Virus record (IMG/VR): IMGVR_UViG_3300018080_000129
Span: 1-64,000 of that record
Direction: 5' to 3' (one strand)
DNA length: 64,000 nucleotides
Source of the DNA: a virus
Position numbers and translations under genes: made by a program. Positions 1 to 64,000 of this stretch are shown piece after piece. The notes below the pieces were generated by a model. That model did not search any database and was not told where the DNA came from. It saw nothing but the letters and a program-made list of their open reading frames with translations. Within the stretch, counting starts at the first letter, position 1. The number at the start of each line of letters is the position of its first letter.

Positions 1-197
1 AACTTCGGGCACATCTCTCGAAGCAATTTCTCAACATCAGGATACTGGTTAATCTTGTCCTGCTCATTCATGCAACAAGCTTCGGCAGCATTCAAATCTC
101 CTCTGCGAAGACAAGCAATCACCGTTCGAACACAGGAAACTCCTCGGCCTTCGTTCTTCGAAGCCTGAAGCTGCTCCAGTTGGTCAATCTTATCCAT
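1..197 (-). CDS. hypothetical protein, runs off the window end
   Basis: ATG at 197 overlapping the upstream gene's end, open frame MDKIDQLEQLQ... to position 1. Confidence 0.55.
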   Translation of the reverse strand, partial: MDKIDQLEQLQASKNEGRGVSCVRTVIACLRRGDLNAAEACCMNEQDKINQYPDVEKLLREMCPK

Positions 198-465
198 GTT
201 TTCTTAGCCACTCCACAAACTTCCACACTTCAGGATGAGCCTTCAATGCTTCAAGAGTATTCAGTTCCCTTTCAAGCTGCTTCTCCGTAAACAACGCATG
301 AATCTGATTCTGACATGGCCTACACAACCATGCCACTCTCGTCCTAACCTCTTGCCTATCAAAGAGTTTCTTGTTCTTTTTGTTCTTGTGGCGCGTCTTG
401 GGAATCAGATGGTGTTTCGTTCGTTTATCAACTTCCCGACCACATAACTCGCAAATCTCTGCCAT
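190..465 (-). CDS. small HNH-family endonuclease-like protein
   Basis: CELC-x-HHLIPK...LCRPC...IH motif; start moved to MAEIC because the longer ORF overlaps tRNA-Ile. Confidence 0.75.
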   Translation of the reverse strand: MAEICELCGREVDKRTKHHLIPKTRHKNKKNKKLFDRQEVRTRVAWLCRPCQNQIHALFTEKQLERELNTLEALKAHPEVWKFVEWLRKHG

Positions 466-477
466 GCCGCTTCCTTT

Positions 478-553
478 TGGTAGGCGCGGGTGGATTCGAA
501 CCACCGGCCTCCCGCGTATCAGACGGACGCTCTTCCTGCTGAGCTACGCGCCC
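478..553 (-). tRNA. tRNA-Ile(GAT)
   Basis: Cloverleaf, loop CTGATAC, GGTTCGAATCC, encoded CCA. Confidence 0.92.
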
Positions 554-570
554 ACAAATTTCTCTGCCCT

Positions 571-598
571 TCTATACGGCAACTGCGAAAAAATTCAA
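571..598 (-). promoter_or_regulatory. sigma70-type promoter TTGAAT-N16-TATAGA
   Basis: Shares TTGCCGTATA..AGGGCAGAGA with the promoter at 23051-23079; lies directly upstream of tRNA-Ile. Confidence 0.65.
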
Positions 599-618
599 CA
601 CTAAAAATGAAAAAGAAA

Positions 619-692
619 TGGTAGCCCTGAGCGGAATTGAACCGCTATACCTCGCGTATCAGACGAGGACTCTACCGTTGAGATACAGGGCT
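619..692 (-). tRNA. tRNA-Ile(GAT), second copy
   Basis: AGCCCTG/CAGGGCT acceptor, loop CTGATAC, CCA. Confidence 0.85.
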
Positions 693-890
693 ACAGCGCA
701 TTCTCATCGACAGGTTCTTCGTAGGCGGGATTTTGTTTTCCAACCCGTCATTCATCTTTGCCGCTACCCGCTCCCTCTTGCTGCTCACCCAATCCAAATG
801 GAGCCTATTCGCGTTGCATCCTCGGTAGTGCAAACGACCCAAAGTCTCCTACCTTAAGCAGTGATGTCCCGACCTTCCTATGAAAATGTT

Positions 891-1052
891 CTACACTTCG
901 AAGCTGTTTACAGCCTGTTCCAATTCGCCTTTCTTCGCAACCAGTATGGCCCCGCTGCAAAGAGGAAGGTCTGGAAAAAGCTTCACAAGGTGATGCAGAA
1001 ACCTGAACTTCCTTGGCTCATCTTCCATAATGGCTTTCAGCTTTTCTCTCAT
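891..1052 (-). CDS. hypothetical protein
   Basis: Short ORF with GAGGAG upstream, just after tRNA-Phe. Confidence 0.45.
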   Translation of the reverse strand: MREKLKAIMEDEPRKFRFLHHLVKLFPDLPLCSGAILVAKKGELEQAVNSFEV

Positions 1053-1069
1053 CCTGCACTCCTCGAAAA

Positions 1070-1146
1070 TGGTGCCGAGGGTCGGAATCGAACCGACGAC
1101 GACCAAGCTCTTCAGGCTTGCGCTCTACCAACTGAGCTACCTCGGC
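1070..1146 (-). tRNA. tRNA-Phe(GAA)
   Basis: Cloverleaf, CAAGC-CTGAAGA-GCTTG, CCA. Confidence 0.93.
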
Positions 1147-1283
1147 AATTCTTCTTGTTCCTCTTTTTCAATATACTTTTCGGCACATTCTGGACAAAGC
1201 AAGTCGCCCATGAAATCATAGGCTCCAGTCTTGCCACACTCGTCACACTTGGCGTCCTTGTTGAAAGGAACATCCCTTGCCAT
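1137..1283 (-). CDS. 48-aa zinc-ribbon protein (not in ORF track)
   Basis: MARDVPFNKDAKCDECGKTGAYDFMGDLLCPECAEK...; two CxxC; RBS GGAGG; stop TAG lies inside tRNA-Phe. Confidence 0.6.
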   Translation of the reverse strand: MARDVPFNKDAKCDECGKTGAYDFMGDLLCPECAEKYIEKEEQEELPR

Positions 1284-1286
1284 CAC

Positions 1287-1565
1287 TCATTCCTCCTTTT
1301 CTTCAGGCCAAGCATTCAAAGCTCCGCGCATCTCGAACTCTTCCCTTTTCTTATCCAGCTTTTCCTGTATGGCTTCGAGAATATCCTGCTTAACAAGCAA
1401 CTCTCCATACCATATCATCAAATTGTCCATGTCTTTGGCTGCTTCATCTGGATACTCACTCCAGTTGTTCATTACATCAAACACACAAGCAGCCAAATGA
1501 TTGGCATCATCGTATAATTCCTCGATGGCCTGAGCCTCCTCTTCGTTCAAGACCTCTTTATCCAT
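1287..1565 (-). CDS. hypothetical protein
   Basis: ORF packed between co-oriented genes. Confidence 0.6.
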   Translation of the reverse strand: MDKEVLNEEEAQAIEELYDDANHLAACVFDVMNNWSEYPDEAAKDMDNLMIWYGELLVKQDILEAIQEKLDKKREEFEMRGALNAWPEEKEE

Positions 1566-2044
1566 TGCTCAAACCTTCTACAAAAGGCATCAAACCTCTT
1601 GTCTTCATCTCTGCCATAAATCCACAGCATTATCTGTTTGGCAAAATCCTCGCACTCTCGCTCAACATTGTCCAAAATCTTCATCGGTGCATCCGGTTTC
1701 TGGTCAGAGTTATGATTACAATCAAAGCCAGCAATAATTCCGTTGCCGTCTTTTGTTCTTTCAAGAAAAGTCACCCCGCCATGAACAACAAACTTACTCC
1801 AAGGAGATTCGTAATAGTCCATGCACTTACTATGAAAAGGGTCTCTGGCAAGTATCACATACCCGCAGTACCAGTTCATGTTAAGATAGAATTTTTGCAT
1901 TTCGGAACTTATTTTCTTATACTTCTTCTCAAGGTCATTTTCCATCACAACCATTTCAACTCCATACTTTCTCCAGACCTTGACAATCAAACAGCTTTCC
2001 GAAGTATCAAATTCCGAATGTGTCAAGAAATTCGCATTTGCCAT
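1547..2044 (-). CDS. phage hypothetical protein (CGYV...HGGVT...GFDCNH motif)
   Basis: Motif pattern I recognise from other phage proteins of unknown function. Confidence 0.65.
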   Translation of the reverse strand: MANANFLTHSEFDTSESCLIVKVWRKYGVEMVVMENDLEKKYKKISSEMQKFYLNMNWYCGYVILARDPFHSKCMDYYESPWSKFVVHGGVTFLERTKDGNGIIAGFDCNHNSDQKPDAPMKILDNVERECEDFAKQIMLWIYGRDEDKRFDAFCRRFEQWIKRS

Positions 2045-2050
2045 GATAGT

Positions 2051-2129
2051 TGGTGGCGAGAGTGGGATTTGAACCCACGCATGACACGGATTATGAGACC
2101 GCCGCTCTACCAGACTGAGCTACCCCGCC
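2051..2129 (-). tRNA. tRNA-Met(CAT), elongator type
   Basis: G1-C72 pair, loop CTCATAA, CCA; lysidine Ile2 identity cannot be excluded. Confidence 0.85.
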
Positions 2130-2137
2130 TTGTCTCC

Positions 2138-2734
2138 TCACTTCATCTTAGCCACATAAAGTGATTCCGGCACCCTGAACGATTCAATGGGCCTGAAAAA
2201 ACCGTCAATAAATGGATGAGTTACATCATTGATGTCATGCAATGCCAACCACGCTCCCTGTCCGAGCAATGACCGAATCGACATCAGATTCATCACTATC
2301 TCCAACTCCGTGTGGCAGCAATCAGCAAAAATGAAACCATACTTCTTCTTCGGAGCTACCTGCCGGAAATCACCTTCAAAGATACTCACTTTATTCAAGA
2401 ACCCATATCGTTCCAGATTCTCCTTGAGCATCCCAATGGCTCTGCCTTCTCTTTCGAGAATCGGTTTAATGTTTCTCTCGAAGTCTGCCAGAGAACCAAA
2501 ACCAACCGGCTGTCCATCCCCAATGCAACCCCCTACGGAGCCATCTTCCATCATTACATAGTCATCAAGACTCTGGTTGAACTCAACCGTGATAAACTCT
2601 TTCTCCTGCTGACTATCCACAATGCCATAAATAATGCACAGAGTAGACAACCCGCACCACGGGCCGATTTCCAATATTGGGCCTTCGCAGGTTCGAGCCA
2701 GAGCATAAAGCATCTGCCTCTCGCTTGGCTTCAT
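2138..2734 (-). CDS. class I SAM-dependent methyltransferase (Methyltransf_24-like)
   Basis: ILEIGPWCGLST, FIFADCCH, ALHD motifs. Confidence 0.8.
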   Translation of the reverse strand: MKPSERQMLYALARTCEGPILEIGPWCGLSTLCIIYGIVDSQQEKEFITVEFNQSLDDYVMMEDGSVGGCIGDGQPVGFGSLADFERNIKPILEREGRAIGMLKENLERYGFLNKVSIFEGDFRQVAPKKKYGFIFADCCHTELEIVMNLMSIRSLLGQGAWLALHDINDVTHPFIDGFFRPIESFRVPESLYVAKMK

Positions 2735-2799
2735 CCAGCCCCAAACACCATCTATCTCGTGCTCGAAGGAAATAGACTGAAGTTCTTCTCTTGTCGTCT

Positions 2800-3267
2800 C
2801 TATCTCAGTCCCTCCCGTTCCCTGAAAAGCAACAGGAACGCAAGTTCTTTTTGACCCTCTCTGCTATTCCAGTAATCTCCTCTCGCTTTCTCATTACGAT
2901 ACTCTGTGATTCTCAAACTCAGGTAACGACGCATCCGTGTCTCAGTTTCTTCCTGAGTCTCGTTTCTCTCTCCCCAAAGTTGCAACTGCCTTTCCGTATG
3001 GCCGAACTCGTCAATCTCCACATCGTTCATCTCAAGCCATAGTTTCTTGTATTTCTTTCCGTGTTGACGCTTAAGCTGCATCAACCTTTTCAGGATTGAC
3101 CCAAGCTCTATTTCCACATCGCTTCCACCAAGAAAATGAGCCAGCTTCTCTTGAACTTTTCTCGGCTTCGAAGACCATCTGGAAGTATCCTCAGCATCAT
3201 AGTGAGAATCCTTTCCTCTCACGTAGTCTTTGAAATCCTTTAGCTTCATCCTGTTTCTCTTCGGCAT
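2800..3267 (-). CDS. hypothetical protein
   Basis: ORF with GGAGG RBS. Confidence 0.6.
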   Translation of the reverse strand: MPKRNRMKLKDFKDYVRGKDSHYDAEDTSRWSSKPRKVQEKLAHFLGGSDVEIELGSILKRLMQLKRQHGKKYKKLWLEMNDVEIDEFGHTERQLQLWGERNETQEETETRMRRYLSLRITEYRNEKARGDYWNSREGQKELAFLLLFREREGLR

Positions 3268-3278
3268 CGGTCTTCCTC

Positions 3279-4082
3279 CTATTTGCCCAATAGCAAACTC
3301 TTTGTAATGCGCCTTGGAATCTTTGCCCTGACTTTTGCCTCCATTGCCTTCATTGCTTTCTTGCCTTTCCCGCTCTTAAACCACTCAGAAAATTCCCTCA
3401 ACTCCTTCCAGAAATTTTCGACTTCCACAAGCTTTTTCCTCTTACTCCGCTGCATCCAAAGCCTGTCCTTTGCGATGCTTCTGACTCTCTGCCGCCGATT
3501 CGGTATGTACTTCAAAGCCTCCGCTGCGTGAACCACAGGATAATACTTCTCAGTACAATCGGCACCGTAACCATTCAAAGAAGGAACGGCACAATAATCG
3601 GGCAAAGCTTTGTCCCAATCACGACATCTTCTTTCCCAATCCTTCTCAGAAAGCTCATCAGGCTTATCCGTGTTATCCCAATAGCCGTATTCCTCAACAA
3701 ACCACTTGGAAAGCCAAAGCTTCCTGAAGTCCTCCTGCTCGGTAAAATACATTCCAAGCACCTTATCTTCAGAAAGAGGAAATATCGCAAGCTCGAAATC
3801 GAAATCGAAAATGGGATTTCTTTCCTGCGTCTTGTCAATTTTCCTTTTCTCCTCGTTCAGCTTACTCCAAGCACAAGCCAGCGGACAGTCACTTGAAGGC
3901 TCCTGAACTTTCATTCCCATTGCCAGCCGGTCGATACGATGAGTCGCCATCTCAGCCACCAACCGAGAACACTTTTCCAGCACCAGTGCTTTCAATTCCT
4001 TTCTGAATGCCTGAATCTGATGATGAATCACAAGAAGATGCGGGTTCCTGAACTTGAATCCTGTGTAGATTTTAGTGCTCAT
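3279..4082 (-). CDS. phage hypothetical protein
   Basis: 267-aa ORF, MSTKIYTG start, YGYWDNTDKPD motif. Confidence 0.7.
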   Translation of the reverse strand: MSTKIYTGFKFRNPHLLVIHHQIQAFRKELKALVLEKCSRLVAEMATHRIDRLAMGMKVQEPSSDCPLACAWSKLNEEKRKIDKTQERNPIFDFDFELAIFPLSEDKVLGMYFTEQEDFRKLWLSKWFVEEYGYWDNTDKPDELSEKDWERRCRDWDKALPDYCAVPSLNGYGADCTEKYYPVVHAAEALKYIPNRRQRVRSIAKDRLWMQRSKRKKLVEVENFWKELREFSEWFKSGKGKKAMKAMEAKVRAKIPRRITKSLLLGK

Positions 4083-4199
4083 CTCTGTCCTTTCGGCTGT
4101 CGGCGCGTATCATTGCCGCTCTCGATGTCCCTCAATTCGCGCTTGTACTGTTCATTATATGGCGAATTAGGAAAATTCTCAACCAAAAACTTCAGGAAG

Positions 4200-4697
4200 T
4201 CACTCCGTTTCTTCTTCTGCTTCATCTTCCATAGCCTTTCGATTCGCTTCCTCTTGGTCAGGGTCAACTACCATGTGCTGAATTTCCACAGACTCATACT
4301 GATATTTGTCCCTGTCGCAAAGACACTCGTAGGCCATCTGACCGTCCTGCTTCTCCAGAGCCTGCTTCATACGCTCGTACCACTTGCAATAGTTCTGATA
4401 GTCGTGAAGGTCTATTGCAAGCGAACCAATCTCGCCCTGCATGAAATCGCGAATGTGCTCGTCTCTGACCTTCTCCTTGTCTTCCCTAAGTTCCTGAAGC
4501 TTTTCTTCGGTTGGAGGTTTCTTCCAAAGCTTCTTCGGCTCTGGATAGAAACCTTCCCTGAGCCGTTTCTCCAGCATCCAGAGACAGACCTTGAAGAATT
4601 TCTCCTTGGCCGGAACATGACAGATTATCTCACCATGCTTTTCCTTGAAGAAAAGGAGGCGGGAAGGGTTGTCTTCTTCAAGCCATTTCATTCTCAT
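4200..4697 (-). CDS. hypothetical protein
   Basis: ORF with AGGAG RBS after tRNA-Tyr. Confidence 0.65.
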   Translation of the reverse strand: MRMKWLEEDNPSRLLFFKEKHGEIICHVPAKEKFFKVCLWMLEKRLREGFYPEPKKLWKKPPTEEKLQELREDKEKVRDEHIRDFMQGEIGSLAIDLHDYQNYCKWYERMKQALEKQDGQMAYECLCDRDKYQYESVEIQHMVVDPDQEEANRKAMEDEAEEETE

Positions 4698-4716
4698 GTC
4701 ATCATCTCCTTACGGA

Positions 4717-4803
4717 TGGTGGAAGGGGTGGGATTCGAACCCACGAAGGCGCAATGCCACCGGATTTACAGTCCGGCCCTTTTAACCACTCAGGCACCCT
4801 TCC
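4717..4803 (-). tRNA. tRNA-Tyr(GTA)
   Basis: Long variable arm, CCGGA-CTGTAAA-TCCGG, CCA. Confidence 0.93.
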
Positions 4804-5426
4804 TTCTTGTCGCCTTTCTCGATATTGCAATCCGTACACATCGTCTGGTAATTCTTCAGACGATTCTTACCGCCTTTTGCCAAAGGAACAATATGGTCTT
4901 TCGTCATCAGCACTTCCTCTCCATCCTTTACGGCATAGAGATTCAAATGATAACCACTGTTTTCTGCAAAGTGTCGTTCGACTGCAAAGAATTTTCCTTC
5001 GATGCCACAATGCACACACTTGGTTCCATGCTTAGCAAAACAACGAAGGCGGTCGGAAGCCATCTTCACCCGCTGGCCGAAATACTCTTTTCTCTGGCTT
5101 CTCCTATCACGACAATCAAAAACCACGAAGGGAAGCACTTCTTCAAGCGGAACCGTTCCAAGTCGCTGATAGACCGGCCTGTTCTTTTTCGGCAGTATTT
5201 CCTTCTTTTCCTTCTGTGGCTCGTTGGCATCTTCCGGCCAACCTCTTGCACATTTCCAGCAACGCCTACGGTAAGCGTTCGTCTCTCCGTAGATGTCTGT
5301 CTTGATATTCAGCCAATGCCCGCACTCAAGAACTTCGACTATCACAGCACTATTTCTCGGATGGCAACGATGACCTGTTATCTTCCGCAGCGGAGCCTTC
5401 TTGATGTCGATTCTTTCTTCCATCAT
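4782..5426 (-). CDS. HNH endonuclease
   Basis: CVHC...TKDHIVPLAKGGKNRLKNYQTMCTDCNIEKG. Confidence 0.85.
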   Translation of the reverse strand: MMEERIDIKKAPLRKITGHRCHPRNSAVIVEVLECGHWLNIKTDIYGETNAYRRRCWKCARGWPEDANEPQKEKKEILPKKNRPVYQRLGTVPLEEVLPFVVFDCRDRRSQRKEYFGQRVKMASDRLRCFAKHGTKCVHCGIEGKFFAVERHFAENSGYHLNLYAVKDGEEVLMTKDHIVPLAKGGKNRLKNYQTMCTDCNIEKGDKKEGCLSG

Positions 5427-5596
5427 TCCTCGCTTACCCGCACTTTGAACTTCTTGCCTCCAACTGCTATCTGGAAGTTATCATCCCATCCAGCCGTCAC
5501 AACCACCCTCTCCTTGTATTCTTTCACCATTGTATTACTGCCCTTAGCCAAAAGCCGGACTAAATCGTCAGCTATCGTCTCCTTCATTGGAATCAT
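5423..5596 (-). CDS. hypothetical protein
   Basis: Start 1 nt after the upstream stop; ATGA coupling downstream. Confidence 0.5.
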   Translation of the reverse strand: MIPMKETIADDLVRLLAKGSNTMVKEYKERVVVTAGWDDNFQIAVGGKKFKVRVSEE

Positions 5597-5823
5597 CTCA
5601 CACGTCCTTGTAGTCTGCCGCCAATTTGTGCTCAAGTTCGTAAGGACATCTCTTCGGAAGATAATTGCCATCTTCAGAAAGCCATGCCTTGCCCTCCCCC
5701 ACCAACTTACAAGACCAAACCTTCACAGCCACTCGACCTGTGTTATTGTTCCTCACAACAATGTAAGAACTACACTGTTGACAAACCGCCTTGCTTTTCG
5801 GCATTTCACACGTCCTTGTAGTC
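5594..5823. repeat. 22-bp direct repeat catYtcacacgtccttgtagtc (5594-5615 and 5802-5823)
   Basis: Read directly from the sequence. Confidence 0.85.
5598..5804 (-). CDS. small Cys-containing protein flanked by direct repeats
   Basis: CQQC...C...CPY; ends DYKDV like the upstream ligase. Confidence 0.55.
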   Translation of the reverse strand: MPKSKAVCQQCSSYIVVRNNNTGRVAVKVWSCKLVGEGKAWLSEDGNYLPKRCPYELEHKLAADYKDV

Positions 5824-6906
5824 ACTGTGCTTGCCAAGAGAATACTCAGTGCCGATGTACTTCAGCACCACCCTGCCGATTTTCACATGATTCCTCTCAT
5901 GCACCGGCTTCACAACCACGCCTTCCCGACAATGATTCGCATTCGGCATAATGCTCTGGCCGTCCGCGACCTCATTGATTTTCTCGAAGTAGAACGGCCC
6001 TCGATAAATCACAGGCACCTGCTCAATTCCGAATGCAGTGCAATAGCTGGCAAACCCGTCGTAATCCAGATACTTGCCGTTAATCTTCAGGTCAAAGGCC
6101 CTGTAACCGAATCCTTTGCCTTTCTCGTAGCCGTATCCCAAACTCTGAATGCTCCTGCCATAGACTTCGCCGTAAAGAATAACACTGCGACCGCCTTCGG
6201 CAAGAGTCAGAAGCAAACGTCGAACTTTTTCGATGCTCCAAGGACTCCAGTAAATATCGTGCTTGACCTTGTTGCTGTCCCATTCGCAGGGAATTTCCTT
6301 ATCGACTCCATGTGTGTCGATTTTCTCTCTCGGACGCTGCTTCCGAGTCGTATGAGAACCAGCCACGGGACAGCCATTGATGATGCCAACCCGCGAGTTG
6401 GTGCCATGAATCTTCTCGGTTGCTATGACCTCTTCTCCTTCTTCAAATATATCTATAAACAATTTTCCATTCTCGATGTCGGTGTACTCCTCGAAATATG
6501 GGTCGATGTTCCCGTCATACGCAGCCATGTTCTGAACACCCGGTCGAATCGGAGGCTCATATTTGGTTGCCCCGAAATAGTCCGCAACGTTGTCTCCAAG
6601 CTTCCAATCCTGCCCTTCGGGAATATCCACCACCAGCCCGAATGATGGCTCACCACGCAGCTTGATTTTGCCCACGCGGTCTTTGTTCTTACCCCTGAGA
6701 AAGTTCCTGACCTCGAACTTCTCAGCCCATTCAGCAGGCAGGAGAACGTCAGCGGGAAAATAAACCCCGACATCTCCGTCCTTGTACCTGCCCTTGGGAA
6801 CGCACATCTGATAGCCGAGCACGTCACAGATTTCCAGCTTGTCGGCATTCGGATGTGGCCTTACATTTTTGAGTTCCACAACAGGAACAACACAGCTACT
6901 TGCCAT
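5806..6906 (-). CDS. ATP-dependent RNA ligase (DRB0094/Rnl2-like) with N-terminal OB-type domain
   Basis: N-terminal HPNADKLE, motif I TEKIHGTN, GEVYG, AFD, REGVVVK, VLKYI. Confidence 0.88.
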   Translation of the reverse strand: MASSCVVPVVELKNVRPHPNADKLEICDVLGYQMCVPKGRYKDGDVGVYFPADVLLPAEWAEKFEVRNFLRGKNKDRVGKIKLRGEPSFGLVVDIPEGQDWKLGDNVADYFGATKYEPPIRPGVQNMAAYDGNIDPYFEEYTDIENGKLFIDIFEEGEEVIATEKIHGTNSRVGIINGCPVAGSHTTRKQRPREKIDTHGVDKEIPCEWDSNKVKHDIYWSPWSIEKVRRLLLTLAEGGRSVILYGEVYGRSIQSLGYGYEKGKGFGYRAFDLKINGKYLDYDGFASYCTAFGIEQVPVIYRGPFYFEKINEVADGQSIMPNANHCREGVVVKPVHERNHVKIGRVVLKYIGTEYSLGKHSDYKDV

Positions 6907-7243
6907 TTTTCTTTCTCCCTAAAAACTCTTCGATTGCGCTTCCATCACCCTTCATGCGCAGCCATTGATTCAAACTCGACCGAGACAGACTGGCGCGTTC
7001 AGCAAGCTCCTTCTTGCCATACAGAAGACTCAGAAAAAAGAACGCTTCTCCAATGACCACAAGCGATACAGCCCGCTTTCTCCTTTGTTTAGTCTGCGTC
7101 AGCACGATTGCCCAAAGAGCTTTCTCATTCTTCTTGGCAAAATCGACATACCAATCAACGGATTCCTTGATGATTCCGCAAAGCTCATCAAGCAATTCTT
7201 CTTCGGTCAGTTCCAACAATTGCTCTTCGGTCTTCTTATTCAT
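6896..7243 (-). CDS. hypothetical protein with possible C-terminal HTH
   Basis: KKELAERASLSRSSLNQW. Confidence 0.5.
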   Translation of the reverse strand: MNKKTEEQLLELTEEELLDELCGIIKESVDWYVDFAKKNEKALWAIVLTQTKQRRKRAVSLVVIGEAFFFLSLLYGKKELAERASLSRSSLNQWLRMKGDGSAIEEFLGRKKNGK

Positions 7244-7464
7244 CTCACACCCGCTTTTTTTGCCATGATTCTCAGCCTTTCGAAAGTGGTTTCTCATAAC
7301 ACGGACGGTTGAACCAAGGATGAATCAGCTTACCGTGTTTCGGCCCTTTGTTGGGTTCTTTCTCCATCCCAACAAACACCGCACCTTCAGGCAAATCAGT
7401 ATACCAAGGTTTACCGTTCAACACACACAAAGCATTGCCTGCCATGAGTCTTTGCCTTTCAAAA

Positions 7465-7540
7465 TGGTGGGAGCGGTGGGCTTTGCTCCCACGACCCTCC
7501 GGTTAAGAGCCGGACGCTCTACTAACTGAGCTACGCTCCC
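7465..7540 (-). tRNA. tRNA-Lys(CTT) with non-canonical D/T loops
   Basis: TCCGG-CTCTTAA-CCGGA; T-loop AGCAAAG; D-loop TTAGTA; CCA. Confidence 0.88.
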
Positions 7541-8088
7541 TCTTCCTTTTCTGCATAAGCTATCCATTCCTGCTTCGTTTCTTTCTTCAACTTACCCTCA
7601 CACTCGAAAACCTTACATCCGCGAAAGGCAGTATAACTCGTGTCTCCCACAGCAAACCTCTGCGTGTCCATCAAATAATGAGTAGCAGGATAATAAGAGG
7701 TCGAACCTCTGCCGCTCCAACCCGTATATCCTGAGATAGACAAAACGAAAAACCTTCCCTTTTGCGAAACCCAACGCACATTAAACGCGCCCCCAAAGTC
7801 AACACCCTTCTTGAACTTCGTCAGCAAGTCCGAAATATGAGAGGGAATACTATCCTTTTTGTTCTGCTTTCTATCCCGCTCGGCCCGAAGAATCGCATCC
7901 CTGACATCTCCTATCTTGTTCAGGATAGCGTTGGGCTTATATTTCTTATGAGCCGCTTTGAGAGCCTTATCCCGCATCTCTGTCGCTTTCACAAATGCAG
8001 GGTCATTGCTAACTGCGTTCATAGCATTATCATATTGTTTCTCCAACACTTTCAACTCAGCCTTCAATTCTTTGATTTCCTTAGCCAT
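7531..8088 (-). CDS. hypothetical protein
   Basis: 185-aa ORF; stop TAG inside tRNA-Lys. Confidence 0.7.
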   Translation of the reverse strand: MAKEIKELKAELKVLEKQYDNAMNAVSNDPAFVKATEMRDKALKAAHKKYKPNAILNKIGDVRDAILRAERDRKQNKKDSIPSHISDLLTKFKKGVDFGGAFNVRWVSQKGRFFVLSISGYTGWSGRGSTSYYPATHYLMDTQRFAVGDTSYTAFRGCKVFECEGKLKKETKQEWIAYAEKEEGA

Positions 8089-8333
8089 ACGCGCCCACTC
8101 CCTTCAATGTATGTCGCTTGCGATTCATTCGAGGATGTTGCTTACTCGGACGCTTCCTCTTGGTCTGCTCGTGAACCGTCTTGCCGACCCACTCAGGCGG
8201 GATTTGCACTATTCTTCCCCGCCTGACCCGGTAAAAGCCCTCGCCTATCTGAATCCGTTTCACGAGACACTTTCCTTTCCGGCTTTCTATACGGAACCCT
8301 CGGAAATTTTTGGCAGGTTTTCTGAAAAAGATT

Positions 8334-8410
8334 TGGTCGGGGTGGCCGGATTTGAACCGGCGTTCTCCACGTCCCGAACGTGGCGGGATACCAGACTTCC
8401 CCACACCCCG
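8334..8410 (-). tRNA. tRNA-Pro(CGG)
   Basis: CGGGGTG acceptor, loop TTCGGGA, CCA. Confidence 0.92.
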
Positions 8411-8413
8411 ATA

Positions 8414-8668
8414 TTACCATGCGTGACAAGGCTTTAGACAACTTCCGAGCTTCTCGCGCCTGATTCTGATGTCCTGTTTATCATACTTCTCCACAGCTTG
8501 CATCTGCCCTTCTGCCTTGACATAATCAGCCAGCATGTACTGCATCGGGCCAAGCTGCGCTCCGCATTCGCACTTCGGCCCAAGCCGATACCCTCTCGGC
8601 CTTCGAGCAATTACGTTGCTCGTGTAACACTTACTGCAAGTTGTGAGATATATCGCGTAGGTCTTCAT
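8414..8668 (-). CDS. zinc-ribbon hypothetical protein
   Basis: CSKC...CECG. Confidence 0.55.
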   Translation of the reverse strand: MKTYAIYLTTCSKCYTSNVIARRPRGYRLGPKCECGAQLGPMQYMLADYVKAEGQMQAVEKYDKQDIRIRREKLGSCLKPCHAW

Positions 8669-8674
8669 AATAGT

Positions 8675-8716
8675 TGGTGGGCACGGACGGACTCGAACCG
8701 TCAACATCCTCCTTGT
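8675..8716 (-). pseudogene. 3' half of an interrupted tRNA-Val(NAC)
   Basis: ACAA-GGAGG-ATGTT-GACGG-TTCGAGT-CCGTC-CGTGCCC-A-CCA with no attached 5' half. Confidence 0.85.
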
Positions 8717-8792
8717 TGGTAGGCGGTATCGGACTCGAACCGATGACCTCTTGAATGTAAGTCAAGCGTTCTCCCAACTGAACTAACCGCCT
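8717..8792 (-). tRNA. tRNA-Val(TAC)
   Basis: CTTGA-CTTACAT-TCAAG, CCA. Confidence 0.92.
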
Positions 8793-9472
8793 ACGTTTAG
8801 AGACTTTTCCCTCAGATATTCTATACCCCCGTATACTTTTTGGATGAGTTCCGTGTTATTTACCGTTAATCTCGCAGTGCCATTCGGTTGCTTTCCAACC
8901 CTTTTTAATTGACTTGCTCTGTTCACTTTGTAACGTGAAAACTTACGAAACATATCATCTCGAAGAAAAGGAAGCTTACTTTTCCAAAAACTCTGCATCT
9001 CCTCATTTGAAGCCTTCGTTGTATCATGGCAGGCTAAGTAAAACGTAATTTTTTCTCCGTAACCTTCCTTGACAAGCCATCCTCCTACCAATCTAAGCAT
9101 GTCCTCGTCACAATTTGTAATAGAGAAACTGTTCTTGTCCTTTGTTCCATCAGCCCAATACAAAGCACAAATAACTCGAAAAAATACGTCTTTCTTCGCT
9201 TTTTTCTTACCTTGTTTCCTATAACGCAAATGTCTTTCAGCCGCTCTCTCCTTCAAATGTTGAGCGTGATTCAAACTATGCTTGTAAAAGTTTTTTCTGT
9301 TGTTTACGAGTTTCTCGTTGAGTCTTTCAATTTGGCTTTGAGATAATGTTATATCTCTAACCCATAGGGATACAGAACTTTTTGCAACAGATAATTTTCT
9401 CGCTATCTCCCTAATACTAAGACCTTGTTGCGAACGAAGTTGACAAGCTTTTTCCTGTTCTTTTTTCTTCAT
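8783..9472 (-). CDS. HTH plus LAGLIDADG-like putative homing endonuclease
   Basis: GLSIREIARKLSVAKSSVSLW HTH; ALYWADG-x-K...FSITNCD LAGLIDADG-like motif. Confidence 0.7.
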   Translation of the reverse strand: MKKKEQEKACQLRSQQGLSIREIARKLSVAKSSVSLWVRDITLSQSQIERLNEKLVNNRKNFYKHSLNHAQHLKERAAERHLRYRKQGKKKAKKDVFFRVICALYWADGTKDKNSFSITNCDEDMLRLVGGWLVKEGYGEKITFYLACHDTTKASNEEMQSFWKSKLPFLRDDMFRKFSRYKVNRASQLKRVGKQPNGTARLTVNNTELIQKVYGGIEYLREKSLNVGG

Positions 9473-9518
9473 TTTCGACCCTCCTTCTTGTTGTTACAAG
9501 AGTTCTTATAGAAGGGTC

Positions 9519-9540
9519 AAAATATAAAAGAATTATCAAA
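9519..9540 (-). promoter_or_regulatory. repeated AT-rich promoter motif ATAATTCTTTTATATT
   Basis: Same motif precedes six genes in the structural region. Confidence 0.6.
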
Positions 9541-9543
9541 CTT

Positions 9544-9565
9544 CTTCCATTTGAGCTACGCGCCC
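9544..9565 (-). pseudogene. 5' part of the interrupted tRNA-Val
   Basis: GGGCGCG-TA-GCTC-AAATGGAAG; GGGCGCG pairs 7/7 (one G-U) with CGTGCCC of the 3' half. Confidence 0.8.
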
Positions 9566-9933
9566 GAATCATCTCTCCGTGGTCTGAAATAAACCATGCC
9601 TTCAACATCATCGGCTGGCTTGAAAAACCATGTGCCACCGTGGTCAATCACTGCCTGCCACAGAAGCAGACCAAAAAAGAAACCTGCCTCTTGTTCGCTC
9701 TGACCACAAGCGTAGTAGATTTGGTCGAGAGGAGGAGGCCAAGGAGTATGGATGCTGCCCAAGTAACTCGATACCAGAATGTCATTTGTGGCGTTGTCCA
9801 GCGTCTCCTTAAAGAAAGCCATAATCGCCAGATAATCCCACGCGGATAACGTCCTCATCCGCGTCTCGTAACTTGCCTGCCGCTTCTTCGGAATCGACAG
9901 AATTCGTTGCCCACTGAGAGAGAGAAGCATCAT
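9556..9933 (-). CDS. hypothetical protein
   Basis: ATGA-coupled start; stop inside the tRNA 5' fragment. Confidence 0.65.
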   Translation of the reverse strand: MMLLSLSGQRILSIPKKRQASYETRMRTLSAWDYLAIMAFFKETLDNATNDILVSSYLGSIHTPWPPPLDQIYYACGQSEQEAGFFFGLLLWQAVIDHGGTWFFKPADDVEGMVYFRPRRDDSGA

Positions 9934-10169
9934 TCGTCTCCTCTTGTCCAATCGCCCATGACTGCCTTGAAATCCTGCCCAACAGCCTCCCAATCGGCCT
10001 TCAGAGCTTCATAATCGGCTTCTGAAGGCTTCATATCCTCATATCGAGTCAAATCCCTATAAGAGGTTCCTCCAATGTCCAGGACGCTTCCAAAACCGTT
10101 CCAGAATGAAGGGAGCTTCTTGAGCATCCTGAAGGTTGGGCTGTTCTCGATGTTCCAGAATCCGTTCAT
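9930..10169 (-). CDS. hypothetical protein (DYEALKADWEAVGQD motif)
   Basis: ORF after tRNA-Glu. Confidence 0.6.
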   Translation of the reverse strand: MNGFWNIENSPTFRMLKKLPSFWNGFGSVLDIGGTSYRDLTRYEDMKPSEADYEALKADWEAVGQDFKAVMGDWTRGDE

Positions 10170-10182
10170 TGTTTCATCCTTA

Positions 10183-10258
10183 TGGTAGCCCCAAGGAGAC
10201 TCGAACTCCTATCTCCAGATTGAGGGTCTGGTATCCTCGCCAGTTAGACGATGAGGCC
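10183..10258 (-). tRNA. tRNA-Glu(CTC) with C33
   Basis: CCAGA-CCCTCAA-TCTGG, CCA. Confidence 0.85.
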
Positions 10259-10260
10259 AC

Positions 10261-10336
10261 TGGTGGGTGCGGTGGGCTTCGCTCCCACGACCTCCCGGTT
10301 AAAAGCCGGATGCTCTACTTGCTGAGCTACGCACCC
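10261..10336 (-). tRNA. tRNA-Lys(TTT) with non-canonical D/T loops
   Basis: TCCGG-CTTTTAA-CCGGG; T-loop AGCGAAG; D-loop CAAGTA; CCA. Confidence 0.88.
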
Positions 10337-10484
10337 TATTCGTAATCAAAACCAACTTTTTTTCCACGCCTGCTCTGATTTTTGTGCCTGTCTCTCGTGT
10401 TGCCTTTCCAGCGGTCTGGCGTACACAAGGTACAGCGCACTTGGCGTCTGCATTTCTTCCGCTTGAAGTTCGCCATGCTTTCTC

Positions 10485-10724
10485 CTAAGCTCTCTTGCAA
10501 ATCTCCTGCAATTCGGCTTCATCCATCTTCCTGCCGATGTGCCACTTCTCACAGAACGGACAAGGATAAGGCTCAAGCACTTTTGGAGCCACTTTCTTGT
10601 TCATGGCTTCCGCTGACTTGATAGCAGTTTCTTCCGTGTTATAACGAACCTTCTTACCACACGTATGGATTTCACCACAAACCCGTCCAGCAGTCAAGTG
10701 TAATTGCCGCAAACGGTCGTCCAT
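10485..10724 (-). CDS. small zinc-binding protein
   Basis: CGKKVRY...YPCPFCEKWH. Confidence 0.6.
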   Translation of the reverse strand: MDDRLRQLHLTAGRVCGEIHTCGKKVRYNTEETAIKSAEAMNKKVAPKVLEPYPCPFCEKWHIGRKMDEAELQEICKRA

Positions 10725-10741
10725 GTTCTGCTCCCTAAAAG

Positions 10742-10815
10742 CGGAGACGACGGGACTCGAACCCGCAACCCCCGAATCGACAGTCCGGTACTCTAACCAG
10801 TTGAGCTACGTCTCC
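10742..10815 (-). tRNA. tRNA-Asp(GTC), no encoded CCA
   Basis: CCGGA-CTGTCGA-TTCGG. Confidence 0.9.
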
Positions 10816-10817
10816 AG

Positions 10818-11051
10818 TTATCCTTTCTTCCGCTTCATCGGCGCACGAGCAACATCTCCCTCTTTGTCGATGAAGTAAAGAAATCCTTTCTCTCTTGTCA
10901 CGCCAGCCGTCTTGATTTTCTCAGGAGGGTCAACGGGCTGTGTGTTGCCTTTCCTGACCATCTTTGCGCGAGAAACATCCCCTTCCTTGTCGAGGAAGTA
11001 AAGAAATCCCTTTTCCTTCACAATACCCAATTCAGCAACTTTCTCGGACAT
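10818..11051 (-). CDS. small basic protein with internal duplication (CC1-like nucleic-acid-binding protein?)
   Basis: EKGFLYF(L/I)DKEGDVxRAxM occurs twice. Confidence 0.6.
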   Translation of the reverse strand: MSEKVAELGIVKEKGFLYFLDKEGDVSRAKMVRKGNTQPVDPPEKIKTAGVTREKGFLYFIDKEGDVARAPMKRKKG

Positions 11052-11061
11052 GTTTGGTCTC

Positions 11062-11307
11062 CTAATCAAGTTTGACTAAATCTGCCTCGATTTTCAATGA
11101 ACGGTAAACTTCACCTGTGTACTCCGTGTCATTCCAGTCAGCCAGCACACCATATACTGTGAACTTCTTTTTCTGACCCGTATCCTCAAGATACTTCTCC
11201 GCAGCATCCCGACTGTACCAGACAGCACCACCAATGGCTTTTCGAGGCTTTTCCTGCTCCTCGAAATAGCGTTCATACAGGGCTGTCTTTCCTACCGTGT
11301 ATAACAT
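11062..11307 (-). CDS. hypothetical protein
   Basis: ORF directly after tRNA-His. Confidence 0.6.
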   Translation of the reverse strand: MLYTVGKTALYERYFEEQEKPRKAIGGAVWYSRDAAEKYLEDTGQKKKFTVYGVLADWNDTEYTGEVYRSLKIEADLVKLD

Positions 11308-11317
11308 GGTTCAAAAA

Positions 11318-11395
11318 TGGGCCGTCTGGCCGGATTCGAACCGGCACTTACCTGAGTCACAGTCAGGTGCCTTCACCACTTTGGCTACAGACGGC
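11318..11395 (-). tRNA. tRNA-His(GTG)
   Basis: G-1:C73, CCTGA-CTGTGAC-TCAGG, CCA. Confidence 0.92.
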
Positions 11396-11401
11396 ATAAA
11401 A

Positions 11402-11490
11402 CGGGAGGAGTGGGATTCGAACCCACGGGAGACCGAAAGGCCTCCAACGGCTTAGCAAGCCGTCGCATTCAACCGCTCTGCCATCCCCCC
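11402..11490 (-). tRNA. tRNA-Ser(GCT), no encoded CCA
   Basis: Long variable arm, loop TTGCTAA. Confidence 0.9.
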
Positions 11491-11517
11491 TCTTCTTTAC
11501 GGAAAATGCGGCGATTT

Positions 11518-12339
11518 TCAGTAATAAGAATCAAATTTTCTTTTGAAACCTCCCACTGAAATCTCATCCATGAAAAAAGGCCGCTTAAGTTCTTCTATTG
11601 GAAGGACATAGCAATCCATGTCCGCTATCAGTTCCCTTTCCTCGCCATTCTTGTCTTCATATTTATTCCCAAGCCGTTCACCCTTCTTCCTAAAAACTCC
11701 GTTCTGTTTCACATACTTCTTTGTCTGATAGCCAACACAATAGTATTTCAGTTCGCCTATGACTCTATCAGACAAGCGAAAGTTCAAATTTGCACAGAAC
11801 TCTTCGAACTCATCTTGAACATTCTTCGGACAGTGCAGTGAAAAAAAGCAGTAGTAATTCGGATAACCAAGCTCATCACTCCAATCATAGTTAGCAAACT
11901 CGACAGTAGCATCATAATGCAACAGAGGATGGTAGTTTCGTATTTTGGATTTCACATCTATCGTGGTTACATTTTGGCCGTGTGTCAAAAAATCATAAGG
12001 CCAAACTCCATCCCGAAAATGCGGAGAAAACACTCCCTCAAACAATTTCCCAAAGGCTGTTTCGCCGAGATGCCCATGATACGTGTGTGTCAGGGAATAG
12101 AAGCGACCTTGTTGCTCATTCTTTATTGAACGAGTCGCCTCACTCAGAGATTTTTCCCCTTTCAAAATCTTGAACATATACTTTCTGGTATGCTCCAGCA
12201 TCTCTCTGGACAAATATACTTCTATGTAACGTTCCTTCTCTCTGACATCATAGCCGTGAGTTTTCTCCCTCTGAAGACGCCTTCTCTCGTGAGAGAGTAG
12301 CTTTGTTCTGTACGGTGCTCCTGCCGAAATTCTACTCAT
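11518..12339 (-). CDS. PD-(D/E)XK-like nuclease
   Basis: GHLGE...YDF...IDVKSK; ATGA-coupled to the methyltransferase. Confidence 0.6.
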   Translation of the reverse strand: MSRISAGAPYRTKLLSHERRRLQREKTHGYDVREKERYIEVYLSREMLEHTRKYMFKILKGEKSLSEATRSIKNEQQGRFYSLTHTYHGHLGETAFGKLFEGVFSPHFRDGVWPYDFLTHGQNVTTIDVKSKIRNYHPLLHYDATVEFANYDWSDELGYPNYYCFFSLHCPKNVQDEFEEFCANLNFRLSDRVIGELKYYCVGYQTKKYVKQNGVFRKKGERLGNKYEDKNGEERELIADMDCYVLPIEELKRPFFMDEISVGGFKRKFDSYY

Positions 12340-13496
12340 GGTGTCATTCTTCCTTTCTTTCGCCAAATCATCAAAGGTTCTGCGAATACTCCTCCCTTGT
12401 CTGCCTTGCTCATCGGCCTCTTTGCCAATCTCAAACCCCAAGTTGAGATATACTTCATGCCTCGAATCGTAGAAGCGTATTCAAAGAGAGGGTCACACAA
12501 TCTGTTTATCGTGTGGTTGCAATAAACATCACTGAGATTGATGACTATGACGCCTCCCATTTTCAGAGAACAACATGCCTTGTGAAAAACAGGAAAAAGA
12601 AACTTTGAAAGCCAGTCTTCCACCTTTTTGTACCGCTGCCAAGATTGATTGTCTTCCTGCGTGTATCTTTCGATGATGAAGTAAGGCGGCGAAGTGAAAA
12701 CCACGTCAAACGCCCTTTTGGGAAAATCAACCTCTTCCGCAGGCGCATTGATAATCTCAATCTTCTTCCCGTGACCGAAGATTTTTTTCTGACGCTCATA
12801 ATCCGCAAAAAGGTTCTCATTCGGGTCGCAACCGAAATAGGACACTGTAGAAGATGTTGCCATGAAAGCCGTCAACCTATCGCCCCAACCCGTGCTGAAA
12901 TCCAGCACTTTCTTGGCATCAAAATGTTGATACACGGCCTTGGCCGCAGAAGGACGAAATTGCGCAGCAATGTACTTTCTCAGTCCGATAGCGGAACGAA
13001 AAACCTTCTTGTTTATGCTCTTGAATTTGAGAGTCCAAAGAGCATTAAGAAGAGACATCTGGAACTTCTTTATCGTCCATGAGCGATAAGGACTCGGACT
13101 GTTAATCGAATCACACCGCCAACGATTCTTCTGATGAAAGAAATCCGAACTCCTGTTCCCGACATTGTTGATGGCAATATATTTTGGGTGCATAGGAAAA
13201 CCGTAATCGTACCGCGTGAAATATTCACCTTTCTGAATCAACGGGATGCAATCCATGTTTCTCAACCTCTCAAAATCAAGAATGGCATCCTCAAGCAAAA
13301 TCTCCCTGTAAGGAAGAGGAACTCCATGCTCAAGAATCAAACGAGAAATCAACTCCTTAATAGTTTTTTTACTCAAAAACCTGTTAAGCTTTTTCCAGTG
13401 GTTCTCTTCAATTCGAATCTCTCCATTCTTCAGAAAATGCTTAGGAAACCAGAAAGAATCAAACTCCTCAAGGGCAATTACCGGAAGCCTCGTCAT
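12336..13496 (-). CDS. DNA amino-methyltransferase (SPPY type)
   Basis: FRPSAAK, VLDFSTGWGDRL, GCDPN, FTSPPYF..ERY. Confidence 0.82.
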   Translation of the reverse strand: MTRLPVIALEEFDSFWFPKHFLKNGEIRIEENHWKKLNRFLSKKTIKELISRLILEHGVPLPYREILLEDAILDFERLRNMDCIPLIQKGEYFTRYDYGFPMHPKYIAINNVGNRSSDFFHQKNRWRCDSINSPSPYRSWTIKKFQMSLLNALWTLKFKSINKKVFRSAIGLRKYIAAQFRPSAAKAVYQHFDAKKVLDFSTGWGDRLTAFMATSSTVSYFGCDPNENLFADYERQKKIFGHGKKIEIINAPAEEVDFPKRAFDVVFTSPPYFIIERYTQEDNQSWQRYKKVEDWLSKFLFPVFHKACCSLKMGGVIVINLSDVYCNHTINRLCDPLFEYASTIRGMKYISTWGLRLAKRPMSKADKGGVFAEPLMIWRKKGRMTP

Positions 13497-13498
13497 GG

Positions 13499-13963
13499 TT
13501 ACTTAATCTCGCTTTTGATTTGAGCCGCCAAATCCTCAAGACTGTAGTGAATCTTCAAAGAAGGAATCACCAACCTGCTTTGAATCTCGACCTCCTGCCT
13601 GCGTTTATAGTCTGCATCCATGCCCACGTAAACCTTCAAGGAAACATCCTGAAATTGCCTTCTTGCCAGATGCCTACCCAACTCGTAAAGCACTATCGGG
13701 CAAATCGTTTCCCTGCAAAACCAGAAGAGAATATGAGTCGCTTCGTTGAGCTTATGATACTCCCACGTAATCTGTTCTTTGGCGGCATTCGGGTCATGGA
13801 TGGGAAAGTTCTTGCGCCGAGGATTGAAAACCGTAACGGGCAAATCCTTCAGCATTCCGACCATCTCAGCCTGCCAATCCCTACACTCTGTTATACCACC
13901 AGCCAAGAAAATTTTCCTCGCAAATAAAGATTTTTTATCAGTTATCGCCTCTAAGTATTGCAT
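13499..13963 (-). CDS. nucleoside 2-deoxyribosyltransferase-like protein
   Basis: IFLAGGI...WQ...FNPRR...QITWE...ILFWF...YELG. Confidence 0.82.
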   Translation of the reverse strand: MQYLEAITDKKSLFARKIFLAGGITECRDWQAEMVGMLKDLPVTVFNPRRKNFPIHDPNAAKEQITWEYHKLNEATHILFWFCRETICPIVLYELGRHLARRQFQDVSLKVYVGMDADYKRRQEVEIQSRLVIPSLKIHYSLEDLAAQIKSEIK

Positions 13964-14580
13964 TTCCGAAGCTCCCTGATGTTGATGAAACCCAACACAC
14001 TTGCCATCTTGACACAAGAGAAACCGGCCTCTTCTATACACTCATCAAGAATGCCATGTATCTGGCCTCTCGTGTACTCGACAAGGTTGAATCGAAAAGG
14101 GAAAGACAATAGATACCCATACCACTTTGTCGGCCTGCCATAATCGGCCAATATGAGCCGCCCATCCTCCTTCAAGATTCTATGTGCTTCAAGTAAAGCA
14201 GCCAGCTTCAAATGATTCGGAAGATGATGAAAAACATAGCTGGAGAACATCAGGTCATAACTTTCATCGAAAAGAGCCATATCCTCGACCAGACCCTGTA
14301 TGAAAATGATTCCGTCAAAACCATTTCTGTTTCTGGCTTTTTGCACCATGTATTCCGTGGCATCCAAACCATGCACTATCGCGTCTGGACATCTCTCCTT
14401 CACCTTGACCGCTAATCTTCCAGTTCCACAGCCAGCGTCCAAAACCTTGTCCTGCGGCTGGATTCGCGCCATTTCAATCATAGTGTCGTAGATGTCTTCC
14501 AGTCTGCCCAAAGAAAGGACATACTCGTTGAAATCCACAAGGAAACCTCGCCGCTCCACGGTCAGACCTTCTGTTTTCAT
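13951..14580 (-). CDS. class I SAM-dependent methyltransferase
   Basis: VLDAGCGTG, SSYVFHHL, RILKEDGRLILAD. Confidence 0.88.
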   Translation of the reverse strand: MKTEGLTVERRGFLVDFNEYVLSLGRLEDIYDTMIEMARIQPQDKVLDAGCGTGRLAVKVKERCPDAIVHGLDATEYMVQKARNRNGFDGIIFIQGLVEDMALFDESYDLMFSSYVFHHLPNHLKLAALLEAHRILKEDGRLILADYGRPTKWYGYLLSFPFRFNLVEYTRGQIHGILDECIEEAGFSCVKMASVLGFINIRELRKCNT

Positions 14581-14596
14581 TTCATACTCTCAAGAA

Positions 14597-14833
14597 CTAA
14601 GGCTTGAAATCAGGATTCGCTATCAGAAAAACAGCCAATGCAATCGCCGCTTCACGATACCACCATGAACTCATGCCGAATTTCCTATCATCTGAACCAT
14701 TCCAAAGAACGAAACAATGGTCATCAATACCTATGACAGACTGGCCTCCCCATTCGTCAGCAAGAACCATCAAAGCTTTTCCATGCGCCCGCGAGTCCCA
14801 ATTCTTCGGCACCCAATCGACGACTTTATACAT
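14597..14833 (-). CDS. hypothetical protein
   Basis: Short ORF with RBS. Confidence 0.5.
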   Translation of the reverse strand: MYKVVDWVPKNWDSRAHGKALMVLADEWGGQSVIGIDDHCFVLWNGSDDRKFGMSSWWYREAAIALAVFLIANPDFKP

Positions 14834-14835
14834 GG

Positions 14836-14997
14836 CTAACCTTTCTTTACTGGTTTGAATTCTTCTATTCTCTCCTGAAGCCGTTCTATCGCTGCCTTGA
14901 TAACCCTTTTCGCAGTGTGAGCGTTGTAAAAAAGATGCGCCCAATTGATAAGCGAATCTGCCATCTGACGACCTGCTTCTTTGCCCTTACTCTTCAT
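14836..14997 (-). CDS. hypothetical protein
   Basis: Short ORF with GAGG RBS. Confidence 0.5.
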   Translation of the reverse strand: MKSKGKEAGRQMADSLINWAHLFYNAHTAKRVIKAAIERLQERIEEFKPVKKG

Positions 14998-15172
14998 CCC
15001 GTTTCCTCGACATCGAATCTGCAAGAACCCAAAAACTCAATTGTTTGAGTTTCTCCGCTTCCTCTGCCAACTTGTCGAACTCTTTCTCGCTCTCTCTACA
15101 CAAGTAGTCAAAATAATCAGAAGTAGATGAGAAGCTCTTTTGACTCAAAAGCATATCACTCTTCCTGAAAGT

Positions 15173-15249
15173 TGGTCGGGGTGACTGGATTCGAACCAGC
15201 GACCTTTTGACCCCCAGTCAAACGCGCTACCAGACTGCGCTACACCCCG
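15173..15249 (-). tRNA. tRNA-Pro(GGG)
   Basis: TTTGA-CTGGGGG-TCAAA, CCA. Confidence 0.92.
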
Positions 15250-15253
15250 ACAA

Positions 15254-15328
15254 TGGAGCGGCCTACGGGAGTTGAACCCGTGACTGGAGGATGGAAGCCT
15301 CCTATGTTTCCAGTTACACCAAGGCCGC
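15254..15328 (-). tRNA. tRNA-Gly(TCC)
   Basis: GGAGG-CTTCCAT-CCTCC, U73, CCA. Confidence 0.92.
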
Positions 15329-15330
15329 AT

Positions 15331-15876
15331 TCATCTTTCCGGCGTTACGTTCCTTGCGCTCGAATGCTTTTCCCACACTTCATAATCCAATTCTCTTGCC
15401 GTCTTACCTTGTTTGTCCGCTTCCTTCAGGAAAATCTCTTCAAGCTCTTTGTACCTCTTTGGATTCTGAGGAGTAGACTTCGGCGCATCATATCCAAGAC
15501 TGCGCAGATACTTCAAAATATGCGTGTCCAAAGCCGCATATCTGACTGATGGCCGAGTCCATAAAAGAAAAAACCTTGCCGTCTTTGGGCCAATTCCATG
15601 AACGGCTTCAAGCTCTTCAATTGTGCAGGTCTCTGCATCAAGTTCTATCAGTTTCGGTAAGCACTTCGAAAGCCTGCCATACGAGCCTGTTTTACACGTC
15701 TTGAGAGCATGTAAGAGCTTACCACGCCTGATGAGATTGCGAATGATTTCGAAGGGCATCTCGCCCGGATATTGAAGCAATTTCACTACGACATCATTAG
15801 CGAACTTGGCTGATTTACCTGCCACAATCGGCGCGTAAATCAGTCTCGCCTGTATTTCCCAAAGCGATTCAGCCAT
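15331..15876 (-). CDS. HhH-GPD/Ogg-like DNA glycosylase
   Basis: VHGIGPKTARFFL...AALDTHILKYL...LDYEVW. Confidence 0.8.
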   Translation of the reverse strand: MAESLWEIQARLIYAPIVAGKSAKFANDVVVKLLQYPGEMPFEIIRNLIRRGKLLHALKTCKTGSYGRLSKCLPKLIELDAETCTIEELEAVHGIGPKTARFFLLWTRPSVRYAALDTHILKYLRSLGYDAPKSTPQNPKRYKELEEIFLKEADKQGKTARELDYEVWEKHSSARNVTPER

Positions 15877-15886
15877 CTTTCAAAGT

Positions 15887-15963
15887 TGGTCGGGGTGGCC
15901 GGATTCGAACCGGCGACCTCAACATCCCAAATGTTGCGGGATACCAGACTTCCCTACACCCCG
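15887..15963 (-). tRNA. tRNA-Pro(TGG)
   Basis: CAACA-TTTGGGA-TGTTG, CCA. Confidence 0.92.
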
Positions 15964-16427
15964 ATTTCCTCCACTGCAACCACATGAAATTTCCCGTAGA
16001 TTCCGCGCTTCCAGCCAAACGGAGAGATGCCAAAATAAGAACCCGCCATCTCCAGAATGGCTTTGAACTCATTCACAGGAAGACTCTCCGGCACCAAAAC
16101 CCGAACAATAATCTTGTCTTGCGGCAGAAAAGATTCATGCACCTTGAACGCCTTGACGCCTTTGAAATAGTACCAGCGTTTATAGAGCTTGACATCTCCC
16201 ACCACTTCAGGTCGCCACATCACCTTCCTGACCTGCTCGGAATAGTCTTTGTTCTTCGGATTTCTTTTGAAAGCCTCTACCGCTTTGAAAAGAAGTGTGT
16301 CCCACCAGATTTGTCTGAAAACCACTTGTTTGTCAGAATTGTAGAGCATCTTGTTCGGCAGTGGGTCATCAAATCTCTCGTTTCCAAGACATGGTTCGTC
16401 GAACTCCAGCGTGATTCTCAACTCCAT
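15954..16427 (-). CDS. hypothetical protein
   Basis: 157-aa ORF; stop inside tRNA-Pro. Confidence 0.65.
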   Translation of the reverse strand: MELRITLEFDEPCLGNERFDDPLPNKMLYNSDKQVVFRQIWWDTLLFKAVEAFKRNPKNKDYSEQVRKVMWRPEVVGDVKLYKRWYYFKGVKAFKVHESFLPQDKIIVRVLVPESLPVNEFKAILEMAGSYFGISPFGWKRGIYGKFHVVAVEEIGV

Positions 16428-16450
16428 AGTGTCACCTTTTTCCTGTTAGG

Positions 16451-16528
16451 TGGTAGGCGAGGCGGGACTCGAACCCGCAAGCCTCTGATTTTAAGTCAGA
16501 GAGGTATACCAATTCCCATCACTCGCCC
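16451..16528 (-). tRNA. tRNA-Leu(TAA), short variable region
   Basis: TCTGA-CTTAAAA-TCAGA, CCA. Confidence 0.88.
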
Positions 16529-16674
16529 TCAAATCCCCTGTTTCCTCAACCACTCGTCAATCTCGGCAAGAAGCTCGTCATCCGTCCTCCCCGTTATGGG
16601 AATATGAACAATCTTATCCTGCTCCCTTTCCTCTTGTATTCTCTTCCTGAGTCTTTCCAGCTTTTCCTCGTCCA

Positions 16675-17631
16675 TTATTCTCCCAAGACATAAGCAAAAA
16701 TCAAAGGAGCCACAATGGAGGCATCCGAGTTAATCATGTACTTCGGCGTATCCACATCAAGCTTGTGCCACGTGATTTTCTCATTGGGAATCGCGCCGGA
16801 ATAAGAACCGTAAGAGGTCACGCTGTCGCCTATCTGAGCGAAATATGCCCAATACGGCGTATCTTTCTTCTTCACATCCTGAATAAGCATTGGAACCGCG
16901 CAGATTGGAAAATCGCCCGCTATTCCCCCACCTATCTGAAAGAAACCCACGGGAGTATTTTGTTGATACCATTCGGCAAACACCTGCATCTGCTCGGTTC
17001 CATATCGAACCGCCCCATGCCCCTTCAAAGTCTTATTCAAAACCTCCGCACAGTAACGATTGGCAAGAGTCGAATCTTCCCAACCCGGCGTGAGAATCAT
17101 CAGTTCCTTTTCCTTTGCTGCGTACACCCATGAATTCTGCGGGTCAATGTCAAACCGCTCCTGCATTTCCGGCTCATCCAGCAGCCTGTAGATGTATTCA
17201 TAAGGAAAATAGGACTCTTTTTTTTCAATCGCTTCCACCCACATCCTAAGTATCATTTCGCCAATATAGAACATAGCCGCTTCAGGAATGCAGGTATCTG
17301 TGACCCTATTGAAACCTCTATCTCTCAATCCTTTCTCATCTTCCAAAGAAAGGTCTCTGTACTTCGGGACAAACTCGTATTCGCTGTTACAGAGCAAGTT
17401 GAACACGTCCTCTTCAAGGTTGGCTCCCGTTGTGCAGATACAATGAACTTTGTCCTGTCGAATCATTTCGGCCAGAGAAATGCCAAGTTCTGCCGTGCTC
17501 ATGGCACCACCCATAGCCAAAAACATTTTGCCGCCGCCTTCCAGCAGGTCTTTCCATCCAATTGCCGCATCCAAAGTTTCACGGGCATTGAAATGCTTGA
17601 AGTGTTTCTCCATGAAATCTGAAACTTCCAT
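16675..17631 (-). CDS. deoxyhypusine synthase-like protein (bacterial DHS/homospermidine synthesis type)
   Basis: HFNA, GAMSTAELG, CTTGANLEED, FNRVTDTCIPE, IGGGIAGDFPIC, GSYSGAIPNEKITWHK; RBS GGAGG at the corrected start. Confidence 0.92.
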   Translation of the reverse strand: MEVSDFMEKHFKHFNARETLDAAIGWKDLLEGGGKMFLAMGGAMSTAELGISLAEMIRQDKVHCICTTGANLEEDVFNLLCNSEYEFVPKYRDLSLEDEKGLRDRGFNRVTDTCIPEAAMFYIGEMILRMWVEAIEKKESYFPYEYIYRLLDEPEMQERFDIDPQNSWVYAAKEKELMILTPGWEDSTLANRYCAEVLNKTLKGHGAVRYGTEQMQVFAEWYQQNTPVGFFQIGGGIAGDFPICAVPMLIQDVKKKDTPYWAYFAQIGDSVTSYGSYSGAIPNEKITWHKLDVDTPKYMINSDASIVAPLIFAYVLGE

Positions 17632-17649
17632 ATTGTCCTCCAAAGAGAT

Positions 17650-17739
17650 TGGTGCGCAAGAGAGGATTCGAACCTCCACGCTCTTGAAATGAGCATCAGG
17701 CCCTCAACCTGACGTGTCTACCGGTTCCACCACATCCGC
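17650..17739 (-). tRNA. tRNA-Leu(GAG), two acceptor-stem mismatches
   Basis: TCAGG-TTGAGGG-CCTGA; acceptor GCGGATG/CTTGCGC. Confidence 0.8.
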
Positions 17740-17740
17740 A

Positions 17741-18268
17741 TTACTGCTTGCAATTGAAACATTCCCAATCGCCATCTGGATTACCTGCCTCCCATGTATC
17801 CACCATCTTGCTTCCACAAAAAGCGCATACAGGAGGGCCAAAACGCTTTGCCATGTCCTGTCTAAACTTGTGCCGGTACTCCGGCTCTGTCAAACCTGAT
17901 TCCTTCACCCGCTTTTGATAATCCGCTTCCATTATCTGCAAACGCTGCTCACTATACATCATCTTGTACCACTGCTCAGCACCAATGGAGGGTTTCCAAT
18001 AATGAGCGTAGCCACAAGTACAAATCCCGTCCGTGATTTGACAATTCTCCATAGCAGCGTAAAAGGTGCAATCCCCGTCATGCCTCGTCCTGACACGCTT
18101 GCCAGTGATATAGGCCACATTCTTGTCTACTTTGGCAGAGAAAATGTCAGGATGTTCCAGCAGATACTCAGCATCCTCTTCGCTGACTTTGACCCACCGG
18201 CAGATGTCTTCGTTCACGGAAATGCTGTAGAAAAAATCCGTGCAGTCCCGCCAGTTTCCTTCTGACAT
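17741..18268 (-). CDS. Cys-rich hypothetical protein
   Basis: CTCG, CAFC, CFNC; RBS AGGAG. Confidence 0.6.
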   Translation of the reverse strand: MSEGNWRDCTDFFYSISVNEDICRWVKVSEEDAEYLLEHPDIFSAKVDKNVAYITGKRVRTRHDGDCTFYAAMENCQITDGICTCGYAHYWKPSIGAEQWYKMMYSEQRLQIMEADYQKRVKESGLTEPEYRHKFRQDMAKRFGPPVCAFCGSKMVDTWEAGNPDGDWECFNCKQ

Positions 18269-18286
18269 GACTTTCTCCTGAAAAGC

Positions 18287-18363
18287 TGGTGCTCAGGGAG
18301 GGATTCGAACCCTCAATAACTCGGTTCTAAGCCGAGCGCGTCTGCCAGTTGCGCCACCTGAGC
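18287..18363 (-). tRNA. tRNA-Leu(TAG), short variable region
   Basis: CTCGG-CTTAGAA-CCGAG, CCA. Confidence 0.88.
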
Positions 18364-18720
18364 TTAAATGTTGAGCTTTTTGAGATTCTTCAGATGAGCT
18401 ACTGCCTGCTTGTAACCTGCCGCCGCAGGCAATAACCGCTCGATAGCCCTTTCCAAAGCTCGACACAAACGTCTATGAACAATTCTCCTGAACTTCCTCG
18501 CTCCCAAGCCATACTCGTGCATTGTGAAACGAAATTGTTCCACCACGCCATGCTCACCATCTTTGTCCAAATCGACATCTACATCAAAAAGCACCGCTCT
18601 CTTCCAATGGTCAGGCGTGTCATCGTTGACCTGCACTCGATACACCTGCCCCGGAGGGTATCCAAGATTGCGAACGATGAATCTTACTCTCTCACCAAGT
18701 TGTTTCGTTGTCATTGCCAT
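18364..18720 (-). CDS. hypothetical protein
   Basis: RBS AAGGAG; stop abuts the tRNA. Confidence 0.65.
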   Translation of the reverse strand: MAMTTKQLGERVRFIVRNLGYPPGQVYRVQVNDDTPDHWKRAVLFDVDVDLDKDGEHGVVEQFRFTMHEYGLGARKFRRIVHRRLCRALERAIERLLPAAAGYKQAVAHLKNLKKLNI

Positions 18721-18795
18721 GATAAGGCTCCTTTCGTTAAGGCCCTACCCGACAATTCCTCCAGCGGTGGAAGTCATGGCTTTTCTCCTTGAAGT

Positions 18796-18883
18796 TGGTG
18801 GTCGAGGAGGGAGTTGAACCCTCACGCTCTTAATGAGCACGGAACCCTGAATCCCGCGTGTCTGCCGATTCCACCACTCGACC
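18796..18883 (-). tRNA. tRNA-Leu(CAG)
   Basis: CGGGA-TTCAGGG-TTCCG, long arm, CCA. Confidence 0.9.
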
Positions 18884-18884
18884 A

Positions 18885-19370
18885 TTAGAGTGCTTTCAAA
18901 AACCTGACATCATGCAACATGCTCACCACGGTCGTCTGAGGACGACGCTTGGCGAAGTCGAACCGATGATTGAACATCGGAAAGACATCATTGTATCCGT
19001 ATAGATGAGCGAAACAGGAATCGTGACAGACCAGATATTTCGCCTTATCCTTCAAGGCCCGTATCGAAGTCGCCCGATTCAGACTGTCCCCGTGGTCAAC
19101 CAGAACCACGTCCCATTCCTCTTCATACTCAGGAACGCTGCACCAGTCCTTGACATGATGAAATGTGTGGAATGAACTCGTCATCCAAGAAAACTGATTC
19201 AACCAGTTCATGTCTCCTTCCAAAGAGACCAATTTTCGATTCTGGATGGCGCAGATTCCATGAAGCCAAAGAGAACTCCCCCAACCGCAGCCAAGCTCCA
19301 ATATCGGGCCAGTTGTGGCTGTCACCACGGCGGCAAGTACAGGCTGATGAGAAAAATACTCAGGATTCAT
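18885..19370 (-). CDS. SAM-dependent methyltransferase-like protein
   Basis: ILELGCGWGSS, DVVLVDH, VCHD. Confidence 0.75.
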   Translation of the reverse strand: MNPEYFSHQPVLAAVVTATTGPILELGCGWGSSLWLHGICAIQNRKLVSLEGDMNWLNQFSWMTSSFHTFHHVKDWCSVPEYEEEWDVVLVDHGDSLNRATSIRALKDKAKYLVCHDSCFAHLYGYNDVFPMFNHRFDFAKRRPQTTVVSMLHDVRFLKAL

Positions 19371-19528
19371 CCGTAAAGCTCTGTCTCAATTTCCTTGCAA
19401 ATCTTCAGACAATCCTCGTTCGATACCTCGAAGGGCACGACAACGGAATAATGAGGGTCTTCAAAAGACTTGCGCATCTCCGTCCTCAAATGAATTTCTT
19501 GCTCTTCTGTCATCTTTTCCTCTCTTTG

Positions 19529-19617
19529 TGGTAGGAGCGGTGGGAGTCGAACCCACACGGAACTTGCGTTCCCCTGATTTTGAATCAGGTGTCTCTTGCC
19601 AGTTGGACTACGCTCCC
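19529..19617 (-). tRNA. tRNA-Leu(CAA)
   Basis: CCTGA-TTCAAAA-TCAGG, long arm, CCA. Confidence 0.9.
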
Positions 19618-19628
19618 ACTTTTTCAAA

Positions 19629-20192
19629 CTACTCACGCACAGGATATAGATACGTCACAAAACAAATCGCCGCCAAGACCGTGCCGTATTCCTTATCGAC
19701 AATCAAGTCCTTGATGGCAAACTCGAAATCGAACACTTCCACCACGGCATTGTGATAACGCCTTTTAATAATGCCTTTCAGGTCGTTCTCCAGTATCTTC
19801 TTTGCCTTTTCAGAAGAAGCAAATCCTTCATACTCGGCAGCAAACCCACCGATAAACTCTCCCCCGACTTTCACCTTGCAGCGTCCTACTCCCGCACAAA
19901 TATGCTGACCCTGCTCACCGTTCATCTGAGCCATAATAGTTTCCAACACTGCTCCATGATGAAAGTATTCCTGAGCCTCTTCCAATGTGATTTCCTCGGC
20001 CTCAGGCGGCATGACACTGGTATATTTGACCACGTTGAAGTTCTCAATCTTGGCTTCCAGTAAAGCCAAATCGTAAGAACCCGTCTCGAAATGGTCGCTG
20101 CCTGCATCCTGCGTAATCTGCCCCGCTCCTGTTGTCACAAAGAAGTGATGAGGAATGCGATTGAATGTCTCGATGAGTCTTTTTTCTGCCAT
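19629..20192 (-). CDS. pyruvoyl-dependent arginine decarboxylase
   Basis: SYDLALLEAKIENFNVVKYT/SVMPP self-cleavage motif, HGAVLETIMA, GFAAEY. Confidence 0.88.
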   Translation of the reverse strand: MAEKRLIETFNRIPHHFFVTTGAGQITQDAGSDHFETGSYDLALLEAKIENFNVVKYTSVMPPEAEEITLEEAQEYFHHGAVLETIMAQMNGEQGQHICAGVGRCKVKVGGEFIGGFAAEYEGFASSEKAKKILENDLKGIIKRRYHNAVVEVFDFEFAIKDLIVDKEYGTVLAAICFVTYLYPVRE

Positions 20193-20216
20193 ACATGTTC
20201 TCCCCTCTATGTAATA

Positions 20217-20292
20217 TGGTGGAGGTAGAGGGATTCGAACCCTCGGCCTCAAGCTTGCAAAGCTTGCGCTCTCCCAATTGAGCTATACCCCC
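20217..20292 (-). tRNA. tRNA-Ala(TGC)
   Basis: G3:U70, loop TTTGCAA, CCA. Confidence 0.93.
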
Positions 20293-20420
20293 AATCTTGA
20301 AACCCATTGAGGGCCGGAGTCCCGCACCAGAACACGACTCCGGCCCTCCCGCTATTGCCGGAAGACCGTGCGCCGATTACAGGCGCACATCGTTGCTGAT
20401 TGGGTTTTGTCTCTATTCTT

Positions 20421-20434
20421 TTGTCAAAGAACGA
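20421..20434 (-). promoter_or_regulatory. boxA-like element TCGTTCTTTGACAA
   Basis: Resembles the rrn boxA consensus. Confidence 0.5.
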
Positions 20435-20443
20435 CTTATGAAC

Positions 20444-20698
20444 TCAGCTTTTCTCGCGTAAAATACAAAGCATCTCGTTGAGTTTCCTTGGTGTCATTCC
20501 ATAGATGTCCTTCACGTCAAAGCTGAATCCATGACTGGCAAGTATTTTCACTAACTCAACATTGCCAGTGTAGACAGCGAAATGCAGCGGACTCCAGTGG
20601 TATCTTTTCCATGCGTAGATGCCGTTTGACTTGAGAATCCTTTTCTCGTCATAACGACCAAGCAGAACCTTCATCCGCTCTTTTTCGCCTTGTTGCAT
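20444..20698 (-). CDS. single ankyrin-repeat protein
   Basis: WSPLHFAVYTGNVELVKILASHG...DIYGMTP. Confidence 0.75.
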   Translation of the reverse strand: MQQGEKERMKVLLGRYDEKRILKSNGIYAWKRYHWSPLHFAVYTGNVELVKILASHGFSFDVKDIYGMTPRKLNEMLCILREKS

Positions 20699-20770
20699 TT
20701 GGGTTTCTCCAATTACAACCTATAGGATTATACCCACTTACCGCCTTTCTTCGACGGTTTTCTTGAAAAA

Positions 20771-20846
20771 TGGCAGGCGGTGCAGGATTCGAACCTGCCT
20801 CTCCAGATTCGTAGTCTGGTGTTCTCTCCAGCTATACTAACCGCCC
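20771..20846 (-). tRNA. tRNA-Arg(ACG)
   Basis: CCAGA-CTACGAA-TCTGG, CCA. Confidence 0.9.
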
Positions 20847-21053
20847 ACAAACCCTTTTTCTTTTGATACGAACAACCGTCATTTCCTGAACCGGCCAGCC
20901 TGCGGCCTTTTTTGCAGCCTTCAACGCAAGCTTCCTGTCGCAGTCCAAAATCTTTGAAGTCTTATAGGAGGCGGCAAGCACCCGCCCATCCCGAACGCAT
21001 TCCTCAATTTCGGGACGTGTCATTATCCAAAGAGCCATTTCTTTGTAATCCAT
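20832..21053 (-). CDS. hypothetical protein
   Basis: RBS AGGAGG; stop inside tRNA-Arg. Confidence 0.55.
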   Translation of the reverse strand: MDYKEMALWIMTRPEIEECVRDGRVLAASYKTSKILDCDRKLALKAAKKAAGWPVQEMTVVRIKRKRVCGRLV

Positions 21054-21072
21054 GACGACCTCCTTTCTTTTC

Positions 21073-21146
21073 TGGAGCGGCCTACGGGAATCGAACCCGT
21101 GCCTTAACCTTGGCAAGGTTACGTGCTACCTCTACACCAAGGCCGC
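21073..21146 (-). tRNA. tRNA-Gly(GCC)
   Basis: TAACC-TTGCCAA-GGTTA, CCA. Confidence 0.92.
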
Positions 21147-21149
21147 TTA

Positions 21150-21223
21150 TGGCTCCCCTGCCTCGATTCGAACGAGGAACACGAGGTTCAAAGCCTCGCA
21201 TGTTGCCGTTACACCACAGGGGA
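21150..21223 (-). tRNA. tRNA-Gln(TTG)
   Basis: U1-A72, CGAGG-CTTTGAA-CCTCG, CCA. Confidence 0.92.
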
Positions 21224-21226
21224 ATA

Positions 21227-21301
21227 TGGCTGGCCTGTCAGGACTTGAACCTGAAACTCTTGAGTCAGAGTCAAGTGTGATGCCAATTTCACCACAGGCC
21301 A
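21227..21301 (-). tRNA. tRNA-Gln(CTG)
   Basis: CTTGA-CTCTGAC-TCAAG, CCA. Confidence 0.92.
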
Positions 21302-21302
21302 A

Positions 21303-21378
21303 TGGCTCCACGGGCAGGTCTCGAACCTGCAACAACCCGGTTAACAGCCGGATGCTCTACCAATTGAGCTACCGTGGA
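21303..21378 (-). tRNA. tRNA-Asn(GTT)
   Basis: TCCGG-CTGTTAA-CCGGG, CCA. Confidence 0.93.
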
Positions 21379-21384
21379 ACATGT

Positions 21385-21398
21385 TTTTCAAAGAACAC
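21385..21398 (-). promoter_or_regulatory. boxA-like element GTGTTCTTTGAAAA
   Basis: Close boxA match directly before a four-tRNA cluster. Confidence 0.55.
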
Positions 21399-21732
21399 TG
21401 AAAAGCAATGCCATCTCAGCCATCAACCGTTTCTCGCTCTTCTCTTCAAGACCTTTCAGAAACCTATCCAGAGCATCGGCGTCATGCTCTTCCGTCCTGA
21501 TGGTCTTACAGGGCAGGTCAATGACAAAAGCATTGAACCTGCCACGAGGAGTCTTGCCCTTTAATGCCTTTATGACGGAATCATTGCTGAAACCAAGCGG
21601 AACAGCCTTGCCGCCGATAACCGCATTGAGGTCATCTTCATAATGGCCCCAAGATGCGCCACAATGACAAGTCCTTTTCTCAAGAAGCAGCTTGAGAACA
21701 TCCTCGCATTTCGGACAAAAAATGAGCTTCAT
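21388..21732 (-). CDS. zinc-ribbon hypothetical protein
   Basis: CPKCED...CHCG. Confidence 0.65.
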   Translation of the reverse strand: MKLIFCPKCEDVLKLLLEKRTCHCGASWGHYEDDLNAVIGGKAVPLGFSNDSVIKALKGKTPRGRFNAFVIDLPCKTIRTEEHDADALDRFLKGLEEKSEKRLMAEMALLFSVL

Positions 21733-21746
21733 TGCTCTTTCCTTTT

Positions 21747-21824
21747 TGGCGGGACTGACGAGACTCGCACTCGCTTTACTCTTCCGTGACAGGGAAGCGG
21801 CTCGACTCCTTCGCCCTCAGCCCC
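21747..21824 (-). tRNA. tRNA-Asp(GTC), atypical D arm and T-loop TGCGAGT
   Basis: CTTCC-CTGTCAC-GGAAG, CCA. Confidence 0.8.
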
Positions 21825-21955
21825 AAAAATTCGGAGCTACTTTATCAGCACATTGACAGAGTGCCACCCTGCCCTGTTTGCGTCAATTTCACTCCCGGTT
21901 CCCGCTTTCTGAATGGCTGGTTCATACTCGCTAAAGAACCGTTTGGTTGTCAAAG

Positions 21956-22029
21956 TGACCCTGACGGGACTCGAACCCGTAATTTCTACCTTGAAAGGGT
22001 AGTGAGTTAGCCTGTTACTCTACAGGGCC
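21956..22029 (-). tRNA. tRNA-Glu(TTC), no encoded CCA
   Basis: CTACC-CTTTCAA-GGTAG. Confidence 0.9.
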
Positions 22030-22033
22030 ATAA

Positions 22034-22171
22034 TCCAGTACCGAAAATCGCAGAGAGGACTGTAACGTCGCTCTACCACTAAGCTACCGCCCATCAAAGT
22101 TGGGCGGGTTGGAATCGAACCAACGTCTACGGCTCCCAAAGCGAAGTATCTCTCCACTGGAGCGTACTGGA
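22034..22171 (-). ncRNA. YrlA-like Y RNA (circularly permuted tRNA-mimic module)
   Basis: Closing stem TCCAGTAC/GTACTGGA; internal order is T arm (GTTGG-TTCGATT-CCAAC), loop-closed acceptor stem (CCGCCCA-ACTTTGA-TGGGCGG), D arm (GCTT-AGTGGTA-GAGC). Confidence 0.82.
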
Positions 22172-22179
22172 AACTATAA

Positions 22180-22261
22180 ACTTCCAATACCGATAAGCGC
22201 GACAGGACTCGGTTTTCCTTAACAGGGAAGAAGTAACCCGTCACTGGAGCGTACTGGAAGT
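22180..22261 (-). ncRNA. second Y-RNA-like (YrlB-type) RNA with an anticodon-like hairpin
   Basis: Same 18-nt 5' arm TTCCAGTACGCTCCAGTG as its neighbour, long terminal stem, internal TTCC-CTGTTAA-GGAA hairpin. Confidence 0.72.
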
Positions 22262-22456
22262 TTTTTGAGAAAGAACGTTTTCTGCTTCGGTCTCATACAC
22301 AATGCTGCCACCACTGGCCTCAATGGTCTCTCGTCTGACCATGTATTCAGCAATCATCAGATGGCTATTGTCTGCGTCCACCTGAATCACCAAAGCTTTC
22401 TTGCCCGTGGTCTCCGTGTATTTCTCGGCTATTGCCTTTGCTTCCTCGAACTTCAT
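22241..22456 (-). CDS. hypothetical protein
   Basis: Short ORF. Confidence 0.5.
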   Translation of the reverse strand: MKFEEAKAIAEKYTETTGKKALVIQVDADNSHLMIAEYMVRRETIEASGGSIVYETEAENVLSQKTSSTLQ

Positions 22457-22691
22457 TGCGAATCTTTTCCTCTCTTACTGTATTGAATAGCGGGCTGCTA
22501 CATCCAGCCCCAAACGCGGGAGATGACCACGAATTCGGGTCTTTGATTATCTCCTCATACTTGCTACAAAGCTTTTCCTTTGTCAAAAATCTGCACTGCT
22601 TCTTTTCTACATCCCATTCGCCATAAGGACAGGCGCGTACTGTGCAGCAATAACCGCACTGAACACAGGGATATTTCTCGGCATACTCCAT
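22365..22691 (-). CDS. YkgJ-like cysteine-cluster protein
   Basis: CVQCGYCC...C...CRFL...C..Y. Confidence 0.65.
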   Translation of the reverse strand: MEYAEKYPCVQCGYCCTVRACPYGEWDVEKKQCRFLTKEKLCSKYEEIIKDPNSWSSPAFGAGCSSPLFNTVREEKIRNEVRGSKGNSREIHGDHGQESFGDSGGRRQ

Positions 22692-22711
22692 ATCATAATC
22701 TCCGGCATCGT

Positions 22712-22786
22712 TGGCAGGAGAGCCGGGACTCGAACCCGAATCCAAGGATTTGGAATCCTTGATGCTACCAATTACACCACTCTCCT
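22712..22786 (-). tRNA. tRNA-Trp(CCA), first gene of the array
   Basis: AAGGA-TTCCAAA-TCCTT, CCA. Confidence 0.92.
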
Positions 22787-22816
22787 ACATCTTCTACTTC
22801 GTCAAAACGCCAGAAA

Positions 22817-22827
22817 TTCAATGAACA
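22817..22827 (-). promoter_or_regulatory. boxA-like element TGTTCATTGAA
   Basis: Lies just past the attenuator terminator. Confidence 0.45.
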
Positions 22828-22833
22828 AAATCC

Positions 22834-22863
22834 AAAAAAAAGACCCGAATTTCTTCGGGTCTT
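22834..22863 (-). terminator. intrinsic terminator of the attenuator
   Basis: AAGACCCGAA-GAAA-TTCGGGTCTT followed by a U tract. Confidence 0.9.
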
Positions 22864-22911
22864 CTTCAGGCTTCACTTTGTTTGATTGATGTGTTACCTG
22901 AAGAAAACCCG
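22856..22911 (-). promoter_or_regulatory. antiterminator helix
   Basis: CGGGTTTTCTTCAGG (22897-22911) pairs 15/15 (one G-U) with CCTGAAGAAGACCCG (22856-22870), which overlaps the terminator 5' arm. Confidence 0.85.
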
Positions 22912-23013
22912 CTGACTATCTCCGACTTGATTGGGATACAACGGGAGCAGTGATGGGAAGTGGCGTTCCCACCCGCATCTCGTTGTTTTACCTGCAATCA
23001 TCATCGAAGACAT
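22894..23013 (-). CDS. 39-aa leader peptide containing all 20 amino acids (not in ORF track)
   Basis: MSSMMIAGKTTRCGWERHFPSLLPLYPNQVGDSQRVFFR*; SD GGAG 8 nt upstream; 35 distinct codons. Confidence 0.85.
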   Translation of the reverse strand: MSSMMIAGKTTRCGWERHFPSLLPLYPNQVGDSQRVFFR

Positions 23014-23050
23014 CACGGTTTCTCCAGATAACGTTTCAACTCTCTGCCCT

Positions 23051-23079
23051 ATTATACGGCAATTTCACAAAAAGTTCAA
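23051..23079 (-). promoter_or_regulatory. sigma70 promoter TTGAAC-N17-TATAAT
   Basis: Near-consensus hexamers with a 17-bp spacer. Confidence 0.85.
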
Positions 23080-23107
23080 GGAAAATCTTTGAGATTTTGA
23101 ACTTTTT

Positions 23108-23323
23108 TTACGGCTTACCTACATTGTCGCCCCAATACTGAGGCTTATCACTTGCAGCCTCGACAACGCCACGACGAGTCTTCGTGGGATTCACACCCGA
23201 ACCTGTGGGGTTGCCAACCTTTCTTGTCGTAGCATCTGTCCGCACAGGAATGCAGCTATGGGCGTAGAAAGCCTCCACGTCCTCAATCTGCTTGTCCGTG
23301 CTGTTCGCTCTGTACGTAGGCAT
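23108..23323 (-). CDS. hypothetical protein
   Basis: RBS AAGGAG. Confidence 0.6.
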   Translation of the reverse strand: MPTYRANSTDKQIEDVEAFYAHSCIPVRTDATTRKVGNPTGSGVNPTKTRRGVVEAASDKPQYWGDNVGKP

Positions 23324-23338
23324 TTTCTTTCTCCTTAT

Positions 23339-23557
23339 TTATTGACCGTCAAAAGCATCCGGTGGCTTGACCACGTTTGCTACGCCAATGACATTATTTG
23401 GCTGCTCATACTGAAGCTTCGGAGTACGGTCTCCGACAGCATTTCTGAGCGTAGTTCTGCCCGTGGGAATTGCCACCGTATTTTCCTTGAAGAAGGCAAG
23501 CTCGGCATCCCGTCCGAGATTGCCCTGACCCTGCTGGTATTTCCTTGTGTAGGCCAT
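23339..23557 (-). CDS. hypothetical protein, paralog of 51751-52002
   Basis: MAY(T/S)R(K/R)YQQ...ELAFFKxNxVA(I/L)P is shared. Confidence 0.7.
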   Translation of the reverse strand: MAYTRKYQQGQGNLGRDAELAFFKENTVAIPTGRTTLRNAVGDRTPKLQYEQPNNVIGVANVVKPPDAFDGQ

Positions 23558-23574
23558 TTTTGGCACCTTTCACC

Positions 23575-23605
23575 CTATAACAGGAATATCAAAAAATTGT
23601 TCAAA
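23575..23605 (-). promoter_or_regulatory. repeated AT-rich (late-type) promoter motif
   Basis: ACAATTTTTTGATATT-N-TTATA. Confidence 0.55.
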
Positions 23606-24434
23606 GTAGACCCTTCTCGAAACAGGAATCAACATTGACATTGAATTTGCTGTGCTCCTTATCCCTCAACTCGACCTCTGTGTAAAAATCCTCAGCTTCC
23701 GGCGTTTCCTTGTATCCCTTGCCCCCACACTTCTTCCCTGCGTTCTTACCTGTCGTGAACTCAATGACGTTGTTCCCCTCATAACCATGCAGAACGCTGT
23801 CCTGATTGTATTTTTTCCCCATCTCTGCCAGCTTCTTGTGCATGTCCTTTCTTTGGTTCTTCTTGTAGCGAACCATGAATCCCTTTTGAGACTTTTTCAT
23901 CTTCTTGGGAAGCTCAAGGTCGTCATGGACAACTAAAAAGCTCGGCTCTTTTCCTCCATAATGGCCGACTACCTGAGTATAAGGCACTCCAAGGGATTCC
24001 AGTTCATCCTGCAACTGTTCATGTCGCTTGTGAAAGAACTCGTCATCCGGCTCCTTCTCCGCTTCTTCAGGGTTGTTCGGATTTCTACCAGCCGAGATGA
24101 CCGTGTATTGGCCTTTCTTCAGAGTATCCTGCAACTCCTGCTTGGTCATCCGAACGTGATTCTTGTATTCCTTCTTTTTCGGAGCTTCTTCAAGCTTCTT
24201 TTTCTTGACCTTCTCTTTAAGCTTTTGCTTGACTGTATGCTTGATGTGCTCCTTGACGACTTCTGCATGTTCTTCAGGAGTGTCAGGATGAATCGTATGA
24301 CGCTTTGGATTTGCCGCTGGATGCTCTTGCTTGTACTGTTTCCACTCCGTCAGACTCATCTCGAAAGCAAGAATTTCCGAGAATGCCACGCGCATGGCGA
24401 TGCGGCGAATATCGGATTTTGCGTATCGAGACAC
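23601..24434 (-). CDS. SAM lyase (T3 SAMase)-like domain protein with an N-terminal extension
   Basis: YTVISAGR...RH..L...GHY..KEPSFLVV...YNQDSVL matches the motif order I recall for T3 SAMase/DUF3293. Confidence 0.6.
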   Translation of the reverse strand: MSRYAKSDIRRIAMRVAFSEILAFEMSLTEWKQYKQEHPAANPKRHTIHPDTPEEHAEVVKEHIKHTVKQKLKEKVKKKKLEEAPKKKEYKNHVRMTKQELQDTLKKGQYTVISAGRNPNNPEEAEKEPDDEFFHKRHEQLQDELESLGVPYTQVVGHYGGKEPSFLVVHDDLELPKKMKKSQKGFMVRYKKNQRKDMHKKLAEMGKKYNQDSVLHGYEGNNVIEFTTGKNAGKKCGGKGYKETPEAEDFYTEVELRDKEHSKFNVNVDSCFEKGLL

Positions 24435-24446
24435 ATCATTCCCTTT

Positions 24447-25202
24447 CTACAGTCTCAGCGTATAACCCTTAACAAAAATCGAGCATCGACAATCTGAATC
24501 GCCCGTATAATAATAGACACGCATGGTGCTGTCATAAAACATTCCAATGTCCGCTTCATTCGTTTGTCGGAACCTATACCACCATGAACCAGCATAAAGA
24601 CCAGCCCTTGTGTAATGATATGTACTGCCGCTCAACCCTTCAAGATAGACTGCACTGTTACCGAAATCATTGTTCCAATTCGACATGAACAAAAGCCGAG
24701 CAGACTGACCATACGTATCAGGAACATAGTTGCTTATATCAATCTGAGTTCGACTTGTACTCCCGCCGCCAGAAAGAACCGTTTGAGGGCCGGGATAAAA
24801 CACTCGACAATTATACTGCTTGAAGTTCAAAAAATCAGCCGTAAAATAACGCAGCACACTTACAAGCCGCTTTTTCGTATATCCTGAAGGCATCGTGGGA
24901 GCAGTATCACTCAAAGAGAAAAGTCCAGCAACCGTTCCACTCGTTGGGTTCAGAATCAAGAATAAGTAATACCAAGTATCATTGCTGACTGAACCTGTAT
25001 CCAATCCGTTTGCGCCATTGCCTGAAATGTCCACATCAATGTTCGATGTGACTTCCATCAAAGCTTCGCCGTCATCCGTTCCCACAATACCTTCCGTGAT
25101 TCGAACAACATCCGTACTCAGATATTCTATACCAAGACGGTCTAACTTCCTCTTGGTGAGAAGCTGCTTGATGCGTTTAATGTCAACGGCTAACTCTGCC
25201 AT
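24447..25202 (-). CDS. fibre-tip/receptor-binding domain paralog 4
   Basis: GANGLDTGS...TWYY...VAGLFS...PTMPSGYTKKR. Confidence 0.75.
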   Translation of the reverse strand: MAELAVDIKRIKQLLTKRKLDRLGIEYLSTDVVRITEGIVGTDDGEALMEVTSNIDVDISGNGANGLDTGSVSNDTWYYLFLILNPTSGTVAGLFSLSDTAPTMPSGYTKKRLVSVLRYFTADFLNFKQYNCRVFYPGPQTVLSGGGSTSRTQIDISNYVPDTYGQSARLLFMSNWNNDFGNSAVYLEGLSGSTYHYTRAGLYAGSWWYRFRQTNEADIGMFYDSTMRVYYYTGDSDCRCSIFVKGYTLRL

Positions 25203-25954
25203 TATAACCTCAATCGAAAAGCCTGAATCAGAGCATCACAATCCACTTCTGAATCAGACACGTAGTAATAAATCCGTGCTGTCGAATAGTAATTTGGCAT
25301 CCATGCGCTTTGAGTACCACGTTCCATGAAAGACATTGGAGTTGCTACGTTGTCATAAGAAGCATACATCAGCATGTAACCGCTTCCACTTTCACACTCA
25401 ATTTGCGCATTGCCTGTTCCATGAAAGCTTGATGAAGTAGCATTGGCAAAAACCTGAAAAGCTTCAGCATGTTCATCAGGAACATAATTCGAACAACTGA
25501 TTTGAACACGGCTTGTTGAACTTCCATTACTCAAAACGCCAATATAGCCAGCATAATGGATTTCTTCATTCCATTGCGTAAAAGCAAGCAAAGCCGTTGT
25601 TCTTCTTGTTGCGCCTATCCATCTTTTCTTCGTATAACCAGAAGGCATTGTTGGGCTGCTTTGACTCGTCGAAAGCAATCCTGCAACCGTATTAGTAGTC
25701 GGGTTGAAAATCAGAAACAGATAATACCAAGTATTGTCCGCTGGAGAACCTGTGTCCAATCCGTTTGCGCCTGAAGAAGTGATGTCTACATTCAAAGTAG
25801 ACGTAACTTCCATCACTACATCGCCCTCGTCGGAACCCACAATGCCTGAATAGATGCTGACAACACTTCCATCCGTGCTTTTGACACGAAGGCTGTTGAC
25901 TTTCTCCAGCAAAGCAGACTGAATTCGTTCTGTAAGTACGACTGTCTCAGCCAT
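25202..25954 (-). CDS. fibre-tip domain paralog 3
   Basis: Same shared core. Confidence 0.75.
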   Translation of the reverse strand: MAETVVLTERIQSALLEKVNSLRVKSTDGSVVSIYSGIVGSDEGDVVMEVTSTLNVDITSSGANGLDTGSPADNTWYYLFLIFNPTTNTVAGLLSTSQSSPTMPSGYTKKRWIGATRRTTALLAFTQWNEEIHYAGYIGVLSNGSSTSRVQISCSNYVPDEHAEAFQVFANATSSSFHGTGNAQIECESGSGYMLMYASYDNVATPMSFMERGTQSAWMPNYYSTARIYYYVSDSEVDCDALIQAFRLRL

Positions 25955-26712
25955 TACAAACCCTTCAACTTGTATCCTGTAACGTAGATAGTGCTATCTG
26001 CACCACTGCCGCTATGATAGTAATAAAGCCGTGTTGGACTCGTATAATACATTGGCAATTCAAAATGACACTCTTGACGATACAGATAAACCGTAGTGGC
26101 TGTTTCGTCATTGCCCATATAAGCCCACTGATTGGTAGTTCCACTCAGTCCTTCAACATAACCTGTTCGACTCGCTTCAATATCTGAACCAGTAGATTCC
26201 AGCCGCCATCGAATGTCCGCACTGAAAGCTTCATCGGGAACATAATTACTCAGATTGATTTGTGTTCTTGATGTTGCACTTCCTGCTGAAAGAACCGTGT
26301 AATTTTGAGCAATATTCACATAGTTATTGTACTGCCGAAAGTATGGAAAAGCAGCAGTGTAATAGCGCAACTTGCTCACTGCTCGTTTCTTGACATATCC
26401 ACTCGGCATTGTTGGATTCGAAGCACTGAGCGAAAACAATCCTGCAACTGTTGTGTAGTTGCTGATGACGTAAAGATAGTACCAAGTGTCGTTGCTTACT
26501 GAACCTGTATCCAGACCATTCAAGCCTGAGTTTGTAATATCAACGGTTATTGTTGAAGGAATCTCCATGATTTCATCGCCGTCGTCAGAACCAACAACAC
26601 CATCACGGAGATAGACAACGCTGGTTCCGTTGCAATCGGCACGAAAACTCTGGAGCATTGTTTTGGTCAACAACGGGTCAATGCGTCCAGCTTTGATTTC
26701 GGTTTCAGGCAT
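25954..26712 (-). CDS. fibre-tip domain paralog 2
   Basis: Same shared core. Confidence 0.75.
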   Translation of the reverse strand: MPETEIKAGRIDPLLTKTMLQSFRADCNGTSVVYLRDGVVGSDDGDEIMEIPSTITVDITNSGLNGLDTGSVSNDTWYYLYVISNYTTVAGLFSLSASNPTMPSGYVKKRAVSKLRYYTAAFPYFRQYNNYVNIAQNYTVLSAGSATSRTQINLSNYVPDEAFSADIRWRLESTGSDIEASRTGYVEGLSGTTNQWAYMGNDETATTVYLYRQECHFELPMYYTSPTRLYYYHSGSGADSTIYVTGYKLKGL

Positions 26713-26723
26713 TTATAATCTCT

Positions 26724-27479
26724 TTACAAATTCAAACAAAAACCGTTCACACCAATATAACAAGATTGACCACTAAATTCGACACTGTAATAGAAACGAA
26801 TTGGCGAAACTGTGAAAATAGGCGCACTAAATTGCATTGCCGAATCTGCTATGTATGATGCAGTATAATGCGAACTCATCGCTGTCCAGAGATTTGTTCC
26901 ATCTGTGGAAAAAAGTACATTGCCACGCCCACCTATATTACTCTGAGGAATATCAATAAGGTTGACAGAACCAAAATCTGCAATAGGAGGTACGTAATTC
27001 GAAAAATCCACAGAAGCATAAGAAGTAGACGTTCCATTCGACAGAACAAGTTTGCGTAGCAAGTAGGAATAATCGTTATTGATTTGTTTGAAAGAATAAA
27101 AATCACTACTACCATCATTTCTTACTGCGCCCACAAGACGCTTCTTTGTGTAACCTGAAGGCATTGTAGGACTGCTACTGGAAGTCGAAAACAATCCTGC
27201 TGTAGTTCCAGTCGTAGGATTGAAAATTAGATAGATGTAATACCACGTATTGGCAGCTTCACTTCCAGTATCCAGACCATTTGCTCCGCTTGCTGTAATA
27301 TCTACCGTAATGGGCGACGAAACTTCCATCAGTCTGGAGCCATCATCGGCACCTGCAATGCCGCTATTGATGTCCACCTGATAAGTCGGATTGCTTGCGT
27401 TGCTTTGGATTTCCAGATACTCCAAGTGCCTCTTTATCGCCAGCGTGGTAAGCTGAGTCGCATTTAGCGTCGTGACCAT
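26724..27479 (-). CDS. fibre-tip domain paralog 1
   Basis: Same shared core. Confidence 0.75.
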   Translation of the reverse strand: MVTTLNATQLTTLAIKRHLEYLEIQSNASNPTYQVDINSGIAGADDGSRLMEVSSPITVDITASGANGLDTGSEAANTWYYIYLIFNPTTGTTAGLFSTSSSSPTMPSGYTKKRLVGAVRNDGSSDFYSFKQINNDYSYLLRKLVLSNGTSTSYASVDFSNYVPPIADFGSVNLIDIPQSNIGGRGNVLFSTDGTNLWTAMSSHYTASYIADSAMQFSAPIFTVSPIRFYYSVEFSGQSCYIGVNGFCLNL

Positions 27480-27504
27480 TTCATCTATCTCCTTGTTCGA
27501 GACC

Positions 27505-30237
27505 TTACAATCTCAAGCGGAAACTCCTGATGTAAACATTCAATGCGCCACCGGCACCCGTCTGATAATAGTAGAAATTGGTAGCTACGAAAATCGGAAA
27601 TCTGACACTCAAAAATATCAAGTAAGCAGCACTACCTACCAATCGAACAATTTCTGTTCCAGCAGATTTTGTACGAATGTAAGCAGTCACAGAACTCGAA
27701 TTGATTTCTTCACATCCAAGTTCAGTTTCTGTAGCCATAGAAGGAACGAAATTACTCATGTCAACAGCCGTAACTCCCGTTGCGCTTCCTGCTCCTAAGA
27801 CAAGCCACCAACGCTGATAATTCACTCTGTCCCCGTCTTGACGAAATTCATACAGATTGCTGCCAGAATCATTGTAAACTGTCCCAATCAAACGTTTCTT
27901 GGTATATCCGCTTGGCATTGTAGGTGAAGTAGCTGATGTAGAAAACAATCCTGCAACTGCTCCAGAAGTTGGATTCTTGATGACCCAAATGTAATACCAT
28001 GTCGAGCTTGCTTCAGAACCCGTATCCAATCCATTGGCACCGCTTGCTGTGATGTCCACAGTCAAATTGCTCGTTGTCTTGATTGTTCCATCCAAGTCAT
28101 CGTTGATACAAATAAGACCTTTCTTGATGTCCACCTGATACGTTGGATTTGTCTGGTTGCTGAAAATCTCAAGCCCAAAGAATGAACCAAAGAACGAACC
28201 TTCAGCACCAAAATCAGACAACAAAGCAAAACGGTTCGCAGCATCAGCACCTTCATCTTGAGCCGCTACAAATGCGTCGGCACCATCATTGGTAACATCG
28301 CTGTGATAACTCAAATCATGTGCCGTAAGCTCCGTGTCTCCATTCATCACCCTGAAGATGAGCTTGTCGTTCAGATTTGCTCCGACCGCCAACGTCACTG
28401 TTGTGGAATTTGTTTCGGTATAGTCATCGCCCACTTCAAGCAAGACACCATTCTTGAAAACAAGCAAACAATGAGTGCCGACAATGTAGGTTCCGCTCAG
28501 ATTGAAAACCGTCTGACCACCCGTCGCCGTATGCTTCTCATAAAGCCCAACCACTCCTGCATCGTTGGCTCCGACCGTCAAAACGGTAACACGCTCATTC
28601 AAAGCCCTTCCTGAATTGAATGTGATGGTATCAGAGTCTGTCTCCACATAGTCATTGCCGCCGCCAACCGTCTGCAAAATACCACCCGAATAGACAAGGA
28701 TGTCATCATAGCCCGGACGATACGTGAAATTCAGATTGTAAACCGTCTGTCCTGCCGTGGATGTGAAATCCTGTCTCGCCGTAATGACGTTCTTGGCACC
28801 ACCTGAGAACTGCATGAAAACAACTTCATCACCCGCGCCCAATCCGGCATTGAAAGTGACCGTATCCGAATCAGTCTCCTGATAATCGTTCGAAGCCCCT
28901 ATCGTCTGCCTGTTCCCGTTTCGATAAACCTGCAAAGCATTTTTGCCAATATCGTAAACACTCGAAAGGTCAAAAACCGTCTGGCCTGCCGTCGCTACAT
29001 GACGCTCATAAATCGTTGGTGCGCCAGTGCCTACACAACAAACCTCTATCCAGCTTGTACCATTGTCCACGAAAAGATGCTGCGTGTCCGTAGTACGATA
29101 CCACAAGCCTGAAAGAGAAGAAGCTGGTCTGTTCGTCAAAAGACCTTCACTGTAATGGCCGTGGTCATCCAACGTTTCAAGAGCTTTTTGAACCGTATTA
29201 TCAGCGGCTGAAAGGAGATGGTCAAAATTGCTTGTATTCGTCGATATATTAGCCGCCGTGCCCGTCACACCAGCCTCGGTATCTCCAAAGGGAACCCGAA
29301 AAATCAGGACATCCCCCGCATCCGCTCCAGCCGTCAGCGTAACTCTCTGATTGTTCGTTTCCGCATAGTCATCCGTGATGGTGAGAAGCTGTCCATTCTT
29401 GAAAACAAGAAGCACATGAGTGCCCGACACGTAAGCTCCAGCCAAATCAAAGACTGTCTGGCCCTGAGTGGCAACATGCTTTTCGTAGAGAGCCACCGTT
29501 CCAGCATCATTGGCTCCTACTCTCAAGACGGCAATCTGCTCGTTCAAAGCACGACCAGAATTGAACGTGATTGTATCCGCATCCGTCTCTACGTAGTCAT
29601 AGCTGGCACCTACTCTCTGAAGGACGCCAGACGAGTAAACCAAAATGTCATTATAGCCGGTACGATAGGTAAAGTTCAAATCGAATGCTGTCTGACCACC
29701 CGTTGCCGTGAAATCCTGTCTGGCTGTCACGACGTTTTTCGAGCCACCCGAAAACTGGATGAAAATGACTTCATCGCCCACGTCCAAGCCGTTAGCAAAC
29801 GTGACAACCAATGTGCTCGTTTCAGTGTATTCCTGATTGACCGTCTGCCTGTTGCCATTACGATAGACCTGGAGAGCATCTTCATCTTTGTTGTAATGGC
29901 TGGACAGGGTGAAAACAGTCTGATTCGCAGTCGCCACATGCCGCTCATAGATGACTGGAGCACCCGTGCCGATAGCGCAAACTTCCACCCACTGCGAACC
30001 ATTGTCCACAAAAAGTTGCTCGGTATCCGTGCAACGATACCAGAAGCCATCATTGCCGTAAGCGGGCCGGTTCGTCAGCAAACCTTCAGAATAACGAGCA
30101 CCAAGCGCAATATCAATTCCCTTCAAATGCGCACTTACCTTGTTGGATGCTTCCAATCCAACAGGCGAAGGCGTATAGTATGAAGGAGAGTAGTCGTAGC
30201 CTACTTTGGTTGCTCGATTAGAACCTCTCAGTCCCAT
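27505..30237 (-). CDS. repeat-containing fibre/baseplate protein
   Basis: Two copies of a block of three ATxGQTVF...VYxNG...DYxET repeats; C-terminal domain homologous to the four downstream genes. Confidence 0.8.
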   Translation of the reverse strand: MGLRGSNRATKVGYDYSPSYYTPSPVGLEASNKVSAHLKGIDIALGARYSEGLLTNRPAYGNDGFWYRCTDTEQLFVDNGSQWVEVCAIGTGAPVIYERHVATANQTVFTLSSHYNKDEDALQVYRNGNRQTVNQEYTETSTLVVTFANGLDVGDEVIFIQFSGGSKNVVTARQDFTATGGQTAFDLNFTYRTGYNDILVYSSGVLQRVGASYDYVETDADTITFNSGRALNEQIAVLRVGANDAGTVALYEKHVATQGQTVFDLAGAYVSGTHVLLVFKNGQLLTITDDYAETNNQRVTLTAGADAGDVLIFRVPFGDTEAGVTGTAANISTNTSNFDHLLSAADNTVQKALETLDDHGHYSEGLLTNRPASSLSGLWYRTTDTQHLFVDNGTSWIEVCCVGTGAPTIYERHVATAGQTVFDLSSVYDIGKNALQVYRNGNRQTIGASNDYQETDSDTVTFNAGLGAGDEVVFMQFSGGAKNVITARQDFTSTAGQTVYNLNFTYRPGYDDILVYSGGILQTVGGGNDYVETDSDTITFNSGRALNERVTVLTVGANDAGVVGLYEKHTATGGQTVFNLSGTYIVGTHCLLVFKNGVLLEVGDDYTETNSTTVTLAVGANLNDKLIFRVMNGDTELTAHDLSYHSDVTNDGADAFVAAQDEGADAANRFALLSDFGAEGSFFGSFFGLEIFSNQTNPTYQVDIKKGLICINDDLDGTIKTTSNLTVDITASGANGLDTGSEASSTWYYIWVIKNPTSGAVAGLFSTSATSPTMPSGYTKKRLIGTVYNDSGSNLYEFRQDGDRVNYQRWWLVLGAGSATGVTAVDMSNFVPSMATETELGCEEINSSSVTAYIRTKSAGTEIVRLVGSAAYLIFLSVRFPIFVATNFYYYQTGAGGALNVYIRSFRLRL

Positions 30238-30265
30238 GATAAGCTCTCCTCGTCTTTGAAATCAA

Positions 30266-31759
30266 CTATTCTTTCGCTGCTGCATTTACGAGTTCATATT
30301 CTCCATCCTGTGGGACTTCTTCTTCAGTCGTGTACTCATAAGCTTCGCCCAAAATCGCTTCTTCCCAATCATGTACGACCTGCTTGATGTCAAATCTCTC
30401 GTTGACCGTCTTTACAGCCCCTTCGACAAGCTGACTACATTTATCTGGATTGTCAAGCAAGGCTATAATCTGCTCGTACCATTCATCTTCTGAATCCACA
30501 AGAATGCCATTCTGCCCGCTTACGATGTCTTCCATAAATGGACTCACATTGCTGGCAATCGTCGGCACTCCGGCAGCCGTATACTCCAGCCACTTGATAT
30601 TACTCTTGGCCGCGTTGAAGTTTGTACCGGCAAGCGGAGCCACGCCGCATTCCGCTTTTGTCTCTTTCGTCATTTCAACATAGGTCTCGACTTCCTTGAA
30701 ATCCATGAACTCAATGCGACCCTTCCACCATACCTTCAGCGGGTCTGCAAGATGCCGTTTGATGATGGTCGGCATGTTTCCGTAGATAAGAAGCCGCACA
30801 TCTTCGCGCTCCTGAAGAACCCTGTCGATGGCTCCCACACATTCCATCCAGTCTCTGTCATGGGTGCCGCTCCCCATCCACAGAATCCGCTTGAAATTGT
30901 CATCACTACCCTGAAACTTCGCAGGGTAGCCGTCATTCAAATCAATGGCGTTCGGAATCACAAGCGTCTTATCAGGACATTTCAATCGCGTCTTGAGAAT
31001 CTCCGTAGTCGTTGTCACCACATCACAGAGCCTCATGGTTCCCGCAGCCGCCTTGTACTGGTCGGCGCGGATATACCGAGCCGCAGGATTATCATCGGGC
31101 AAGTCAAAGATGTCATCGTCGATGTCATAGACAATCCGCTTTCCGCTTCTCTTGAGCCGTTCTATCGTGTAATACTCGCGCCAGTTGCAGAGTCGCTGGA
31201 CAACAAGTATGTCATATTCTTCAAGGAACTCGTAGACAAGCTCTGATTCAGCTATGTCGATGTAGAGCGCATCCTGATTCATGTATCGAGAAGGCACGGT
31301 CATGCGCCAGTATCCGCATCCGCTCCTGTCCTTGAGGAACATCAGCTTCTTCCTGCCGCCTGAAACGTCATTGATAGCTCTCTCGATGATTTCGGTAGCC
31401 ATGCGATGCAGCGTGAAGCCGACAGGAAGCGTTCCAACAGAAGCTTGCAAGCTCTTTTCCTTGACCTGCTCCTGAAAAAGTTTCTTGGCAACCTTGTCGG
31501 CCAACTTGTAATCCTCTTCGTTCAGAACCTGTATCCCGTTATCCCAAATGATTCCGTAAATGCCTTTTCTCATCTTGTAGTTTTCAATTATCCTTGCGCC
31601 CGTCAACAGCTTGATAACGACGTAAGGCAACTGCTGTATCTTTGCGGCAGGAGGCATTGGGGCCGATGTTCCATGAATCCTGCTCTCATGTTTCTCTCGC
31701 TTCCTGCGCTTGTTCTTTCTGCCTTTACTCTTGCTGCTCATTTCATATTCTCCTTCCAT
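30266..31759 (-). CDS. GT-B glycosyltransferase (GT4-like)
   Basis: SGCGYWR, VYDIDDD, VIPNAID, FNAAKSNIKWLEY..AGVPTIAS. Confidence 0.88.
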   Translation of the reverse strand: MEGEYEMSSKSKGRKNKRRKREKHESRIHGTSAPMPPAAKIQQLPYVVIKLLTGARIIENYKMRKGIYGIIWDNGIQVLNEEDYKLADKVAKKLFQEQVKEKSLQASVGTLPVGFTLHRMATEIIERAINDVSGGRKKLMFLKDRSGCGYWRMTVPSRYMNQDALYIDIAESELVYEFLEEYDILVVQRLCNWREYYTIERLKRSGKRIVYDIDDDIFDLPDDNPAARYIRADQYKAAAGTMRLCDVVTTTTEILKTRLKCPDKTLVIPNAIDLNDGYPAKFQGSDDNFKRILWMGSGTHDRDWMECVGAIDRVLQEREDVRLLIYGNMPTIIKRHLADPLKVWWKGRIEFMDFKEVETYVEMTKETKAECGVAPLAGTNFNAAKSNIKWLEYTAAGVPTIASNVSPFMEDIVSGQNGILVDSEDEWYEQIIALLDNPDKCSQLVEGAVKTVNERFDIKQVVHDWEEAILGEAYEYTTEEEVPQDGEYELVNAAAKE

Positions 31760-31782
31760 AAGGAAGTATAGTTCGTCAACAG

Positions 31783-32016
31783 TTACTCCGTCTTTGCGGC
31801 AGCCAAATCAATTGCCTCGACAGAACCGCCAGAAACAGGATAGTAACTGACAGCATTGCAAGAACCGTTGGAACAAGGAACAACAATCACATCGTTGTTC
31901 GGGCCACCATAAGATAACTCCGTATTCACATTCACATCCTGCTGAAAAGTATCACAAGCATCACAACAAAAATCAGCAAGATGCGATTCTATCCGAATGT
32001 TTTCTGCTCTGACCAT
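31783..32016 (-). CDS. small Cys-containing hypothetical protein
   Basis: RBS AGGAG. Confidence 0.55.
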   Translation of the reverse strand: MVRAENIRIESHLADFCCDACDTFQQDVNVNTELSYGGPNNDVIVVPCSNGSCNAVSYYPVSGGSVEAIDLAAAKTE

Positions 32017-32028
32017 CTGATTCTCTCC

Positions 32029-33048
32029 TTAATACTCAGCATCAAGCTCAACATTATCCGCGTTGGCCTGTGTTACACCTGTTGCACTTGCTTGTTGTTG
32101 CTGAATGATTGATTGTGGGTCTTTTCCAATAACAGCGTAATTGCTTACTTGTACGAGACCCGACCAACCTCCAACAGTAACCGTAGGCGTTGCTCTCATT
32201 GGATGAATAAGCATACAATGATAAGCCCAATTGTTAATCAAGTTATACGAGCTTTTCTGAAGCTGCAAATATTCCTGATAGTACCTGAAACACAAAGTCT
32301 TTTCTTGGTCAATATGCCGCTGGTCAAATTCCGTTGCGATTTCTCCCTCTTCGACTTGAACCTGAGAAATATCCGTATTCCCCGTGCCCCCCCAAGCAAA
32401 ACCACCAGACTGTCCAAGACGAGCATCGAAACCAGCACCAGCTTGAAAGAAAATATCCAGCCACAATACACTGTCATTGTTGGTGCCCAATGTCTTTCCT
32501 GAAATCGAAGGGACAGATACGTTCTCAAGGGTACATTTTTGCCATGAAGTGGTCAAAGTAAATTCTTTGTAGCCAAAACCACTGACGATGCTCGAAGGAG
32601 AACCACCTGTACCAAAATACTGAGCCAACTCAACCACTATTTTCTTGCTTCCAATTGTTGACCTTGCATAGAATGAAAAACTCGCCGTTCTACCTGCAAG
32701 CGTCCTTACATCTTCCATACTCTGCCGAAGCTGATGATAGGAATTGACTCCCAAAGAAGCTCCTGCGGTTGAGTTCGCCATCCTCCAAAAATAGGTCGGC
32801 TCGTTTGGAACATCTGTCTGACCTACTGTAAAAGCCTGACGAGAAATAGTACCAGCAGCACTTGTTCCTCCGTGCGCATAGGCCCAATAAACATATCTGT
32901 CTGCATTATACACCGTGTTGTTAGCACCACCGGCAACCGCAAAACTTGTGTCACGCTGCCAAATGTCAAAATCACCATTGATAATCCGATTCTTGAAATT
33001 CAACAAAGCTGATGGTCTAACTTGGTCAGCAGCAAGCGAATGTGCCAT
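32029..33048 (-). CDS. tail fibre protein with a carbohydrate-binding-like domain
   Basis: KNRIINGDFDIWQR...QVQVEEGEIATEF...CFRYY...MRATPT. Confidence 0.82.
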   Translation of the reverse strand: MAHSLAADQVRPSALLNFKNRIINGDFDIWQRDTSFAVAGGANNTVYNADRYVYWAYAHGGTSAAGTISRQAFTVGQTDVPNEPTYFWRMANSTAGASLGVNSYHQLRQSMEDVRTLAGRTASFSFYARSTIGSKKIVVELAQYFGTGGSPSSIVSGFGYKEFTLTTSWQKCTLENVSVPSISGKTLGTNNDSVLWLDIFFQAGAGFDARLGQSGGFAWGGTGNTDISQVQVEEGEIATEFDQRHIDQEKTLCFRYYQEYLQLQKSSYNLINNWAYHCMLIHPMRATPTVTVGGWSGLVQVSNYAVIGKDPQSIIQQQQASATGVTQANADNVELDAEY

Positions 33049-33140
33049 TCTTGTTTCTCCTTGCACCTAATCACACGGATACCCTAAAGATTCCCGTCAA
33101 AACAAACCTTCAAACGGGAACCTGTCTCCGTCCGCAACGA

Positions 33141-33362
33141 TTACAACTGCTCAATTTCGTGCGTACTCGTATTGTATTTGTAGTTCGGGTTGCCGTCGAT
33201 GTCCATCAGGTCATTCGGAATCTCGCTGTCGAACCCGACCGTGACATCCATACCCGACATAGCATCCCAACGAGCACGTTCCGTCTCATCCACAAAACCG
33301 GCTTCAAGAATCTTGTCATTGTCGCCAGTGTCATAACGAGCATACCATTGTGCCATTGTCAC
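33141..33362 (-). CDS. hypothetical protein
   Basis: RBS GGAGG. Confidence 0.55.
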   Translation of the reverse strand: MTMAQWYARYDTGDNDKILEAGFVDETERARWDAMSGMDVTVGFDSEIPNDLMDIDGNPNYKYNTSTHEIEQL

Positions 33363-33540
33363 TTTCCTCCTGCTCTAAAAATGTGAGATATAAGACCGCT
33401 TGGGTGGGAGTCTTGAGATAGACCGTGGGTGTGCTGATAAACAACCATGCCAACATCCGTCATTCCAAGTCTCCCTACGGCAGAGTCAGAAAAACCTGAC
33501 TCGCCCTGCTCCCGAAAGAAGCAAAGCTACCGCACATTAC

Positions 33541-34656
33541 TCAAAGGGCCTCTGCCAATCCTTTCTCGATTTTCTCAACACAACACTTGAGAGAGAAACA
33601 ATCCCTCTCAACCAACTCCCTCGACTTCTTCCTGAACTCTTCTGTTTTCCCTCCTTTCATCTCATCGTATATTTTCCTGAGCATCCTGTCCACATCCTCA
33701 GGGTCTTCCATCCGGCAGTGGAACAAGGCTCCATTTGTACCTTCTCTCGCCAGAACCGGACATCCACAAGCCGAAGCCTCCAAAACCGTCCTCGTATCGT
33801 CACAAGATGGCGTTACCAGCAAATCTGCCGCCCGATGCACCGAAGCAATATCGCTGTGGACGGTGTGGAAATCGCCAATCGTATGACGCAACTCATTGCT
33901 GACCCCATGCACAATGGAATTCCAAGGATGCCGCAAATCCGTCACTTCCTCCCGTGGAATTGCATACATGTGTATCCTTGAGCCAGTATCCATGCAAAAC
34001 TTTCTCGCGCCGTGAAGTATCTGAAACGGGTCTTTGAAAGCCGTATAACGCCAATGGTCGGCAAAGGTGATGTTCAACCCTCCCTTGTCCGCTGGCTTCA
34101 GATACTTGGCTTTGTCTCCCTCTGGCACAAACTTCTCTAAGTCGCAGAAGTGATTGCCGAGGATAACGTTCCTGAAATACGGTTCCCAATAGGGCTGATG
34201 CCGTTTCCAGAGCGTTATGGCAGCCTTCAGCCACGAGCGTGTTGCAATCTGGACTATGAGTCCCCAAGAGCCAAAGAACGGATTCGCTGCTTCCAGCTTC
34301 TGCTTTCTAATCTCTTCGCTTGCCGAAACCTCTCTCATTATCTGAGAGTACAGCGTATATTCCGGCATTCCGTGGGCGAAATAAACTGTCGGTCTCGAAC
34401 CTTCTATCTGCCCCGGTATTCCCGTGTGAAGAAAGTGGATGTCCGCTCTTGCCGCCCACTTCAAATCGGCTAACGGAATTCCCCTTTCTTCCTTATCCTT
34501 CGTCGGTTCCCCTGAGCCGGTCACAATGCCCGTGACATCTATCATGCGGGCGTCCCAACTCAGGTACTCAATCTGACCCTTGCAAATCTCTCTGGTCGTT
34601 TCGTACAAGCCGCTACGATGCTTCGCTACCTGAACAAAGTGAGCGATTTTCAACAT
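33541..34656 (-). CDS. GT-B glycosyltransferase (GT4-like)
   Basis: SGLYET, ADLLVTPS...TVLEASACGCPVL. Confidence 0.82.
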   Translation of the reverse strand: MLKIAHFVQVAKHRSGLYETTREICKGQIEYLSWDARMIDVTGIVTGSGEPTKDKEERGIPLADLKWAARADIHFLHTGIPGQIEGSRPTVYFAHGMPEYTLYSQIMREVSASEEIRKQKLEAANPFFGSWGLIVQIATRSWLKAAITLWKRHQPYWEPYFRNVILGNHFCDLEKFVPEGDKAKYLKPADKGGLNITFADHWRYTAFKDPFQILHGARKFCMDTGSRIHMYAIPREEVTDLRHPWNSIVHGVSNELRHTIGDFHTVHSDIASVHRAADLLVTPSCDDTRTVLEASACGCPVLAREGTNGALFHCRMEDPEDVDRMLRKIYDEMKGGKTEEFRKKSRELVERDCFSLKCCVEKIEKGLAEAL

Positions 34657-34657
34657 C

Positions 34658-34993
34658 TCATTTTCCTTTCATATTCATACTGTCCGGCAGTTCTCCTACC
34701 GGAAAATCCTCACCCTCTACTATTATACGCTTTGCAGGCCATCCTTGAGCTTTTAATTTCTCAATTACTGCCGTCGGCTCAATTTTCAAGGAGGGTCTAA
34801 AGACAACGGCATATTTCCCTGTCTTGACAAGCTCCTTTTTTTCCGCGTTGAAAAAATCAATCGCTATTATCGGCTTGCGGCTCGTCCTTAAAAAACGCAC
34901 AGTCAAAATCTTCTGCCGCGCTTCCGCTTGACCGATAATGCAATACTCCTGCCTGAATCTCTGCTCCTTTTCCTTCGTGTCATCTTCTTTCAT
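34658..34993 (-). CDS. hypothetical protein
   Basis: ORF coupled to the glycosyltransferase. Confidence 0.55.
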   Translation of the reverse strand: MKEDDTKEKEQRFRQEYCIIGQAEARQKILTVRFLRTSRKPIIAIDFFNAEKKELVKTGKYAVVFRPSLKIEPTAVIEKLKAQGWPAKRIIVEGEDFPVGELPDSMNMKGK

Positions 34994-35044
34994 TTTCTTT
35001 CATCCCACACACTCATGCAGAGTGTGAAATTTCATAATGTAGTT

Positions 35045-35078
35045 CTTAGGGAGGACTATATTTCAAGTCCTCCCTAAG
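35045..35078. terminator. 13-bp hairpin after the fibre gene
   Basis: cttagggaggact-N8-agtcctccctaag; no clear U tract on the minus strand. Confidence 0.55.
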
Positions 35079-35096
35079 CTCTTTCCTACACGACGG

Positions 35097-37769
35097 TTAT
35101 ACCTCGTAGCACACAGCAACCGTCGAACCAAGCAGACCGTGGACGGTCAGGGTATCCGCGCCGTTATCCACCTTGCCAAGCAGCATGAGGGTAAACGGCA
35201 GCGTTCCCATCTCGTTGGCATTCTTGTACTGTCCTGAACGCCAACGGGTCGCCAGAGACGTGCTTTCGGAAACGGTTGTGCCCGGAATGTCCTCGGCACT
35301 CGTAACCGTAGCAGAACCGCCCGTGACGACCATCCACTTCGACTCGCCGGTATTCGCGTCCATCTGCCCGTCCCAACCCAAGTCAAGCTCGACATCCTTG
35401 ACCGTCTTGGTGTTGGGTTCAGGCGCATTGACGACCAAAGAGGCCAGAATCGCAGCGTCCACATAGCTCGTTTCCTGAGTCTGGAGCGCACTGGTCTGCG
35501 TGTAATCGTTGGCACCGTCAATGAGGTTGGCAGTCGCATTCGTCCAGATGTAGGCGGTGAATTCACCCTTCTGGAGCGAAGTGGCCTGCAAGGTAGCCAG
35601 CGAATCAATCTTGCTGTCCGTGGTGCTGTGGGCCGTCGATACATCTGTCCCACCGAAACCACTATCCACCTTGCTGACGACCGTGGAGACCTGAGTCCCA
35701 ACGGAGCCGATTTGCGTTCCGAGGGAGTCAGCCTGCGACCCAACACTCTGAACCTCGGCCTCTACGCTGTCAACCTTGCTGTCAACTGTGGAAATCGCAC
35801 TGCTCTGAACGATGATGCGGGAATCGACCGTCGAAACCTGCGTCCCGACCGACCCAACATCCGTTCCGACCGAATCCACAGCCGTTCCAACGGAGTCCAC
35901 TGCGGAGTCCGTTGTACTGTGAGCCGTCGAAATTTGGGTTCCAAGGGAGTCAGCCTGCGACCCAACACTCTGAACCTCGGCTTCCACGCTATCGACCTTG
36001 CTGTCAACCGTCGATACTTGGATGCCCACCGAAGTGACCATCGACTGCGTGGTCGATTCTCCACCACCACCAGCACCCAACGAATCAATCTTGCTGTTAG
36101 TGATAGACAGGTCGGTTCCAGCAAAGCCACTATCGACCTTACTCGTGACGGTCGAAATCGCAGTGCTCTGGACGATGATTCGAGAGTCAACCGTCGAGAC
36201 TTGCGTCCCAACACTCTGAACCTCGGCTTCAACACTGTCAACCTTGCTATCAACCGTGGAGACCTGAACACCCACAGACGCCAATGCGGAGTCCGTCGTG
36301 CTGTGAGCCGTCGAAATCTGAGTCCCAAGGGAGTCAGCCTGCGACCCAACACTCTGAACTTCAGCTTCCACGCTGTCAATCTTGCTGTCCACCGTGGAAA
36401 TCGCACTGCTCTGGACAATGATACGCGAATCGACAGTCGAAACCTGCGTCCCAACGGAAGTAACCTGCGTTCCGACCGACGAAACCTGCGTCCCGACCGA
36501 CGAAACCTGCGTACCAACACTGTCCACTGCCGAGGAAATATCAGGGTCGGTGTCCACGACTTCGGTGTACCTGCTCTGGTAAACCGTCGAGCCGGTAAGG
36601 TCGTAGTCAACAATAACCTGATAAGCCTCAAGCGACTGACCCGTGGCAACTGTCCAGTCCCTGTAGTACCGACCTTGGTCGTTCCGAGTCATCAAACCAC
36701 GAGCAAGCTCGACTGCCCCTGCCTCGTCCAAAATCTGCAAGTATGCCTGATTCGAGTCGGGGTCTTTCATCAGGCCTTCGGCATCGTAGATGTATGTCCA
36801 AATCCTGATGGTGCGGGCAGCAGCCTCATCGCGAACAATGACTGCCGGAACAATGACCTTAGCCAAAACATTGTTATCCAACGCATCGACCATGCCAGTC
36901 AACGTGCTGATAGCCGAGCTTTGGACAACCACGCGGGAATCGACCGTCGAAACCTGCGTTCCTACAGAACCGACCTGCGTTCCAACAGAGCCGACACCCG
37001 TTCCAACCGAATCCACCTTGCTGTCATCGGTCGAAACCTGCGTCCCAACGGAAGTAACTTGCGTTCCAACGGAACCGACTTGCGTCCCAACGGAAGTAAC
37101 CTGCGTCCCAACGGAAGTAACCTGCGTCCCAACGGAAGTAACCTGCGTCCCAACACTCTGAACCTCAACCTGAACGCTGTCCACCTTGCTGTCAACTGTG
37201 GAGACCTGCAAACCAACACTATCGACCTTGGACTGCGTGGTCGATTCTCCACCGCCTCCAGAACCCAACGAATCAATCTTGCTGTTGGTGACAGACAGGT
37301 CAGTTCCAGCAAAACCACTATCCACCTTGCTGGTGACTGTCGAAATTGCACTGCTCTGGACGATGATTCGAGAGTCAACCGTCGAAACTTGTGTCCCGAC
37401 ACTCTGCACTTCCGCTTCAACACTGTCTACTTTGCTATCGACGGTAGAAACCTGTGTCCCCACAGATGCTACAGCGGAATCCGTCGTACTGTGAGCCGTC
37501 GAGACTTGAGTCCCAAGCGAATCAGCTTGCGACCCGACACTCTGCACTTCCGCTTCTACGCTATCGACCTTGCTATCCACCGTCGAAATAGCAGAAGACT
37601 GGACAATGATACGTGAGTCTATGCCTGACTCAAGCGCACCAAGACTGTCCACTTTGCTTGTGACGGTCGATATTGCGGTCGATTGCACAATGACACGAGA
37701 ATCAACCGTGGAGACTTGTACTCCAACGCTATCAACCCGTGACCCAATCAACCTTTCTCTGAAACTCAT
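35097..37769 (-). CDS. Ser/Thr/Val-rich heptad-repeat fibre protein
   Basis: Dozens of SVGTQV(S/T) and TVDSKVD heptads flanking one globular insert, plus a C-terminal domain. Confidence 0.8.
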   Translation of the reverse strand: MSFRERLIGSRVDSVGVQVSTVDSRVIVQSTAISTVTSKVDSLGALESGIDSRIIVQSSAISTVDSKVDSVEAEVQSVGSQADSLGTQVSTAHSTTDSAVASVGTQVSTVDSKVDSVEAEVQSVGTQVSTVDSRIIVQSSAISTVTSKVDSGFAGTDLSVTNSKIDSLGSGGGGESTTQSKVDSVGLQVSTVDSKVDSVQVEVQSVGTQVTSVGTQVTSVGTQVTSVGTQVGSVGTQVTSVGTQVSTDDSKVDSVGTGVGSVGTQVGSVGTQVSTVDSRVVVQSSAISTLTGMVDALDNNVLAKVIVPAVIVRDEAAARTIRIWTYIYDAEGLMKDPDSNQAYLQILDEAGAVELARGLMTRNDQGRYYRDWTVATGQSLEAYQVIVDYDLTGSTVYQSRYTEVVDTDPDISSAVDSVGTQVSSVGTQVSSVGTQVTSVGTQVSTVDSRIIVQSSAISTVDSKIDSVEAEVQSVGSQADSLGTQISTAHSTTDSALASVGVQVSTVDSKVDSVEAEVQSVGTQVSTVDSRIIVQSTAISTVTSKVDSGFAGTDLSITNSKIDSLGAGGGGESTTQSMVTSVGIQVSTVDSKVDSVEAEVQSVGSQADSLGTQISTAHSTTDSAVDSVGTAVDSVGTDVGSVGTQVSTVDSRIIVQSSAISTVDSKVDSVEAEVQSVGSQADSLGTQIGSVGTQVSTVVSKVDSGFGGTDVSTAHSTTDSKIDSLATLQATSLQKGEFTAYIWTNATANLIDGANDYTQTSALQTQETSYVDAAILASLVVNAPEPNTKTVKDVELDLGWDGQMDANTGESKWMVVTGGSATVTSAEDIPGTTVSESTSLATRWRSGQYKNANEMGTLPFTLMLLGKVDNGADTLTVHGLLGSTVAVCYEV

Positions 37770-37791
37770 TGCTTAGACCCTCCTTGCTTCT

Positions 37792-38763
37792 TTAATTGGT
37801 CACTAAAAGTTGTTTGAGAATGAAATCACCTGTATGCGTATCAGAACCATTCGTTCCCAATCGGGATAGCCTGCACTCCACTTCGACTGTGTTTGCCGTA
37901 ACGTTGCCTGCGGGAATCGAAATGGTAGTAAGCGCGGTTAAGTTGCTGTCATTTGGGGTAGCTGTAATGTAAGTGCTTCCATAGACCGTTCCTCCATTAT
38001 AAGCCTCTCCCTTGTCATGCACCGTGTAATCCAGTCTTAAAACGACATTTTTGCTCGACTCTGCCGTGGACATGAAGTAAATGAGAACCATTGTAGCACC
38101 ATTGGCGTCAATGTTTCCCAATTGCGAAGCCAACTTGAAAATGACATCCATATCATCGCCATGTATGAATGATGCCGCATCCTGAAAATCATAGTTGTCC
38201 GCATCAGCCCGATAGGGTGAATTGTTCCCGTCGTAATAATCCAAGTCACGGTTGAGGCTAATTCCTGTGCCACCCCCCGTGACCAAAGCCCATGCCGTTC
38301 CTGTATCGACAAAGAACTGTGCCGTGTCCGTCGCGTAAAAAAGTGCTCCCTGATTTCCAAAAGCAGGACGGTTCGCCAGAATGTCCACCGTGCAACCACC
38401 ACTGGCCGCAGCCGCCTCTAACGCCTCCTTGACCGTCAAACCCGCTACCGATGAATCATTGTTGACATCACTGGCATCCAACTGGTAATCGCCGCCAATG
38501 ATGTCATCCGTCTCAGGGATATTCCGAACAAACTGAAGCTGAGAATGCGGAAGAAGTACAACCCTCTCGAACCAAGCCGTGATGTCTTGGCCTTCATAAT
38601 TGTAACTCGTCAACCGCAAATTGTACTTATTGTCCGTCGAAGGAAAATTCTTCAGCGTGATTTCAGCGCGTTCTCCCGAAATGAACACGTCCGTGTTCAC
38701 CGGAATGTATCGCTTCAACGGTTCGCAAAAGAAACGGGAAATGCACTTGTATTGTCTTTTCAT
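37792..38763 (-). CDS. virion structural protein sharing a module with the 910-aa fibre
   Basis: LANRPAFG..GALFYATDT.QFFVD.G..W. Confidence 0.7.
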   Translation of the reverse strand: MKRQYKCISRFFCEPLKRYIPVNTDVFISGERAEITLKNFPSTDNKYNLRLTSYNYEGQDITAWFERVVLLPHSQLQFVRNIPETDDIIGGDYQLDASDVNNDSSVAGLTVKEALEAAAASGGCTVDILANRPAFGNQGALFYATDTAQFFVDTGTAWALVTGGGTGISLNRDLDYYDGNNSPYRADADNYDFQDAASFIHGDDMDVIFKLASQLGNIDANGATMVLIYFMSTAESSKNVVLRLDYTVHDKGEAYNGGTVYGSTYITATPNDSNLTALTTISIPAGNVTANTVEVECRLSRLGTNGSDTHTGDFILKQLLVTN

Positions 38764-38806
38764 TGCGAATCTCCGTTGGTTACTGCAATTAAGAAGAGAT
38801 TCTCAA

Positions 38807-39946
38807 TCATAATTTCGATGCCACCCTGTTGACTGCCGCTCTCAATTTTCGCTGCAAATCCTTGGCATCCGTGAAAGTGAACTCAGCATCCGCTACCACG
38901 ATGCTTTTACTCATTCGATGATAAGGCGCATCGAAATTGAAATAGGCAAAAACGTACATCTCATTCTTGCCTTTTCCTGGGCCGCGTTCAGGGCCATCGT
39001 AGAAAGCACTGACACCATACATAATGCTGTCATCTTCGAACCAAGCCGTCTCGACGTTATCATATTCGCTCGTCAAACCCGCTTCCTCGGCTTCATTGTA
39101 GCCCACATGTTTGACATCCTTGAACTGCTCAGGGAAATCCTGCTTCATCTGCTTGGAGATTTCCTCATAATTGTAATCCACAATGCGGTCATATTCCCTT
39201 TTGGCTTTCGGTGGCAAACTATCGCCATAACCGCTGCCTTCAAGGTATCGGACATCCGTGAAAGCCTGAATCATCCAGCCGCCATCGTGATAAGGAATGA
39301 AACCGCTTCGAGCCTTGCTTTCAATCTCCTCTATTTCCGTTTTCCAAGGCTCGTATTCCTCAACCTTATGCTCGATACTCTGAATCGCCTTCTCAATGAT
39401 GTCGGAGTATTCCTTCTCATAGGCATCCTCATTGAAGCTCATAAAGCTCCGAGCGACTCTTCGAGCAATCCTTGATTCGTCCATTGCCGCTTTCCCTTTC
39501 TTCGGAACCACTGCCAGCGTTATATGAAAATCGTGGTCTCCGTGTACCAAAGGCGTCAATCCGTACTTCTTTCTCAACGCCTCAAGCTCTGGACTCTTAC
39601 ACTGGACAAATACGACCTTTTCCATCTCGTCCCAACCTTCAGGGTCGCAAGACTCGATGTTGCCCAATGTGAACCCGAATTCCTGACCATCTTCCTCAAT
39701 GTTCTCCTTGCCTACCTCTTCAAGCTCCTCGTCCGTCATCACTGAAATATGAGGAGCATCGTCCGGCTTCTGCATCCCATCTTCCTGAATCGCCTTGTAA
39801 ATCGGCTCTACAAAGCCCTCAGGAACCTCCAGAATGGCATACGAACCACCCTTCTGGTTGCAGGTGAACTTCCCTTTCATAGGAATATTCTTATGTTCTA
39901 TAATAGTATCGCCAGCTAAGCGTAGGGCAAGCTCATTGACGTTCAT
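38807..39946 (-). CDS. 2H-phosphoesterase domain protein (Acb1-like?) with a C-terminal domain of unknown function
   Basis: Two HxS/T motifs, PHISV and FHITL, about 75 aa apart. Confidence 0.7.
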   Translation of the reverse strand: MNVNELALRLAGDTIIEHKNIPMKGKFTCNQKGGSYAILEVPEGFVEPIYKAIQEDGMQKPDDAPHISVMTDEELEEVGKENIEEDGQEFGFTLGNIESCDPEGWDEMEKVVFVQCKSPELEALRKKYGLTPLVHGDHDFHITLAVVPKKGKAAMDESRIARRVARSFMSFNEDAYEKEYSDIIEKAIQSIEHKVEEYEPWKTEIEEIESKARSGFIPYHDGGWMIQAFTDVRYLEGSGYGDSLPPKAKREYDRIVDYNYEEISKQMKQDFPEQFKDVKHVGYNEAEEAGLTSEYDNVETAWFEDDSIMYGVSAFYDGPERGPGKGKNEMYVFAYFNFDAPYHRMSKSIVVADAEFTFTDAKDLQRKLRAAVNRVASKL

Positions 39947-40401
39947 TTCCGTCTCTCAGCATTTTCCTGAACAATGCCAATATAATCCTCAATCAGTTCT
40001 TCCATATCCTTAGCAATGACCTTGGAAGTCCTGTCGGGATTCTTCATCAGCATCTTCTCGTGATAAGTATGGTCGCCATGACCCGCCGTCGAAACGGAAA
40101 GGAAATACTCACCATCGTCATCCGTAATGTAGCCACCGGACGCCCGAAGCACTAACGGAATCGTCCCGCCGCCACCATAAGGATTTGGAATGTCCAAAAT
40201 GAACTCGACAACACCCGTGTTCTTATCCACGCTGCCTCTGCCTCTCAATTTGGCAGGCTTGAACTTTCTGACAGCAGCAGCCAAGTCTTTGCGAAAATGA
40301 GGCAAAATTTCCTTAACAAAGTAATCAGCCGTGCTCCCTGCCTCCACCTTGGCAAGAAGAACACTGGCCGCTACCCGACGAGCTATTTTTGCTTCGTTCA
40401 T
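39943..40401 (-). CDS. hypothetical protein with the NEAKIARRVA motif
   Basis: Translationally coupled ORF. Confidence 0.65.
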   Translation of the reverse strand: MNEAKIARRVAASVLLAKVEAGSTADYFVKEILPHFRKDLAAAVRKFKPAKLRGRGSVDKNTGVVEFILDIPNPYGGGGTIPLVLRASGGYITDDDGEYFLSVSTAGHGDHTYHEKMLMKNPDRTSKVIAKDMEELIEDYIGIVQENAERRK

Positions 40402-40781
40402 TAGATGACTCCCATTACCAACATCCATGAAGGTGAACCATCAGGGCCAAAACCATCCGGCTCCGTCCTCTTGCCGGTAATCGTTTTTGCAATAGCATCG
40501 TTCGACCACTTCTCCATCGTGCGAACCGACGGCGGTTTCGTAAACCCGCGAAGCTTCTTGTAAGCTCCCGACGGATTCAATGAAAGCGTCCTGCCCAATC
40601 CTTCAATGTCCAAAGTCAAAAAGTAAGGATACTTCTCGGAAAAGTCAACCTGTACCCTCGCACCTTTCGGAATCACCGTGCCGTCCTTCAAAGTGCTTTC
40701 CTTGATGGTCGTGGTGCTCTTCCTCGCCAAAAGCCGCTTAGCCCAAACGGAAACGCACTTGGCTATTCTGGCTTCGTTCAC
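40401..40781 (-). CDS. hypothetical protein with the NEARIAK motif
   Basis: GTG start in a GTGA overlap; C-terminal EPDG...GSPSW. Confidence 0.65.
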   Translation of the reverse strand: MNEARIAKCVSVWAKRLLARKSTTTIKESTLKDGTVIPKGARVQVDFSEKYPYFLTLDIEGLGRTLSLNPSGAYKKLRGFTKPPSVRTMEKWSNDAIAKTITGKRTEPDGFGPDGSPSWMLVMGVI

Positions 40782-41323
40782 TCGTACTCCCCCTTCTGTT
40801 GCTGCTGCTCTGCCCACTCGTAAAAATCTCCCCATGTCGTGAACAGAAACTTCTCATTCGCCGTGTCGTAAACAATCGTGGCATCATACGTGTCGCCCAT
40901 GTTCACAAAAGTGCCCACGGCGTCCTGCCAGAACCTGTCAACATAAGCACCCTCAAGCGTGATTGCCTCGACACCAAAACCGCCAATCAACTTGTCAATC
41001 TCGTGCATAATTCTCTCGGCCCGATTGCGACTGGCCCGACGAGACATCAACTTGAAAACCTGCTTGGCAACATCTTCATCAATTTGAAACTCGCGCATCA
41101 TCTCTTTGATGCTGACACGAGCGAAAACCACCTTCGCCCAAAGCTCGACGTTCGCAACTATGTCTCTCATGTTCTTCTTCTCTCTTTTCCGCATGGGACA
41201 CAAGCCAAGCTTCGTACAAAAATCACCAAGATAATGCCGTCTCCTTTTCGGAACTTTCGTCCCCGTCCCCGGCGTGGGAACTGGAATCACAGCAGTTGGA
41301 GCGGCTTCATCTTGAGCTTTCAT
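40778..41323 (-). CDS. hypothetical protein (GVEAI...NMGDTYDATI motif)
   Basis: ORF after a promoter motif. Confidence 0.65.
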   Translation of the reverse strand: MKAQDEAAPTAVIPVPTPGTGTKVPKRRRHYLGDFCTKLGLCPMRKREKKNMRDIVANVELWAKVVFARVSIKEMMREFQIDEDVAKQVFKLMSRRASRNRAERIMHEIDKLIGGFGVEAITLEGAYVDRFWQDAVGTFVNMGDTYDATIVYDTANEKFLFTTWGDFYEWAEQQQQKGEYE

Positions 41324-41368
41324 TTTCAGACACTTTTAGCCACAAAATTACAGTACAATCCATCTACA

Positions 41369-41398
41369 CTATAAAGAGAATATAAAAGAATTGTGAAT
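41369..41398 (-). promoter_or_regulatory. repeated AT-rich (late-type) promoter motif
   Basis: ACAATTCTTTTATATT-N-TTATAG. Confidence 0.6.
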
Positions 41399-41418
41399 GC
41401 AAGGAAGGAAAGAAAATG

Positions 41419-43419
41419 CTACTTCCGAAAGACGTGAATCGGCTCGTGTTTGAAAGACTTTGAGTAAGGAGATGAAAGTTTCATAAGATGAGTACAAAAA
41501 AGCTGTAAACCTATACCTTTAATGTATTTAAGGAGGTCATCAGAGATTGGATAATGCTTTTTGTCTATTCTGATGTTTGCCACGTTGAGAACCAGATAAG
41601 CACCCTTCCTGAGCAGGTCAAAAGATTTTCTTACCAGCACGAAAAAGAACTTCTCCAACCATTCTTCGTAAGTCTCATATCGCACATCACTGAGCTTCTC
41701 ATCCGTGCCATAAATCTCTTTGCAAAAATACGGAGGAGAAGTAAATACGAGGTCAAATTCCTGCTCCTTTTTCCAGTCTTCAAAGGAGGCATAGACTATC
41801 TTTGCATCTTTCCCTTCGATGTCCCTGCTTAGGATATTCCTCATGTGCTTCAGACCAGCAACAGTATCCGCGTTGGCATCTATACCTACATACGATTTGG
41901 CTTTCTCTGATACAAAGAAGCCAAGCAATCTTCCTCCATAACCACTGCAAGGGTCAAGCACACTGCCGCCATCCGTACAATAAGTATCATAGACTGCCTT
42001 CGCAATTGCAGGACGAAAGGTATGAACTCCCCCACAAATTTGGAGTTCCGCTCTCAAGGCAGCATCCGAAACCGATTGTCTATATTTGATGCAATCTTTG
42101 ATGATGTGTTTCAATCTATTACGATTTCGAAAGACCTGATATGGACTCTGCCCACCCTTCCTCCTTGCCTTCCAAAACTCCGAAAAGTTCGAAACACAGT
42201 AACTGCTTCCCTGCGTATGACCGACTGGCACTTCATCCTCCAGTTTCAGAACTGAACTCTTCAAGGCTCCTATTTCCTTCAATCGTTTCTTTTTCTTGTA
42301 GACAGGATATGGAAAACCCGCTATCTGCCAGTAATCCACAAGGTCATCAATCTGTTTCTCCTTTTCTTCTTCACTCAAAAGAACATGCCTGCTAACGCTA
42401 AAATCCTTCAACACTGTAGCCAATGCCGGTCGAGAAAAGTGAGGAAGCCCAAAACGCAAGCTCAATGGAATTTTGTATGACATGGAAGGATGAACATGTT
42501 TTCCGATAACGGAAAAAAATCTGTCTTTGTTGTGAATCCAGAGAATCGTTATGTTATCTTCTGGTCTTGGACGACATTCAATATCCAGAGAGAAACGCTC
42601 GTTTAGCACATCGGCAATGGCTTCATAATCAGTAAAACATGTAGCCAACGTGAAAACTCCATCCAATGTTGCGTCAGCAAGATGTCCATCGTCCATATAC
42701 CAGACAGCCAAAGAAAGAGGAGTAAGTGTTTCTATCAAGCCTTCCGGTAGTTTCTTTTTGCCATCAGAGTAAAAGGAATGATAGAGTGCTACAAAGACAG
42801 GATGAAAATGGCAACGCAGAGACACACCCTTGGCTACTCGACCATCCTTCAAAATCTTTCCTTCTCTGCCAATCTTTCTTGAGAAAGGATGAAGAACCGA
42901 CTGTTTCCAGCAAAGATACTCTCTTTGCTCCGTAGAATGCGATTCTGAATATCGAGCGGAATCACCTGCCTTGTTCAAAGAAATGCACCCATCTCCCAAA
43001 AGAGAACCCATCAAAACTTCTTTCTGCGCCTGCGTCAGTTCAGAAGGCAGTGATGACCGTTGTCTTGAAGCTTTGCTTATTGGAGCAATTCCAAAATCCT
43101 GTCTCATTCGCCTAATCAGTATTTTACTGCATCCGAACAACTTCGCAAGTTTTCTTTCTCCATCCTTTCGATAAAGCTCCCCAAATTCCTCTGCTGACAC
43201 TTCTCTGATGTCTCTTAAACCCTTCAGCTTTGCTCGTCCTGCAACTCTATCCACAGACTTCATCGTCTGGATACCATACTTCTTCCTGAAATAAGCTACG
43301 CCCTCGCCAGTCAAGCCAAATCTCTTGCCAATCTCGCTGTCACTGAGGAAAAGCTCCAGATAGAGATGCCGAATGGTCTCTTCGTCCAGTCCATGTTCCT
43401 TGTGCGTCAACCTGCCCAT
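41419..43419 (-). CDS. fusion of HTH, LAGLIDADG endonuclease and SPPY DNA methyltransferase domains
   Basis: LMGSLLGDGCI and LAVWYMDDG; FRPAIAK, VLDPCSGYGGRL, FTSPPYF..EIY. Confidence 0.85.
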   Translation of the reverse strand: MGRLTHKEHGLDEETIRHLYLELFLSDSEIGKRFGLTGEGVAYFRKKYGIQTMKSVDRVAGRAKLKGLRDIREVSAEEFGELYRKDGERKLAKLFGCSKILIRRMRQDFGIAPISKASRQRSSLPSELTQAQKEVLMGSLLGDGCISLNKAGDSARYSESHSTEQREYLCWKQSVLHPFSRKIGREGKILKDGRVAKGVSLRCHFHPVFVALYHSFYSDGKKKLPEGLIETLTPLSLAVWYMDDGHLADATLDGVFTLATCFTDYEAIADVLNERFSLDIECRPRPEDNITILWIHNKDRFFSVIGKHVHPSMSYKIPLSLRFGLPHFSRPALATVLKDFSVSRHVLLSEEEKEKQIDDLVDYWQIAGFPYPVYKKKKRLKEIGALKSSVLKLEDEVPVGHTQGSSYCVSNFSEFWKARRKGGQSPYQVFRNRNRLKHIIKDCIKYRQSVSDAALRAELQICGGVHTFRPAIAKAVYDTYCTDGGSVLDPCSGYGGRLLGFFVSEKAKSYVGIDANADTVAGLKHMRNILSRDIEGKDAKIVYASFEDWKKEQEFDLVFTSPPYFCKEIYGTDEKLSDVRYETYEEWLEKFFFVLVRKSFDLLRKGAYLVLNVANIRIDKKHYPISDDLLKYIKGIGLQLFCTHLMKLSSPYSKSFKHEPIHVFRK

Positions 43420-43452
43420 AATTGACCTTTCCTGAATATGTTACGCTATCAT

Positions 43453-43481
43453 ATTATACTCTGAAACCATAGAAAAGTCAA
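43453..43481 (-). promoter_or_regulatory. sigma70 promoter TTGACT-N17-TATAAT
   Basis: Near-consensus promoter upstream of the fusion gene. Confidence 0.85.
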
Positions 43482-43539
43482 GTGGTTTTTCTACAAAAAA
43501 CCAAAAATAGTATTTACCCAAAGAACTGACAAGTTAGAC

Positions 43540-43577
43540 AAAAAAAGAACTCCCCAAGATTTCTCTTGAGGAGTTCT
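43540..43577 (-). terminator. intrinsic terminator after the major capsid gene
   Basis: AGAACTCCTCAAGA-GAAA-TCTTGGGGAGTTCT followed by a U tract. Confidence 0.88.
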
Positions 43578-43632
43578 AAACTGACGTGAGCTTCTGCTCT
43601 ACAAAGCTTAGTTATTACTCGTCATAAGTATC

Positions 43633-44487
43633 TTATACGCGAGTAATTACAAGTCTCTGAAGAGCGTATGGGTTGTACGCCCCAATCCCAAGATTCTCAA
43701 AGATTGAGAACCCGATGAGACGGTTTTTCGGGTCATCCGCAGACAGAACCGTAAGCTCGGTTCTGACAGGAATGCGTCCGAAGAATTCCGGCTCACCGCA
43801 GACGTACACGGTTCCCTCAGTGACGATACGCGAAACAATGAGCTTCGCGCCCCACAGAGTTGCCATCAAGCCAGTTTTCAGCAAGCTGGCCTGCGTCTCG
43901 ATGTCCAAGGTATCTCTGTCCCACTTACGCAGGTCAGCATAGTCCTTGGCATTCATAAAGACGTTGGCGACTCTCATGTCAGTGCGCTCGACGTTCGCGA
44001 AAGCGTCGGCCAGCGCATTGGCCGTGAGGTTGCCCGTTACCGGAATGTCGGGATTCGGGTTAGTGGGGTCAGCCGCCAGTGCATCCATGACGGCAAAAAC
44101 CTTGCGGTCTTCTTCAGCCTGAATTTCGCTCTTAGCAAGGTCAACGCTTCTCTCGATGAGGTCGAACCGACGAGCCTTGATTTCCGTCAACTGGATTTCA
44201 GGGTTCGAGGCAACTTCAAAGAGCGGGAACAGAACTCTCTTTGGCTTTGCGACTGCGACAATGTTTTCACCCTCTTCACCGACCACATAGGCCGTGATGT
44301 TCGGGTCTTTGTCGTAAATCGGCAGTGCGCCATCGGGAAGCTGTTCGACGTAGAACGCTTTGCGTCCTACGGAAGTGTAGTCCCTGCGCCGACGCAAAGG
44401 CTGAATCATGGAGGCCGCAAGACGCTGCCTACCAGCGGCAGTCTTGATGAACTGACTGATAATCTCCTGCTTCGTCTGATTATCCAT
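43633..44487 (-). CDS. major capsid protein (HK97-like fold)
   Basis: Position after scaffold and decoration genes, strong RBS and terminator, motifs IQAEEDRKVF, VFMNAKDYADL, LWGAKLIVSRIV. Confidence 0.82.
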   Translation of the reverse strand: MDNQTKQEIISQFIKTAAGRQRLAASMIQPLRRRRDYTSVGRKAFYVEQLPDGALPIYDKDPNITAYVVGEEGENIVAVAKPKRVLFPLFEVASNPEIQLTEIKARRFDLIERSVDLAKSEIQAEEDRKVFAVMDALAADPTNPNPDIPVTGNLTANALADAFANVERTDMRVANVFMNAKDYADLRKWDRDTLDIETQASLLKTGLMATLWGAKLIVSRIVTEGTVYVCGEPEFFGRIPVRTELTVLSADDPKNRLIGFSIFENLGIGAYNPYALQRLVITRV

Positions 44488-44558
44488 TACTCTTTACCTC
44501 CTTTTTCCAGTTTGCATCTTCTTTCTTCTGTTTCACTGCATTCTTACACACACCTGAC

Positions 44559-45053
44559 TTAGATGCGCATATCCAATCCGAGGGTCGGCGACGTAACGGT
44601 CGGAGCCTTCGTGCAGATACCGATAACGACTTGGCTGGTGCTCACTTCGTTCGTCAGGAAGCCCTGAGCGGACGAGTAGAGTTTCTCACCGACTGCATAG
44701 GTGAGGTCGCCGCTATCATCGTTTTTACGGGTTTCGTACACATCGACTTCAACAGACGCATGCGCCTTCATCACAGTCACCTTGCCAGAAACCACGGCGG
44801 GAGCATTTTCAAAAGCGGCTCCAGCGGCATCATTAACAAAGAGACCGACCGGCATGAGAGTCATGTTACACGGCACGACGGTGTAGTCGTTTCCAGCCGA
44901 CACAGCCGCCACAGAGCCGCCCAACACGCCTCTCGGAGTGTTGACACTCAACGTCGTATTCGTATTGACGCCATAGTTTGCTTTGGTGTAGCAGACATCG
45001 GCCAATACCGGAATCGCGTTGAGATGTCCACGAATAAGAATCGTTAGAGCCAT
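44559..45053 (-). CDS. head decoration/capsid auxiliary protein
   Basis: Directly upstream of the capsid gene; PVGLF, SGKVTV, GEKLYSSAQGFLT. Confidence 0.65.
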   Translation of the reverse strand: MALTILIRGHLNAIPVLADVCYTKANYGVNTNTTLSVNTPRGVLGGSVAAVSAGNDYTVVPCNMTLMPVGLFVNDAAGAAFENAPAVVSGKVTVMKAHASVEVDVYETRKNDDSGDLTYAVGEKLYSSAQGFLTNEVSTSQVVIGICTKAPTVTSPTLGLDMRI

Positions 45054-45088
45054 CTCAAAACCTCCTTTGTTCGAGAAAACCGTTCACC

Positions 45089-46210
45089 TTACTTGAAGAC
45101 CGAACTCACGTCAGGAGCATCATCCCAAATCTTGCTAATGTCATTGGTGGACATATCGCTGGCAACCTTGACCTGCCCGCCGAGTGACTTAACGCCTTGT
45201 TTCTTTGCAGCCTTTTTGGACTTCTTGGAAGACATTTTGGTATTCTGGTTTTCGTCCTGCGCCTTTTCTTCTTCCTCATCCTGCGCCTTTTCTTCTTCCT
45301 CGTCCTGAGCCGTTTCTTCCTCTTCATCCTGCGAGAAGAGCTTGCCCAAGAGTTTTTCGGATTCGCTGCTGATTTCCTCGCTGCCTTCGGTGATGGAGTT
45401 AAGCTCGATGTCCATATCTACGCTGCTTTTCTTTTCTTCCTCTTCCTGAGCTTCTTCCCCAACATCCTCGTCCTTTTCAACAGCTTCGTCTTCGTCCTGA
45501 GACTTCTTCTTGGACGCTTCCTTCTTCTCTTCTTCGTCCTGAGCAGTCTCTTCTTCCTTCTTCTCTTCTTCATCCTGCGCGGTTTCTTCCTTCTTCTCTT
45601 CTTCGTCCTGAGCAGTCTCTTCTTCCTTCTTCTCTTCTTCGTCCTGAGACTTCTTGGACTTCACGCAGGCTTCTTCATCCTTATCTTCTTCATCTTGAGC
45701 GGTCTCTTCCTTCTTTTCCTCTTCGTCCTGCGCGGTTTCTTCCTTCTTCTCTTCTTCGTCCTGAGCAGTCTCTTCTTCCTTCTTCTCTTCTTCGTCCTGA
45801 GCCGTCTCTTCCTCTTCATCCTGCGAGTAGACGGTTTCGGTTTCAGAGAAGCGTTCCAGCGACTCATTCAGGCCTTTGTTGCCAAGCTTCATAAAGGTAC
45901 GGGCTTGGGCTTCGATAACGTCCTCATCCACCTTATCGCCAAGCAGCAGCACAGCCAGACGTACAGCCTTGGAAGCCGCAGCGCGAATGCTGGCGACGGT
46001 CGGAATACCAAAGCCGATTTCGTCGCGCTTTTCATTCTTCCACTCGTGACGCATGTCGGGGAGCGGATGATTCACGACTTCTTCCCAATTGTCATATTGG
46101 TCACGTTTTTTGAATTTGCGACCGGGCTGATTAACAGTGCCGGGATAAGGAGTGTCGTCTTCGACGGCTCTTCTACGCCGTCTCTGTGTCAGTCTGACTC
46201 TTCTTCCCAT
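45089..46210 (-). CDS. acidic scaffold-like protein with (A/S)QDEEE repeats
   Basis: Tandem EETAQDEEEKK repeats; position before decoration and capsid genes. Confidence 0.7.
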   Translation of the reverse strand: MGRRVRLTQRRRRRAVEDDTPYPGTVNQPGRKFKKRDQYDNWEEVVNHPLPDMRHEWKNEKRDEIGFGIPTVASIRAAASKAVRLAVLLLGDKVDEDVIEAQARTFMKLGNKGLNESLERFSETETVYSQDEEEETAQDEEEKKEEETAQDEEEKKEETAQDEEEKKEETAQDEEDKDEEACVKSKKSQDEEEKKEEETAQDEEEKKEETAQDEEEKKEEETAQDEEEKKEASKKKSQDEDEAVEKDEDVGEEAQEEEEKKSSVDMDIELNSITEGSEEISSESEKLLGKLFSQDEEEETAQDEEEEKAQDEEEEKAQDENQNTKMSSKKSKKAAKKQGVKSLGGQVKVASDMSTNDISKIWDDAPDVSSVFK

Positions 46211-46242
46211 TATCCAATCTCCTTTCACAAGAAACGAGTGTC

Positions 46243-46887
46243 CTACTTCCTCAGGCCGATACTCTTATCCAGAGCATCCGACAGTCTATCAATACGCAAA
46301 GCCAGCCGCTTGTCGCCTTTCTTCTCAAGATAGTCGGCAACTCTGTCCAGCCGTTGCGTGGCAACTTTGACACGGGCCACGAAAGCGTTTTTCGGCTCAA
46401 CGGTTTTCACCTTGGAGCCTGCCGCTTCTTCAACCTCATCGAGATAATCTTGAGTGATTTGGTCTTCAACACCGGGGGATTTTTCGCTGCTGCGCGTCTT
46501 GCGACGTTTTGCGGCTCTGTTCCGTGCGCTACTGATGATGTCTTCAGCTTCTTCCTCATCCTCGACTTCTTCAAGCTCTTGGCTAAGCTCTTCAATCTGA
46601 GAAACCAAGTCTTCGTCCTGACCGACTTCAATCTCTTCCTCTTCTTCGAATTCTTCGTCCTGCGCCTTGATTTCTTCCTCTTCGTCTTGGCCTAATTCGA
46701 TTTCGTCTTCCTCTTCTTCAAGTTCTTCGTCCTGTGCCGTGATTTCTTCCTCTTCTTCTTCTTGAGCCTCAAGTTCTTCTTCTTCGTCGTCTTGTGAGAG
46801 CCTTTTTTCCATTGCCTTGATTTCATGCAGCAGGGAGTCACGCTCATCTTCGTAACTCTCGGTGCTTCTCCGTCTTCTCGGTCTCAT
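46243..46887 (-). CDS. acidic scaffold/core-like protein
   Basis: xQDEE repeats and a C-terminal amphipathic helix. Confidence 0.65.
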   Translation of the reverse strand: MRPRRRRSTESYEDERDSLLHEIKAMEKRLSQDDEEEELEAQEEEEEEITAQDEELEEEEDEIELGQDEEEEIKAQDEEFEEEEEIEVGQDEDLVSQIEELSQELEEVEDEEEAEDIISSARNRAAKRRKTRSSEKSPGVEDQITQDYLDEVEEAAGSKVKTVEPKNAFVARVKVATQRLDRVADYLEKKGDKRLALRIDRLSDALDKSIGLRK

Positions 46888-46962
46888 TAAACTACCTCCT
46901 TTTGAACTGCGACAAACAAGAAAGAGACGAATATATTCCGTGTGGAGAAACTACGCTACCCA

Positions 46963-46996
46963 ATATAATAATGAAATGATAAAAAAATTGTTCAAA
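46963..46996 (-). promoter_or_regulatory. repeated AT-rich (late-type) promoter motif heading the capsid operon
   Basis: ACAATTTTTTTATCATT-N-ATTATTATA. Confidence 0.6.
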
Positions 46997-47087
46997 ATAA
47001 ATCACAGTGTAAAATACAATGTAAGTTGGTGTGAATAAACACTTTAATGTGTGGAAACCTGCCAAAAATTATCGGTGGCTGGTTTTT

Positions 47088-47546
47088 TTATTTGCAAATT
47101 TTCCTACGGCATCTTCGGCCTGTAAGTTCGTGCAGTTTCACGCCTTCCTGTGCTTCGTTCCACAGGAAGGCACGGTATCCCTCCTCAAGAATCAGCCGCA
47201 GGCCGCTACGAGTGTAGCCTTTTGCAATGGCGACACCTTCCACGTTGTTCCAATGTTTGGTTTGCTTTCCAACTGTCTTCAAAACCTCCACTGCTTTCTT
47301 GATTTGTCCGAGAACGATATGGTCAGCTTCCTCATGGCTCTTGAGTTCGAGAACATAGAGAGTCGTATCCTTCTCAGGACAGGCAAGATTCATCTTATCT
47401 TGGAAGACCAAATCCACACGGTCATCGGAGACAGGACAGACGGGATATTCTGTGCCGCGAATAAATATAGAATTCAACTTAAGAGCGTTTTGAAGAATGT
47501 GAGGATTGCGCCACAGGAGTGTGAGCATTCGCTCATGCTCGGTCAT
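47088..47546 (-). CDS. NucS-like PD-(D/E)XK nuclease domain protein
   Basis: EY...DRVDLVF...VLELKS...LGQI. Confidence 0.7.
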   Translation of the reverse strand: MTEHERMLTLLWRNPHILQNALKLNSIFIRGTEYPVCPVSDDRVDLVFQDKMNLACPEKDTTLYVLELKSHEEADHIVLGQIKKAVEVLKTVGKQTKHWNNVEGVAIAKGYTRSGLRLILEEGYRAFLWNEAQEGVKLHELTGRRCRRKICK

Positions 47547-47779
47547 TACAAACCAATCTCCTTAGGGTTAATTTTGAAACGAGCCATCGACTTCTTGATT
47601 GATTTCATCATGTCCGCATAAACATCCGGCATCGTCTTATGAATGTTGTATTTTTTGGCATCTTCCAACCATTTCTTTATGCCGCGAACATGCCCTTCTT
47701 TCGTGTCATAAGGGTCTGACACTGCTATCAATTCCTTTGCAATCCTCAATAATTCTCTTGCTACTTGCTTATTATTCAT
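47546..47779 (-). CDS. small protein with the VARELLRIAKELIA motif
   Basis: RBS GAGGAG. Confidence 0.7.
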   Translation of the reverse strand: MNNKQVARELLRIAKELIAVSDPYDTKEGHVRGIKKWLEDAKKYNIHKTMPDVYADMMKSIKKSMARFKINPKEIGL

Positions 47780-47790
47780 TGTTTTCTCCT

Positions 47791-48102
47791 CTATACATCC
47801 TCCGCACCATCGAACTCATCCAGCTTCTTCAATTCGGTATAGACAAAGTTCCGGTAATGCACATCCGTCTCGTCAATGGCATAAGAGAAATCGCCAAATG
47901 CGATGAACTCGTTCTGCCCGAACTGGTAATTCTTTACCGTTAGCGGCCTCTTACCGTTCTGCCGAGCGGCTGCATTGTGGTAAACCGCCACCATTATCAT
48001 TCCCTTGGCGTCTGTGTAAATCTGATTGGTTCCAATTATACGCCAGTAAGCTTCGGAATGAGTCACACCAAAATCGTCATCGTAAGAAAGCTGCAAAGCC
48101 AT
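47791..48102 (-). CDS. phage hypothetical protein
   Basis: DDFGV...AYWRI...Y.ELK...F.GAEDV. Confidence 0.65.
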   Translation of the reverse strand: MALQLSYDDDFGVTHSEAYWRIIGTNQIYTDAKGMIMVAVYHNAAARQNGKRPLTVKNYQFGQNEFIAFGDFSYAIDETDVHYRNFVYTELKKLDEFDGAEDV

Positions 48103-48115
48103 GTCCTTGTCTCCT

Positions 48116-50404
48116 CTAATAATGTCCGTAAAAGTCTGCGGCTACCCGTTTCGCCATTGCCTGCCTGCGAAGCCGTTTCATTTCCTTCAACGTCACGCGC
48201 AACGCAAGCATTCCACTTTTATCCGCTACTCTCATGTGCTCCAGATTCTCGAATATTTCCTCAATCGTCCTATTTGGAATTGCAAGAATGCTGGCAGCCT
48301 TTTTCTCGTCCTCAAGCTGGCTCACAAAATGATTCAGCACCGCTCCCTTGAAAGCTGGTTTGGCTACCCAGGAAGCTTCAATGAATCTGAGAGACTCAGG
48401 GTCGCCTACCAGTTTGCCAGTCGAATCCTTATACGTCCTGCCGCAAAGCTCCGCAACAATGCGCTTCTTGCCGTCCTTGTCCGTGTAATAAGAAAGAAGC
48501 TCCGTCTTCAAATGGATACAGGTATCATCGTTGTCGGTAAACTCTTTGCCACACTTCGAGCACGTCACAATATGGGCAAGGCAGTTTTCGGCTCCAATAC
48601 CGCCACCAACTGTCAGACTGTGTTCTTCTTCTACTTCAAGACAATACACATACATCTTCTCGTTTACATCACTTATAGGTCGAACCTGTTCCACCTTTTT
48701 GATTCGACACATTACAAAATCATCCGATAATTGTTTGTGGAAACGTTTGTGTATTTTCCTTGGGTCGCCATCTGCCCAACGAGTCGTATATGGCGTTACT
48801 TTGCAAACAACCGAAGAAGGCACCGTGATATAATGTGCGGCTCTGTGCGCAACAATTATATCGCCCTGTTTTGTTTCGTGTGCTTCGTTGACCTTCCAAG
48901 AATGATACACACCTATCCGAGTAAGCATTAAACTCAATTGGCTGGCAAGTTTTGGACTTACAGTGGCACCAACAAGCCGTCCACGATTCTTCTTATCCAA
49001 ACAACCATCGCCATCAAACCAAGCACCTACAAGCGCACGAATAGCTGGAAGAGGCCACGAAACTACATCTTCAGTAACTTCTTTACCCCAAGAATAATGA
49101 CCACCATGATTCTTAAACCAATTCACAACATCTTCATTCCAGGCCGTTCGAATTTGACATTGTTTTGATTTTTTCCGCACATACAAAGAAGCGTTGACGT
49201 TAAATTCCTCCTTCAACAATTTTTGCGTTTCTCTTGCAAGCGTTTCTCTTTCGTCAATACTATAAGAAAATTCAACACAACGATATTTTCCCTTCTGTTT
49301 TACAAGATTTCCTTCGGCAAGATATAATCCCAAAAGCCTTGCTTTACCTGTCGAAATACTCTCCGAAGAAATCTCGTACTTACAAGGCATTGTAAGAAAA
49401 TCGCCTTTTTCAAGTTTACATGCTTCTTTCCAACTGAATTTTGGTTTTAATGCTTCTTTTAATGCTGCTTGACGTTGTTGCTTTTTCTCTGGACTATATG
49501 TAATCATAGGATTAAGAATACGAAGTTGATGTCCAGAAAGAAATGCCGCTTGAATAGTTCTACGAGATTTTTCTGCATTGTCCTCTAAGGGCAAGCCACA
49601 ACCACAACTACATTCATCTCGTCTTGTCAACGCCCAAAACTTATGATTTCCAGTACAAATAATTGGGTCAGGCCTTCCATCTATCCAAATCTTATAAATA
49701 TCACCGAACCAATGCGTTTTAATAGGACGTGTTACTTCACGAGCAAAACCACGATGCGTAATGACCTTCTCGCCCTTTTCAACCGTCTCAATAGACTTTT
49801 GAGTTCCATCAGACATTGTAACTAATGTGCCTCTTTGAAAACAACCCATCGAAAGCGTGTCCATCTCGCTGGACTCTATCCTTCTTATGAGGTCAGAATG
49901 CCTGCGATTCGTAGCGACAAGAATGTCTACATACTTGACATTCGCCTTCTTGCCATTCTTACCGACATAGATAACAGGCCGGACAACGGCATCCAGAATT
50001 TTTCCCTTGGAAAGTTCTGGAACCTGAATATGTTCTTCATAGTTTTCCGCACCAATGAAAGAGCGAAAAGTGGCAAGAAGAACAGGCTCCGTCCAGCCAT
50101 TGCCATTGTTATTGATAAGCTCATCACAGGGAGGAATAATGCGATAGCCGTCATCTTCGACGTTGACCGAACTGATAATCGAACAATGAGTGAAAAGATA
50201 ATCGCTAAGATTATACTTGCTCCAGTCAACTTCTATCTTCCTATCGCTGGCAATGCGCATATTGCCTCTGGTGAGCGCAAGCCAGTCTCTTTCAGGATGC
50301 CGAAGAACCTGAACCACGGGCGCATTGATGTCAAAGGCCCGCGATTTCTGACTGGCAATCAGAAGACATTGGTTGGAAGTGCAGCGTCTTTGCATGTTAT
50401 TCAT
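48116..50404 (-). CDS. prohead protease with intein
   Basis: NNNGNGW, EEH...SKGKILDA, LSMG/C, CSKCG...CIH, FIEASWVAKPAFKGA. Confidence 0.75.
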   Translation of the reverse strand: MNNMQRRCTSNQCLLIASQKSRAFDINAPVVQVLRHPERDWLALTRGNMRIASDRKIEVDWSKYNLSDYLFTHCSIISSVNVEDDGYRIIPPCDELINNNGNGWTEPVLLATFRSFIGAENYEEHIQVPELSKGKILDAVVRPVIYVGKNGKKANVKYVDILVATNRRHSDLIRRIESSEMDTLSMGCFQRGTLVTMSDGTQKSIETVEKGEKVITHRGFAREVTRPIKTHWFGDIYKIWIDGRPDPIICTGNHKFWALTRRDECSCGCGLPLEDNAEKSRRTIQAAFLSGHQLRILNPMITYSPEKKQQRQAALKEALKPKFSWKEACKLEKGDFLTMPCKYEISSESISTGKARLLGLYLAEGNLVKQKGKYRCVEFSYSIDERETLARETQKLLKEEFNVNASLYVRKKSKQCQIRTAWNEDVVNWFKNHGGHYSWGKEVTEDVVSWPLPAIRALVGAWFDGDGCLDKKNRGRLVGATVSPKLASQLSLMLTRIGVYHSWKVNEAHETKQGDIIVAHRAAHYITVPSSVVCKVTPYTTRWADGDPRKIHKRFHKQLSDDFVMCRIKKVEQVRPISDVNEKMYVYCLEVEEEHSLTVGGGIGAENCLAHIVTCSKCGKEFTDNDDTCIHLKTELLSYYTDKDGKKRIVAELCGRTYKDSTGKLVGDPESLRFIEASWVAKPAFKGAVLNHFVSQLEDEKKAASILAIPNRTIEEIFENLEHMRVADKSGMLALRVTLKEMKRLRRQAMAKRVAADFYGHY
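48584..49843 (-). mobile_element. intein (420 aa) with LAGLIDADG domain in the protease
   Basis: CFQRGT...CTGNHKF...LGLYLAEG...WFDGDG...VYCLEV...GAEN/C. Confidence 0.9.
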
Positions 50405-51129
50405 CCCACATAAGCCACTACGTCATAACGAGATAGAGGCTCATCTATCGAACCCGCTCCTCCCGCCACGACCGTTCCATAAAGCTTGTTCTCCCTACCT
50501 CTATTATTCAGAAAGGGAATCTCGAATGTCCAGACCTTTCCGTTCGGCACACCTTGGTCATTGTGTCGGTACTCCGCGCTGGTTACGTAGGAAGGAATGT
50601 CGGCCTTCTCAAGAGCCTTCCAGACTCTTTGGATGCCTTGCCACGACTCATCACTGAAAATACCTCTGGAAACGCTACCAATGAGCCTGTTGACGATGCG
50701 TTTCGCCGTCTGCTTGCTTTTCCCATCAAGAGGATTCGGATTTTCTGCTGCTTTTTTCTGATACTTCTTGGGCAGAAGATGCTCGTACTTTCCTTCTTCC
50801 GCTTCCTCTTCAAATCTGCTTACGAGGTCTTTGGCAAGTTCTGTTCGCGTAGCCTTATCTGCCAATTCATGCCATTTCTGGCCTCTGATTTTGTTCTCTT
50901 CGACGTATTGTTTCGCAGCACGTTCGGTCAGATACATCATCAACTGGACGGCTCTTCTGGAGTCATAAACACCACGGGCCATCTTCGTGATGAGATTCTT
51001 GGCATACTCTTCCCACACCCTCTTGGGCATCTTTCCCCGAATGAAAGCATCGAGTTCGCCTACCATCGGCTTATCAACAGCCAAGATTTCTCGCGCTATC
51101 CTCAGCAGTTCACGCACGTGAAAATTCAT
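50401..51129 (-). CDS. hypothetical protein with the VRELLRIAREILA motif
   Basis: ATGA-coupled to the protease; start corrected. Confidence 0.7.
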   Translation of the reverse strand: MNFHVRELLRIAREILAVDKPMVGELDAFIRGKMPKRVWEEYAKNLITKMARGVYDSRRAVQLMMYLTERAAKQYVEENKIRGQKWHELADKATRTELAKDLVSRFEEEAEEGKYEHLLPKKYQKKAAENPNPLDGKSKQTAKRIVNRLIGSVSRGIFSDESWQGIQRVWKALEKADIPSYVTSAEYRHNDQGVPNGKVWTFEIPFLNNRGRENKLYGTVVAGGAGSIDEPLSRYDVVAYVG

Positions 51130-51145
51130 GTTCGAACTCCCGCTT

Positions 51146-51502
51146 TTAGGGCTGAAAAACATTGGCGGCAACCATATTGCTCATGTTGCCGTATTTTCTG
51201 TTGCCCGTGGCTGTAAAGAGCGTATCACAATAGCCTTTTTCGCAGGCATCTTGAACTGGAATCTTCATCAGGTCGCGTCCGATAATCGAAATCTGTTCCC
51301 CGATGAGTTCGACATTGTTCAGGGTGCCATTGTTCTGGCTGTTACGGGTAAGCGGTTCCTGCAACCAAGTGCGGCTGGTAAGCATGTTCGTCTTGAACGT
51401 GTTTGCCGCTGTCAGTTCAGCACCTGTTGCGGGATTGTAGCGCAGGGAACGGCCAACCGCATACACCCATCTGGCGTATTCCCAATTATCAATGCCCGTC
51501 AT
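51146..51502 (-). CDS. hypothetical protein
   Basis: Coupled ORF. Confidence 0.6.
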   Translation of the reverse strand: MTGIDNWEYARWVYAVGRSLRYNPATGAELTAANTFKTNMLTSRTWLQEPLTRNSQNNGTLNNVELIGEQISIIGRDLMKIPVQDACEKGYCDTLFTATGNRKYGNMSNMVAANVFQP

Positions 51503-51714
51503 TGAGACTCCTCCTTGTGATTTCCATTCGTTGCTTCAATCTTCTTTTCAAGCTTTTTCACACCCGAACGCAGTGACATTGCCGTGCCGCCGCCGAGAAT
51601 GACCAGCAGCGTTTGAAAAGTCGCATCGTCGATAATCCCGAAATGTTTCAAAACCGCCGCGACTATTACCAGCAATGCCAGAATGTAGGTTCGATAGCCT
51701 GAGAGCTTGTCCAT
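51499..51714 (-). CDS. holin-like protein with two transmembrane segments
   Basis: GYRTYILALLVIVAAVL...LLVILGGG; basic C-terminal tail. Confidence 0.6.
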   Translation of the reverse strand: MDKLSGYRTYILALLVIVAAVLKHFGIIDDATFQTLLVILGGGTAMSLRSGVKKLEKKIEATNGNHKEESQ

Positions 51715-51750
51715 GTTACACTCTCCCCACATCTTCGTGAGATGTGATTA

Positions 51751-52002
51751 CTAAGAACCAATCTTCGAGTTGTTGGAACCCGGATTGAACGCGCCGAGAA
51801 CGGGAACATTCCGGTTCGTGTTCTTGCCGACGTTTTCTGTTCCGAGATAGTCCTTGTCAATCGTCGGCTGCTTTCTGGCGGCTGCCGGATAAGTCGTAAA
51901 GACATTAGGCGGCAGTGCCACTGCGTTGTTTTTGAAGAATGCCAGTTCGTCTTCACGAACGCGACCGGCAATCACTTGCTGATACCTTCTGCTGTAAGCC
52001 AT
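51751..52002 (-). CDS. hypothetical protein, paralog of 23339-23557
   Basis: Shared N-terminal motif. Confidence 0.7.
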   Translation of the reverse strand: MAYSRRYQQVIAGRVREDELAFFKNNAVALPPNVFTTYPAAARKQPTIDKDYLGTENVGKNTNRNVPVLGAFNPGSNNSKIGS

Positions 52003-52067
52003 TTTCAAGCTCCTTTCACGTAATCAGAGAAAGAACAATATCACGCTTCATATTGTCCCAACTTACT

Positions 52068-52328
52068 TTAGTTAGGAACACCTTCCTTACGTTTCTTGAT
52101 ATAACCACACATCCGATGCGCGTTTTCCTGAGGAAAACCTTTTTCCTTCATAAAGTAGTTCACGCAGCCACCGAACTTGCTTGGCTTGCCTACGCCCGGA
52201 GCATTCTGGCTCTTGAACTCTTCGGGGCTTTTCATGTATCGCTTGTCAAACGCACCCTTGAGTTCTCTGGCTACGAGCAAATCCTTCGCGATAGCCAGAA
52301 GTGCTCTCGCCACTTTCACCCTGTCCAT
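52068..52328 (-). CDS. small protein with the VARALLAIAKDLL motif
   Basis: RBS GGAGG. Confidence 0.7.
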   Translation of the reverse strand: MDRVKVARALLAIAKDLLVARELKGAFDKRYMKSPEEFKSQNAPGVGKPSKFGGCVNYFMKEKGFPQENAHRMCGYIKKRKEGVPN

Positions 52329-52339
52329 TGTGCTTCCTC

Positions 52340-52648
52340 CTAATCTATTGAATCTACAGAACCTCTTCGGGTTTTGCACTCTGCTGTTACAACCAGCAGC
52401 TTATCTGTCGTTATCTTCCAGCCGCATTTGGGACAGATGTAGATTTTGTTCTTGCGCGTATAGGGCTGCAAATCCATTTCTTTCTTGCATCGGGGACAGT
52501 TCATAACACCAAGCTCATTCTCCGAGCGAGTTGTCCTGTAGATTCTGTCCCGCTCCGCATGATAAACAGCCCTGCGAGTGCGGAGACTGGCAAAACGGCC
52601 ACCAGAAAGCCTGTTGGTAAGTCTCTGAATTATTTCTCTCTCGTTCAT
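52340..52648 (-). CDS. zinc-ribbon protein
   Basis: CPRC...CPKCG. Confidence 0.65.
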   Translation of the reverse strand: MNEREIIQRLTNRLSGGRFASLRTRRAVYHAERDRIYRTTRSENELGVMNCPRCKKEMDLQPYTRKNKIYICPKCGWKITTDKLLVVTAECKTRRGSVDSID

Positions 52649-52655
52649 AAAGTCA

Positions 52656-53756
52656 TCAGCCAATATCTTCTGGCGGGTAGTCAAGAGCCTGCTTCACAGT
52701 AGAAAAGAACTCACTTACTTGGCTTACCGGCCCTTTTTTACTTTCGAATTGACCGAATTCTCCCTTGAATTCACCTGACTTCATTTTATCCATAAAACCT
52801 TTTATCTTCGATGTCCAAGGTGCCTTAACGTTCTTGAGGGCCTCGCCAAATTTCTCGAAATTCTTCTTTGTGGGAGACATCTTGGAAATACTCAAAAGCT
52901 TCTTGACATTCGGGTCTTTGTCTACTGTCGCATGTTCTTTCTTACGATGACCAAGAATGCTATCAAAGAAATCATCAGAAGCATCACTGAATTTTTCCTT
53001 CTTTTCAGGAGCCTTCTTTTCTTTTACCTTTTCCTTGACCTTCTCTTTCACCTTCTCCTTGGTCTCTCCCTCTCCTTTTGCGGGAGCTTCTGTCTTCCTG
53101 AACTTCGGCTTTATCTGAGTGCCAGGATGTTCCTTCTTGTATTTCTTCCACTCCTCTTGAGACCACTCATAATCAGGACTGTGCTCCTTCTGAGCATCCC
53201 TTCGGCTCTTCAAAGTTGCGAAACAAGAGCCTGTCTTGGGTTCCTGAACTCCAGCCTCTTCATAACTCTCATCATGCAGGTCATCTGCTAAATCCTGCAT
53301 GATGGAAAAGCCGCCGCCTCTCGGCTCATCCATTCCATGTGTCTCAGGGTCTCCCACATACTCATCCGTTGGAGCACCTTCTTCTTTTTCCTCCGTAGCC
53401 GCCAAAAACTTGCGTCCTCGGCCTGCCATGCGACGATTTCTGTAACCGTAAGTATCTTCAGTTCCGGCAGTCAATCTCTCTTGCAATTCCTTTCTAATTT
53501 CATCTTCGATGTCCAAGGCCAAAAGAACTTCTTCGGGGTCATGTTGTACGACAGGCCCGCCTCCCCACGCAACATAAACCTTGTTCTCTTTCGGTTCGAT
53601 TCTCCTGACGATTCCGTAGAAACTCGAATCGCCTTTGGAGGAAGCGACGAAAGGCTTTACTATATCATCTACTCTAAACGAGTAAATGATGCCAGAAGCC
53701 TCAGAACGAGAGTAACTGCTTCCTCGACGTATTCTCATTTTCCTTCTCCTTGACAA
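52656..53756 (-). CDS. hypothetical virion-associated protein
   Basis: SH3-like N-terminus; EWKKYKKEHP motif shared with 23601-24434. Confidence 0.65.
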   Translation of the reverse strand: MSRRRKMRIRRGSSYSRSEASGIIYSFRVDDIVKPFVASSKGDSSFYGIVRRIEPKENKVYVAWGGGPVVQHDPEEVLLALDIEDEIRKELQERLTAGTEDTYGYRNRRMAGRGRKFLAATEEKEEGAPTDEYVGDPETHGMDEPRGGGFSIMQDLADDLHDESYEEAGVQEPKTGSCFATLKSRRDAQKEHSPDYEWSQEEWKKYKKEHPGTQIKPKFRKTEAPAKGEGETKEKVKEKVKEKVKEKKAPEKKEKFSDASDDFFDSILGHRKKEHATVDKDPNVKKLLSISKMSPTKKNFEKFGEALKNVKAPWTSKIKGFMDKMKSGEFKGEFGQFESKKGPVSQVSEFFSTVKQALDYPPEDIG

Positions 53757-53769
53757 ATGCTTTCATACC

Positions 53770-53798
53770 ATATAAGGCATTTATCAAAAAATTATCAC
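53770..53798 (-). promoter_or_regulatory. repeated AT-rich (late-type) promoter motif
   Basis: GATAATTTTTTGATAAAT-N-TTATAT. Confidence 0.55.
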
Positions 53799-53801
53799 TC
53801 C

Positions 53802-54212
53802 TCAGGTAATTTCAACCGGATACTTCAGAACAGGATATTTCCTGTCTGTAATAGCTACATTCCTGATATTCCTCAATGCAAAACTCTTCACATGACGAGC
53901 CTTAACATCCTGAGCGTACAGCATTTTTCTCCTGCCAACCTTGAGCTTCCGATACCTCCAACTCATCGGAGCCACAATGTACTTTTTCAACTCTCCCGTG
54001 GTTGTCTTAACGTACTTGATGATAATCTGTCTTTCCCTGAGAGCCGCTTCGCGTATCGCCAGACGCTTATTGCGCATGGCATAAAGAGTGCCACGAACCT
54101 TTACTGGCCTCGTTCTGACTGGCTTTCTTCGAGCAGCTTTTGCTTCCTGTTGCTTGATGAAATCTGCCCGACTAATTCCTGTCTTGATGAATTCCTTGAT
54201 GTCGCGAGGCAT
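53802..54212 (-). CDS. WYL-like domain protein
   Basis: IIIKY...YIVAPMS...LYAQD...VKSFALRNI. Confidence 0.6.
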   Translation of the reverse strand: MPRDIKEFIKTGISRADFIKQQEAKAARRKPVRTRPVKVRGTLYAMRNKRLAIREAALRERQIIIKYVKTTTGELKKYIVAPMSWRYRKLKVGRRKMLYAQDVKARHVKSFALRNIRNVAITDRKYPVLKYPVEIT

Positions 54213-54232
54213 CTAAAACCCCATCTCATATT

Positions 54233-54535
54233 CTACGAGTCGTGACGATTTGCGTAAGCAGAAGCCATTGGCATTCCAACCTCCACCAGAATCTCCTCTT
54301 CGTTCATCCGCGTGTTTTCCTGATAATCATTCGCGTTCGGATTGGGAATCATGTCGGCAGTATTGGTAGACCATGATGCGCATTGCGTTCCGACATTCGT
54401 GTTCGGCCAATTATTATCCCAACGCATGAACCAGTAAAGTGCTCGGCAGTAACCTTTGTGAACGCAAGTGGTGCAGCCTTGCCCTTGCGGACGTTTCGTT
54501 GTTCCCGTCTCAGGGTAGGGAAATTCGAAGGTCAT
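54233..54535 (-). CDS. Cys-rich hypothetical protein
   Basis: CTTCVH..C...C. Confidence 0.6.
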   Translation of the reverse strand: MTFEFPYPETGTTKRPQGQGCTTCVHKGYCRALYWFMRWDNNWPNTNVGTQCASWSTNTADMIPNPNANDYQENTRMNEEEILVEVGMPMASAYANRHDS

Positions 54536-54783
54536 TCCTCAAACGCCTCCAAAGCCTTGGCTACGTCTGCGATGTAAGGAGCAATTGCTGTCTCCATCAA
54601 ATCCTTGACTTTTTCCAAGGCCTGCTTCTCCAATTCGTTTTCCGGCTTGACAAGAGACAGAGACTCATCAATCGCCAAAACAGATGCGATGATGTTATCG
54701 ACCGCTTCATCGACAATCACAAGCGGTTCTTTCTCCTCCTGCGCCAGTTCCGTCGCAATTTTCTCGGCATTATCTGCATCCAT
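54532..54783 (-). CDS. acidic helical hypothetical protein
   Basis: ORF after a promoter motif. Confidence 0.65.
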   Translation of the reverse strand: MDADNAEKIATELAQEEKEPLVIVDEAVDNIIASVLAIDESLSLVKPENELEKQALEKVKDLMETAIAPYIADVAKALEAFEE

Positions 54784-54816
54784 AATATTCCCTTTCGTAG
54801 ACTTTCAAGAGCCTAC

Positions 54817-54847
54817 AATATAATGGGAATATAAAAGAATTATCACA
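54817..54847 (-). promoter_or_regulatory. repeated AT-rich (late-type) promoter motif
   Basis: GATAATTCTTTTATATT-N-ATTATA. Confidence 0.6.
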
Positions 54848-54874
54848 AAAAAAGCCCTTGCAAAAGCAAGGGCT
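54847..54874 (-). terminator. intrinsic terminator
   Basis: AGCCCTTGC-TTTT-GCAAGGGCT followed by a U tract. Confidence 0.85.
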
Positions 54875-54907
54875 ACCGACAAACGACTACACCCGCAACA
54901 CGAGGGG

Positions 54908-55147
54908 CTAATCAGGCCTGTCGTCGGGGTCTTTCTCTGTATCTAAATCCCTATCTTTTGGGGTTTTACGCTTTGTCCTGTACCGTTCCTTGACATCATC
55001 TCTTGGAGGTTTGAATTCAGGTTCGCGGTCTCTGCCTTTGGAAGCTCCTCCCGTGTCGGACATCAGGTCTTTGTCCTTGCGCTTGACCTGAAGCCCTCTG
55101 ACTGCCCAACGGAGAACTTTCGCTACTATCCTTTTTTCATCTACCAT
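54908..55147 (-). CDS. small charged protein
   Basis: ORF after the portal gene; DEKRIVAKVL motif. Confidence 0.6.
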   Translation of the reverse strand: MVDEKRIVAKVLRWAVRGLQVKRKDKDLMSDTGGASKGRDREPEFKPPRDDVKERYRTKRKTPKDRDLDTEKDPDDRPD

Positions 55148-55156
55148 GACATGTCC

Positions 55157-57280
55157 TTAGCTGAATGCAACGTCTTCTGTTTCCTCATCCACTTCTTCTT
55201 CTGCTGGCTTTTCTTCTTCGGCGGCTGATTCTTCCTCCTCTTCTGGAGGCGTCTCTTCCTTACTTTCTTCTTCGGCGGCTGCTTCTTCGCCTTCTCCTTC
55301 AGCCGGAGCCTGCTCACTCATTTTCTCTTCAATAGCTTGGTCAATTTGTTCATCTGTGGCATCTTCAGGAAGTTCCTCGGCGACTTCTTCGGCTATTTGT
55401 TCCTCATCTGCTGCCGGTTCTTCACCAAAGCCTCCACCGAAACCGCCTCCCATACCTTCTTCTCCCTCAGCAGCTTTGAGTTCCAGCTTGAGATACTTGG
55501 CTGTCTTCTCAACAAGATTACTGCGTTCGCCAAGCTGTGCGCCAACCGCGTCATTCATGGTTTCAACGGCACGATTGAAAGTCGGGTCTTTGACGGTGAA
55601 CAAGTCGTCATAAATCTGGTCATGGATGGCTTCGGTATTGAGATTGAACAACTCATAGATGATGTCGATGGGCAAACTGCCCTTCTGGTAAAGCTGGAAG
55701 AGACTGTCAAAGACTTCCTGATTGTCCCTGATGGTGAGCCTGTTGAACCCAAGCTTCGGATACCAATACTGCTTGATTCCATTGGCGTCTTCCTCATACC
55801 AACCCTTCTTCTCGGCAACAGGCTCGAAGAGATATTTCTCCACAAATCGCTGTAACTGTTCGCGGGTAATCAGGAACATCGTGTTCAGGATTTCCACGGT
55901 AATCTTGTTGCCGCTAAACGTTCCTTCTCCCGTCAGCAATTCCCGCGTTACCCCCAAAGCGGCAAAAACCTGATTCTCGATATTCTCGTATTCGGCAGAA
56001 AGGTCGAGCAGTCTTCCTTCCGCGCCGATTTGTTCCCAATCCCACTCATAGTTCGTAACAATGGAATAATCAGGGTCAAGATAGGAGAGGTCAAGCTGTG
56101 CTCTCAAATCATCAAGCTGGTCGTTCGTCAGCAGCGGAGCCTGCACCTTGTTTTTTGGCGTCATGTTTCGACTCGCCAAGCTCAACTGCGTATAACGATA
56201 ATGCTCCTTCTGAAGCATCGGAACCAGAATTCTTTCAAGAACAGAAGCTCCTAAATCAAGATAAGGAGAACGTCTACGGCCCATGTGATAGACATACGAA
56301 CCAGTAGAAGGGTCGCTGTCCATGACAATACAGCCATGCTTTCTGACCATATCCTTAATCTCTTTTGGGATATGCTCCACAATCTCCGAATAAATGCTGT
56401 TATCGCTGCAAAGGTCTGGATAGCCCTGTCCATTGAAATAATTCTGAATAAGCTGAATAAGTCGTTCCGGTCTGTATTCCACTCTTGCAATTTCAGAGAA
56501 CGGGTACTGAAAAATATCGACTTCTTCAGGCGGCAAAATGGTAATCTTCGACCACATTTCCATCTTGTCGTCCCACTCAATAAAAGCAAATACGTTTCCA
56601 ATCATGTTGTGTTCCCACAACATTTCCTGCAAGCGCGAAAAAAGGTCAATCCGGTCAACCATGTACCGATAGAAATCGTAAATCTGTTGCTTCTTTTTCT
56701 TGCCAATCTTTTCAAGCTTGGGCATATTGAGTGTAATTCTGCTCATCGGCAGGTCAGTCAAAAGCTCCAATGCTCTTCCCACATAAGCGTCAGAACGTGC
56801 CCAATAACGATACCATGAATACTTCTCTTTCAGCGTGACAGGCCAGTACAACACGCCTCCATTTTGCTGATTCATCATCACAAAATAGGGAGGAATATCA
56901 GCCGTGCCTGAAGTCTGATTCAAACCATCTGCATAAGAGGTTCTGTAAGAAGACAAGTAGCCGGTCTGATTATAGCTGGAAAGAGGAGCATTCTGCAACA
57001 TCATGCCTGCGCTTCTCTGCCTGAATCCGAAGCCGCCTGCTCCAGTAGTGATAAACTCTTGCTTCCTCGCCATTATTGTTTTTGTTGTATCCACTTTTCC
57101 CGTAGTGACGCGAGGCCTCTTGACGCCGCCCTTTATAATATCGTTTTGCGTAACAGGCATACGTTGAATAGAAGCCGTTCTCTGACGTTGAACAGGAGCC
57201 GTTTTCTGCCGTTGAACGGAAGCCGTTTTCCGACGGCCTTTCGCAGAAGACTTCTTTTGAGCCGCTTTCTTCTTAGCCAT
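55157..57280 (-). CDS. portal protein
   Basis: Near the terminase; YVGRALELLTDLP, GNVFAF, ILPPEEV, ALGVTRELLTGE..FS; acidic tail. Confidence 0.78.
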   Translation of the reverse strand: MAKKKAAQKKSSAKGRRKTASVQRQKTAPVQRQRTASIQRMPVTQNDIIKGGVKRPRVTTGKVDTTKTIMARKQEFITTGAGGFGFRQRSAGMMLQNAPLSSYNQTGYLSSYRTSYADGLNQTSGTADIPPYFVMMNQQNGGVLYWPVTLKEKYSWYRYWARSDAYVGRALELLTDLPMSRITLNMPKLEKIGKKKKQQIYDFYRYMVDRIDLFSRLQEMLWEHNMIGNVFAFIEWDDKMEMWSKITILPPEEVDIFQYPFSEIARVEYRPERLIQLIQNYFNGQGYPDLCSDNSIYSEIVEHIPKEIKDMVRKHGCIVMDSDPSTGSYVYHMGRRRSPYLDLGASVLERILVPMLQKEHYRYTQLSLASRNMTPKNKVQAPLLTNDQLDDLRAQLDLSYLDPDYSIVTNYEWDWEQIGAEGRLLDLSAEYENIENQVFAALGVTRELLTGEGTFSGNKITVEILNTMFLITREQLQRFVEKYLFEPVAEKKGWYEEDANGIKQYWYPKLGFNRLTIRDNQEVFDSLFQLYQKGSLPIDIIYELFNLNTEAIHDQIYDDLFTVKDPTFNRAVETMNDAVGAQLGERSNLVEKTAKYLKLELKAAEGEEGMGGGFGGGFGEEPAADEEQIAEEVAEELPEDATDEQIDQAIEEKMSEQAPAEGEGEEAAAEEESKEETPPEEEEESAAEEEKPAEEEVDEETEDVAFS

Positions 57281-57746
57281 TATCAAATCCTTCGTATTGT
57301 TCAACGTGTCTGCTGTTCAGCTTCGTTTCCAGAAGACCCCTATGAAAGGCCATCATCATGCGTTCAAGCCGCCCTATTCGCGTTCTGACATAGGGATGCT
57401 CTTTGAACTCCGTTTTTATCTTCTCGGTCTCCTGAGCCAACTTGACAACGCCTTGCGCCATTTCGTCCAGACGCTTATTGAGAGAAAGGGCCAGTTCCAT
57501 TTTCTTTTTTAGCTCTTCTTCTTTTTGTTGCTCTTCCGCAGCCTTTTTCCTACTTTTCTTTTTTGACTTCTTTTTGGTTTTTTGTTTTTCTTGTAGTTGT
57601 TTGGCAAGTTCCATCCTTCTTTTGGCTTGCTCGTTGGCAATCAAAATAGGATGACCAGGAGGCAAATCAGGCTCTTTCTTCTCGTTCTCGGCCAGCATTT
57701 CCTCCGCTTGCTTGATGCTCTTGAGCAAATTAACGTCTACTTTCAT
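57273..57746 (-). CDS. coiled-coil hypothetical protein
   Basis: ORF with RBS. Confidence 0.65.
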   Translation of the reverse strand: MKVDVNLLKSIKQAEEMLAENEKKEPDLPPGHPILIANEQAKRRMELAKQLQEKQKTKKKSKKKSRKKAAEEQQKEEELKKKMELALSLNKRLDEMAQGVVKLAQETEKIKTEFKEHPYVRTRIGRLERMMMAFHRGLLETKLNSRHVEQYEGFDNG

Positions 57747-57767
57747 TCGACTATTCCCTTCATATTA

Positions 57768-58379
57768 TCATGTCACTGCCGCACAGCAAATGATGTAGTT
57801 TCCTTCGTCATCCGAGGAATATCGAGCGACAACGTAATTTGTCCATGTATGGCTCACGGTTTCCTTTTCTGAAGTCAAAAGACCATTCTCGCTTACGTAG
57901 AGTTTATCTCCCGGATTATAGACTAATGCGGCTCCAGTCCCAGGATTATGTCTCTCTTGCTTATTATACACTTCAAAGACATAAAACTTGAAAAAACCTG
58001 TAGGAGGCACACACATCGTACAGACGCGACTGCCTATCTTTTGAACAAGACCCTGCTGGTCAAACTCCAAAGACAAGCCCGCGTCCATACCTGTCCAATC
58101 AAAATGAAAATCTCCTCCCGCCCTTTGAAGCTTATCCAACCTCCACATATCGCTCTGAAGTTCTATAGCCTGCTTATGTTGCGGGCCATAAAGCAAGAAA
58201 CCCGCAATCACACCCGTTCCATCGCTTCTTTCGACAGATGCAATGACACCTGTAAAAGTGGGAGCAGTAGAGGAATATTTCACCCATGTTCCTGCAAGCC
58301 ATCCTTGCGCAAAATCGCTTCCGACAGGCTCAACGGGTATATCCTCACCGGACTTGAGAAGATAAACTTGGTCGCCCAT
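57768..58379 (-). CDS. decoration-protein paralog
   Basis: YNPGDKLYVSENGLLT resembles YAVGEKLYSSAQGFLT of 44559-45053. Confidence 0.55.
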   Translation of the reverse strand: MGDQVYLLKSGEDIPVEPVGSDFAQGWLAGTWVKYSSTAPTFTGVIASVERSDGTGVIAGFLLYGPQHKQAIELQSDMWRLDKLQRAGGDFHFDWTGMDAGLSLEFDQQGLVQKIGSRVCTMCVPPTGFFKFYVFEVYNKQERHNPGTGAALVYNPGDKLYVSENGLLTSEKETVSHTWTNYVVARYSSDDEGNYIICCAAVT

Positions 58380-61300
58380 TTATCTGCTAATCCTAACTCT
58401 GCTTCTTGCCAAATGTTTGATTTTATCGGGAATCTTTCTCTTCTCGATTTCTCCATGTTTTCTCATCCTGTCCATTCGGAAAGTGCTCATGGTCGCGTTT
58501 TTAGCCGTCGCACCCATGCCACCATACGTCGAGCCATCCCTGCTGATTCCCAAGCTGACGTACTCAGGCCTTTCTCTTGTGGTGTTGTAGACTTCATAGA
58601 CGGCTCTGACAAAAGCATCCGATATATCGTCATGTGCTCCCCGCTTGTTGGGAGCGCGAACGAGAATTTTGTTTCGACTTTTTTTCTCTGCTTCCAGAGA
58701 GAGCAATTCTGGAACCAGAACAGGATGGTCAAATAGTTCAACCAGACCATCCATGTAAAGCATTTTGACAATCTGGTACATGTCATTGTTCAGCTTGTCC
58801 GTCACGCTCTCCATGCGGAATTGCTTCAAATTCATATTGTGAAGAATCTCAAGCAAACTGTAGCCGTTCCACTGGTCGAACCAACCGCTCTTGCAGGGCC
58901 ACCATTTGCAAAGCTCTTGAATCTCTTTGGCAACTTCCTCGACGCTCAGAATGTCCCTGTTGGACATCCTGCCACAATCTTTGTAGAGAGTTCTTTCGCT
59001 GTCCCAAACATCCGAAGAGGCCGAGTAAAAAACCTCCGCATAGTCTAAAATGACTTTCTTGCTTTTCCTGTCTCGATGAACGATGGTGATTGCCGTGCCG
59101 TCATTCTTCAATCCCATGTCAATGCCCATGAAATATTCTGTACCCGGCACTCCTCTGGTGGGAGGGTTCTTGATAGTGATGCACTTCCTGAAAGCATCCT
59201 CGTCCTCAATCCAAGCAACAATGTTATCGCTGAATTCGCCGCCATACTCGCACATGAACTGATGATTATTTCGCCTTCTCTCGGTCTTCAACAATACGGA
59301 ATCGACCTCTGGATTCATCAGAGCCGAGTAAAATTTCATCATCAGTGTGACATCTGTCTCTTCATAGCTTTGAACGTATCTATCCCAAAACGCGCCATAT
59401 TTCGCGTAAGGAGAAGAAATGCAGATAACCTTGCCGTCCTGCCTGAAAGTAGCCGTAGAAGGCGTCAAAGCCTTGTAAATCTCCTGCCCCGAAAACCGCC
59501 CCGCGTTGCTAATGAAGAACGCCATCTCGTCCATGATAACACAAATGGCGTTATGACCACGTAAACCATTGGAAGCGCAGCCTCCAGCAATGGCAACAAG
59601 GCTGGCTGGCTTCTTAGCTTTAGTTGATTTCAGGTCGGCATCTGTTTGCAGATTGAAATACTGCTGCGTAGCGTTTTTGATACGCCCTCTAAAAAAGCTG
59701 CAAGATGTAGCTGCATTTTGAGCCATACCAAAAAGAATCTGCGCCTGCTCATCCGTAGGAGCGACATTCATCACGGCAATTTTGCTTTCAGGCTGGAAAC
59801 CATAGTATTTTGAAGGGTCTCCACGCTTGAGCAGCTTATAAAGCTCATAATCACTAATCCATGAGCAAAGCGAACTATTATGAGACAACAAATCTCCACC
59901 AATAATATGCGTTCCTTTCACGTTCAAATCAATAGTTGGCAGTTCACCCACGTCTTCTATCTTTTTAACCTTGTCCCAATATACATCGGAAGTTCCAAAT
60001 GAGTAAACAAACTTGTCTCCTAAATTCTGTCCGTACATCGCCACTTTTCTTCTACTCGGTGAATATCCAAGTCTCAACTTTTCCTGCTGATAATGTCCAT
60101 GAAAACCATGCACATCGGCATTCGTTAAGCCTTTTCTTTTTTGAACTTTCTTGATATATTTCCATATTCCTCTTGGCACTGAAAAAAACTCATTCTTAGA
60201 TAACACACGCTTGGAAACAACAGAAAGAACCTTCTGCAAAGCCTTCTCTTTCGTGTAAATACCAATCTCTCGCGCAAAGGTGATTATTGAATCAGAAGAT
60301 TGAATCTCCAAAAAATAACTGTCGAAACTCTTACCATTGCACTTGGTCTTTTTCGGTCTGAGTATAGAATGAATTCCAAATTTCAAAAGCAAATGCCTGA
60401 CATCATCTATGAGCCGGTATGAAGATGAACAATAACCTACACTGACTTTTGAAAGAGAATGACTCTTCCGAGCAACTTTTTCCACGGTAGCCCATCCATC
60501 ACAAGCAAATAAACGCGAAAGAAATGCAGAAATCTCTCCACGACTACCTCTCAAAATACATTTAGGAACTCTTTTCTCCACAGCTTTATGACCATGACAA
60601 TCATGCCTTTTAAGCCATTTTACAAAAAGGTTATCTCTGCTGCCGTCCTGAGCTTTCTTACCTGAATCTTTCACTACCTGATAATGATTGCAGTAGTTTT
60701 TTCTATTGTAAATCTTCAGATGATATTTCGGGAAATTAACAGTAATGAGCTTACCAAATTCCGCAGCCTGTCTCTTACTCGCGCTAACAAATGTTGCCGA
60801 TTCAGTAGTAGCTCCATCTCCCTGTAAATATCCAAGTAATTTTGCTTTGTCGATACCAACATTGCCTTCTCCGAACAAGGAGTTTTCCTTTGCAACCGCT
60901 ATTTTATCGCCAATTTTGACATCAGACAGCTTAACAAATTGAGGTTCTTCCCAATCATCACGCCAAACAAGATAAGGATGATTCAGAGAAGATATTTCCG
61001 CAATGCCTCTCTTTGTTTGAATGCGTCGGCAGGCTCTAATTCCATTGTGCCATATTGAGAAGTCATAGGTAATATTTCGTTTCAGATAACGAGGGTCATA
61101 GGTAATTATTCCAACTCTCTCATTCTTTTGTTTCCTACACAGAAGTTCTCCAAACTCCATAGAACCTTTAGTTGTGGCAACAATATCTTTCTCGTATCGG
61201 CACTTCCCACCGCGCCTGCCCGCTACGAGAATAAGCTGTCTGAAGTTCTTTCCCGACAATTCCGTTGTATTGATTCTGCCTTCATTCCAAAGCCAGTCCA

Positions 61301-61553
61301 AAAACTCGGTTTCAGTGAAACGATAGAGAACCTTGTCATTGACAACATTGGGTACGACAATCGTTTTGTTTTTGTCATCTAACTCCAGACCATAGAATGC
61401 CTTCACAACGAATCCCTGGACTGGACGAGGAGTGACATTCAACCCCCAAGGAGAAGTAATAAAAGTCATCGCATCGACAACATCTTCCGTATTGCCGGAG
61501 AGAAACGACTCGGCAAGCTGTTTCAAGGAATCGTCTTTTTTGGCCGTTACCAT
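58380..61553 (-). CDS. terL: terminase large subunit with intein
   Basis: Walker A GRRGGK/S, VIMDEMA Walker B, ISSP coupling motif, nuclease GIDMG...D and HDDISDA. Confidence 0.92.
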   Translation of the reverse strand: MVTAKKDDSLKQLAESFLSGNTEDVVDAMTFITSPWGLNVTPRPVQGFVVKAFYGLELDDKNKTIVVPNVVNDKVLYRFTETEFLDWLWNEGRINTTELSGKNFRQLILVAGRRGGKCRYEKDIVATTKGSMEFGELLCRKQKNERVGIITYDPRYLKRNITYDFSIWHNGIRACRRIQTKRGIAEISSLNHPYLVWRDDWEEPQFVKLSDVKIGDKIAVAKENSLFGEGNVGIDKAKLLGYLQGDGATTESATFVSASKRQAAEFGKLITVNFPKYHLKIYNRKNYCNHYQVVKDSGKKAQDGSRDNLFVKWLKRHDCHGHKAVEKRVPKCILRGSRGEISAFLSRLFACDGWATVEKVARKSHSLSKVSVGYCSSSYRLIDDVRHLLLKFGIHSILRPKKTKCNGKSFDSYFLEIQSSDSIITFAREIGIYTKEKALQKVLSVVSKRVLSKNEFFSVPRGIWKYIKKVQKRKGLTNADVHGFHGHYQQEKLRLGYSPSRRKVAMYGQNLGDKFVYSFGTSDVYWDKVKKIEDVGELPTIDLNVKGTHIIGGDLLSHNSSLCSWISDYELYKLLKRGDPSKYYGFQPESKIAVMNVAPTDEQAQILFGMAQNAATSCSFFRGRIKNATQQYFNLQTDADLKSTKAKKPASLVAIAGGCASNGLRGHNAICVIMDEMAFFISNAGRFSGQEIYKALTPSTATFRQDGKVICISSPYAKYGAFWDRYVQSYEETDVTLMMKFYSALMNPEVDSVLLKTERRRNNHQFMCEYGGEFSDNIVAWIEDEDAFRKCITIKNPPTRGVPGTEYFMGIDMGLKNDGTAITIVHRDRKSKKVILDYAEVFYSASSDVWDSERTLYKDCGRMSNRDILSVEEVAKEIQELCKWWPCKSGWFDQWNGYSLLEILHNMNLKQFRMESVTDKLNNDMYQIVKMLYMDGLVELFDHPVLVPELLSLEAEKKSRNKILVRAPNKRGAHDDISDAFVRAVYEVYNTTRERPEYVSLGISRDGSTYGGMGATAKNATMSTFRMDRMRKHGEIEKRKIPDKIKHLARSRVRISR
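59877..61202 (-). mobile_element. intein (442 aa) with LAGLIDADG domain in the terminase Walker A
   Basis: CRYEKD...SLNHPY...LGYLQGDG...LFACDG...TIDLNV...SHN/S. Confidence 0.92.
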
Positions 61554-62158
61554 TAGCTGCCTACTTTCAAGGCATGTTCAATTTCTTCCTTGACCTCGCG
61601 CTTCCAATCAATCAGTTCATCCCCAAGCATTCGAAAAAACACATCACGCTGCTCGTCTGAATACTTCAAGTGAAAAAGAACTTTTTGCGCTTTTTCCATG
61701 AAGTATTTGAAAATGACAAGCATCGAAGGAGACTCAACATTGACACCGCTCTGGTGCTCTTCCGTTTGTTTCGATTGAACGGTCTTGAAGACCCTCTCAA
61801 GAACCTCGGCTCTTTTGGACGAGATGATAGTCGCATCCCTGAGTGCGCCATTTCTCGTGGCAATAAGCTCATTGCCAAGAAGATTATCTGTCTCCTTAAT
61901 AACCTCTTCGATAATTACTCGGAGGAGACTATTATAATCCTCTTTTCCCTGTTTGTGGAGCCGCTCGATGAGACCTTCGGCTCCCTCATGGTAGTCTCTG
62001 ATGAGCTTTCTTCGATGCTCCAGCATGTTTTCAACAGGGGCGGGCACATTATTGCTCGGCCCTTCTGCCGTAGCGTCCACCTTGACCACATCGAACGTCT
62101 CGTCTGCGTCTACAAATTCATCTTCTTCGGGCATGGGAGATTCCTCATTCAAAATCAA
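61553..62158 (-). CDS. putative terminase small subunit
   Basis: Helical 201-aa ORF coupled directly upstream of terL (position only). Confidence 0.45.
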   Translation of the reverse strand: MILNEESPMPEEDEFVDADETFDVVKVDATAEGPSNNVPAPVENMLEHRRKLIRDYHEGAEGLIERLHKQGKEDYNSLLRVIIEEVIKETDNLLGNELIATRNGALRDATIISSKRAEVLERVFKTVQSKQTEEHQSGVNVESPSMLVIFKYFMEKAQKVLFHLKYSDEQRDVFFRMLGDELIDWKREVKEEIEHALKVGS

Positions 62159-63365
62159 AGCTTGAGGTTATATCCACGTCAACCTCTTTCTGCTTCGCTT
62201 TTTTCTCTTCAAGCCTGAGTTGGTCACTGCCTTCGAATTCTTTTTCCACGAAGACATGAGGTTCAATATCCAAATATTTGCTCGTTTTGGCTGTTTCGTT
62301 CATCTCCTCGTTCGGAATAGTACCAGGCTCGAAGTCCTCGAAATCAAGGTCTTCTTGCGAACCAAAAGTAATGTTTTCATCAGCTACTTGTGGAGCACCC
62401 TCAAACGAATCGAAACCAGATTCTTGCTTGGCTGGAAGCTTGTCCACGTCTTTCAACTGCGATTCCATATCAGCATCCGAAAGCGCAACTTTCACTTCCT
62501 CTTTCTTCTTCCTTGGTGCGTCCAAATCGACACTCATCTCGGACTTGATATGGAATTTCGACGAATCCACCTGTTGCACAACAGGCTTCACTTCAAACTG
62601 TTTCTTATGTATCAACCGAAAAGCTTGGCGCACTTTTTCATAAGCATTCTTGTTTCGTAGAGAACGAACCACCTTCGCTTCTTCTTCCGTAAGCTTGCCG
62701 GTTGTCACCAAGTCCACAAGCGTCTCGTCCATTTCATCATCATGCAAATCTTGCTGGCCGGAAAGCAAGGGTCTTCCAAGCCGGACACAGAACGGACGAA
62801 ACTCTTTCTTCGGGCCTTCATCTGCGAAGAACCCATCAATAGAGGCCGTTTTCATCTCGGACTCGGTATTGATAGCCGTTTTCCCAAGAAAGCTGCAATC
62901 CGCACATCGAGTGTGCATCAGAACAAACTTCAGAAAACGCTTATTCTCCGAAGAAGCGACAACCTTTTTAACCTCACGGCAATCCTTCAAATCGCGACAA
63001 TCCAACGCAACGCAGCCCGTAATGCCTTCCTCGTCAAGCAAGGGCTTCAGTTTGGAAACGGCAGCCTTAATGCTTTGCCTGTCAAATTGTTGAAAGAGCC
63101 GTTTGACAAGTTGCCTCCCCATGTGTCCTTGATTCATCAAGAAACGCGCTGCGACAACAATCGCTGTCGAGGGGTCTTCCTTGGCTTCTTTGAGTATTTC
63201 CTCGTTGTATTTTGGCTCGATGTCTCCATAGCCAAATTCCAATTCGAGGTCATCCTTCTTGTTCCAGTCCTTGCCTGTTGGCTCAAACGTTTCTATGTCA
63301 TCCAGCCAAGTATGGTTGGACACAGAGCCATCTCTCAGCATATCCGTGAGGTTCATGCCGTCCAT
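62145..63365 (-). CDS. hypothetical protein
   Basis: 406-aa ORF, RBS AGGAG. Confidence 0.75.
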   Translation of the reverse strand: MDGMNLTDMLRDGSVSNHTWLDDIETFEPTGKDWNKKDDLELEFGYGDIEPKYNEEILKEAKEDPSTAIVVAARFLMNQGHMGRQLVKRLFQQFDRQSIKAAVSKLKPLLDEEGITGCVALDCRDLKDCREVKKVVASSENKRFLKFVLMHTRCADCSFLGKTAINTESEMKTASIDGFFADEGPKKEFRPFCVRLGRPLLSGQQDLHDDEMDETLVDLVTTGKLTEEEAKVVRSLRNKNAYEKVRQAFRLIHKKQFEVKPVVQQVDSSKFHIKSEMSVDLDAPRKKKEEVKVALSDADMESQLKDVDKLPAKQESGFDSFEGAPQVADENITFGSQEDLDFEDFEPGTIPNEEMNETAKTSKYLDIEPHVFVEKEFEGSDQLRLEEKKAKQKEVDVDITSSFDFE

Positions 63366-63374
63366 TTTACTCTC

Positions 63375-63629
63375 CTATTCTTCCAAGTCTTCCTCGGTCA
63401 AAATGTCGCTTCCAAACACCGGCTCGATGGATTTTTCATCCTCCGATATTTTCCAGAGAGCTTGAGTCGCTTTATGAACAAGAAGGTTCTCGCCTGCGGT
63501 AATGAACATGGTTCTGGCCTTCTTGTTATTTGGAAGGCGAGTGACGAATCGTTTGTGATGCTTAATCGTCTCGTCAATTCCAATAGAGCTATGCCACTGA
63601 ATATCATTGAGATTGAAGCCATCAGCCAT
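63375..63629 (-). CDS. hypothetical protein (LVHKATQALW motif)
   Basis: RBS GGGAG. Confidence 0.7.
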   Translation of the reverse strand: MADGFNLNDIQWHSSIGIDETIKHHKRFVTRLPNNKKARTMFITAGENLLVHKATQALWKISEDEKSIEPVFGSDILTEEDLEE

Positions 63630-63677
63630 GAGTATTCTCCCTGTTTCTATGTTCTCGATATAGTATCTATGCTTCTA

Positions 63678-63710
63678 CATAATAATGGCAAATATAAAAG
63701 AATTGTTGAA
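63678..63710 (-). promoter_or_regulatory. repeated AT-rich (late-type) promoter motif
   Basis: ACAATTCTTTTATATT-N-ATTATTAT. Confidence 0.6.
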
Positions 63711-63725
63711 AAAGAAGAGGGAGGC

Positions 63726-64000
63726 TCAGGCCTCATAGATGCGCCTGACAATATTGAGATTTTTTCGAATCGCTCTGAATATTTCATAGACATCCCAATG
63801 CCCCAAGGTTTCCATGCGCTTCAAAATCTTCTCAAACCTATATCTGACACGGAGTTGTGGACATTTCAACACGATGGCAGTTTGCGTAAGCGACGTTGTG
63901 TAGAACATGGCCGTCATAATCTCAAGACTATGGGCGTCGTAGTGCTCCGATTTCGTAAGAAGAAAATCCAAGAAAATGTCCGAGACGGAGTGCAGGTAAT
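63726..64000 (-). CDS. hypothetical protein, 5' end outside the window, possible C-terminal HTH
   Basis: Frame is open to the window end; SLTQTAIVL...VRYRF. Confidence 0.5.
   Translation of the reverse strand, partial: YLHSVSDIFLDFLLTKSEHYDAHSLEIMTAMFYTTSLTQTAIVLKCPQLRVRYRFEKILKRMETLGHWDVYEIFRAIRKNLNIVRRIYEA

Follow-up and report, generated by a model that had tools for sequence, protein, structure and literature searches.

A truncated, probably co-transcribed island of tRNA and RNA-maintenance genes in a very large uncultured phage

Jumbo phages that combine tRNA genes, RNA ligases and TROVE proteins have already been described (PMC7824862). In Salmonella, the RNA repair operon rsr-yrlBA-rtcBA is subject to RtcR-mediated induction by tRNA halves (PMC7790460), and both PrrC and PARIS are known to attack tRNA-Lys (PMC11464382, PMC10264068). 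Here we describe a tRNA island at the start of a 64,000-nt window (positions 1 to 64,000 of IMG/VR record IMGVR_UViG_3300018080_000129).

The source is a very large uncultured phage: the record is about 31% complete (CheckV), implying a genome of roughly 330 kb. The island, its truncated tRNA and RNA-maintenance region, spans 22.8 kb, lies on the minus strand throughout and runs from a leader to base 1 of the contig, where it is therefore cut off. Head to tail on that strand lie 29 tRNA genes, about 44 ORFs (some 30 of them orphans), a pair of Y RNAs and an RNase P RNA. Searches returned no close relative of the island. The features are as follows (all on the minus strand).

23051 to 23079, minus: head promoter, sigma-70-type, TTGAAC-17-TATAAT
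22894 to 23016, minus: putative leader mini-ORF, 40 codons from GTG (39 from the adjacent ATG), GGAG ahead
22836 to 22867, minus: strong intrinsic terminator, 14-pair stem plus T8
478 to 22786, minus: array of 29 tRNA genes, ARAGORN and Rfam concordant (Trp, two Glu, Asn, two Gln, two Gly, Arg(ACG), Ala, five Leu, three Pro, Ser(GCT), His, Asp, two Lys, Val, Tyr, Met/Ile(CAT), Phe, two Ile(GAT))
22030 to 22262, minus: two tandem Y-RNA-like genes, YrlA 31.3 bits (under the Rfam gathering threshold), fold z -5.0
20293 to 20443, minus: unassigned structured gap, candidate small RNA, -67.6 kcal/mol, z = -6.3
19629 to 20192, minus: pyruvoyl-dependent arginine decarboxylase (ArgDC), yielding agmatine
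16675 to 17631, minus: deoxyhypusine-synthase (DS)-like enzyme of the homospermidine / bis-guanidino-aza-nonane synthase kind
15331 to 15876, minus: HhH (Ogg-like) DNA glycosylase-like protein
13951 to 14580, minus: class I SAM methyltransferase, small-molecule type
13499 to 14041, minus: nucleoside 2-deoxyribosyltransferase-like protein
12336 to 13496, minus: methyltransferase, C-terminal part DNA-methylase-like (N6_N4_Mtase)
5806 to 6906, minus: ATP-dependent RNA ligase, DraRnl/NgrRnl (Rnl5) type, PF09414 plus PHA02142 OB domain
4782 to 5426, minus: HNH endonuclease, stop codon 22 nt inside tRNA-Tyr
4154 to 4182, minus: best internal promoter candidate, TTGAGA-17-TATAAT, 11/12, inside a 117-nt gap
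2138 to 2734, minus: Methyltransf_24-type SAM methyltransferase
706 to 907, minus: miniature RNase P RNA, RF00010, 32.9 bits (gathering threshold 100), E 4.6e-7 in a 23-kb search
570 to 598, minus: internal promoter candidate, TTGAAT-16-TATAGA, directly before the second tRNA-Ile

An earlier note on this DNA had counted 30 co-oriented tRNAs. The common orientation stands, but ARAGORN and Rfam each give 29, and the thirtieth may have been the tRNA-like domain of a Y RNA. The claimed completeness for Leu (TAA, GAG, TAG, CAG, CAA) and Pro (CGG, GGG, TGG) was borne out, as was the presence of both Lys, Glu and Gln anticodons in the ARAGORN/Rfam set. The 3' CCA is encoded in 26 of the 29 genes, and the contig beyond the array holds a single further tRNA, Met at 91198. 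Among phage ORFs of at least 100 aa, the set reads about 77% of codons; it covers all Leu, Pro, Gly, Lys, Glu and Gln boxes and also serves rare codons (TTA, 5%; CTA, only 3% of the Leu codons in the phage). A phage of 47% GC could carry tRNAs for A/T-ending codons merely to compensate for a GC-rich host, and the phage GC3 of about 0.50 and the likely host group, Desulfovibrionaceae, fit this explanation. Desulfovibrionaceae are GC-rich. Since isoacceptors for rare and common codons, G/C-ending ones included, are present alike, however, simple codon compensation does not explain the tRNA set, and it would leave the RNase P RNA, the Y RNAs and the ligase without a role; we consider it very improbable.

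The RNA content supporting translation is richer than the earlier note saw, with a miniature RNase P RNA and, elsewhere in the genome, a Ro60 partner for the Y RNAs. The former, about 200 nt long, fills the 198-nt gap after tRNA-Ile and aligns end to end over the RF00010 model. It consists of the catalytic domain only, a short hairpin replacing the specificity domain, and the core blocks AGGAAGGUCGGG, AGAUGAAUG and ACAAAAUCCCGCCUA were found, plus the L15 GGU. No sequence look-alike was present in the sequence index searched, pointing to a divergent member. Its gene sits within the tRNA array. The two Y-RNA-like genes proposed earlier were recovered as well (YrlA match E 0.003 in the 23-kb search, 4e-5 locally; z-score -5.0), and the unit at 22030-22172 has a permuted tRNA-like domain. 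A third paralogue adjoins a TROVE/Ro60 gene at 75-77 kb, and all three share a stem module. The Ro60 gene is 53 kb away from the island. It lies, like the tmRNA gene, between 75 and 97 kb, a region with its own strong predicted promoters and terminators.

The RNA ligase was likewise confirmed, with PF09414, the PHA02142 OB domain and a TIGR02306 score of 175.8 bits against a cut-off of 151. It is of the nick-sealing Rnl5 type and not an Rnl1. For an end-healing partner, neither a P-loop polynucleotide kinase (PF13671) nor RtcB was found in the fragment searched, and the proposed tRNA repair in the T4 sense is thus not upheld. Otherwise unrelated big phages carry the three nearest homologues of the ligase (57, 57 and 51% identical), all with 12-19 tRNA genes within 10 kb. 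One of these loci has a YrlA-like match; in another a tmRNA adjoins the ligase, and the same genome carries Ro60 at a separate site. At homologous locus L089 the tRNAs lie on the strand opposite to the ligase, so that co-location of the two does not always mean co-transcription.

Family searches recognised the polyamine enzymes of the earlier note as an agmatine-based pair, the DS-like protein and the pyruvoyl ArgDC. The former is 65-69% identical to cellular Desulfovibrionaceae and Desulfohalobiaceae proteins, an identity at which the gene would be a recent capture from cells, and suggests a likely host near the Desulfovibrio group; ArgDC is absent from the cellular neighbourhoods of its homologues. 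Of the three non-DNA-type SAM methyltransferases postulated, two are firm class I enzymes (13951-14580 and 2138-2734, the latter with no NCBIfam or PDB match), but a match at 4200-4697 remains under the cut-off (E 0.006) and the protein at 12336-13496, for which a PDB search gave no match, is partly DNA-methylase-like. Matches were to CpaM, UbiE, DVU_1556 and YcgJ, of small-molecule type, and to no Trm family, which gives no support to the proposed tRNA modification. The annotated proteins that act on DNA are the HNH endonuclease, the HhH glycosylase, the deoxyribosyltransferase-like and the DNA-methylase-like protein. Of the "translation-rescue island", a compact single-strand block with RNA support genes is supported; modification and T4-type repair are not.

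Genes cover 93% of the island; the junctions have a median of 8 nt, and no more than 11 of the 75 reach 60 nt or above. The median gap is 1 nt from ORF to tRNA (with overlap at 7 of 19 such junctions), 18 nt from tRNA to ORF and 3 nt between tRNAs, and seven ORFs have their stop codon inside the following tRNA. Such near-zero spacing and overlaps point to joint tRNA-mRNA precursors, and we infer that the island is co-transcribed as long precursors of this kind. Among the remaining gaps, 20293-20443 is strongly structured (0 of 200 shuffles were as stable) and has no Rfam match.

As claimed, no strong terminator lies between 22.8 kb and the start of the window, the sole canonical coding-strand terminator in 1-24000 being that at 22867-22836. 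The contig of 103.5 kb has about 9 canonical terminators, the chance of none in 22.8 kb is about 0.14 (Poisson), and the adjacent 20.7 kb (43546 to 22841) has none either; an empty stretch of this length is therefore not unusual in this phage genome. The RNA strand is C-poor and G-rich (plus-strand GC skew -0.14 to -0.29), and such RNA, given what is known of rut sites, is a poor Rho substrate. Promoters and terminators were called as consensus matches; sigma-70-like sites showed no enrichment across the island (14 with 11.4 expected; 6 with 11.8 expected), in scans that are blind to phage-specific promoters. Strong sites lie at 23079, 4182 and 598, with weak candidates near 20730 and 8290. 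Of the two internal promoters put forward previously, that at 571-598 was retained, being paralogous to the leader promoter, with which it shares 16 of 18 bases around the -10, whereas neither sigma-70 scan matches at 9519-9540. The TATAGA type of -10 recurs at about 97390, some 350 nt upstream of the tmRNA gene. Judged by consensus, the promoters at 4182-4154 and 598-570 would free the distal 4 kb from leader control.

Strong sites of the form TTGAnn-N16-18-TATAAT number about 10 on the contig's coding strand, the head promoter among them. The putative mini-ORF behind it uses all 20 amino acids, as do only 0.3-0.6% of same-length windows from phage proteins or random draws from their composition, and the terminator lies 49 nt ahead of tRNA-Trp, with no recognisable promoter in between. 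The terminator 5' half can pair with the last mini-ORF codons, and in the fold of a transcript cut before the terminator 3' half an antiterminator helix of about 16 bp appears. These features argue for a translation-sensing attenuator, at which ribosomes stalled for want of any charged tRNA would allow terminator bypass and co-induction of tRNA replacement, RNA repair and modification genes as a rescue regulon. So do the first 14-18 kb or so after the leader, which hold no strong predicted promoter or terminator, the deviant T-loops of both tRNA-Lys genes (AGCAAAG and AGCGAAG), this tRNA being a PrrC/PARIS target (PMC11464382, PMC10264068), and the cellular precedent of a repair operon with Y RNAs and ligase induced by damaged tRNA (PMC7790460). 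In modelled folds, masking a ribosome at the stop codon lets the terminator form; against the attenuator, however, masking it mid-ORF leaves the 9-bp core terminator hairpin in place at three of four positions tried. The separate distal promoters, methyltransferases not of tRNA type, a nick-sealing ligase whose healing enzyme was not found, the tmRNA and Ro60 genes lying elsewhere, in a region with predicted promoters and terminators of its own, and a majority of ORFs that are orphans or DNA enzymes also speak against such a regulon, which we regard as possible but doubtful. On-demand induction would rest wholly on the putative switch in the leader, and nothing in the analysis shows the island to be on only under translational stress.

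The leader could instead be a free-standing small-RNA gene whose terminator also ends the 20-kb upstream operon, the island being accreted mobile cargo, unintegrated, around the tRNAs and driven by read-through leakage or a promoter type not recognised. The contig has at least one other small-RNA gene built as promoter, about 200 nt and terminator (77456 to 77236, the third Y RNA), and between the genes at 43.5-23.1 kb and the leader terminator there is no other terminator. The island also contains many orphans besides its HNH and HTH cassettes, and the captured DS-like gene has cellular neighbours without ArgDC. An all-20 ORF with a Shine-Dalgarno (SD) motif and pairing between ORF end and terminator would, however, be unexpected for a plain small RNA; with ORF/tRNA overlaps and gaps of 0-25 nt, most junctions are too tight for separate promoters, and ligase and tRNA array recur together in unrelated phages. 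We consider this explanation unlikely.

The reading that we favor as probable is that of a truncated, co-transcribed island in a very large phage, carrying tRNA and RNA-maintenance genes, with a tRNA-punctuated tRNA supply as its putative core. Transcription would enter at the 23079-23051 promoter, pass the mini-ORF/terminator leader and run to the contig end without a second strong terminator, yielding a small number of very long precursors, mRNAs punctuated by tRNAs. Their cleavage would be the work of RNase P, be it the host's own, the phage mini-ribozyme or both, together with a 3' endonuclease, and the promoters at 4182-4154 and 598-570, perhaps also the weak ones near 20730 and 8290, would add distal transcripts. 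The main job of the island would be a near-complete tRNA set of its own, making phage translation independent of a host tRNA pool that may fail because of mismatched codon usage, shut-off of the host or tRNA-cleaving defences. Accessory RNA processing and quality control may fall to the RNase P RNA, the Y RNAs with Ro60 and the ligase, and the protein genes may largely be cargo gathered in a permissive, endonuclease-rich region.

The tRNA regions of T4-like, T5-like and jumbo phages (PMC7824862) likewise have co-oriented tRNAs among small ORFs and homing endonucleases, an RNA ligase, in a subset TROVE/Ro60 with a tRNA-like partner RNA, and a proposed role against host tRNA-cleaving effectors. 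Their ligases, however, are Rnl1, Rnl2 or RtcB instead of Rnl5-type, and a kinase/phosphatase partner was not found in the fragment that carries our island; the island also has a mini RNase P RNA and two Y RNAs, stands behind a mini-ORF/terminator leader and has ORFs overlapping tRNAs. With Salmonella rsr-yrlBA-rtcBA it shares Y RNAs and an RNA ligase in one transcription unit, a predicted one in the phage, and a proposed response to tRNA damage. The Salmonella operon, in contrast, has no tRNA genes and a CARF-domain activator, where a translated leader is proposed for the phage; RtcB was not found in the phage fragment, and the phage Ro60 gene lies outside the island. The mini RNase P RNA has the conserved catalytic-core blocks, P4 strands and CCA-binding GGU of bacterial type A RNase P RNA (RF00010), but at about 200 nt lacks the specificity domain. 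Like the trpL, hisL, leuL and thrL attenuators, the leader places a promoter, an SD with a short ORF, alternative helices and an intrinsic terminator ahead of genes, but its mini-ORF has all 20 amino acids instead of a single-codon run, and it would regulate tRNAs and not biosynthetic enzymes. Finally, as in mitochondrial tRNA punctuation, tRNA genes abut protein genes and tRNA excision would free mRNAs; the phage island, on the other hand, is of bacterial type, with SD motifs 6-24 nt after tRNAs, and predicted RNase P cleavage would cost several of its ORFs their stop codon.

The island at 190-22786 (minus strand) is probably a co-transcribed, tRNA-punctuated block for tRNA supply and RNA maintenance, and as such a variant of a known phage region. 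According to the curated map, genes cover 93% of its length. ORFs run into the following tRNA gene with a median gap of 1 nt and overlap it in 7 of 19 cases, the tRNA-to-tRNA gap is 3 nt, and the tRNA-to-ORF gap of 18 nt leaves barely room for a Shine-Dalgarno (SD) sequence; 11 of the 75 junctions measure 60 nt or more. Several ORFs take their stop codon from within the next tRNA, often a TAG at its positions 8-10 (stop-inside-tRNA sites at 1137-1146, 7531-7540, 8783-8792, 15954-15963, 4782-4803 and 20832-20846). These ORFs look real, and include HNH and HTH proteins as well as one with a homologue in the 210-kb phage G001. As an ORF that ends inside a tRNA is readable only from a tRNA-containing transcript, joint precursors are required by the sequence. 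It may be added that RNase P cleavage would strip the stop codon from mRNAs ending in this way, and that the phage encodes a tmRNA (96660-97015).

The earlier note counted 30 co-oriented tRNA genes. Their co-orientation holds, but ARAGORN and Rfam agree on 29 genes, all on the minus strand between 478 and 22786; the thirtieth could have been a Y RNA's tRNA-like domain. The anticodons listed there were confirmed (five for Leu, three for Pro and two each for Lys, Glu and Gln), and the array also contains two Gly tRNAs and two different tRNA-Ile(GAT). CCA is encoded in 26 of the 29 genes. Allowing standard wobble, the array tRNAs can read ∼77% of the codons in phage ORFs of at least 100 aa, rare codons such as CTA (3% of Leu) included. 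The rest of the contig holds one further tRNA, a tRNA-Met at 91198, while tRNAs for Thr, Cys, Ser(UCN) and Arg(AGR/CGG) are absent from the available contig, which ends inside the island. Both tRNA-Lys genes (7465-7540 and 10261-10336, minus strand) have deviant loops, with T-loops AGCAAAG and AGCGAAG where TTCRANY is expected and AG replacing GG in the D-loop; every other tRNA of the array keeps a canonical T-loop. Furthermore, tRNA-Leu(TAA) (16451-16528, minus strand, 78 nt) and tRNA-Leu(TAG) (18287-18363, minus strand, 77 nt) are without the long variable arm expected of a bacterial tRNA-Leu, and a 76-nt tRNA-Leu(TAA) is also found in the unrelated phage G001.

Screening of the island for further RNA genes yielded two structured elements between the coding regions:

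706-907, minus strand: miniature RNase P RNA consisting of the catalytic domain only, found in a permissive Rfam scan
20293-20443, minus strand: structured non-coding gap of 151 nt (−67.6 kcal/mol, z = −6.3)

The first of these, missing from the RNA genes enumerated in the earlier note, occupies a 198-nt gap 3′ of tRNA-Ile, inside the tRNA array. It matches the bacterial type A model RF00010 end to end with 32.9 bits (E 4.6e-7 in a 23-kb search), under the Rfam gathering score of 100 bits. A short hairpin takes the place of the whole S-domain (∼110 model positions). Kept are the blocks on either side of P4, the J18/2 block and the CCA-binding GGU of L15, with posteriors of 9 to *. No paper was found in the literature on phage RNase P RNAs, and neither RnpA nor a CCA-adding enzyme is encoded on the fragment. 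The second element adopts a closed multi-branch fold without a U-tail and matches no Rfam family. Another gap, 21733-21954, folds no more stably than shuffled sequences.

The two Y-RNA-like units proposed for the island are real: both fold as closed stems, and one matches YrlA by a permuted tRNA-like domain, with a score (31.3 bits to RF02553) under the gathering score of 69. Its tRNA-like domain, made up of a T arm, a closed acceptor-like stem and a D arm, lies within a long terminal stem (z = −5.0). A TROVE/Ro60 ORF (62.7 bits) is located at 77185-75386, 53 kb from the island Y RNAs. A Ro60 gene usually lies within 4 kb of a YrlA-type Y RNA, on the same strand (PMC4201824). A third paralogue is located in the part of the contig outside the window:

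77303-77385 of the contig (L016:2290-2372), minus strand: third Y-RNA paralogue, ∼120 nt upstream of the TROVE ORF and on the same strand

This gene is flanked by a strong promoter (77456-77429) and a terminator (∼77236). A hairpin resembling a type I-C CRISPR repeat precedes it. The stem halves AGTACGCTCCAG...TACTTC and GCGCTTATYGGTAYT are common to the third paralogue and the island Y RNAs; most likely, they form the helix to which Ro60 binds.

Regarding the transcription of the island, the absence of a strong terminator downstream of the leader was confirmed: the sole canonical terminator on the coding strand in the first 24 kb is that of the leader itself (22867-22836). However, with ∼9 canonical terminators on the coding strand of the whole contig, a run of 22.8 kb without one is not exceptional (Poisson probability ∼0.14), and the preceding 20.7 kb lack one too. 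Three strong promoters were identified by sequence:

23079-23051, minus strand: strong sigma-70-like promoter of the leader, from a consensus scan
4182-4154, minus strand: strong sigma-70-like promoter (11/12) in a 117-nt gap
598-570, minus strand: strong sigma-70-like promoter with a TATAGA −10 element, a paralogue of the leader promoter

Of the two internal promoters previously suggested, the one at 571-598 thus stands and the one at 9519-9540 is unsupported. Weak candidates with a −10 element only lie near 20730 and 8290. Overall, promoter-like sites proved no commoner than in shuffled sequences. In the predicted layout, transcription enters at one point, via the leader, and has no exit, while a few promoters would boost the distal 4 kb; this part contains tRNA-Met, tRNA-Phe, both tRNA-Ile, one methyltransferase gene and the RNase P RNA. 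TTGAAn-N16/17-TATAGA sites are found ahead of RNA genes, at ∼97364-97390 (∼350 nt before the tmRNA) and at 570-598 (immediately before the second tRNA-Ile), both on the minus strand. TATAAT sites, by contrast, precede protein operons, and the TATAGA sites may form a distinct promoter class.

The leader ORF comprises 40 codons preceded by GGAG and contains all 20 amino acids, a property of 0.3-0.6% of comparable windows. Base pairing is possible between its final codons and the 5′ half of the terminator. All parts of an attenuator are discernible in sequence and folding: a promoter, an SD with a short ORF, a terminator, and a competing antiterminator overlapping the ORF. In folding predictions, a ribosome at the stop codon leads to the terminator and the nascent transcript to the antiterminator. 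Yet when the ribosome was stalled mid-ORF, the 9-bp core terminator persisted at three of the four positions tried, so that an attenuator is a reasonable but unproven reading of the leader. Alternatively, the leader could be a plain small-RNA gene, as a unit of promoter, ∼200 nt and terminator can be in this same phage, namely that of the third Y RNA.

Among the protein genes, the RNA ligase noted previously (5806-6906) is a member of the DraRnl/NgrRnl (Rnl5) family. It scores 175.8 bits against TIGR02306 (curated cut-off 151.15), has an OB domain (PF21189, residues 9-93) followed by a nucleotidyltransferase domain (PF09414, residues 158-351), and aligns to NgrRnl 5COT with E 7.5e-15. Its EKIHG sequence, the KxxG adenylylation motif, is unchanged in three phage homologues. 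The T4 Rnl1 type was rejected, as the only family match is DRB0094, with Rnl2 and TIGR01209 below cut-off. Ligases of the Rnl5 type seal 3′-OH/5′-phosphate nicks in duplex RNA. Neither a P-loop polynucleotide kinase (PF13671, AAA_33) nor RtcB was detected on the 103.5-kb fragment, ∼31% of a genome. The overlapping upstream neighbor of the ligase (6896-7297) is HTH-like at best, judging from weak leads in a protein atlas.

Polyamine enzymes are indeed present, as a deoxyhypusine-synthase-like (DS-like) protein (16675-17631, minus strand), whose closest kin are homospermidine and bis-guanidino-aza-nonane synthases, and a pyruvoyl-dependent arginine decarboxylase (ArgDC); together they are a coherent agmatine-based pair. 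The DS-like protein shares 65-69% identity with cellular proteins of Desulfovibrionaceae, Desulfohalobiaceae and related sediment MAGs, and homologues with 88% and 73% identity also exist. This identity marks the gene as recently captured and gives a hint of the host. Copying of a host DS-ArgDC operon was rejected, because none of 64 cellular DS loci has an ArgDC gene within 6 kb. Two MAG contigs with high-identity partial DS matches (L077 and L079) were rejected as phage relatives; they are cellular and their match is limited to the DS gene.

Of the SAM methyltransferases, described earlier as three of non-DNA type, two are well supported, a third is weak, and a fourth resembles DNA methylases in part. 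They match small-molecule enzymes best, namely CpaM, UbiE/MenG, DVU_1556, BioC and ArsM, and YcgJ in the PDB. No Trm, Cmo or other RNA methyltransferase family matched above cut-off; hits to FtsJ, RrnaAD and NpmA were weak and each below cut-off. Further island products act on DNA or nucleotides (HNH, HhH glycosylase, deoxyribosyltransferase-like and HTH proteins), and an ankyrin-repeat protein is encoded as well. About 30 of the 44 ORFs match no family of known function in PHROGs, Pfam or NCBIfam; for one of these orphans (11518-12339), the single-sequence AlphaFold model (pLDDT 33) was too poor to use. Given these orphans, the DNA- and nucleotide-acting enzymes and the small-molecule methyltransferases, the protein content is not enriched for translation functions, whereas the RNA-gene content is.

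The window is the initial 64 kb of one viral contig of 103.5 kb, with a GC content of 47% and nearly every gene on the minus strand; the contig end cuts off the island at base 1. CheckV rates the record as linear and 31% complete, and the whole phage genome is therefore probably ∼330 kb. A megablast search of the island against INPHARED phages gave no match, and no near relative was found among deposited phages or IMG/VR and JGI contigs. Searches of viral contigs with the DS-like protein and the orphans 11518-12339 and 3279-4082, and of metagenome contigs with an orphan, likewise returned no close island relative, the sole match being distant (29% identity).

A profile search for the ligase did retrieve 322 viral loci with an Rnl5-type enzyme. 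Within 10 kb, one or more tRNAs were found in 38 of the best 80 loci, and at least eight in 11. For each of the three nearest homologues (57, 57 and 51% identity), 12-19 tRNA genes are located no more than 10 kb away. One of these loci has a YrlA-like match; in another, a tmRNA adjoins the ligase and a Ro60 gene is found elsewhere in the genome. G001, which carries the closest ligase, has just four proteins in common with the contig and is thus no guide to synteny. Neither nhmmer with the miniature RNase P RNA against 80 ligase loci nor RF00010 against G001 found anything. On L089, a phage contig carrying a nearest homologue, the tRNAs lie on the strand opposite to the ligase, so that the two are linked as neighbors but need not always be co-transcribed. 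L089 also has, within its tRNA array (17975-18029, minus strand), a match resembling the twister-P1 ribozyme, whose 46.6 bits fall short of the gathering score of 67.2.

The tRNA arrays of phages are currently viewed as substitutes for host tRNAs destroyed by defence nucleases, and to our knowledge their expression is almost unstudied. The earlier note went further and proposed on-demand co-induction of tRNA replacement, repair and modification. The architecture partly agrees with this; modification is unsupported, since no methyltransferase matched a tRNA-type family, and the case for repair is weak, with a nick-sealing ligase and no kinase or RtcB detected on the fragment. Joint induction of all three seems rather doubtful. 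Because the tRNA-Lys loops are deviant and the RNase P RNA is without the elbow-reading domain, it would be attractive to suppose that the two contribute to defence evasion.

Quite improbably, the island might even be a self-contained, demand-switched translation back-up. The leader peptide, requiring all 20 aminoacyl-tRNAs, would then gate a single giant tRNA-punctuated precursor, which would carry the tRNAs, the ribozyme excising them, the Y RNAs and the ligase. Free of elbow recognition, the ribozyme would accept the deviant tRNA-Lys, and tRNA excision would strip stop codons from several mRNAs, coupling processing to the phage tmRNA.

The island makes three propositions testable: one long precursor joining tRNAs and mRNAs, preceded by a candidate translation-sensing leader; a phage RNase P ribozyme without the elbow-reading domain beside tRNAs with an altered elbow; and Y RNAs derived from a tRNA precursor, with the gene for their Ro60 partner located elsewhere. 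Should the gating prove true, the leader would be the first attenuator known to govern an entire tRNA supply; otherwise, the locus still serves as a clear case of tRNA punctuation in a bacterial virus. The neighborhood of ligase and tRNAs found here agrees with a published survey of RNA repair in jumbo phages (PMC7824862) and with studies of phage tRNAs in counter-defence (PMC10264068, PMC11464382, PMC11555353). Among cellular systems, the rsr-yrlBA-rtcBA operon (PMC7790460) comes closest to an inducible unit that combines Y RNAs with a ligase.

Follow-up and report, generated by a model that had tools for sequence, protein, structure and literature searches.

What interrupted the tRNA-Val gene in the tRNA array of this phage, and how could valine decoding be kept with that gene in pieces? 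The stretch of DNA analysed here (the window) is taken from a 103.5-kb IMG/VR virus record, estimated to be ~31% complete, and covers its first 64 kb. ARAGORN finds 29 tRNA genes in the window, all of them on the minus strand and within the first 23 kb. At one position of this array, read in minus-strand order, a tRNA 5' stump is followed by a 71-nt leader, an ORF of 229 aa, a complete tRNA-Val(TAC) and a 42-nt tRNA 3' stump. An earlier note, made from the sequence alone, had described this arrangement as a cassette, and all of its elements except a promoter motif were recovered at the stated positions on the minus strand by reading of the sequence, ARAGORN and Rfam. The core of that description, a free-standing LAGLIDADG element in a tRNA-Val gene with its own complete tRNA-Val(TAC) and without an intron, is supported by the evidence presented below. 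We consider it likely that the segment 8717-9543 is a mobile cassette of ~0.83 kb, consisting of the leader, a free-standing HTH-LAGLIDADG homing endonuclease gene and the complete tRNA-Val(TAC), which was inserted into a phage tRNA-Val gene at the anticodon region.

The two stumps are parts of one resident gene. The 5' stump (9544-9565, minus strand; 22-23 nt by reading of the sequence) runs from 9565 to 9544 as GGGCGCG-TA-GCTC-AAATGGAA-G and contains the 5' strand of the acceptor, U8 and A9, the 5' strand of the D stem, the D loop and G22, with A23 at 9543 possibly one more base. The 3' stump (8675-8716, minus strand, 42 nt) extends from anticodon position 35 to the CCA end. It begins with the anticodon bases 35-36 (AC), the loop bases 37-38 (AA) and the 3' strand of the anticodon stem (GGAGG), and continues with the variable loop (ATGTT), the T arm (GACGG-TTCGAGT-CCGTC), the acceptor strand CGTGCCC, the discriminator A and CCA. 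As its anticodon ends in AC, valine is the sole possible identity of the resident tRNA. The 3' stump was matched by an nhmmer tRNA profile built for this analysis (E 3e-4), while Infernal did not report it as a tRNA at E up to 5; apart from its T arm, the 64-kb window contains just one other orphan T arm that is perfect. The proposed complementarity of the acceptor strands holds for seven of seven pairs (3' strand at 8679-8685), one of them G-U, with a chance expectation of ~0.001 for the pairing alone. Absent between the stumps are tRNA positions 24-34, so that the loss given before as roughly 10 nt amounts to 11 nt by count. A split tRNA rebuilt from the two stumps can be ruled out, as the 5' strand of the anticodon stem is among the absent bases.

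The surroundings show that the 5' stump stands in the original gene order. The resident ORF upstream (9556-9822, minus strand; GC 50%, GC3 53%) has its stop within the stump, with the TAG formed by U8-A9-G10, and other ORFs of the array likewise end inside the next tRNA. The resident ORF downstream (8414-8668, minus strand; GC 51%, GC3 59%) starts 6 nt past the CCA of the 3' stump.

Between the stumps lie an AT-rich leader (9473-9543, minus strand, 71 nt), the ORF (8783-9472, minus strand) and the complete tRNA-Val(TAC) (8717-8792, minus strand), which was identified by ARAGORN and scores 70.8 bits with the Rfam tRNA model. The first 10 nt of the carried tRNA-Val are shared with the end of the ORF, whose TAG stop forms U8-A9-G10 of the tRNA, and its CCA is followed by the 3' stump with zero spacing, as had been noted. 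It is the only tRNA-Val in the 103.5-kb record. The GC content is 31% in the leader and 38% in the ORF (GC3 36%), compared with 45-51% (GC3 51-59%) in five neighbouring ORFs; the carried tRNA-Val, with 51%, is second lowest among the 29 tRNAs of the window. The stumps have 59-60% (59% for the 5' stump, 60% for the 3' stump), like the resident tRNAs of the array. Hence, by composition the cassette is foreign whereas the stumps resemble the native genes, and the stumps flank the foreign segment exactly. This exact fit speaks against an explanation that we regard as unlikely, in which the stumps are debris of recombination or duplication in the tRNA array, phage tRNA arrays being prone to rearrangement, and the ORF is a harmless passenger or a WhiA-like HTH regulator.

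For this phage an empty site, i.e. an intact tRNA-Val in a close relative, was not found in the searches performed: blastn against 50,697 phage records matched single tRNAs only, the two flanking ORFs had no useful relatives in IMG/VR, and exact scans for the two stumps returned nothing or unrelated tRNA-Arg.

An anticodon-region break in a tRNA gene could also be the trace of an intron. In this very unlikely scenario, the anticodon loop of the tRNA-Val once contained a group I intron with the ORF, its ribozyme core decayed and the rescuing tRNA-Val was acquired separately. The 3' break of the window tRNA-Val lies within the anticodon, and ORF-less group I introns do occur in the anticodon loops of tRNAs adjoining homologues of the ORF, in CPR (L141, L156, L161) and Chloroflexota (L077, L107). 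At these loci, however, the ORF is located outside the intron, 24-29 nt upstream of the tRNA. In the window no match to Intron_gpI was obtained at E up to 5 between 7000 and 11500, in keeping with the earlier note, which had recognised no group I intron core; the same search gave 60-104 bits at the five intron-bearing loci just named. Furthermore, a complete tRNA, sharing bases with the end of the ORF, would have to lie inside the supposed intron, and since eleven exon bases are missing no splice could restore the tRNA.

The protein itself was described before as HTH-LAGLIDADG-like, and both the profile match and the predicted fold described here bear this out. It consists of an HTH (residues 1-42, 9347-9472), a long linker helix (residues 45-94) and one LAGLIDADG domain (residues ~90-229, 8786-9205). 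Pfam, PHROGs and NCBIfam give N-terminal HTH-type matches only. A search of 5.8 billion proteins yielded 90 relatives, and a profile of 31 of these matches the second LAGLIDADG motif of I-DmoI (E 5e-4), with LYWADGTK in the window protein, LYwaEGsK as the family consensus and GLYVAEGDK in I-DmoI. The acidic residue of the motif is D108 (9149-9151), followed by G109; of the 31 aligned members, at least 90% retain an acidic residue there and none departs from G109.

In the AlphaFold2 model (mean pLDDT 92.8), a single helix of 50 residues links the HTH to an alpha/beta domain. For this model, a Foldseek search of the PDB produced no matches beyond weak, unrelated ones, and none at all for the C-terminal domain. 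In an exhaustive structure comparison against 48,161 chains with VIA-align, the ten best matches to residues ~90-229 are all LAGLIDADG enzymes or the LAGLIDADG-derived WhiA. The LAGLIDADG fold matches, with modest Z values of 5-6.6, point to the alpha-beta-beta-alpha-beta-beta-alpha core fold; they include the TliVMA intein endonuclease domain, I-DmoI, E-DreI, I-Tsp061I, I-Vdi141I and I-MsoI. Two such entries are 7qsu (Z 6.6, 91 aligned at rmsd 3.6) and 2vs8 (Z 6.0, 79 aligned at rmsd 2.7). A GIY-YIG catalytic domain was not seen, the Pfam, PHROGs and NCBIfam matches being confined to the HTH and the fold being that of LAGLIDADG proteins. The ORF is an HTH fused to one LAGLIDADG domain and encodes a putative site-specific double-strand DNA endonuclease. 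That WhiA appears among the fold matches (Z 5.6), together with the fact that Pfam sees the HTH only, would suit a regulator. The conservation of the acidic motif residue in at least 90% of the members argues against it; in WhiA, a LAGLIDADG-derived transcription factor, this residue is presumably not so conserved.

LAGLIDADG enzymes with a single motif act as homodimers that pack via their motif helices. For two copies of residues 88-229 a homodimer was predicted with a score of 0.74, compared with 0.00 for the best control, although likeness to solved LAGLIDADG dimers may explain this result; a score of 0.74 was reached by 20 of 30 solved same-chain pairs and by one of 23 solved single chains. 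Three runs agree in at least 92% of the contacts, and the pLDDT of the partner is 86. The predicted interface is formed by helix 96-108, with the contacts centred on residues 100-108 of both copies.

To place the ORF in its family, we analysed 165 homologue loci: five viral, 80 metagenomic and 80 from GTDB genomes, the latter belonging to Gaiellaceae and other Actinomycetota, Anaerolineae and many CPR lineages. The earlier note had suggested a survey of whether homologues always adjoin a tRNA and a broken tRNA for the same amino acid. The first part was confirmed almost throughout. A tRNA adjoins the ORF in 161 of the 165 loci, within 200 nt in 149 of them, and as an intron-bearing tRNA missed by ARAGORN in 12 more; the remaining four are truncated contigs or retain an orphan T arm. 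The second part held for phages only in so far as further phage-like loci carry broken tRNAs, mostly matching the adjoining complete tRNA, and most bacterial loci are without stumps. Hence, insertion beside a tRNA, not into it, is the common state.

The identity and position of the partner tRNA differ between clades. Gly(TCC) is located 30-40 nt upstream of the ORF in a clade of 75 members, Val(TAC) is found downstream of the ORF in Anaerolineae and divergently oriented in one CPR clade, another CPR clade has Asn(GTT) 26-29 nt downstream of the ORF, and Met and Glu tRNAs are the partners in further clades. In a FastTree tree the clades of the ORF track partner identity, with 26 label changes as opposed to 74 for shuffled labels. 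The window ORF falls into a clade with a FastTree support of 100 together with L008 and L002, both of which adjoin Val(TAC). One Anaerolineae genome contains three paralogues, of which the two that were checked adjoin a Val and a Met tRNA, respectively.

Broken tRNAs were found at seven or eight further phage-like loci, two pairs of which are near-identical. Most of these stumps end in or at the anticodon loop, one ends in the D arm, and they usually match the adjoining complete tRNA. The closest parallel is L008, whose protein is 47% identical to the window ORF and whose layout repeats that of the window: a 5' stump ~60 nt before the ORF, an ORF whose last 15 nt overlap a complete tRNA-Val(TAC), and a 3' stump (T arm, acceptor, CCA) straight after the CCA of the latter. 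The acceptor strands of its stumps (GGGGAAA/TTTCCCT) are unlike those of the window and again pair 7/7, so that the stumps cannot be counted among the conserved parts of the element. A 5' stump that forms a conserved piece of the element's control region can be dismissed here, as the stump differs between the window and L008, each pairs with its own 3' stump, and its GC content and its overlap with the upstream ORF are resident-like.

At L013, the 5' half of an old Gly(TCC) ends at position 37 and is followed by a complete Gly(TCC), the ORF and ~310 nt, after which the old 3' half starts at position 33. TTCC(A) of the anticodon loop is present on both sides and the acceptors pair 7/7, which makes L013 the one locus with a duplication of 4-5 nt of the anticodon loop. 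In L059 and L061 an old Val(TAC) stump ends at position 37, just past the anticodon, before a complete Val(TAC) and the ORF, and the stumps of L014 and L004 end at approximately positions 38 and 31. L040 contains a 27-nt Glu(CTC) stump, a Glu(TTC), the ORF and a complete Glu(CTC), with two more stumps stacked upstream. For the 5' stumps of L004, L014, L040 and L059 no 3' partners were found, a 7-mer match in L014 being due to chance. The stacked stumps of L040 are what array debris could look like; debris would not explain, however, that most stumps break in or at the anticodon loop, at several independent loci, and usually match the complete tRNA of the cassette. As a separate observation, the group I introns of the intron-bearing loci occupy the same place in the anticodon loop at which the stumps break.

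Taken at the level of DNA, the anticodon arm is a natural palindrome for a homodimer. LAGLIDADG enzymes typically leave staggered cuts with 4-nt overhangs, and the loop-centred duplication of 4-5 nt at L013 is, by analogy, the product that such a cut would be expected to give. Returning to the mobile cassette, we infer that a homodimer of the enzyme would act on the dyad-symmetric DNA of the anticodon stem-loop and would cut both strands, in a staggered manner, within the anticodon loop of a tRNA-Val gene that is susceptible. Repair would use a donor copy of the cassette as template, with no homology at the junctions and ~11 nt lost on the 5' side. The carried tRNA-Val, with its different anticodon stem, would preserve valine decoding and is itself presumed to remain uncut, so that the insertion would cost the phage nothing. 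Inspection by eye revealed no convincing microhomology at the junctions of the window and L008, and in both the right junction lies exactly at the CCA end of the carried tRNA. An exact CCA junction without junction homology is not predicted by simple double-strand-break repair.

Insertion into a tRNA gene is also a habit of site-specific recombination. Tyrosine-integrase elements frequently insert into tRNA genes, the anticodon loop being among their sites, and part of the tRNA is then left displaced. A small integrative element that reached the tRNA gene through site-specific recombination, in the manner of genomic islands or prophages, would share this habit. We regard such an origin as extremely improbable here, since the 0.83-kb insert encodes neither an integrase nor another recombinase, identical direct repeats of the att type are lacking, 11 nt have disappeared and neither displaced part is a copy of the carried tRNA.

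The distribution of the family offers a view of the element in bacterial populations. Among 81 genomes of one actinobacterial family, ~8 contain intact copies and ~5 contain decayed copies (frameshifted, split or internally deleted), while the rest have none. An empty and a filled site are represented by L183 and L169, respectively, which have the tRNA-Gly and the downstream gene in common and differ by ~710 nt of leader and ORF right after the tRNA-Gly. Patchy presence, decayed copies and empty and filled sites are thus all found for the family. Such a distribution would be typical of a selfish homing gene rather than of a housekeeping regulator, to which patchiness and frameshifted copies are a poor fit. 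Three of the genomes are unpublished (G017, G024, G035); they supply one decayed copy (G024) and one of 28 ORF-free tRNAs, G035 has no locus, and the conclusions are independent of them.

To evaluate the carried tRNA as a candidate resistant allele, anticodon stems were compared. The stem of the carried tRNA-Val (CTTGA/TCAAG) differs in all five pairs from that of the stump (GGAGG, with an inferred CCTCC as the 5' strand). A wider comparison was possible for tRNA-Gly(TCC), in which the ORF-free genes were picked by similarity to one query and the ORF-linked genes come from wider taxa. The 25 unique ORF-free genes of one family have two anticodon stems only (CCAGC or CTAGC) and one loop, whereas 37 ORF-linked genes with the same acceptor stem have 25 different anticodon stems. 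In the ORF-linked genes the anticodon stem varies more than the T stem, and in the ORF-free set this order is reversed. Among the 13 ORF-linked tRNA-Gly genes with Gaiellaceae in their titles, no fewer than 10 stems occur, along with several variants of the loop and two types of D arm. From these sequence comparisons, the carried tRNA-Val is presumed to be resistant to cleavage.

Several known systems share parts of this arrangement. The nearest phage precedent is SegB of phages T4 and T6, a free-standing GIY-YIG homing endonuclease in a tRNA gene cluster, which recognises an 11-bp motif of the T-psi-C stem-loop conserved in tRNA genes and spreads with neighbouring tRNA genes, and whose homologues are statistically linked to tRNAs across phages (PMC2330249, PMC13096335). 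Both are free-standing endonuclease genes within a phage tRNA array. The window family, however, combines an HTH with LAGLIDADG instead of GIY-YIG, its breaks are mostly in or at the anticodon loop, the cassette sits inside its broken target and supplies a replacement with the same anticodon, and the family is also common in the chromosomes of Actinomycetota, Chloroflexota and CPR bacteria.

The nearest system in design is that of the fungal mitochondrial mORFs, which make gene hybrids in atp6, atp9, cox2 and nad3 of Glomus (PMC3630166); the same article cites Paquin et al. 1994 for an atp6 mORF of Allomyces macrogynus (PMC3630166). As in the window, an intron-less endonuclease ORF is inserted together with a foreign replacement part, and a native part is orphaned, in mORFs the downstream one. 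The targets of mORFs are protein-coding and their C-terminal part is replaced in frame, whereas in the window a tRNA gene is the target, the replacement is an entire tRNA and the native gene leaves an orphan at either end. The combination of endonuclease ORF, foreign replacement and native orphan is present in both, a likeness of design and not of descent.

In collaborative (trans) homing, the target site of a free-standing endonuclease is interrupted by an ORF-less group I intron, which lies beside the endonuclease gene (PMC3984707). The CPR and Chloroflexota members with an ORF beside a tRNA that contains an ORF-less anticodon-loop intron resemble this system, including the logic of protecting the own target. 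The window has no intron, and protection of the target, if any, would be achieved by destruction of the old gene together with a variant gene. A further likeness, in the target region, is to an intron-encoded homing endonuclease that targets the anticodon region of a tRNA gene, which in contrast to the window element lies within an intron and brings no spare tRNA. We take this enzyme to have a PD-(D/E)XK fold, not that of LAGLIDADG. No description of a LAGLIDADG cassette replacing a tRNA gene was found in the literature searched; the present case adds a phage host, an HTH-fused family and evidence from bacterial populations.

Homing endonucleases are thought to spare their hosts by means of introns or inteins, or by the use of intergenic sites. 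A tRNA gene would offer a third route, namely to break the target while supplying a functional copy. Should the family act as inferred, the orphan tRNA halves and the duplicated isoacceptors of phage tRNA arrays would be accounted for, tRNA genes would gain a route between phages and bacteria, and anticodon stems would come under a selection that is unrelated to translation. The family would also provide a natural set of LAGLIDADG enzymes that share related scaffolds but differ in their short palindromic targets, which would help studies of specificity. As a tentative generalisation, the family might act on the tRNA genes of phages, Actinomycetota, Chloroflexota and CPR bacteria as a general gene drive, in which each clade targets the palindromic anticodon arm of one isoacceptor, spreads with a resistant tRNA allele and forces turnover and fast compensatory change of the anticodon stem. 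Self-protection could then be achieved in three interchangeable ways, by a variant tRNA, an ORF-less loop intron, or destruction of the target plus a spare gene. As part of the same tentative proposal, the HTH may dock on tRNA genes and repress its own gene via GTTCGA boxes.

The leaders contain candidate operators for the HTH. In the window, a ribosome-binding site GGAGG is followed by GTCGAAA and the ATG, whereas the promoter motif reported previously could not be substantiated, as a scan of the leader with the sigma-70 consensus yielded no sigma-70-like promoter on the strand of the cassette. In the leaders of the family, with tRNAs masked, GTTCGA was seen 41 times (2.8 expected) and CGAACC 36 times (2.6 expected); the leaders of the Gly clade have CGTCCGA in place of GTTCGA/CGAACC. 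Actinobacterial leaders contain the palindrome CGAACATATGTTCG at the start codon, and CPR leaders have GGTTCG between the -35 and -10 boxes. As a conjecture, these boxes may be operators for the HTH and may serve autoregulation. The hexamer GTTCGA is also the T-loop box of tRNA genes, and the T-loop box is recognised by SegB (PMC2330249).

Both in the window (8716/8717) and at L008 (3225/3226), a locus of an ORF homologue with a window-like layout of 5' stump, ORF, complete tRNA-Val(TAC) and 3' stump, the cassette's right boundary falls precisely on the CCA terminus of the carried tRNA. At L040, another homologue locus, a row of three stacked tRNA 5' stumps is found at 51-312. They stem, one each, from a GT-anticodon tRNA, a further tRNA, and a tRNA-Glu(CTC). 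Each stump is followed after 0-1 nt by the next tRNA's 5' end, and several left junctions of this locus fall on tRNA 5' ends. The stacked stumps resemble a trace left by insertion after insertion. Break repair of DNA by itself does not predict that junctions fall on the ends of mature tRNAs.

The resident tRNA-Ile(GAT) at 478-553 begins with the same 14 nt as the 5' stump in the window (9552-9565), a match that is consistent with the stump being native.

Across the family's leaders (9473-9500 in the window, and those of L002-L167), GTTCGA/CGAACC boxes show an enrichment of ~14-fold; some of them are palindromic across the start codon, others are located between promoter hexamers. The leader hexamer is the same as the tRNA T-loop box, and the boxes may serve as HTH operator and docking site.

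Several of the partner tRNAs are themselves interrupted, each next to a free-standing ORF homologue. The anticodon loop of tRNA-Asn(GTT) of CPR bacteria is split by an ORF-less group I intron at three loci (L161, 1895-2200; L141 and L156), which at L161 is inserted between positions 35 and 36, while two Chloroflexota loci (L077 and L107) carry an ORF-less group I intron in the anticodon loop of a CAT-anticodon tRNA. At five further loci (L065, L075, L076, L105 and L124), tRNA 5' and 3' parts lie ~290 nt apart, 50-370 nt past the ORF, on the minus strand, opposite to the ORF and convergent with it. For these separated parts no intron was matched in Rfam at gathering score; at each locus they may belong to one interrupted tRNA.

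At L003 and L004, a complete tRNA-Glu(TTC), for which ARAGORN gave no call, is found at ~3200-3270, ~55 nt past the ORF, with a long and odd D region. In the window, a second orphan perfect T arm is located on the minus strand at 22108-22124, outside every called tRNA.

Follow-up and report, generated by a model that had tools for sequence, protein, structure and literature searches.

Why phages carry large sets of tRNA genes, and how such sets are controlled, is a long-standing question. In the window analysed here (the whole stretch of 64,000 nucleotides, positions 1 to 64,000 of IMG/VR virus record IMGVR_UViG_3300018080_000129), 29 tRNA genes with interspersed ORFs lie between 478 and 22786, all on the minus strand, and the first of them is tRNA-Trp(CCA) (22712..22786; ARAGORN and Rfam tRNA). 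The terminator that stands before tRNA-Trp is the only strong minus-strand terminator across the 23-kb tRNA block, with no comparable minus-strand terminator listed between positions 1 and 22800, and the interior of the block contains a single strong promoter-like site, at 4182 (11/12 matches). The reading that we favour, with a probability of roughly one half, is that the locus at the head of the block is a ribosome-dependent leader-peptide transcription attenuator that serves as a general decoding gauge.

All of the parts named by a first-pass annotation of this DNA (promoter, Shine-Dalgarno sequence, leader ORF, antiterminator, terminator and tRNA-Trp) were found on the minus strand as listed there. 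The promoter, TTGAAC-N17-TATAAT (23051..23079, minus strand), is of the sigma-70 type with 10/12 matches and an A/T-rich stretch upstream, and predicts a transcription start near 23044. A strict search of the 103.5-kb contig for TTGA[AC][ACT]-N16-18-TATAAT places it among eight matches, every one of them on the minus strand; the match at 29679 falls within a large ORF. The Shine-Dalgarno sequence GGAG (23025-23022) is separated by an 8-nt spacer from the ATG at 23013, which places this GGAG-N8-ATG 32 nt downstream of the predicted start, and it is weaker than the AAGGAGG types at the clear genes of the phage. The leader ORF (22894..23013, minus strand) has 39 sense codons followed by TAA (22896-22894), and its predicted translation product is MSSMMIAGKTTRCGWERHFPSLLPLYPNQVGDSQRVFFR.

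Three further segments and a terminator complete the leader, again on the minus strand. Region 1, CTGGAGAAACCG (23016..23027), contains the GGAG and is the partner of region 2 once the transcript is complete; region 2, CGGGTTTTCTTCAGG (22897..22911), is made of the final five sense codons and can take either region 1 or region 3 as its partner; region 3, CCTGAAGAAGACCCG (22856..22870), supplies the antiterminator's 3' strand and overlaps with the terminator's 5' arm. The intrinsic terminator (22833..22867) is GC-rich, with a stem of 14 pairs (22867-22836; AAGACCCGAA / TTCGGGTCTT), a GAAA loop and 8 U, and about 50 nt separate it from tRNA-Trp. The order and spacing of promoter, ribosome-binding site (RBS), ORF, stop, antiterminator, terminator and tRNA fit an attenuator. 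The mid-leader GTGGGAA/TTCCCAT hairpin that had been noticed earlier is an apical stem-loop (22953..22976, minus strand; GCGGGTGGGAA / TTCCCAT) present in every fold, and it might conceivably act as a pause site.

Folding of the transcript revealed a feature that the first-pass annotation had missed: a long imperfect RNA hairpin (22885..23040, minus strand) with 62 pairs, including 8 G-U, inside which lie the RBS and the entire ORF from start codon to stop. Its energy is -68.2 kcal/mol (z -7.0), and it ranks third among 2,584 minus-strand windows of the contig for structure (160-nt windows). The full 218-nt transcript folds at -90.6 kcal/mol (z -7.5) on the minus strand vs -71.3 kcal/mol on the plus strand. 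No second copy of the leader element is present in the contig. Readings of the locus as a DNA cruciform, replication origin or mobile element were also considered; the long hairpin does not appear in a DNA inverted-repeat search, and these DNA-palindrome readings were dropped because the hairpin depends on G-U pairs.

The attenuator geometry proposed from the letters is real and fuller than had been described. Region 2 pairs with region 3 at 15/15 positions with one G-U (22911-22897 with 22870-22856), and the duplex of region 3 with upstream RNA reaches -27.1 kcal/mol vs -10.9 +/- 2.2 kcal/mol for shuffled arms, none of 300 being as good, so that the 2:3 pairing is highly non-random. This helix forms in a transcript cut before the 3' arm of the terminator, and in the full transcript the 1:2 pairing has a probability of 0.94. 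As modelled, regions 1 to 4 thus give a trp-like layout of alternative 1:2, 2:3 and 3:4 helices in which region 1 is the RBS segment. The terminator stem begins 27 nt past the leader stop codon, so a ribosome terminating there would mask region 2 and not the terminator. Regions 1 and 3, and likewise regions 2 and 4, are alike at about 11 of 14-15 positions.

The codon content of the leader is the second unusual property. A recount agrees with the first-pass annotation: the 39 sense codons include 35 distinct codons and all 20 amino acids, with no codon repeated across codons 5-36. The comparison with chance that it had proposed finds this diversity rare, with P of about 1e-4 to 3e-4 across four null models, although the statistic was picked after seeing the data and its window-corrected value is roughly 0.02-0.1. 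The joint probability of 35 codons and 20 amino acids is 9.5e-5 with uniform codons and 5.5e-5 with codons drawn from nucleotide composition; none of 200,000 draws with the codon usage of this phage's genes reached it, and 13 of 47,288 shuffles that keep the hairpin, the pair types and an open frame did (2.7e-4). Among the 171 ORFs of 35-45 codons in the six frames of the window, the leader alone has either property, and the stop-free 39-codon windows with both number 5 of 43,206, all five inside the leader ORF. The other two frames are also fairly diverse, at 32 and 31 distinct triplets.

Repeated amino acids in the leader are spelled differently at each occurrence for Ser and Arg (4/4 each) and for Gly, Pro and Leu (3/3 each); by our own arithmetic, with uniform synonymous choice, the probability of a different codon at each repeat of the multi-codon amino acids is about 0.002. 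There is no run of any codon, and no amino acid occurs more than four times. With all 20 amino acids and 35 codons in its leader, a device of this kind would gauge decoding in general and not the supply of one amino acid.

The leader was also compared with the tRNAs of the array. Leader codons readable by the array's 28 anticodons number 28/39 vs 27.8 expected (P = 0.55), and no match of leader codons to anticodons beyond chance was found for the 28 anticodons of the visible array. The leader samples 25 of the 28 anticodons (P = 0.05 given at least 35 distinct codons), which mostly follows from codon diversity itself. The visible array, which is cut by the contig end, has no tRNA for Thr, Cys, Ser-TCN, Arg-AGR/CGG or Val-GTY codons; the record estimates completeness of the contig at about 31%.

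The effect of ribosome position was modelled with footprints at the decision point, using a model that was validated on E. coli trpL and then applied to the leader. It replaced a full-length equilibrium footprint model, which wrongly gives constant termination for E. coli trpL. In the decision-point model, the probability of the antiterminator for E. coli trpL peaks at 0.73 with the ribosome at Trp codons 10-11 and does not exceed 0.38 elsewhere. For the leader it is 0.89-1.00 with the ribosome at codons 1-30, falls from 0.70 to 0.12 over codons 31-34, and is 0 from P-site codon 35 to the stop. The modelled values bear out two proposals made from the sequence, namely that a ribosome reaching the stop masks the antiterminator and so causes termination, and that stalls from about codon 31 may partly mask the helix. 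A third proposal, that a stall at any earlier codon allows readthrough, agrees with the model over codons 1-30 and has a thin margin within that range: with the ribosome at codons 12-25, or with none, 2:3 beats 1:2 by only 0 to -5 kcal/mol. Because 1:2 forms before region 3 and loses by so little, these cases may still terminate, and stalls in the middle of the ORF may go unsensed.

If the ORF is translated with the timing that this arrangement suggests, the attenuator would work as follows. Host RNA polymerase would initiate at the promoter at 23079, and a ribosome would load on GGAG-N8-AUG while the hairpin still lacks its 3' half. If, by the time the polymerase makes regions 3 and 4, the ribosome has advanced to about codon 35 or to the stop, it would cover region 2, whereupon the terminator would form and an RNA of about 205 nt would be released. 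The released RNA would refold and bury the RBS and AUG, so that each transcript would be read once. A ribosome that lags, or is stalled earlier, would leave regions 2 and 3 free to pair, no terminator would form, and transcription would read through into tRNA-Trp and the array. A possible, more doubtful extension is that the leader acts as a test strip for the whole tRNA pool, such that any shortage or cleavage of host tRNA (e.g. by defence anticodon nucleases) would delay the first ribosome and switch on the replacement tRNAs, with the hairpin re-burying the RBS to give one read per transcript.

The proposed attenuator shares with E. coli trpL, hisL, pheL, leuL, thrL and ilvL a short promoter-proximal ORF with its own RBS and an intrinsic terminator, and with trpL-type attenuators the 1:2, 2:3 and 3:4 helices and the rule that a ribosome at the leader end leads to termination and a lagging one to readthrough. 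Multivalent leaders are known in thrL and ilvL. The differences are these: trpL-type leaders carry a run of regulatory codons, whereas this one has none and instead covers all 20 amino acids with 35 codons; it is longer, at 39 codons; the RBS segment, not the control codons, serves as region 1; the stop lies after region 2, where in the classical leaders it comes before; the entire ORF lies within the 62-bp hairpin; and the genes controlled would be tRNAs and not biosynthetic enzymes. Since it lacks a cluster of regulatory codons, the leader is a variant of the ribosome-mediated attenuator and not a classical one. Rfam scans of 15 kb and of 301 nt returned at the locus only sub-threshold terminator look-alikes (rimP, AgvB, Thr_leader and Phe_leader), the last two far below threshold and matching the terminator only. 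No T-box riboswitch match was found in the 301-nt region at E up to 10; the string GGGUGGGAACGCC resembles the T-box core, but it sits at the hairpin apex and not in the antiterminator. Rfam YrlA, the YrlA / Yrn bacterial Y RNA, has no match at the locus; a weak YrlA match is found elsewhere, at 22044-22145.

Leader ORFs that report impaired translation, with a slowed ribosome turning genes on, are described for B. subtilis bmrB-bmrCD (PMC4191407), the mycobacterial whiB7 uORF (PMC10274678) and E. coli toiL (PMC12121999). In these systems the controlled genes are bacterial drug-resistance or stress genes, the trigger is an antibiotic or a particular amino acid, and the leaders are not described as having a full amino-acid set, unlike the leader here. 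In Anabaena, the trn operon comprises 26 tRNA genes that stay silent until translational stress induces them (PMC8421152, PMC10272220), under control of the transcriptional repressor TrcR (PMC10272220); the two papers make no mention of a leader, attenuation, a terminator or a uORF. That operon resembles the present proposal in keeping a spare tRNA array off until translation is impaired, but it is bacterial and not from a phage.

No relative carrying the leader locus was found in viral and metagenome collections, a protein collection or sequencing runs, so that the leader is known from a single sequence. The only syntenic relative, L015, came from a metagenome scan and has 71% identity in the flanking 108-aa protein; it has counterparts of both flanking genes and lacks the leader as well as the tRNA between them, which we count in favour of the attenuator reading, and just a simple hairpin follows the homologous gene. 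Searching viral contigs with the flanking 108-aa protein gave one locus, which is non-syntenic, and the 277-aa neighbour matched no viral contig. A search with the portal protein gave one contig (65% identity), in which the tRNAs are arranged differently and the leader has no match, and exact-pattern searches with the terminator and tRNA-Trp sequences gave no matches. Among 5.8 billion proteins, the 71-aa neighbour has no homologue except itself and the leader peptide (40-aa query) has none. DNA of the locus was found among sequencing runs only in the probable source sample, no RNA run is listed as containing it, and no variants were seen in the source-sample contigs over the locus. At the head of the tRNA array of Vibrio phage pv27, a 53-aa ORF precedes a terminator for which no antiterminator is evident, an arrangement that is uninformative.

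It is atypical of known attenuators for the ORF to lie entirely inside such a stable hairpin (62 bp, -68 kcal/mol), which taken alone resembles a structured small RNA. The main rival explanation, which we consider somewhat unlikely, is that the locus makes a non-coding structured RNA of about 205 nt from its own promoter, composed of the long hairpin and the terminator hairpin and possibly serving as an RNase III substrate, a decoy or a protein-binding RNA, with the ORF and its codon diversity as by-products and the tRNA array expressed by leakage through the terminator or from other promoters. The exceptional, strand-specific hairpin with its 8 G-U pairs (z -7.0 to -7.5) is what such an RNA would predict, gene calls in the protein collection omit the ORF, for which no homologue was found, and 12% of structure-preserving shuffles leave a frame open. 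The Ro60/TROVE gene of the same phage is immediately preceded by a promoter, an ORF-less RNA of about 190 nt and a terminator, so a small RNA with a leaky terminator is a design that the phage already uses; that unit has no antiterminator partner (-8.1 vs -10.1 +/- 2.2 kcal/mol). A purely structural RNA, however, requires four features to coincide: GGAG-N8-AUG at the hairpin's 5' base, a stop at its 3' base, an antiterminator of 15 bp that overlaps the terminator arm (0/300 shuffles) and a codon set with P of about 3e-4. The locus matches no Rfam family beyond the look-alikes named above, and the Rsr-binding motif GNCGAA (PMC4201824) is absent from the RNA.

Two further explanations were weighed. 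One, distinctly unlikely in our view, is a factor-dependent switch in which binding of a host or phage protein, or of an RNA, to the long hairpin tips 1:2 vs 2:3 in the style of TRAP, PyrR or ribosomal proteins, or in which antitermination is lambda Q- or N-like, the ORF being irrelevant. At PR' - 6S RNA - tR' of lambda a strong promoter yields a terminated transcript of about 200 nt, beyond which lies a long operon gated by passage of the terminator, and the locus here has the same late-operon layout, with a predicted short RNA of similar size; a factor would have ample room to bind on the long hairpin, and since only 0-5 kcal/mol separates 1:2 from 2:3 when no ribosome is present, a modest ligand could be enough to tip the choice. 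Lambda Q, however, is a polymerase-modifying protein that works without a leader ORF or an antiterminator helix. A Q/N-type mechanism needs no such helix, yet one clearly exists here and is linked to the ORF, with no counterpart in lambda; no candidate antiterminator protein or binding motif has been identified; and an RBS, ORF and stop placed exactly over regions 1 and 2, as well as the codon diversity, would go unexplained. The remaining explanation grants the locus no dedicated function: the terminator would simply close the late (tail-fibre) operon lying upstream, the hairpin would stabilise a 3' end, and chance or the remnant of a duplicated terminator stem would account for the promoter-like site, ORF and cross-pairing. 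It draws on the lack of a terminator between the upstream 71-aa gene (stop 23108) and the locus, on the resemblance of regions 1/3 and 2/4, which could reflect a duplicated stem, and on the simple hairpin that stands alone after the homologous gene in L015. We hold it to be improbable, given a promoter from a strand-restricted family, the high joint improbability of the ORF features and codon set, and a hairpin far bigger than a terminator or stabiliser requires.

Phage tRNAs have been tied to escape from host defences that cut tRNAs (PMC10264068, PMC11555353), and our literature search found no published case of leader-peptide control of tRNA genes. The instance described here comes from a divergent sediment giant phage. 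If the leader-peptide attenuator is real, it would extend trp-type attenuation from one amino acid to all of them, and it would provide a direct and testable link from the status of host tRNA to the supply of phage tRNA.

The window covers the leading 64 kb of an IMG/VR virus contig of 103.5 kb. At an estimated completeness of about 31%, this contig derives from a giant phage. All genes are carried on the minus strand. On that strand, a structural module with genes for terminase, portal, tail and fibre proteins precedes 29 tRNA genes (22786-478) with interspersed ORFs, and the leader unit lies at the exact boundary between the two; tRNA-Trp, the first gene of the tRNA block, is located on the minus strand ~50 nt beyond the terminator. 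The 23-kb tRNA block has no other strong minus-strand terminator and just a single further strong promoter-like site, at 4182; the leader unit is therefore positioned to gate the array. On the structural side of the boundary, a fibre-like protein (910 aa) is adjoined by four tandem ORFs of 250-252 aa (24447-27479, minus strand) that have the appearance of paralogous cassettes for fibre or receptor-binding proteins. A 277-aa protein encoded just upstream of the leader unit (23601-24434, minus strand) has a sub-threshold match to an S-adenosylmethionine lyase family (PF23780, E = 5e-6, 26.9 bits vs a cut-off of 28).

Every sequence feature listed in the first-pass annotation, which had proposed an attenuator sensing tRNAs of all kinds, was located on the minus strand where that annotation had placed it: a promoter (TTGAAC-N17-TATAAT, 23079-23051), a GGAG (23025-23022) 8 nt 5' of the ATG at 23013, an ORF of 39 sense codons ending in TAA (22896-22894), antiterminator arms at 22911-22897 (the five final codons) and 22870-22856 (15 pairs, one G-U), and an intrinsic terminator (22867-22836) followed by 8 U. 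A strict promoter search of the whole contig on both strands (TTGA[AC][ACT]-N16-18-TATAAT) returned eight sigma-70-type matches, all on the minus strand, at contig positions 100648, 92018, 77456, 75313, 66976, 43481, 29679 and 23079, the last being the leader promoter. Most have A/T-rich DNA upstream and precede genes or RNA units, several are directly preceded by intrinsic terminators, and the match at 29679 is within a large ORF. This sequence pattern suggests host-polymerase transcription units spread throughout the contig.

The codon counts reported for the leader are correct (35 distinct codons, all 20 amino acids, and codons 5-36 all different from one another). The probability that 39 codons include at least 35 distinct ones and encode all 20 amino acids is 9.5e-5 for uniform codons and 5.5e-5 for codons drawn from nucleotide composition, and the combination occurred in 0 of 200,000 samples that followed the codon usage of the phage's genes. 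Because the leader RNA is a hairpin, shuffles were also run in which base pairs and unpaired bases were permuted and the hairpin retained; the frame stayed open in 11.8% of these, and among them the joint probability was 2.7e-4. The leader is the sole ORF with either property among the 171 of 35-45 codons in the window, and all stop-free 39-codon windows with both properties in the 64 kb fall inside it. The first-pass annotation had proposed a comparison with a null frequency, and against random codons and the hairpin-keeping shuffles the diversity is rare (P = 5.5e-5 to 2.7e-4), for a statistic picked after the sequence was seen and with a window-wide corrected value of only ~0.02-0.1. Considerable diversity is also seen in the two remaining frames, with 32 and 31 distinct triplets, to which the even base composition contributes. 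Another 39-codon stretch free of stops, at 20327-20443 (minus strand), reaches 35 distinct codons but lacks some of the 20 amino acids; it is located between an 84-aa ORF and tRNA-Ala, where no start-codon ORF of at least 30 aa is listed.

Between them, the window's tRNAs carry 28 different anticodons, which decode 43 of the 61 sense codons. Array tRNAs can read 28 of the 39 leader codons, which is chance level (27.8 expected, P = 0.55). The leader samples 25 of the 28 anticodons (P = 0.004, or 0.05 when conditioned on 35 or more distinct codons), mostly because of codon diversity itself. Missing from the window's array are tRNAs for Thr, Cys, Ser-TCN, Arg-AGR and CGG, and Val-GTY; the array is broken off by the contig end, so these may be located past it.

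The transcript from its presumed start to the terminator is predicted to fold (-90.6 kcal/mol, z -7.5) into two successive hairpins, a long imperfect one and then that of the terminator. The long hairpin (23040-22885; 62 pairs, -68.2 kcal/mol, z -7.0) ranks third by structure among 2,584 minus-strand windows of the contig; alongside it in the top three 160-nt windows are 43540-43700 (residual z -4.5) and 54740-54900 (residual z -3.9), both on the minus strand. The first of these is just upstream of the promoter at 43481 and contains two inverted repeats, 43546-43577 and 43596-43665. A DNA palindrome was rejected, as the hairpin contains 8 G-U pairs, the opposite-strand fold is worse by 19 kcal/mol, and a DNA repeat search gave no match; the feature thus belongs to RNA, and to the strand that is transcribed. 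The predicted hairpin encloses the RBS, start codon, entire ORF and stop codon, an anatomy that is new relative to the first-pass annotation. Its basal helix pairs region 1 (the RBS segment, 23027-23016) with region 2 (the last codons), thereby completing the classical attenuator layout of 1:2, 2:3 (antiterminator) and 3:4 (terminator) helices, and the RBS and AUG are predicted to be buried in the finished terminated RNA (P(1:2) = 0.94). The best partner of the terminator 5' arm plus its upstream extension scores -27.1 kcal/mol (shuffled arms -10.9 +/- 2.2, 0 of 300 as good), whereas the phage's other promoter-RNA-terminator unit is unremarkable (-8.1 vs -10.1 +/- 2.2), so the cross-pairing is specific to the leader unit. 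Region 1 resembles region 3 and region 2 resembles region 4, and the cross-pairing could have originated by terminator-stem duplication.

An equilibrium model, in which a 28-nt ribosome footprint was masked and the complete transcript folded, was dropped as invalid since it predicted constant termination even for E. coli trpL. Folding the transcript cut just 5' of the terminator 3' arm (decision-point model) recovered trpL: the antiterminator probability was 0.73 at Trp codons 10-11 and did not exceed 0.38 elsewhere. For the phage leader, the modelled antiterminator probability is 0.89-1.00 with P-site codons 1-30, 0.99 without a ribosome, declines across codons 31-34 (0.70 to 0.12), and stays at 0 between codon 35 and the stop, reproducing the proposed logic of termination when a ribosome reaches the end and readthrough when it stalls earlier. 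Forced-pair energies favor the antiterminator over the 1:2 helix by 8-21 kcal/mol with the ribosome at codons 1-10 and by ~15 kcal/mol at codons 28-30, but by only 5 kcal/mol at codons 12-25 or with no ribosome, and this last margin drops to ~0 if the final 8 nt are still inside the polymerase. The 1:2 helix forms first, so mid-ORF stalls and untranslated transcripts may still terminate. The model thus gives partial backing to the claim that stalls at any codon are sensed, with a wide margin at codons 1-10 and 28-30 and a thin one at codons 12-25.

The second promoter-RNA-terminator unit spans contig 75700-77456 on the minus strand (L020:11700-13456 in a further stretch of the contig), with a strong promoter at 77456, a structured RNA of ~190 nt with no ORF, and a terminator (GGGAAGC...GTTTCCC + 9 T). 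A Ro60/TROVE gene lies only 45 nt past the terminator (Pfam TROVE E = 7e-25; Ro60 vWA E = 1e-6). Judged from sequence, this unit probably comprises a phage Y-type RNA and a partner Ro60 gene that is expressed via leaky-terminator readthrough. A weak Rfam match to YrlA, a Y RNA-like family (22044-22145, minus strand; 31.3 bits, E = 0.0019, under the gathering score), is located between a 71-aa ORF and tRNA-Glu and is consistent with the phage's Ro60 gene. Outside the main array, a tRNA-Met (L021:7198-7274, another stretch of the contig) is separated from a strong promoter (L021:7990-8018) by an untranslated stretch of ~720 nt, which contains a weak tRNA-like Rfam match (L021:7595-7664) and shares the motif (G/T)ATACGCTCCAG..AGT.G..ATACTTC with the RNA preceding the Ro60 gene.

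Our best reading, at roughly even odds (0.5), is that the unit is a leader-peptide attenuator, in which a translated ORF would measure how well codons in general are decoded and would gate the tRNA operon. A non-coding hairpin RNA is about half as probable; the same phage already uses a hairpin RNA and leaky terminator before its Ro60/TROVE gene, but under this reading several features have to be coincidental: an RBS-AUG and a stop at the 5' and 3' bases of the hairpin, respectively, as well as the antiterminator and the codon set. A factor-dependent switch is unlikely, and a unit with no dedicated function more so. The observation in the first-pass annotation is confirmed and extended, and its interpretation is upheld in part, with sensitivity predicted to differ among codons.

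No relatives with the leader locus were found in viral contigs, metagenomes, a protein collection or sequencing runs. The closest relative, metagenome contig L015, encodes homologues of both flanking genes (the 71-aa gene, 34% identity, pairwise E = 8e-7; the 108-aa Cys-rich gene, 71% identity). The interval between these homologues holds a plain hairpin plus two inserted ORFs and lacks both leader and tRNA. This joint absence, a single data point, is consistent with leader and tRNA forming one unit.

Classical attenuators share the geometry of the phage leader but use runs of one codon. The leaders bmrB (PMC4191407), the whiB7 uORF (PMC10274678) and toiL (PMC12121999) share the general translation-stress logic proposed for it but differ in target. 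Translational stress also switches on the Anabaena spare tRNA operon, which is under repressor control (PMC8421152, PMC10272220). A word search of the two Anabaena papers returned no mention of a leader or attenuation, and full-text literature searches did not find leader-peptide control of tRNA genes.

An RNA ligase is encoded within the tRNA array (5806-6906, minus strand; Pfam RNA_ligase E = 2e-24; PHROG RNA ligase E = 5e-47) and a tmRNA at L021:12660-13015 (contig 96660-97015, minus strand; Rfam RF00023, 88.4 bits, E = 4e-33). L015 likewise has a tmRNA (L015:1541-1897, ARAGORN, tag ANAPVRMAA). Together, the RNA ligase, tmRNA and Ro60 point to a phage kit for RNA repair and translation rescue.
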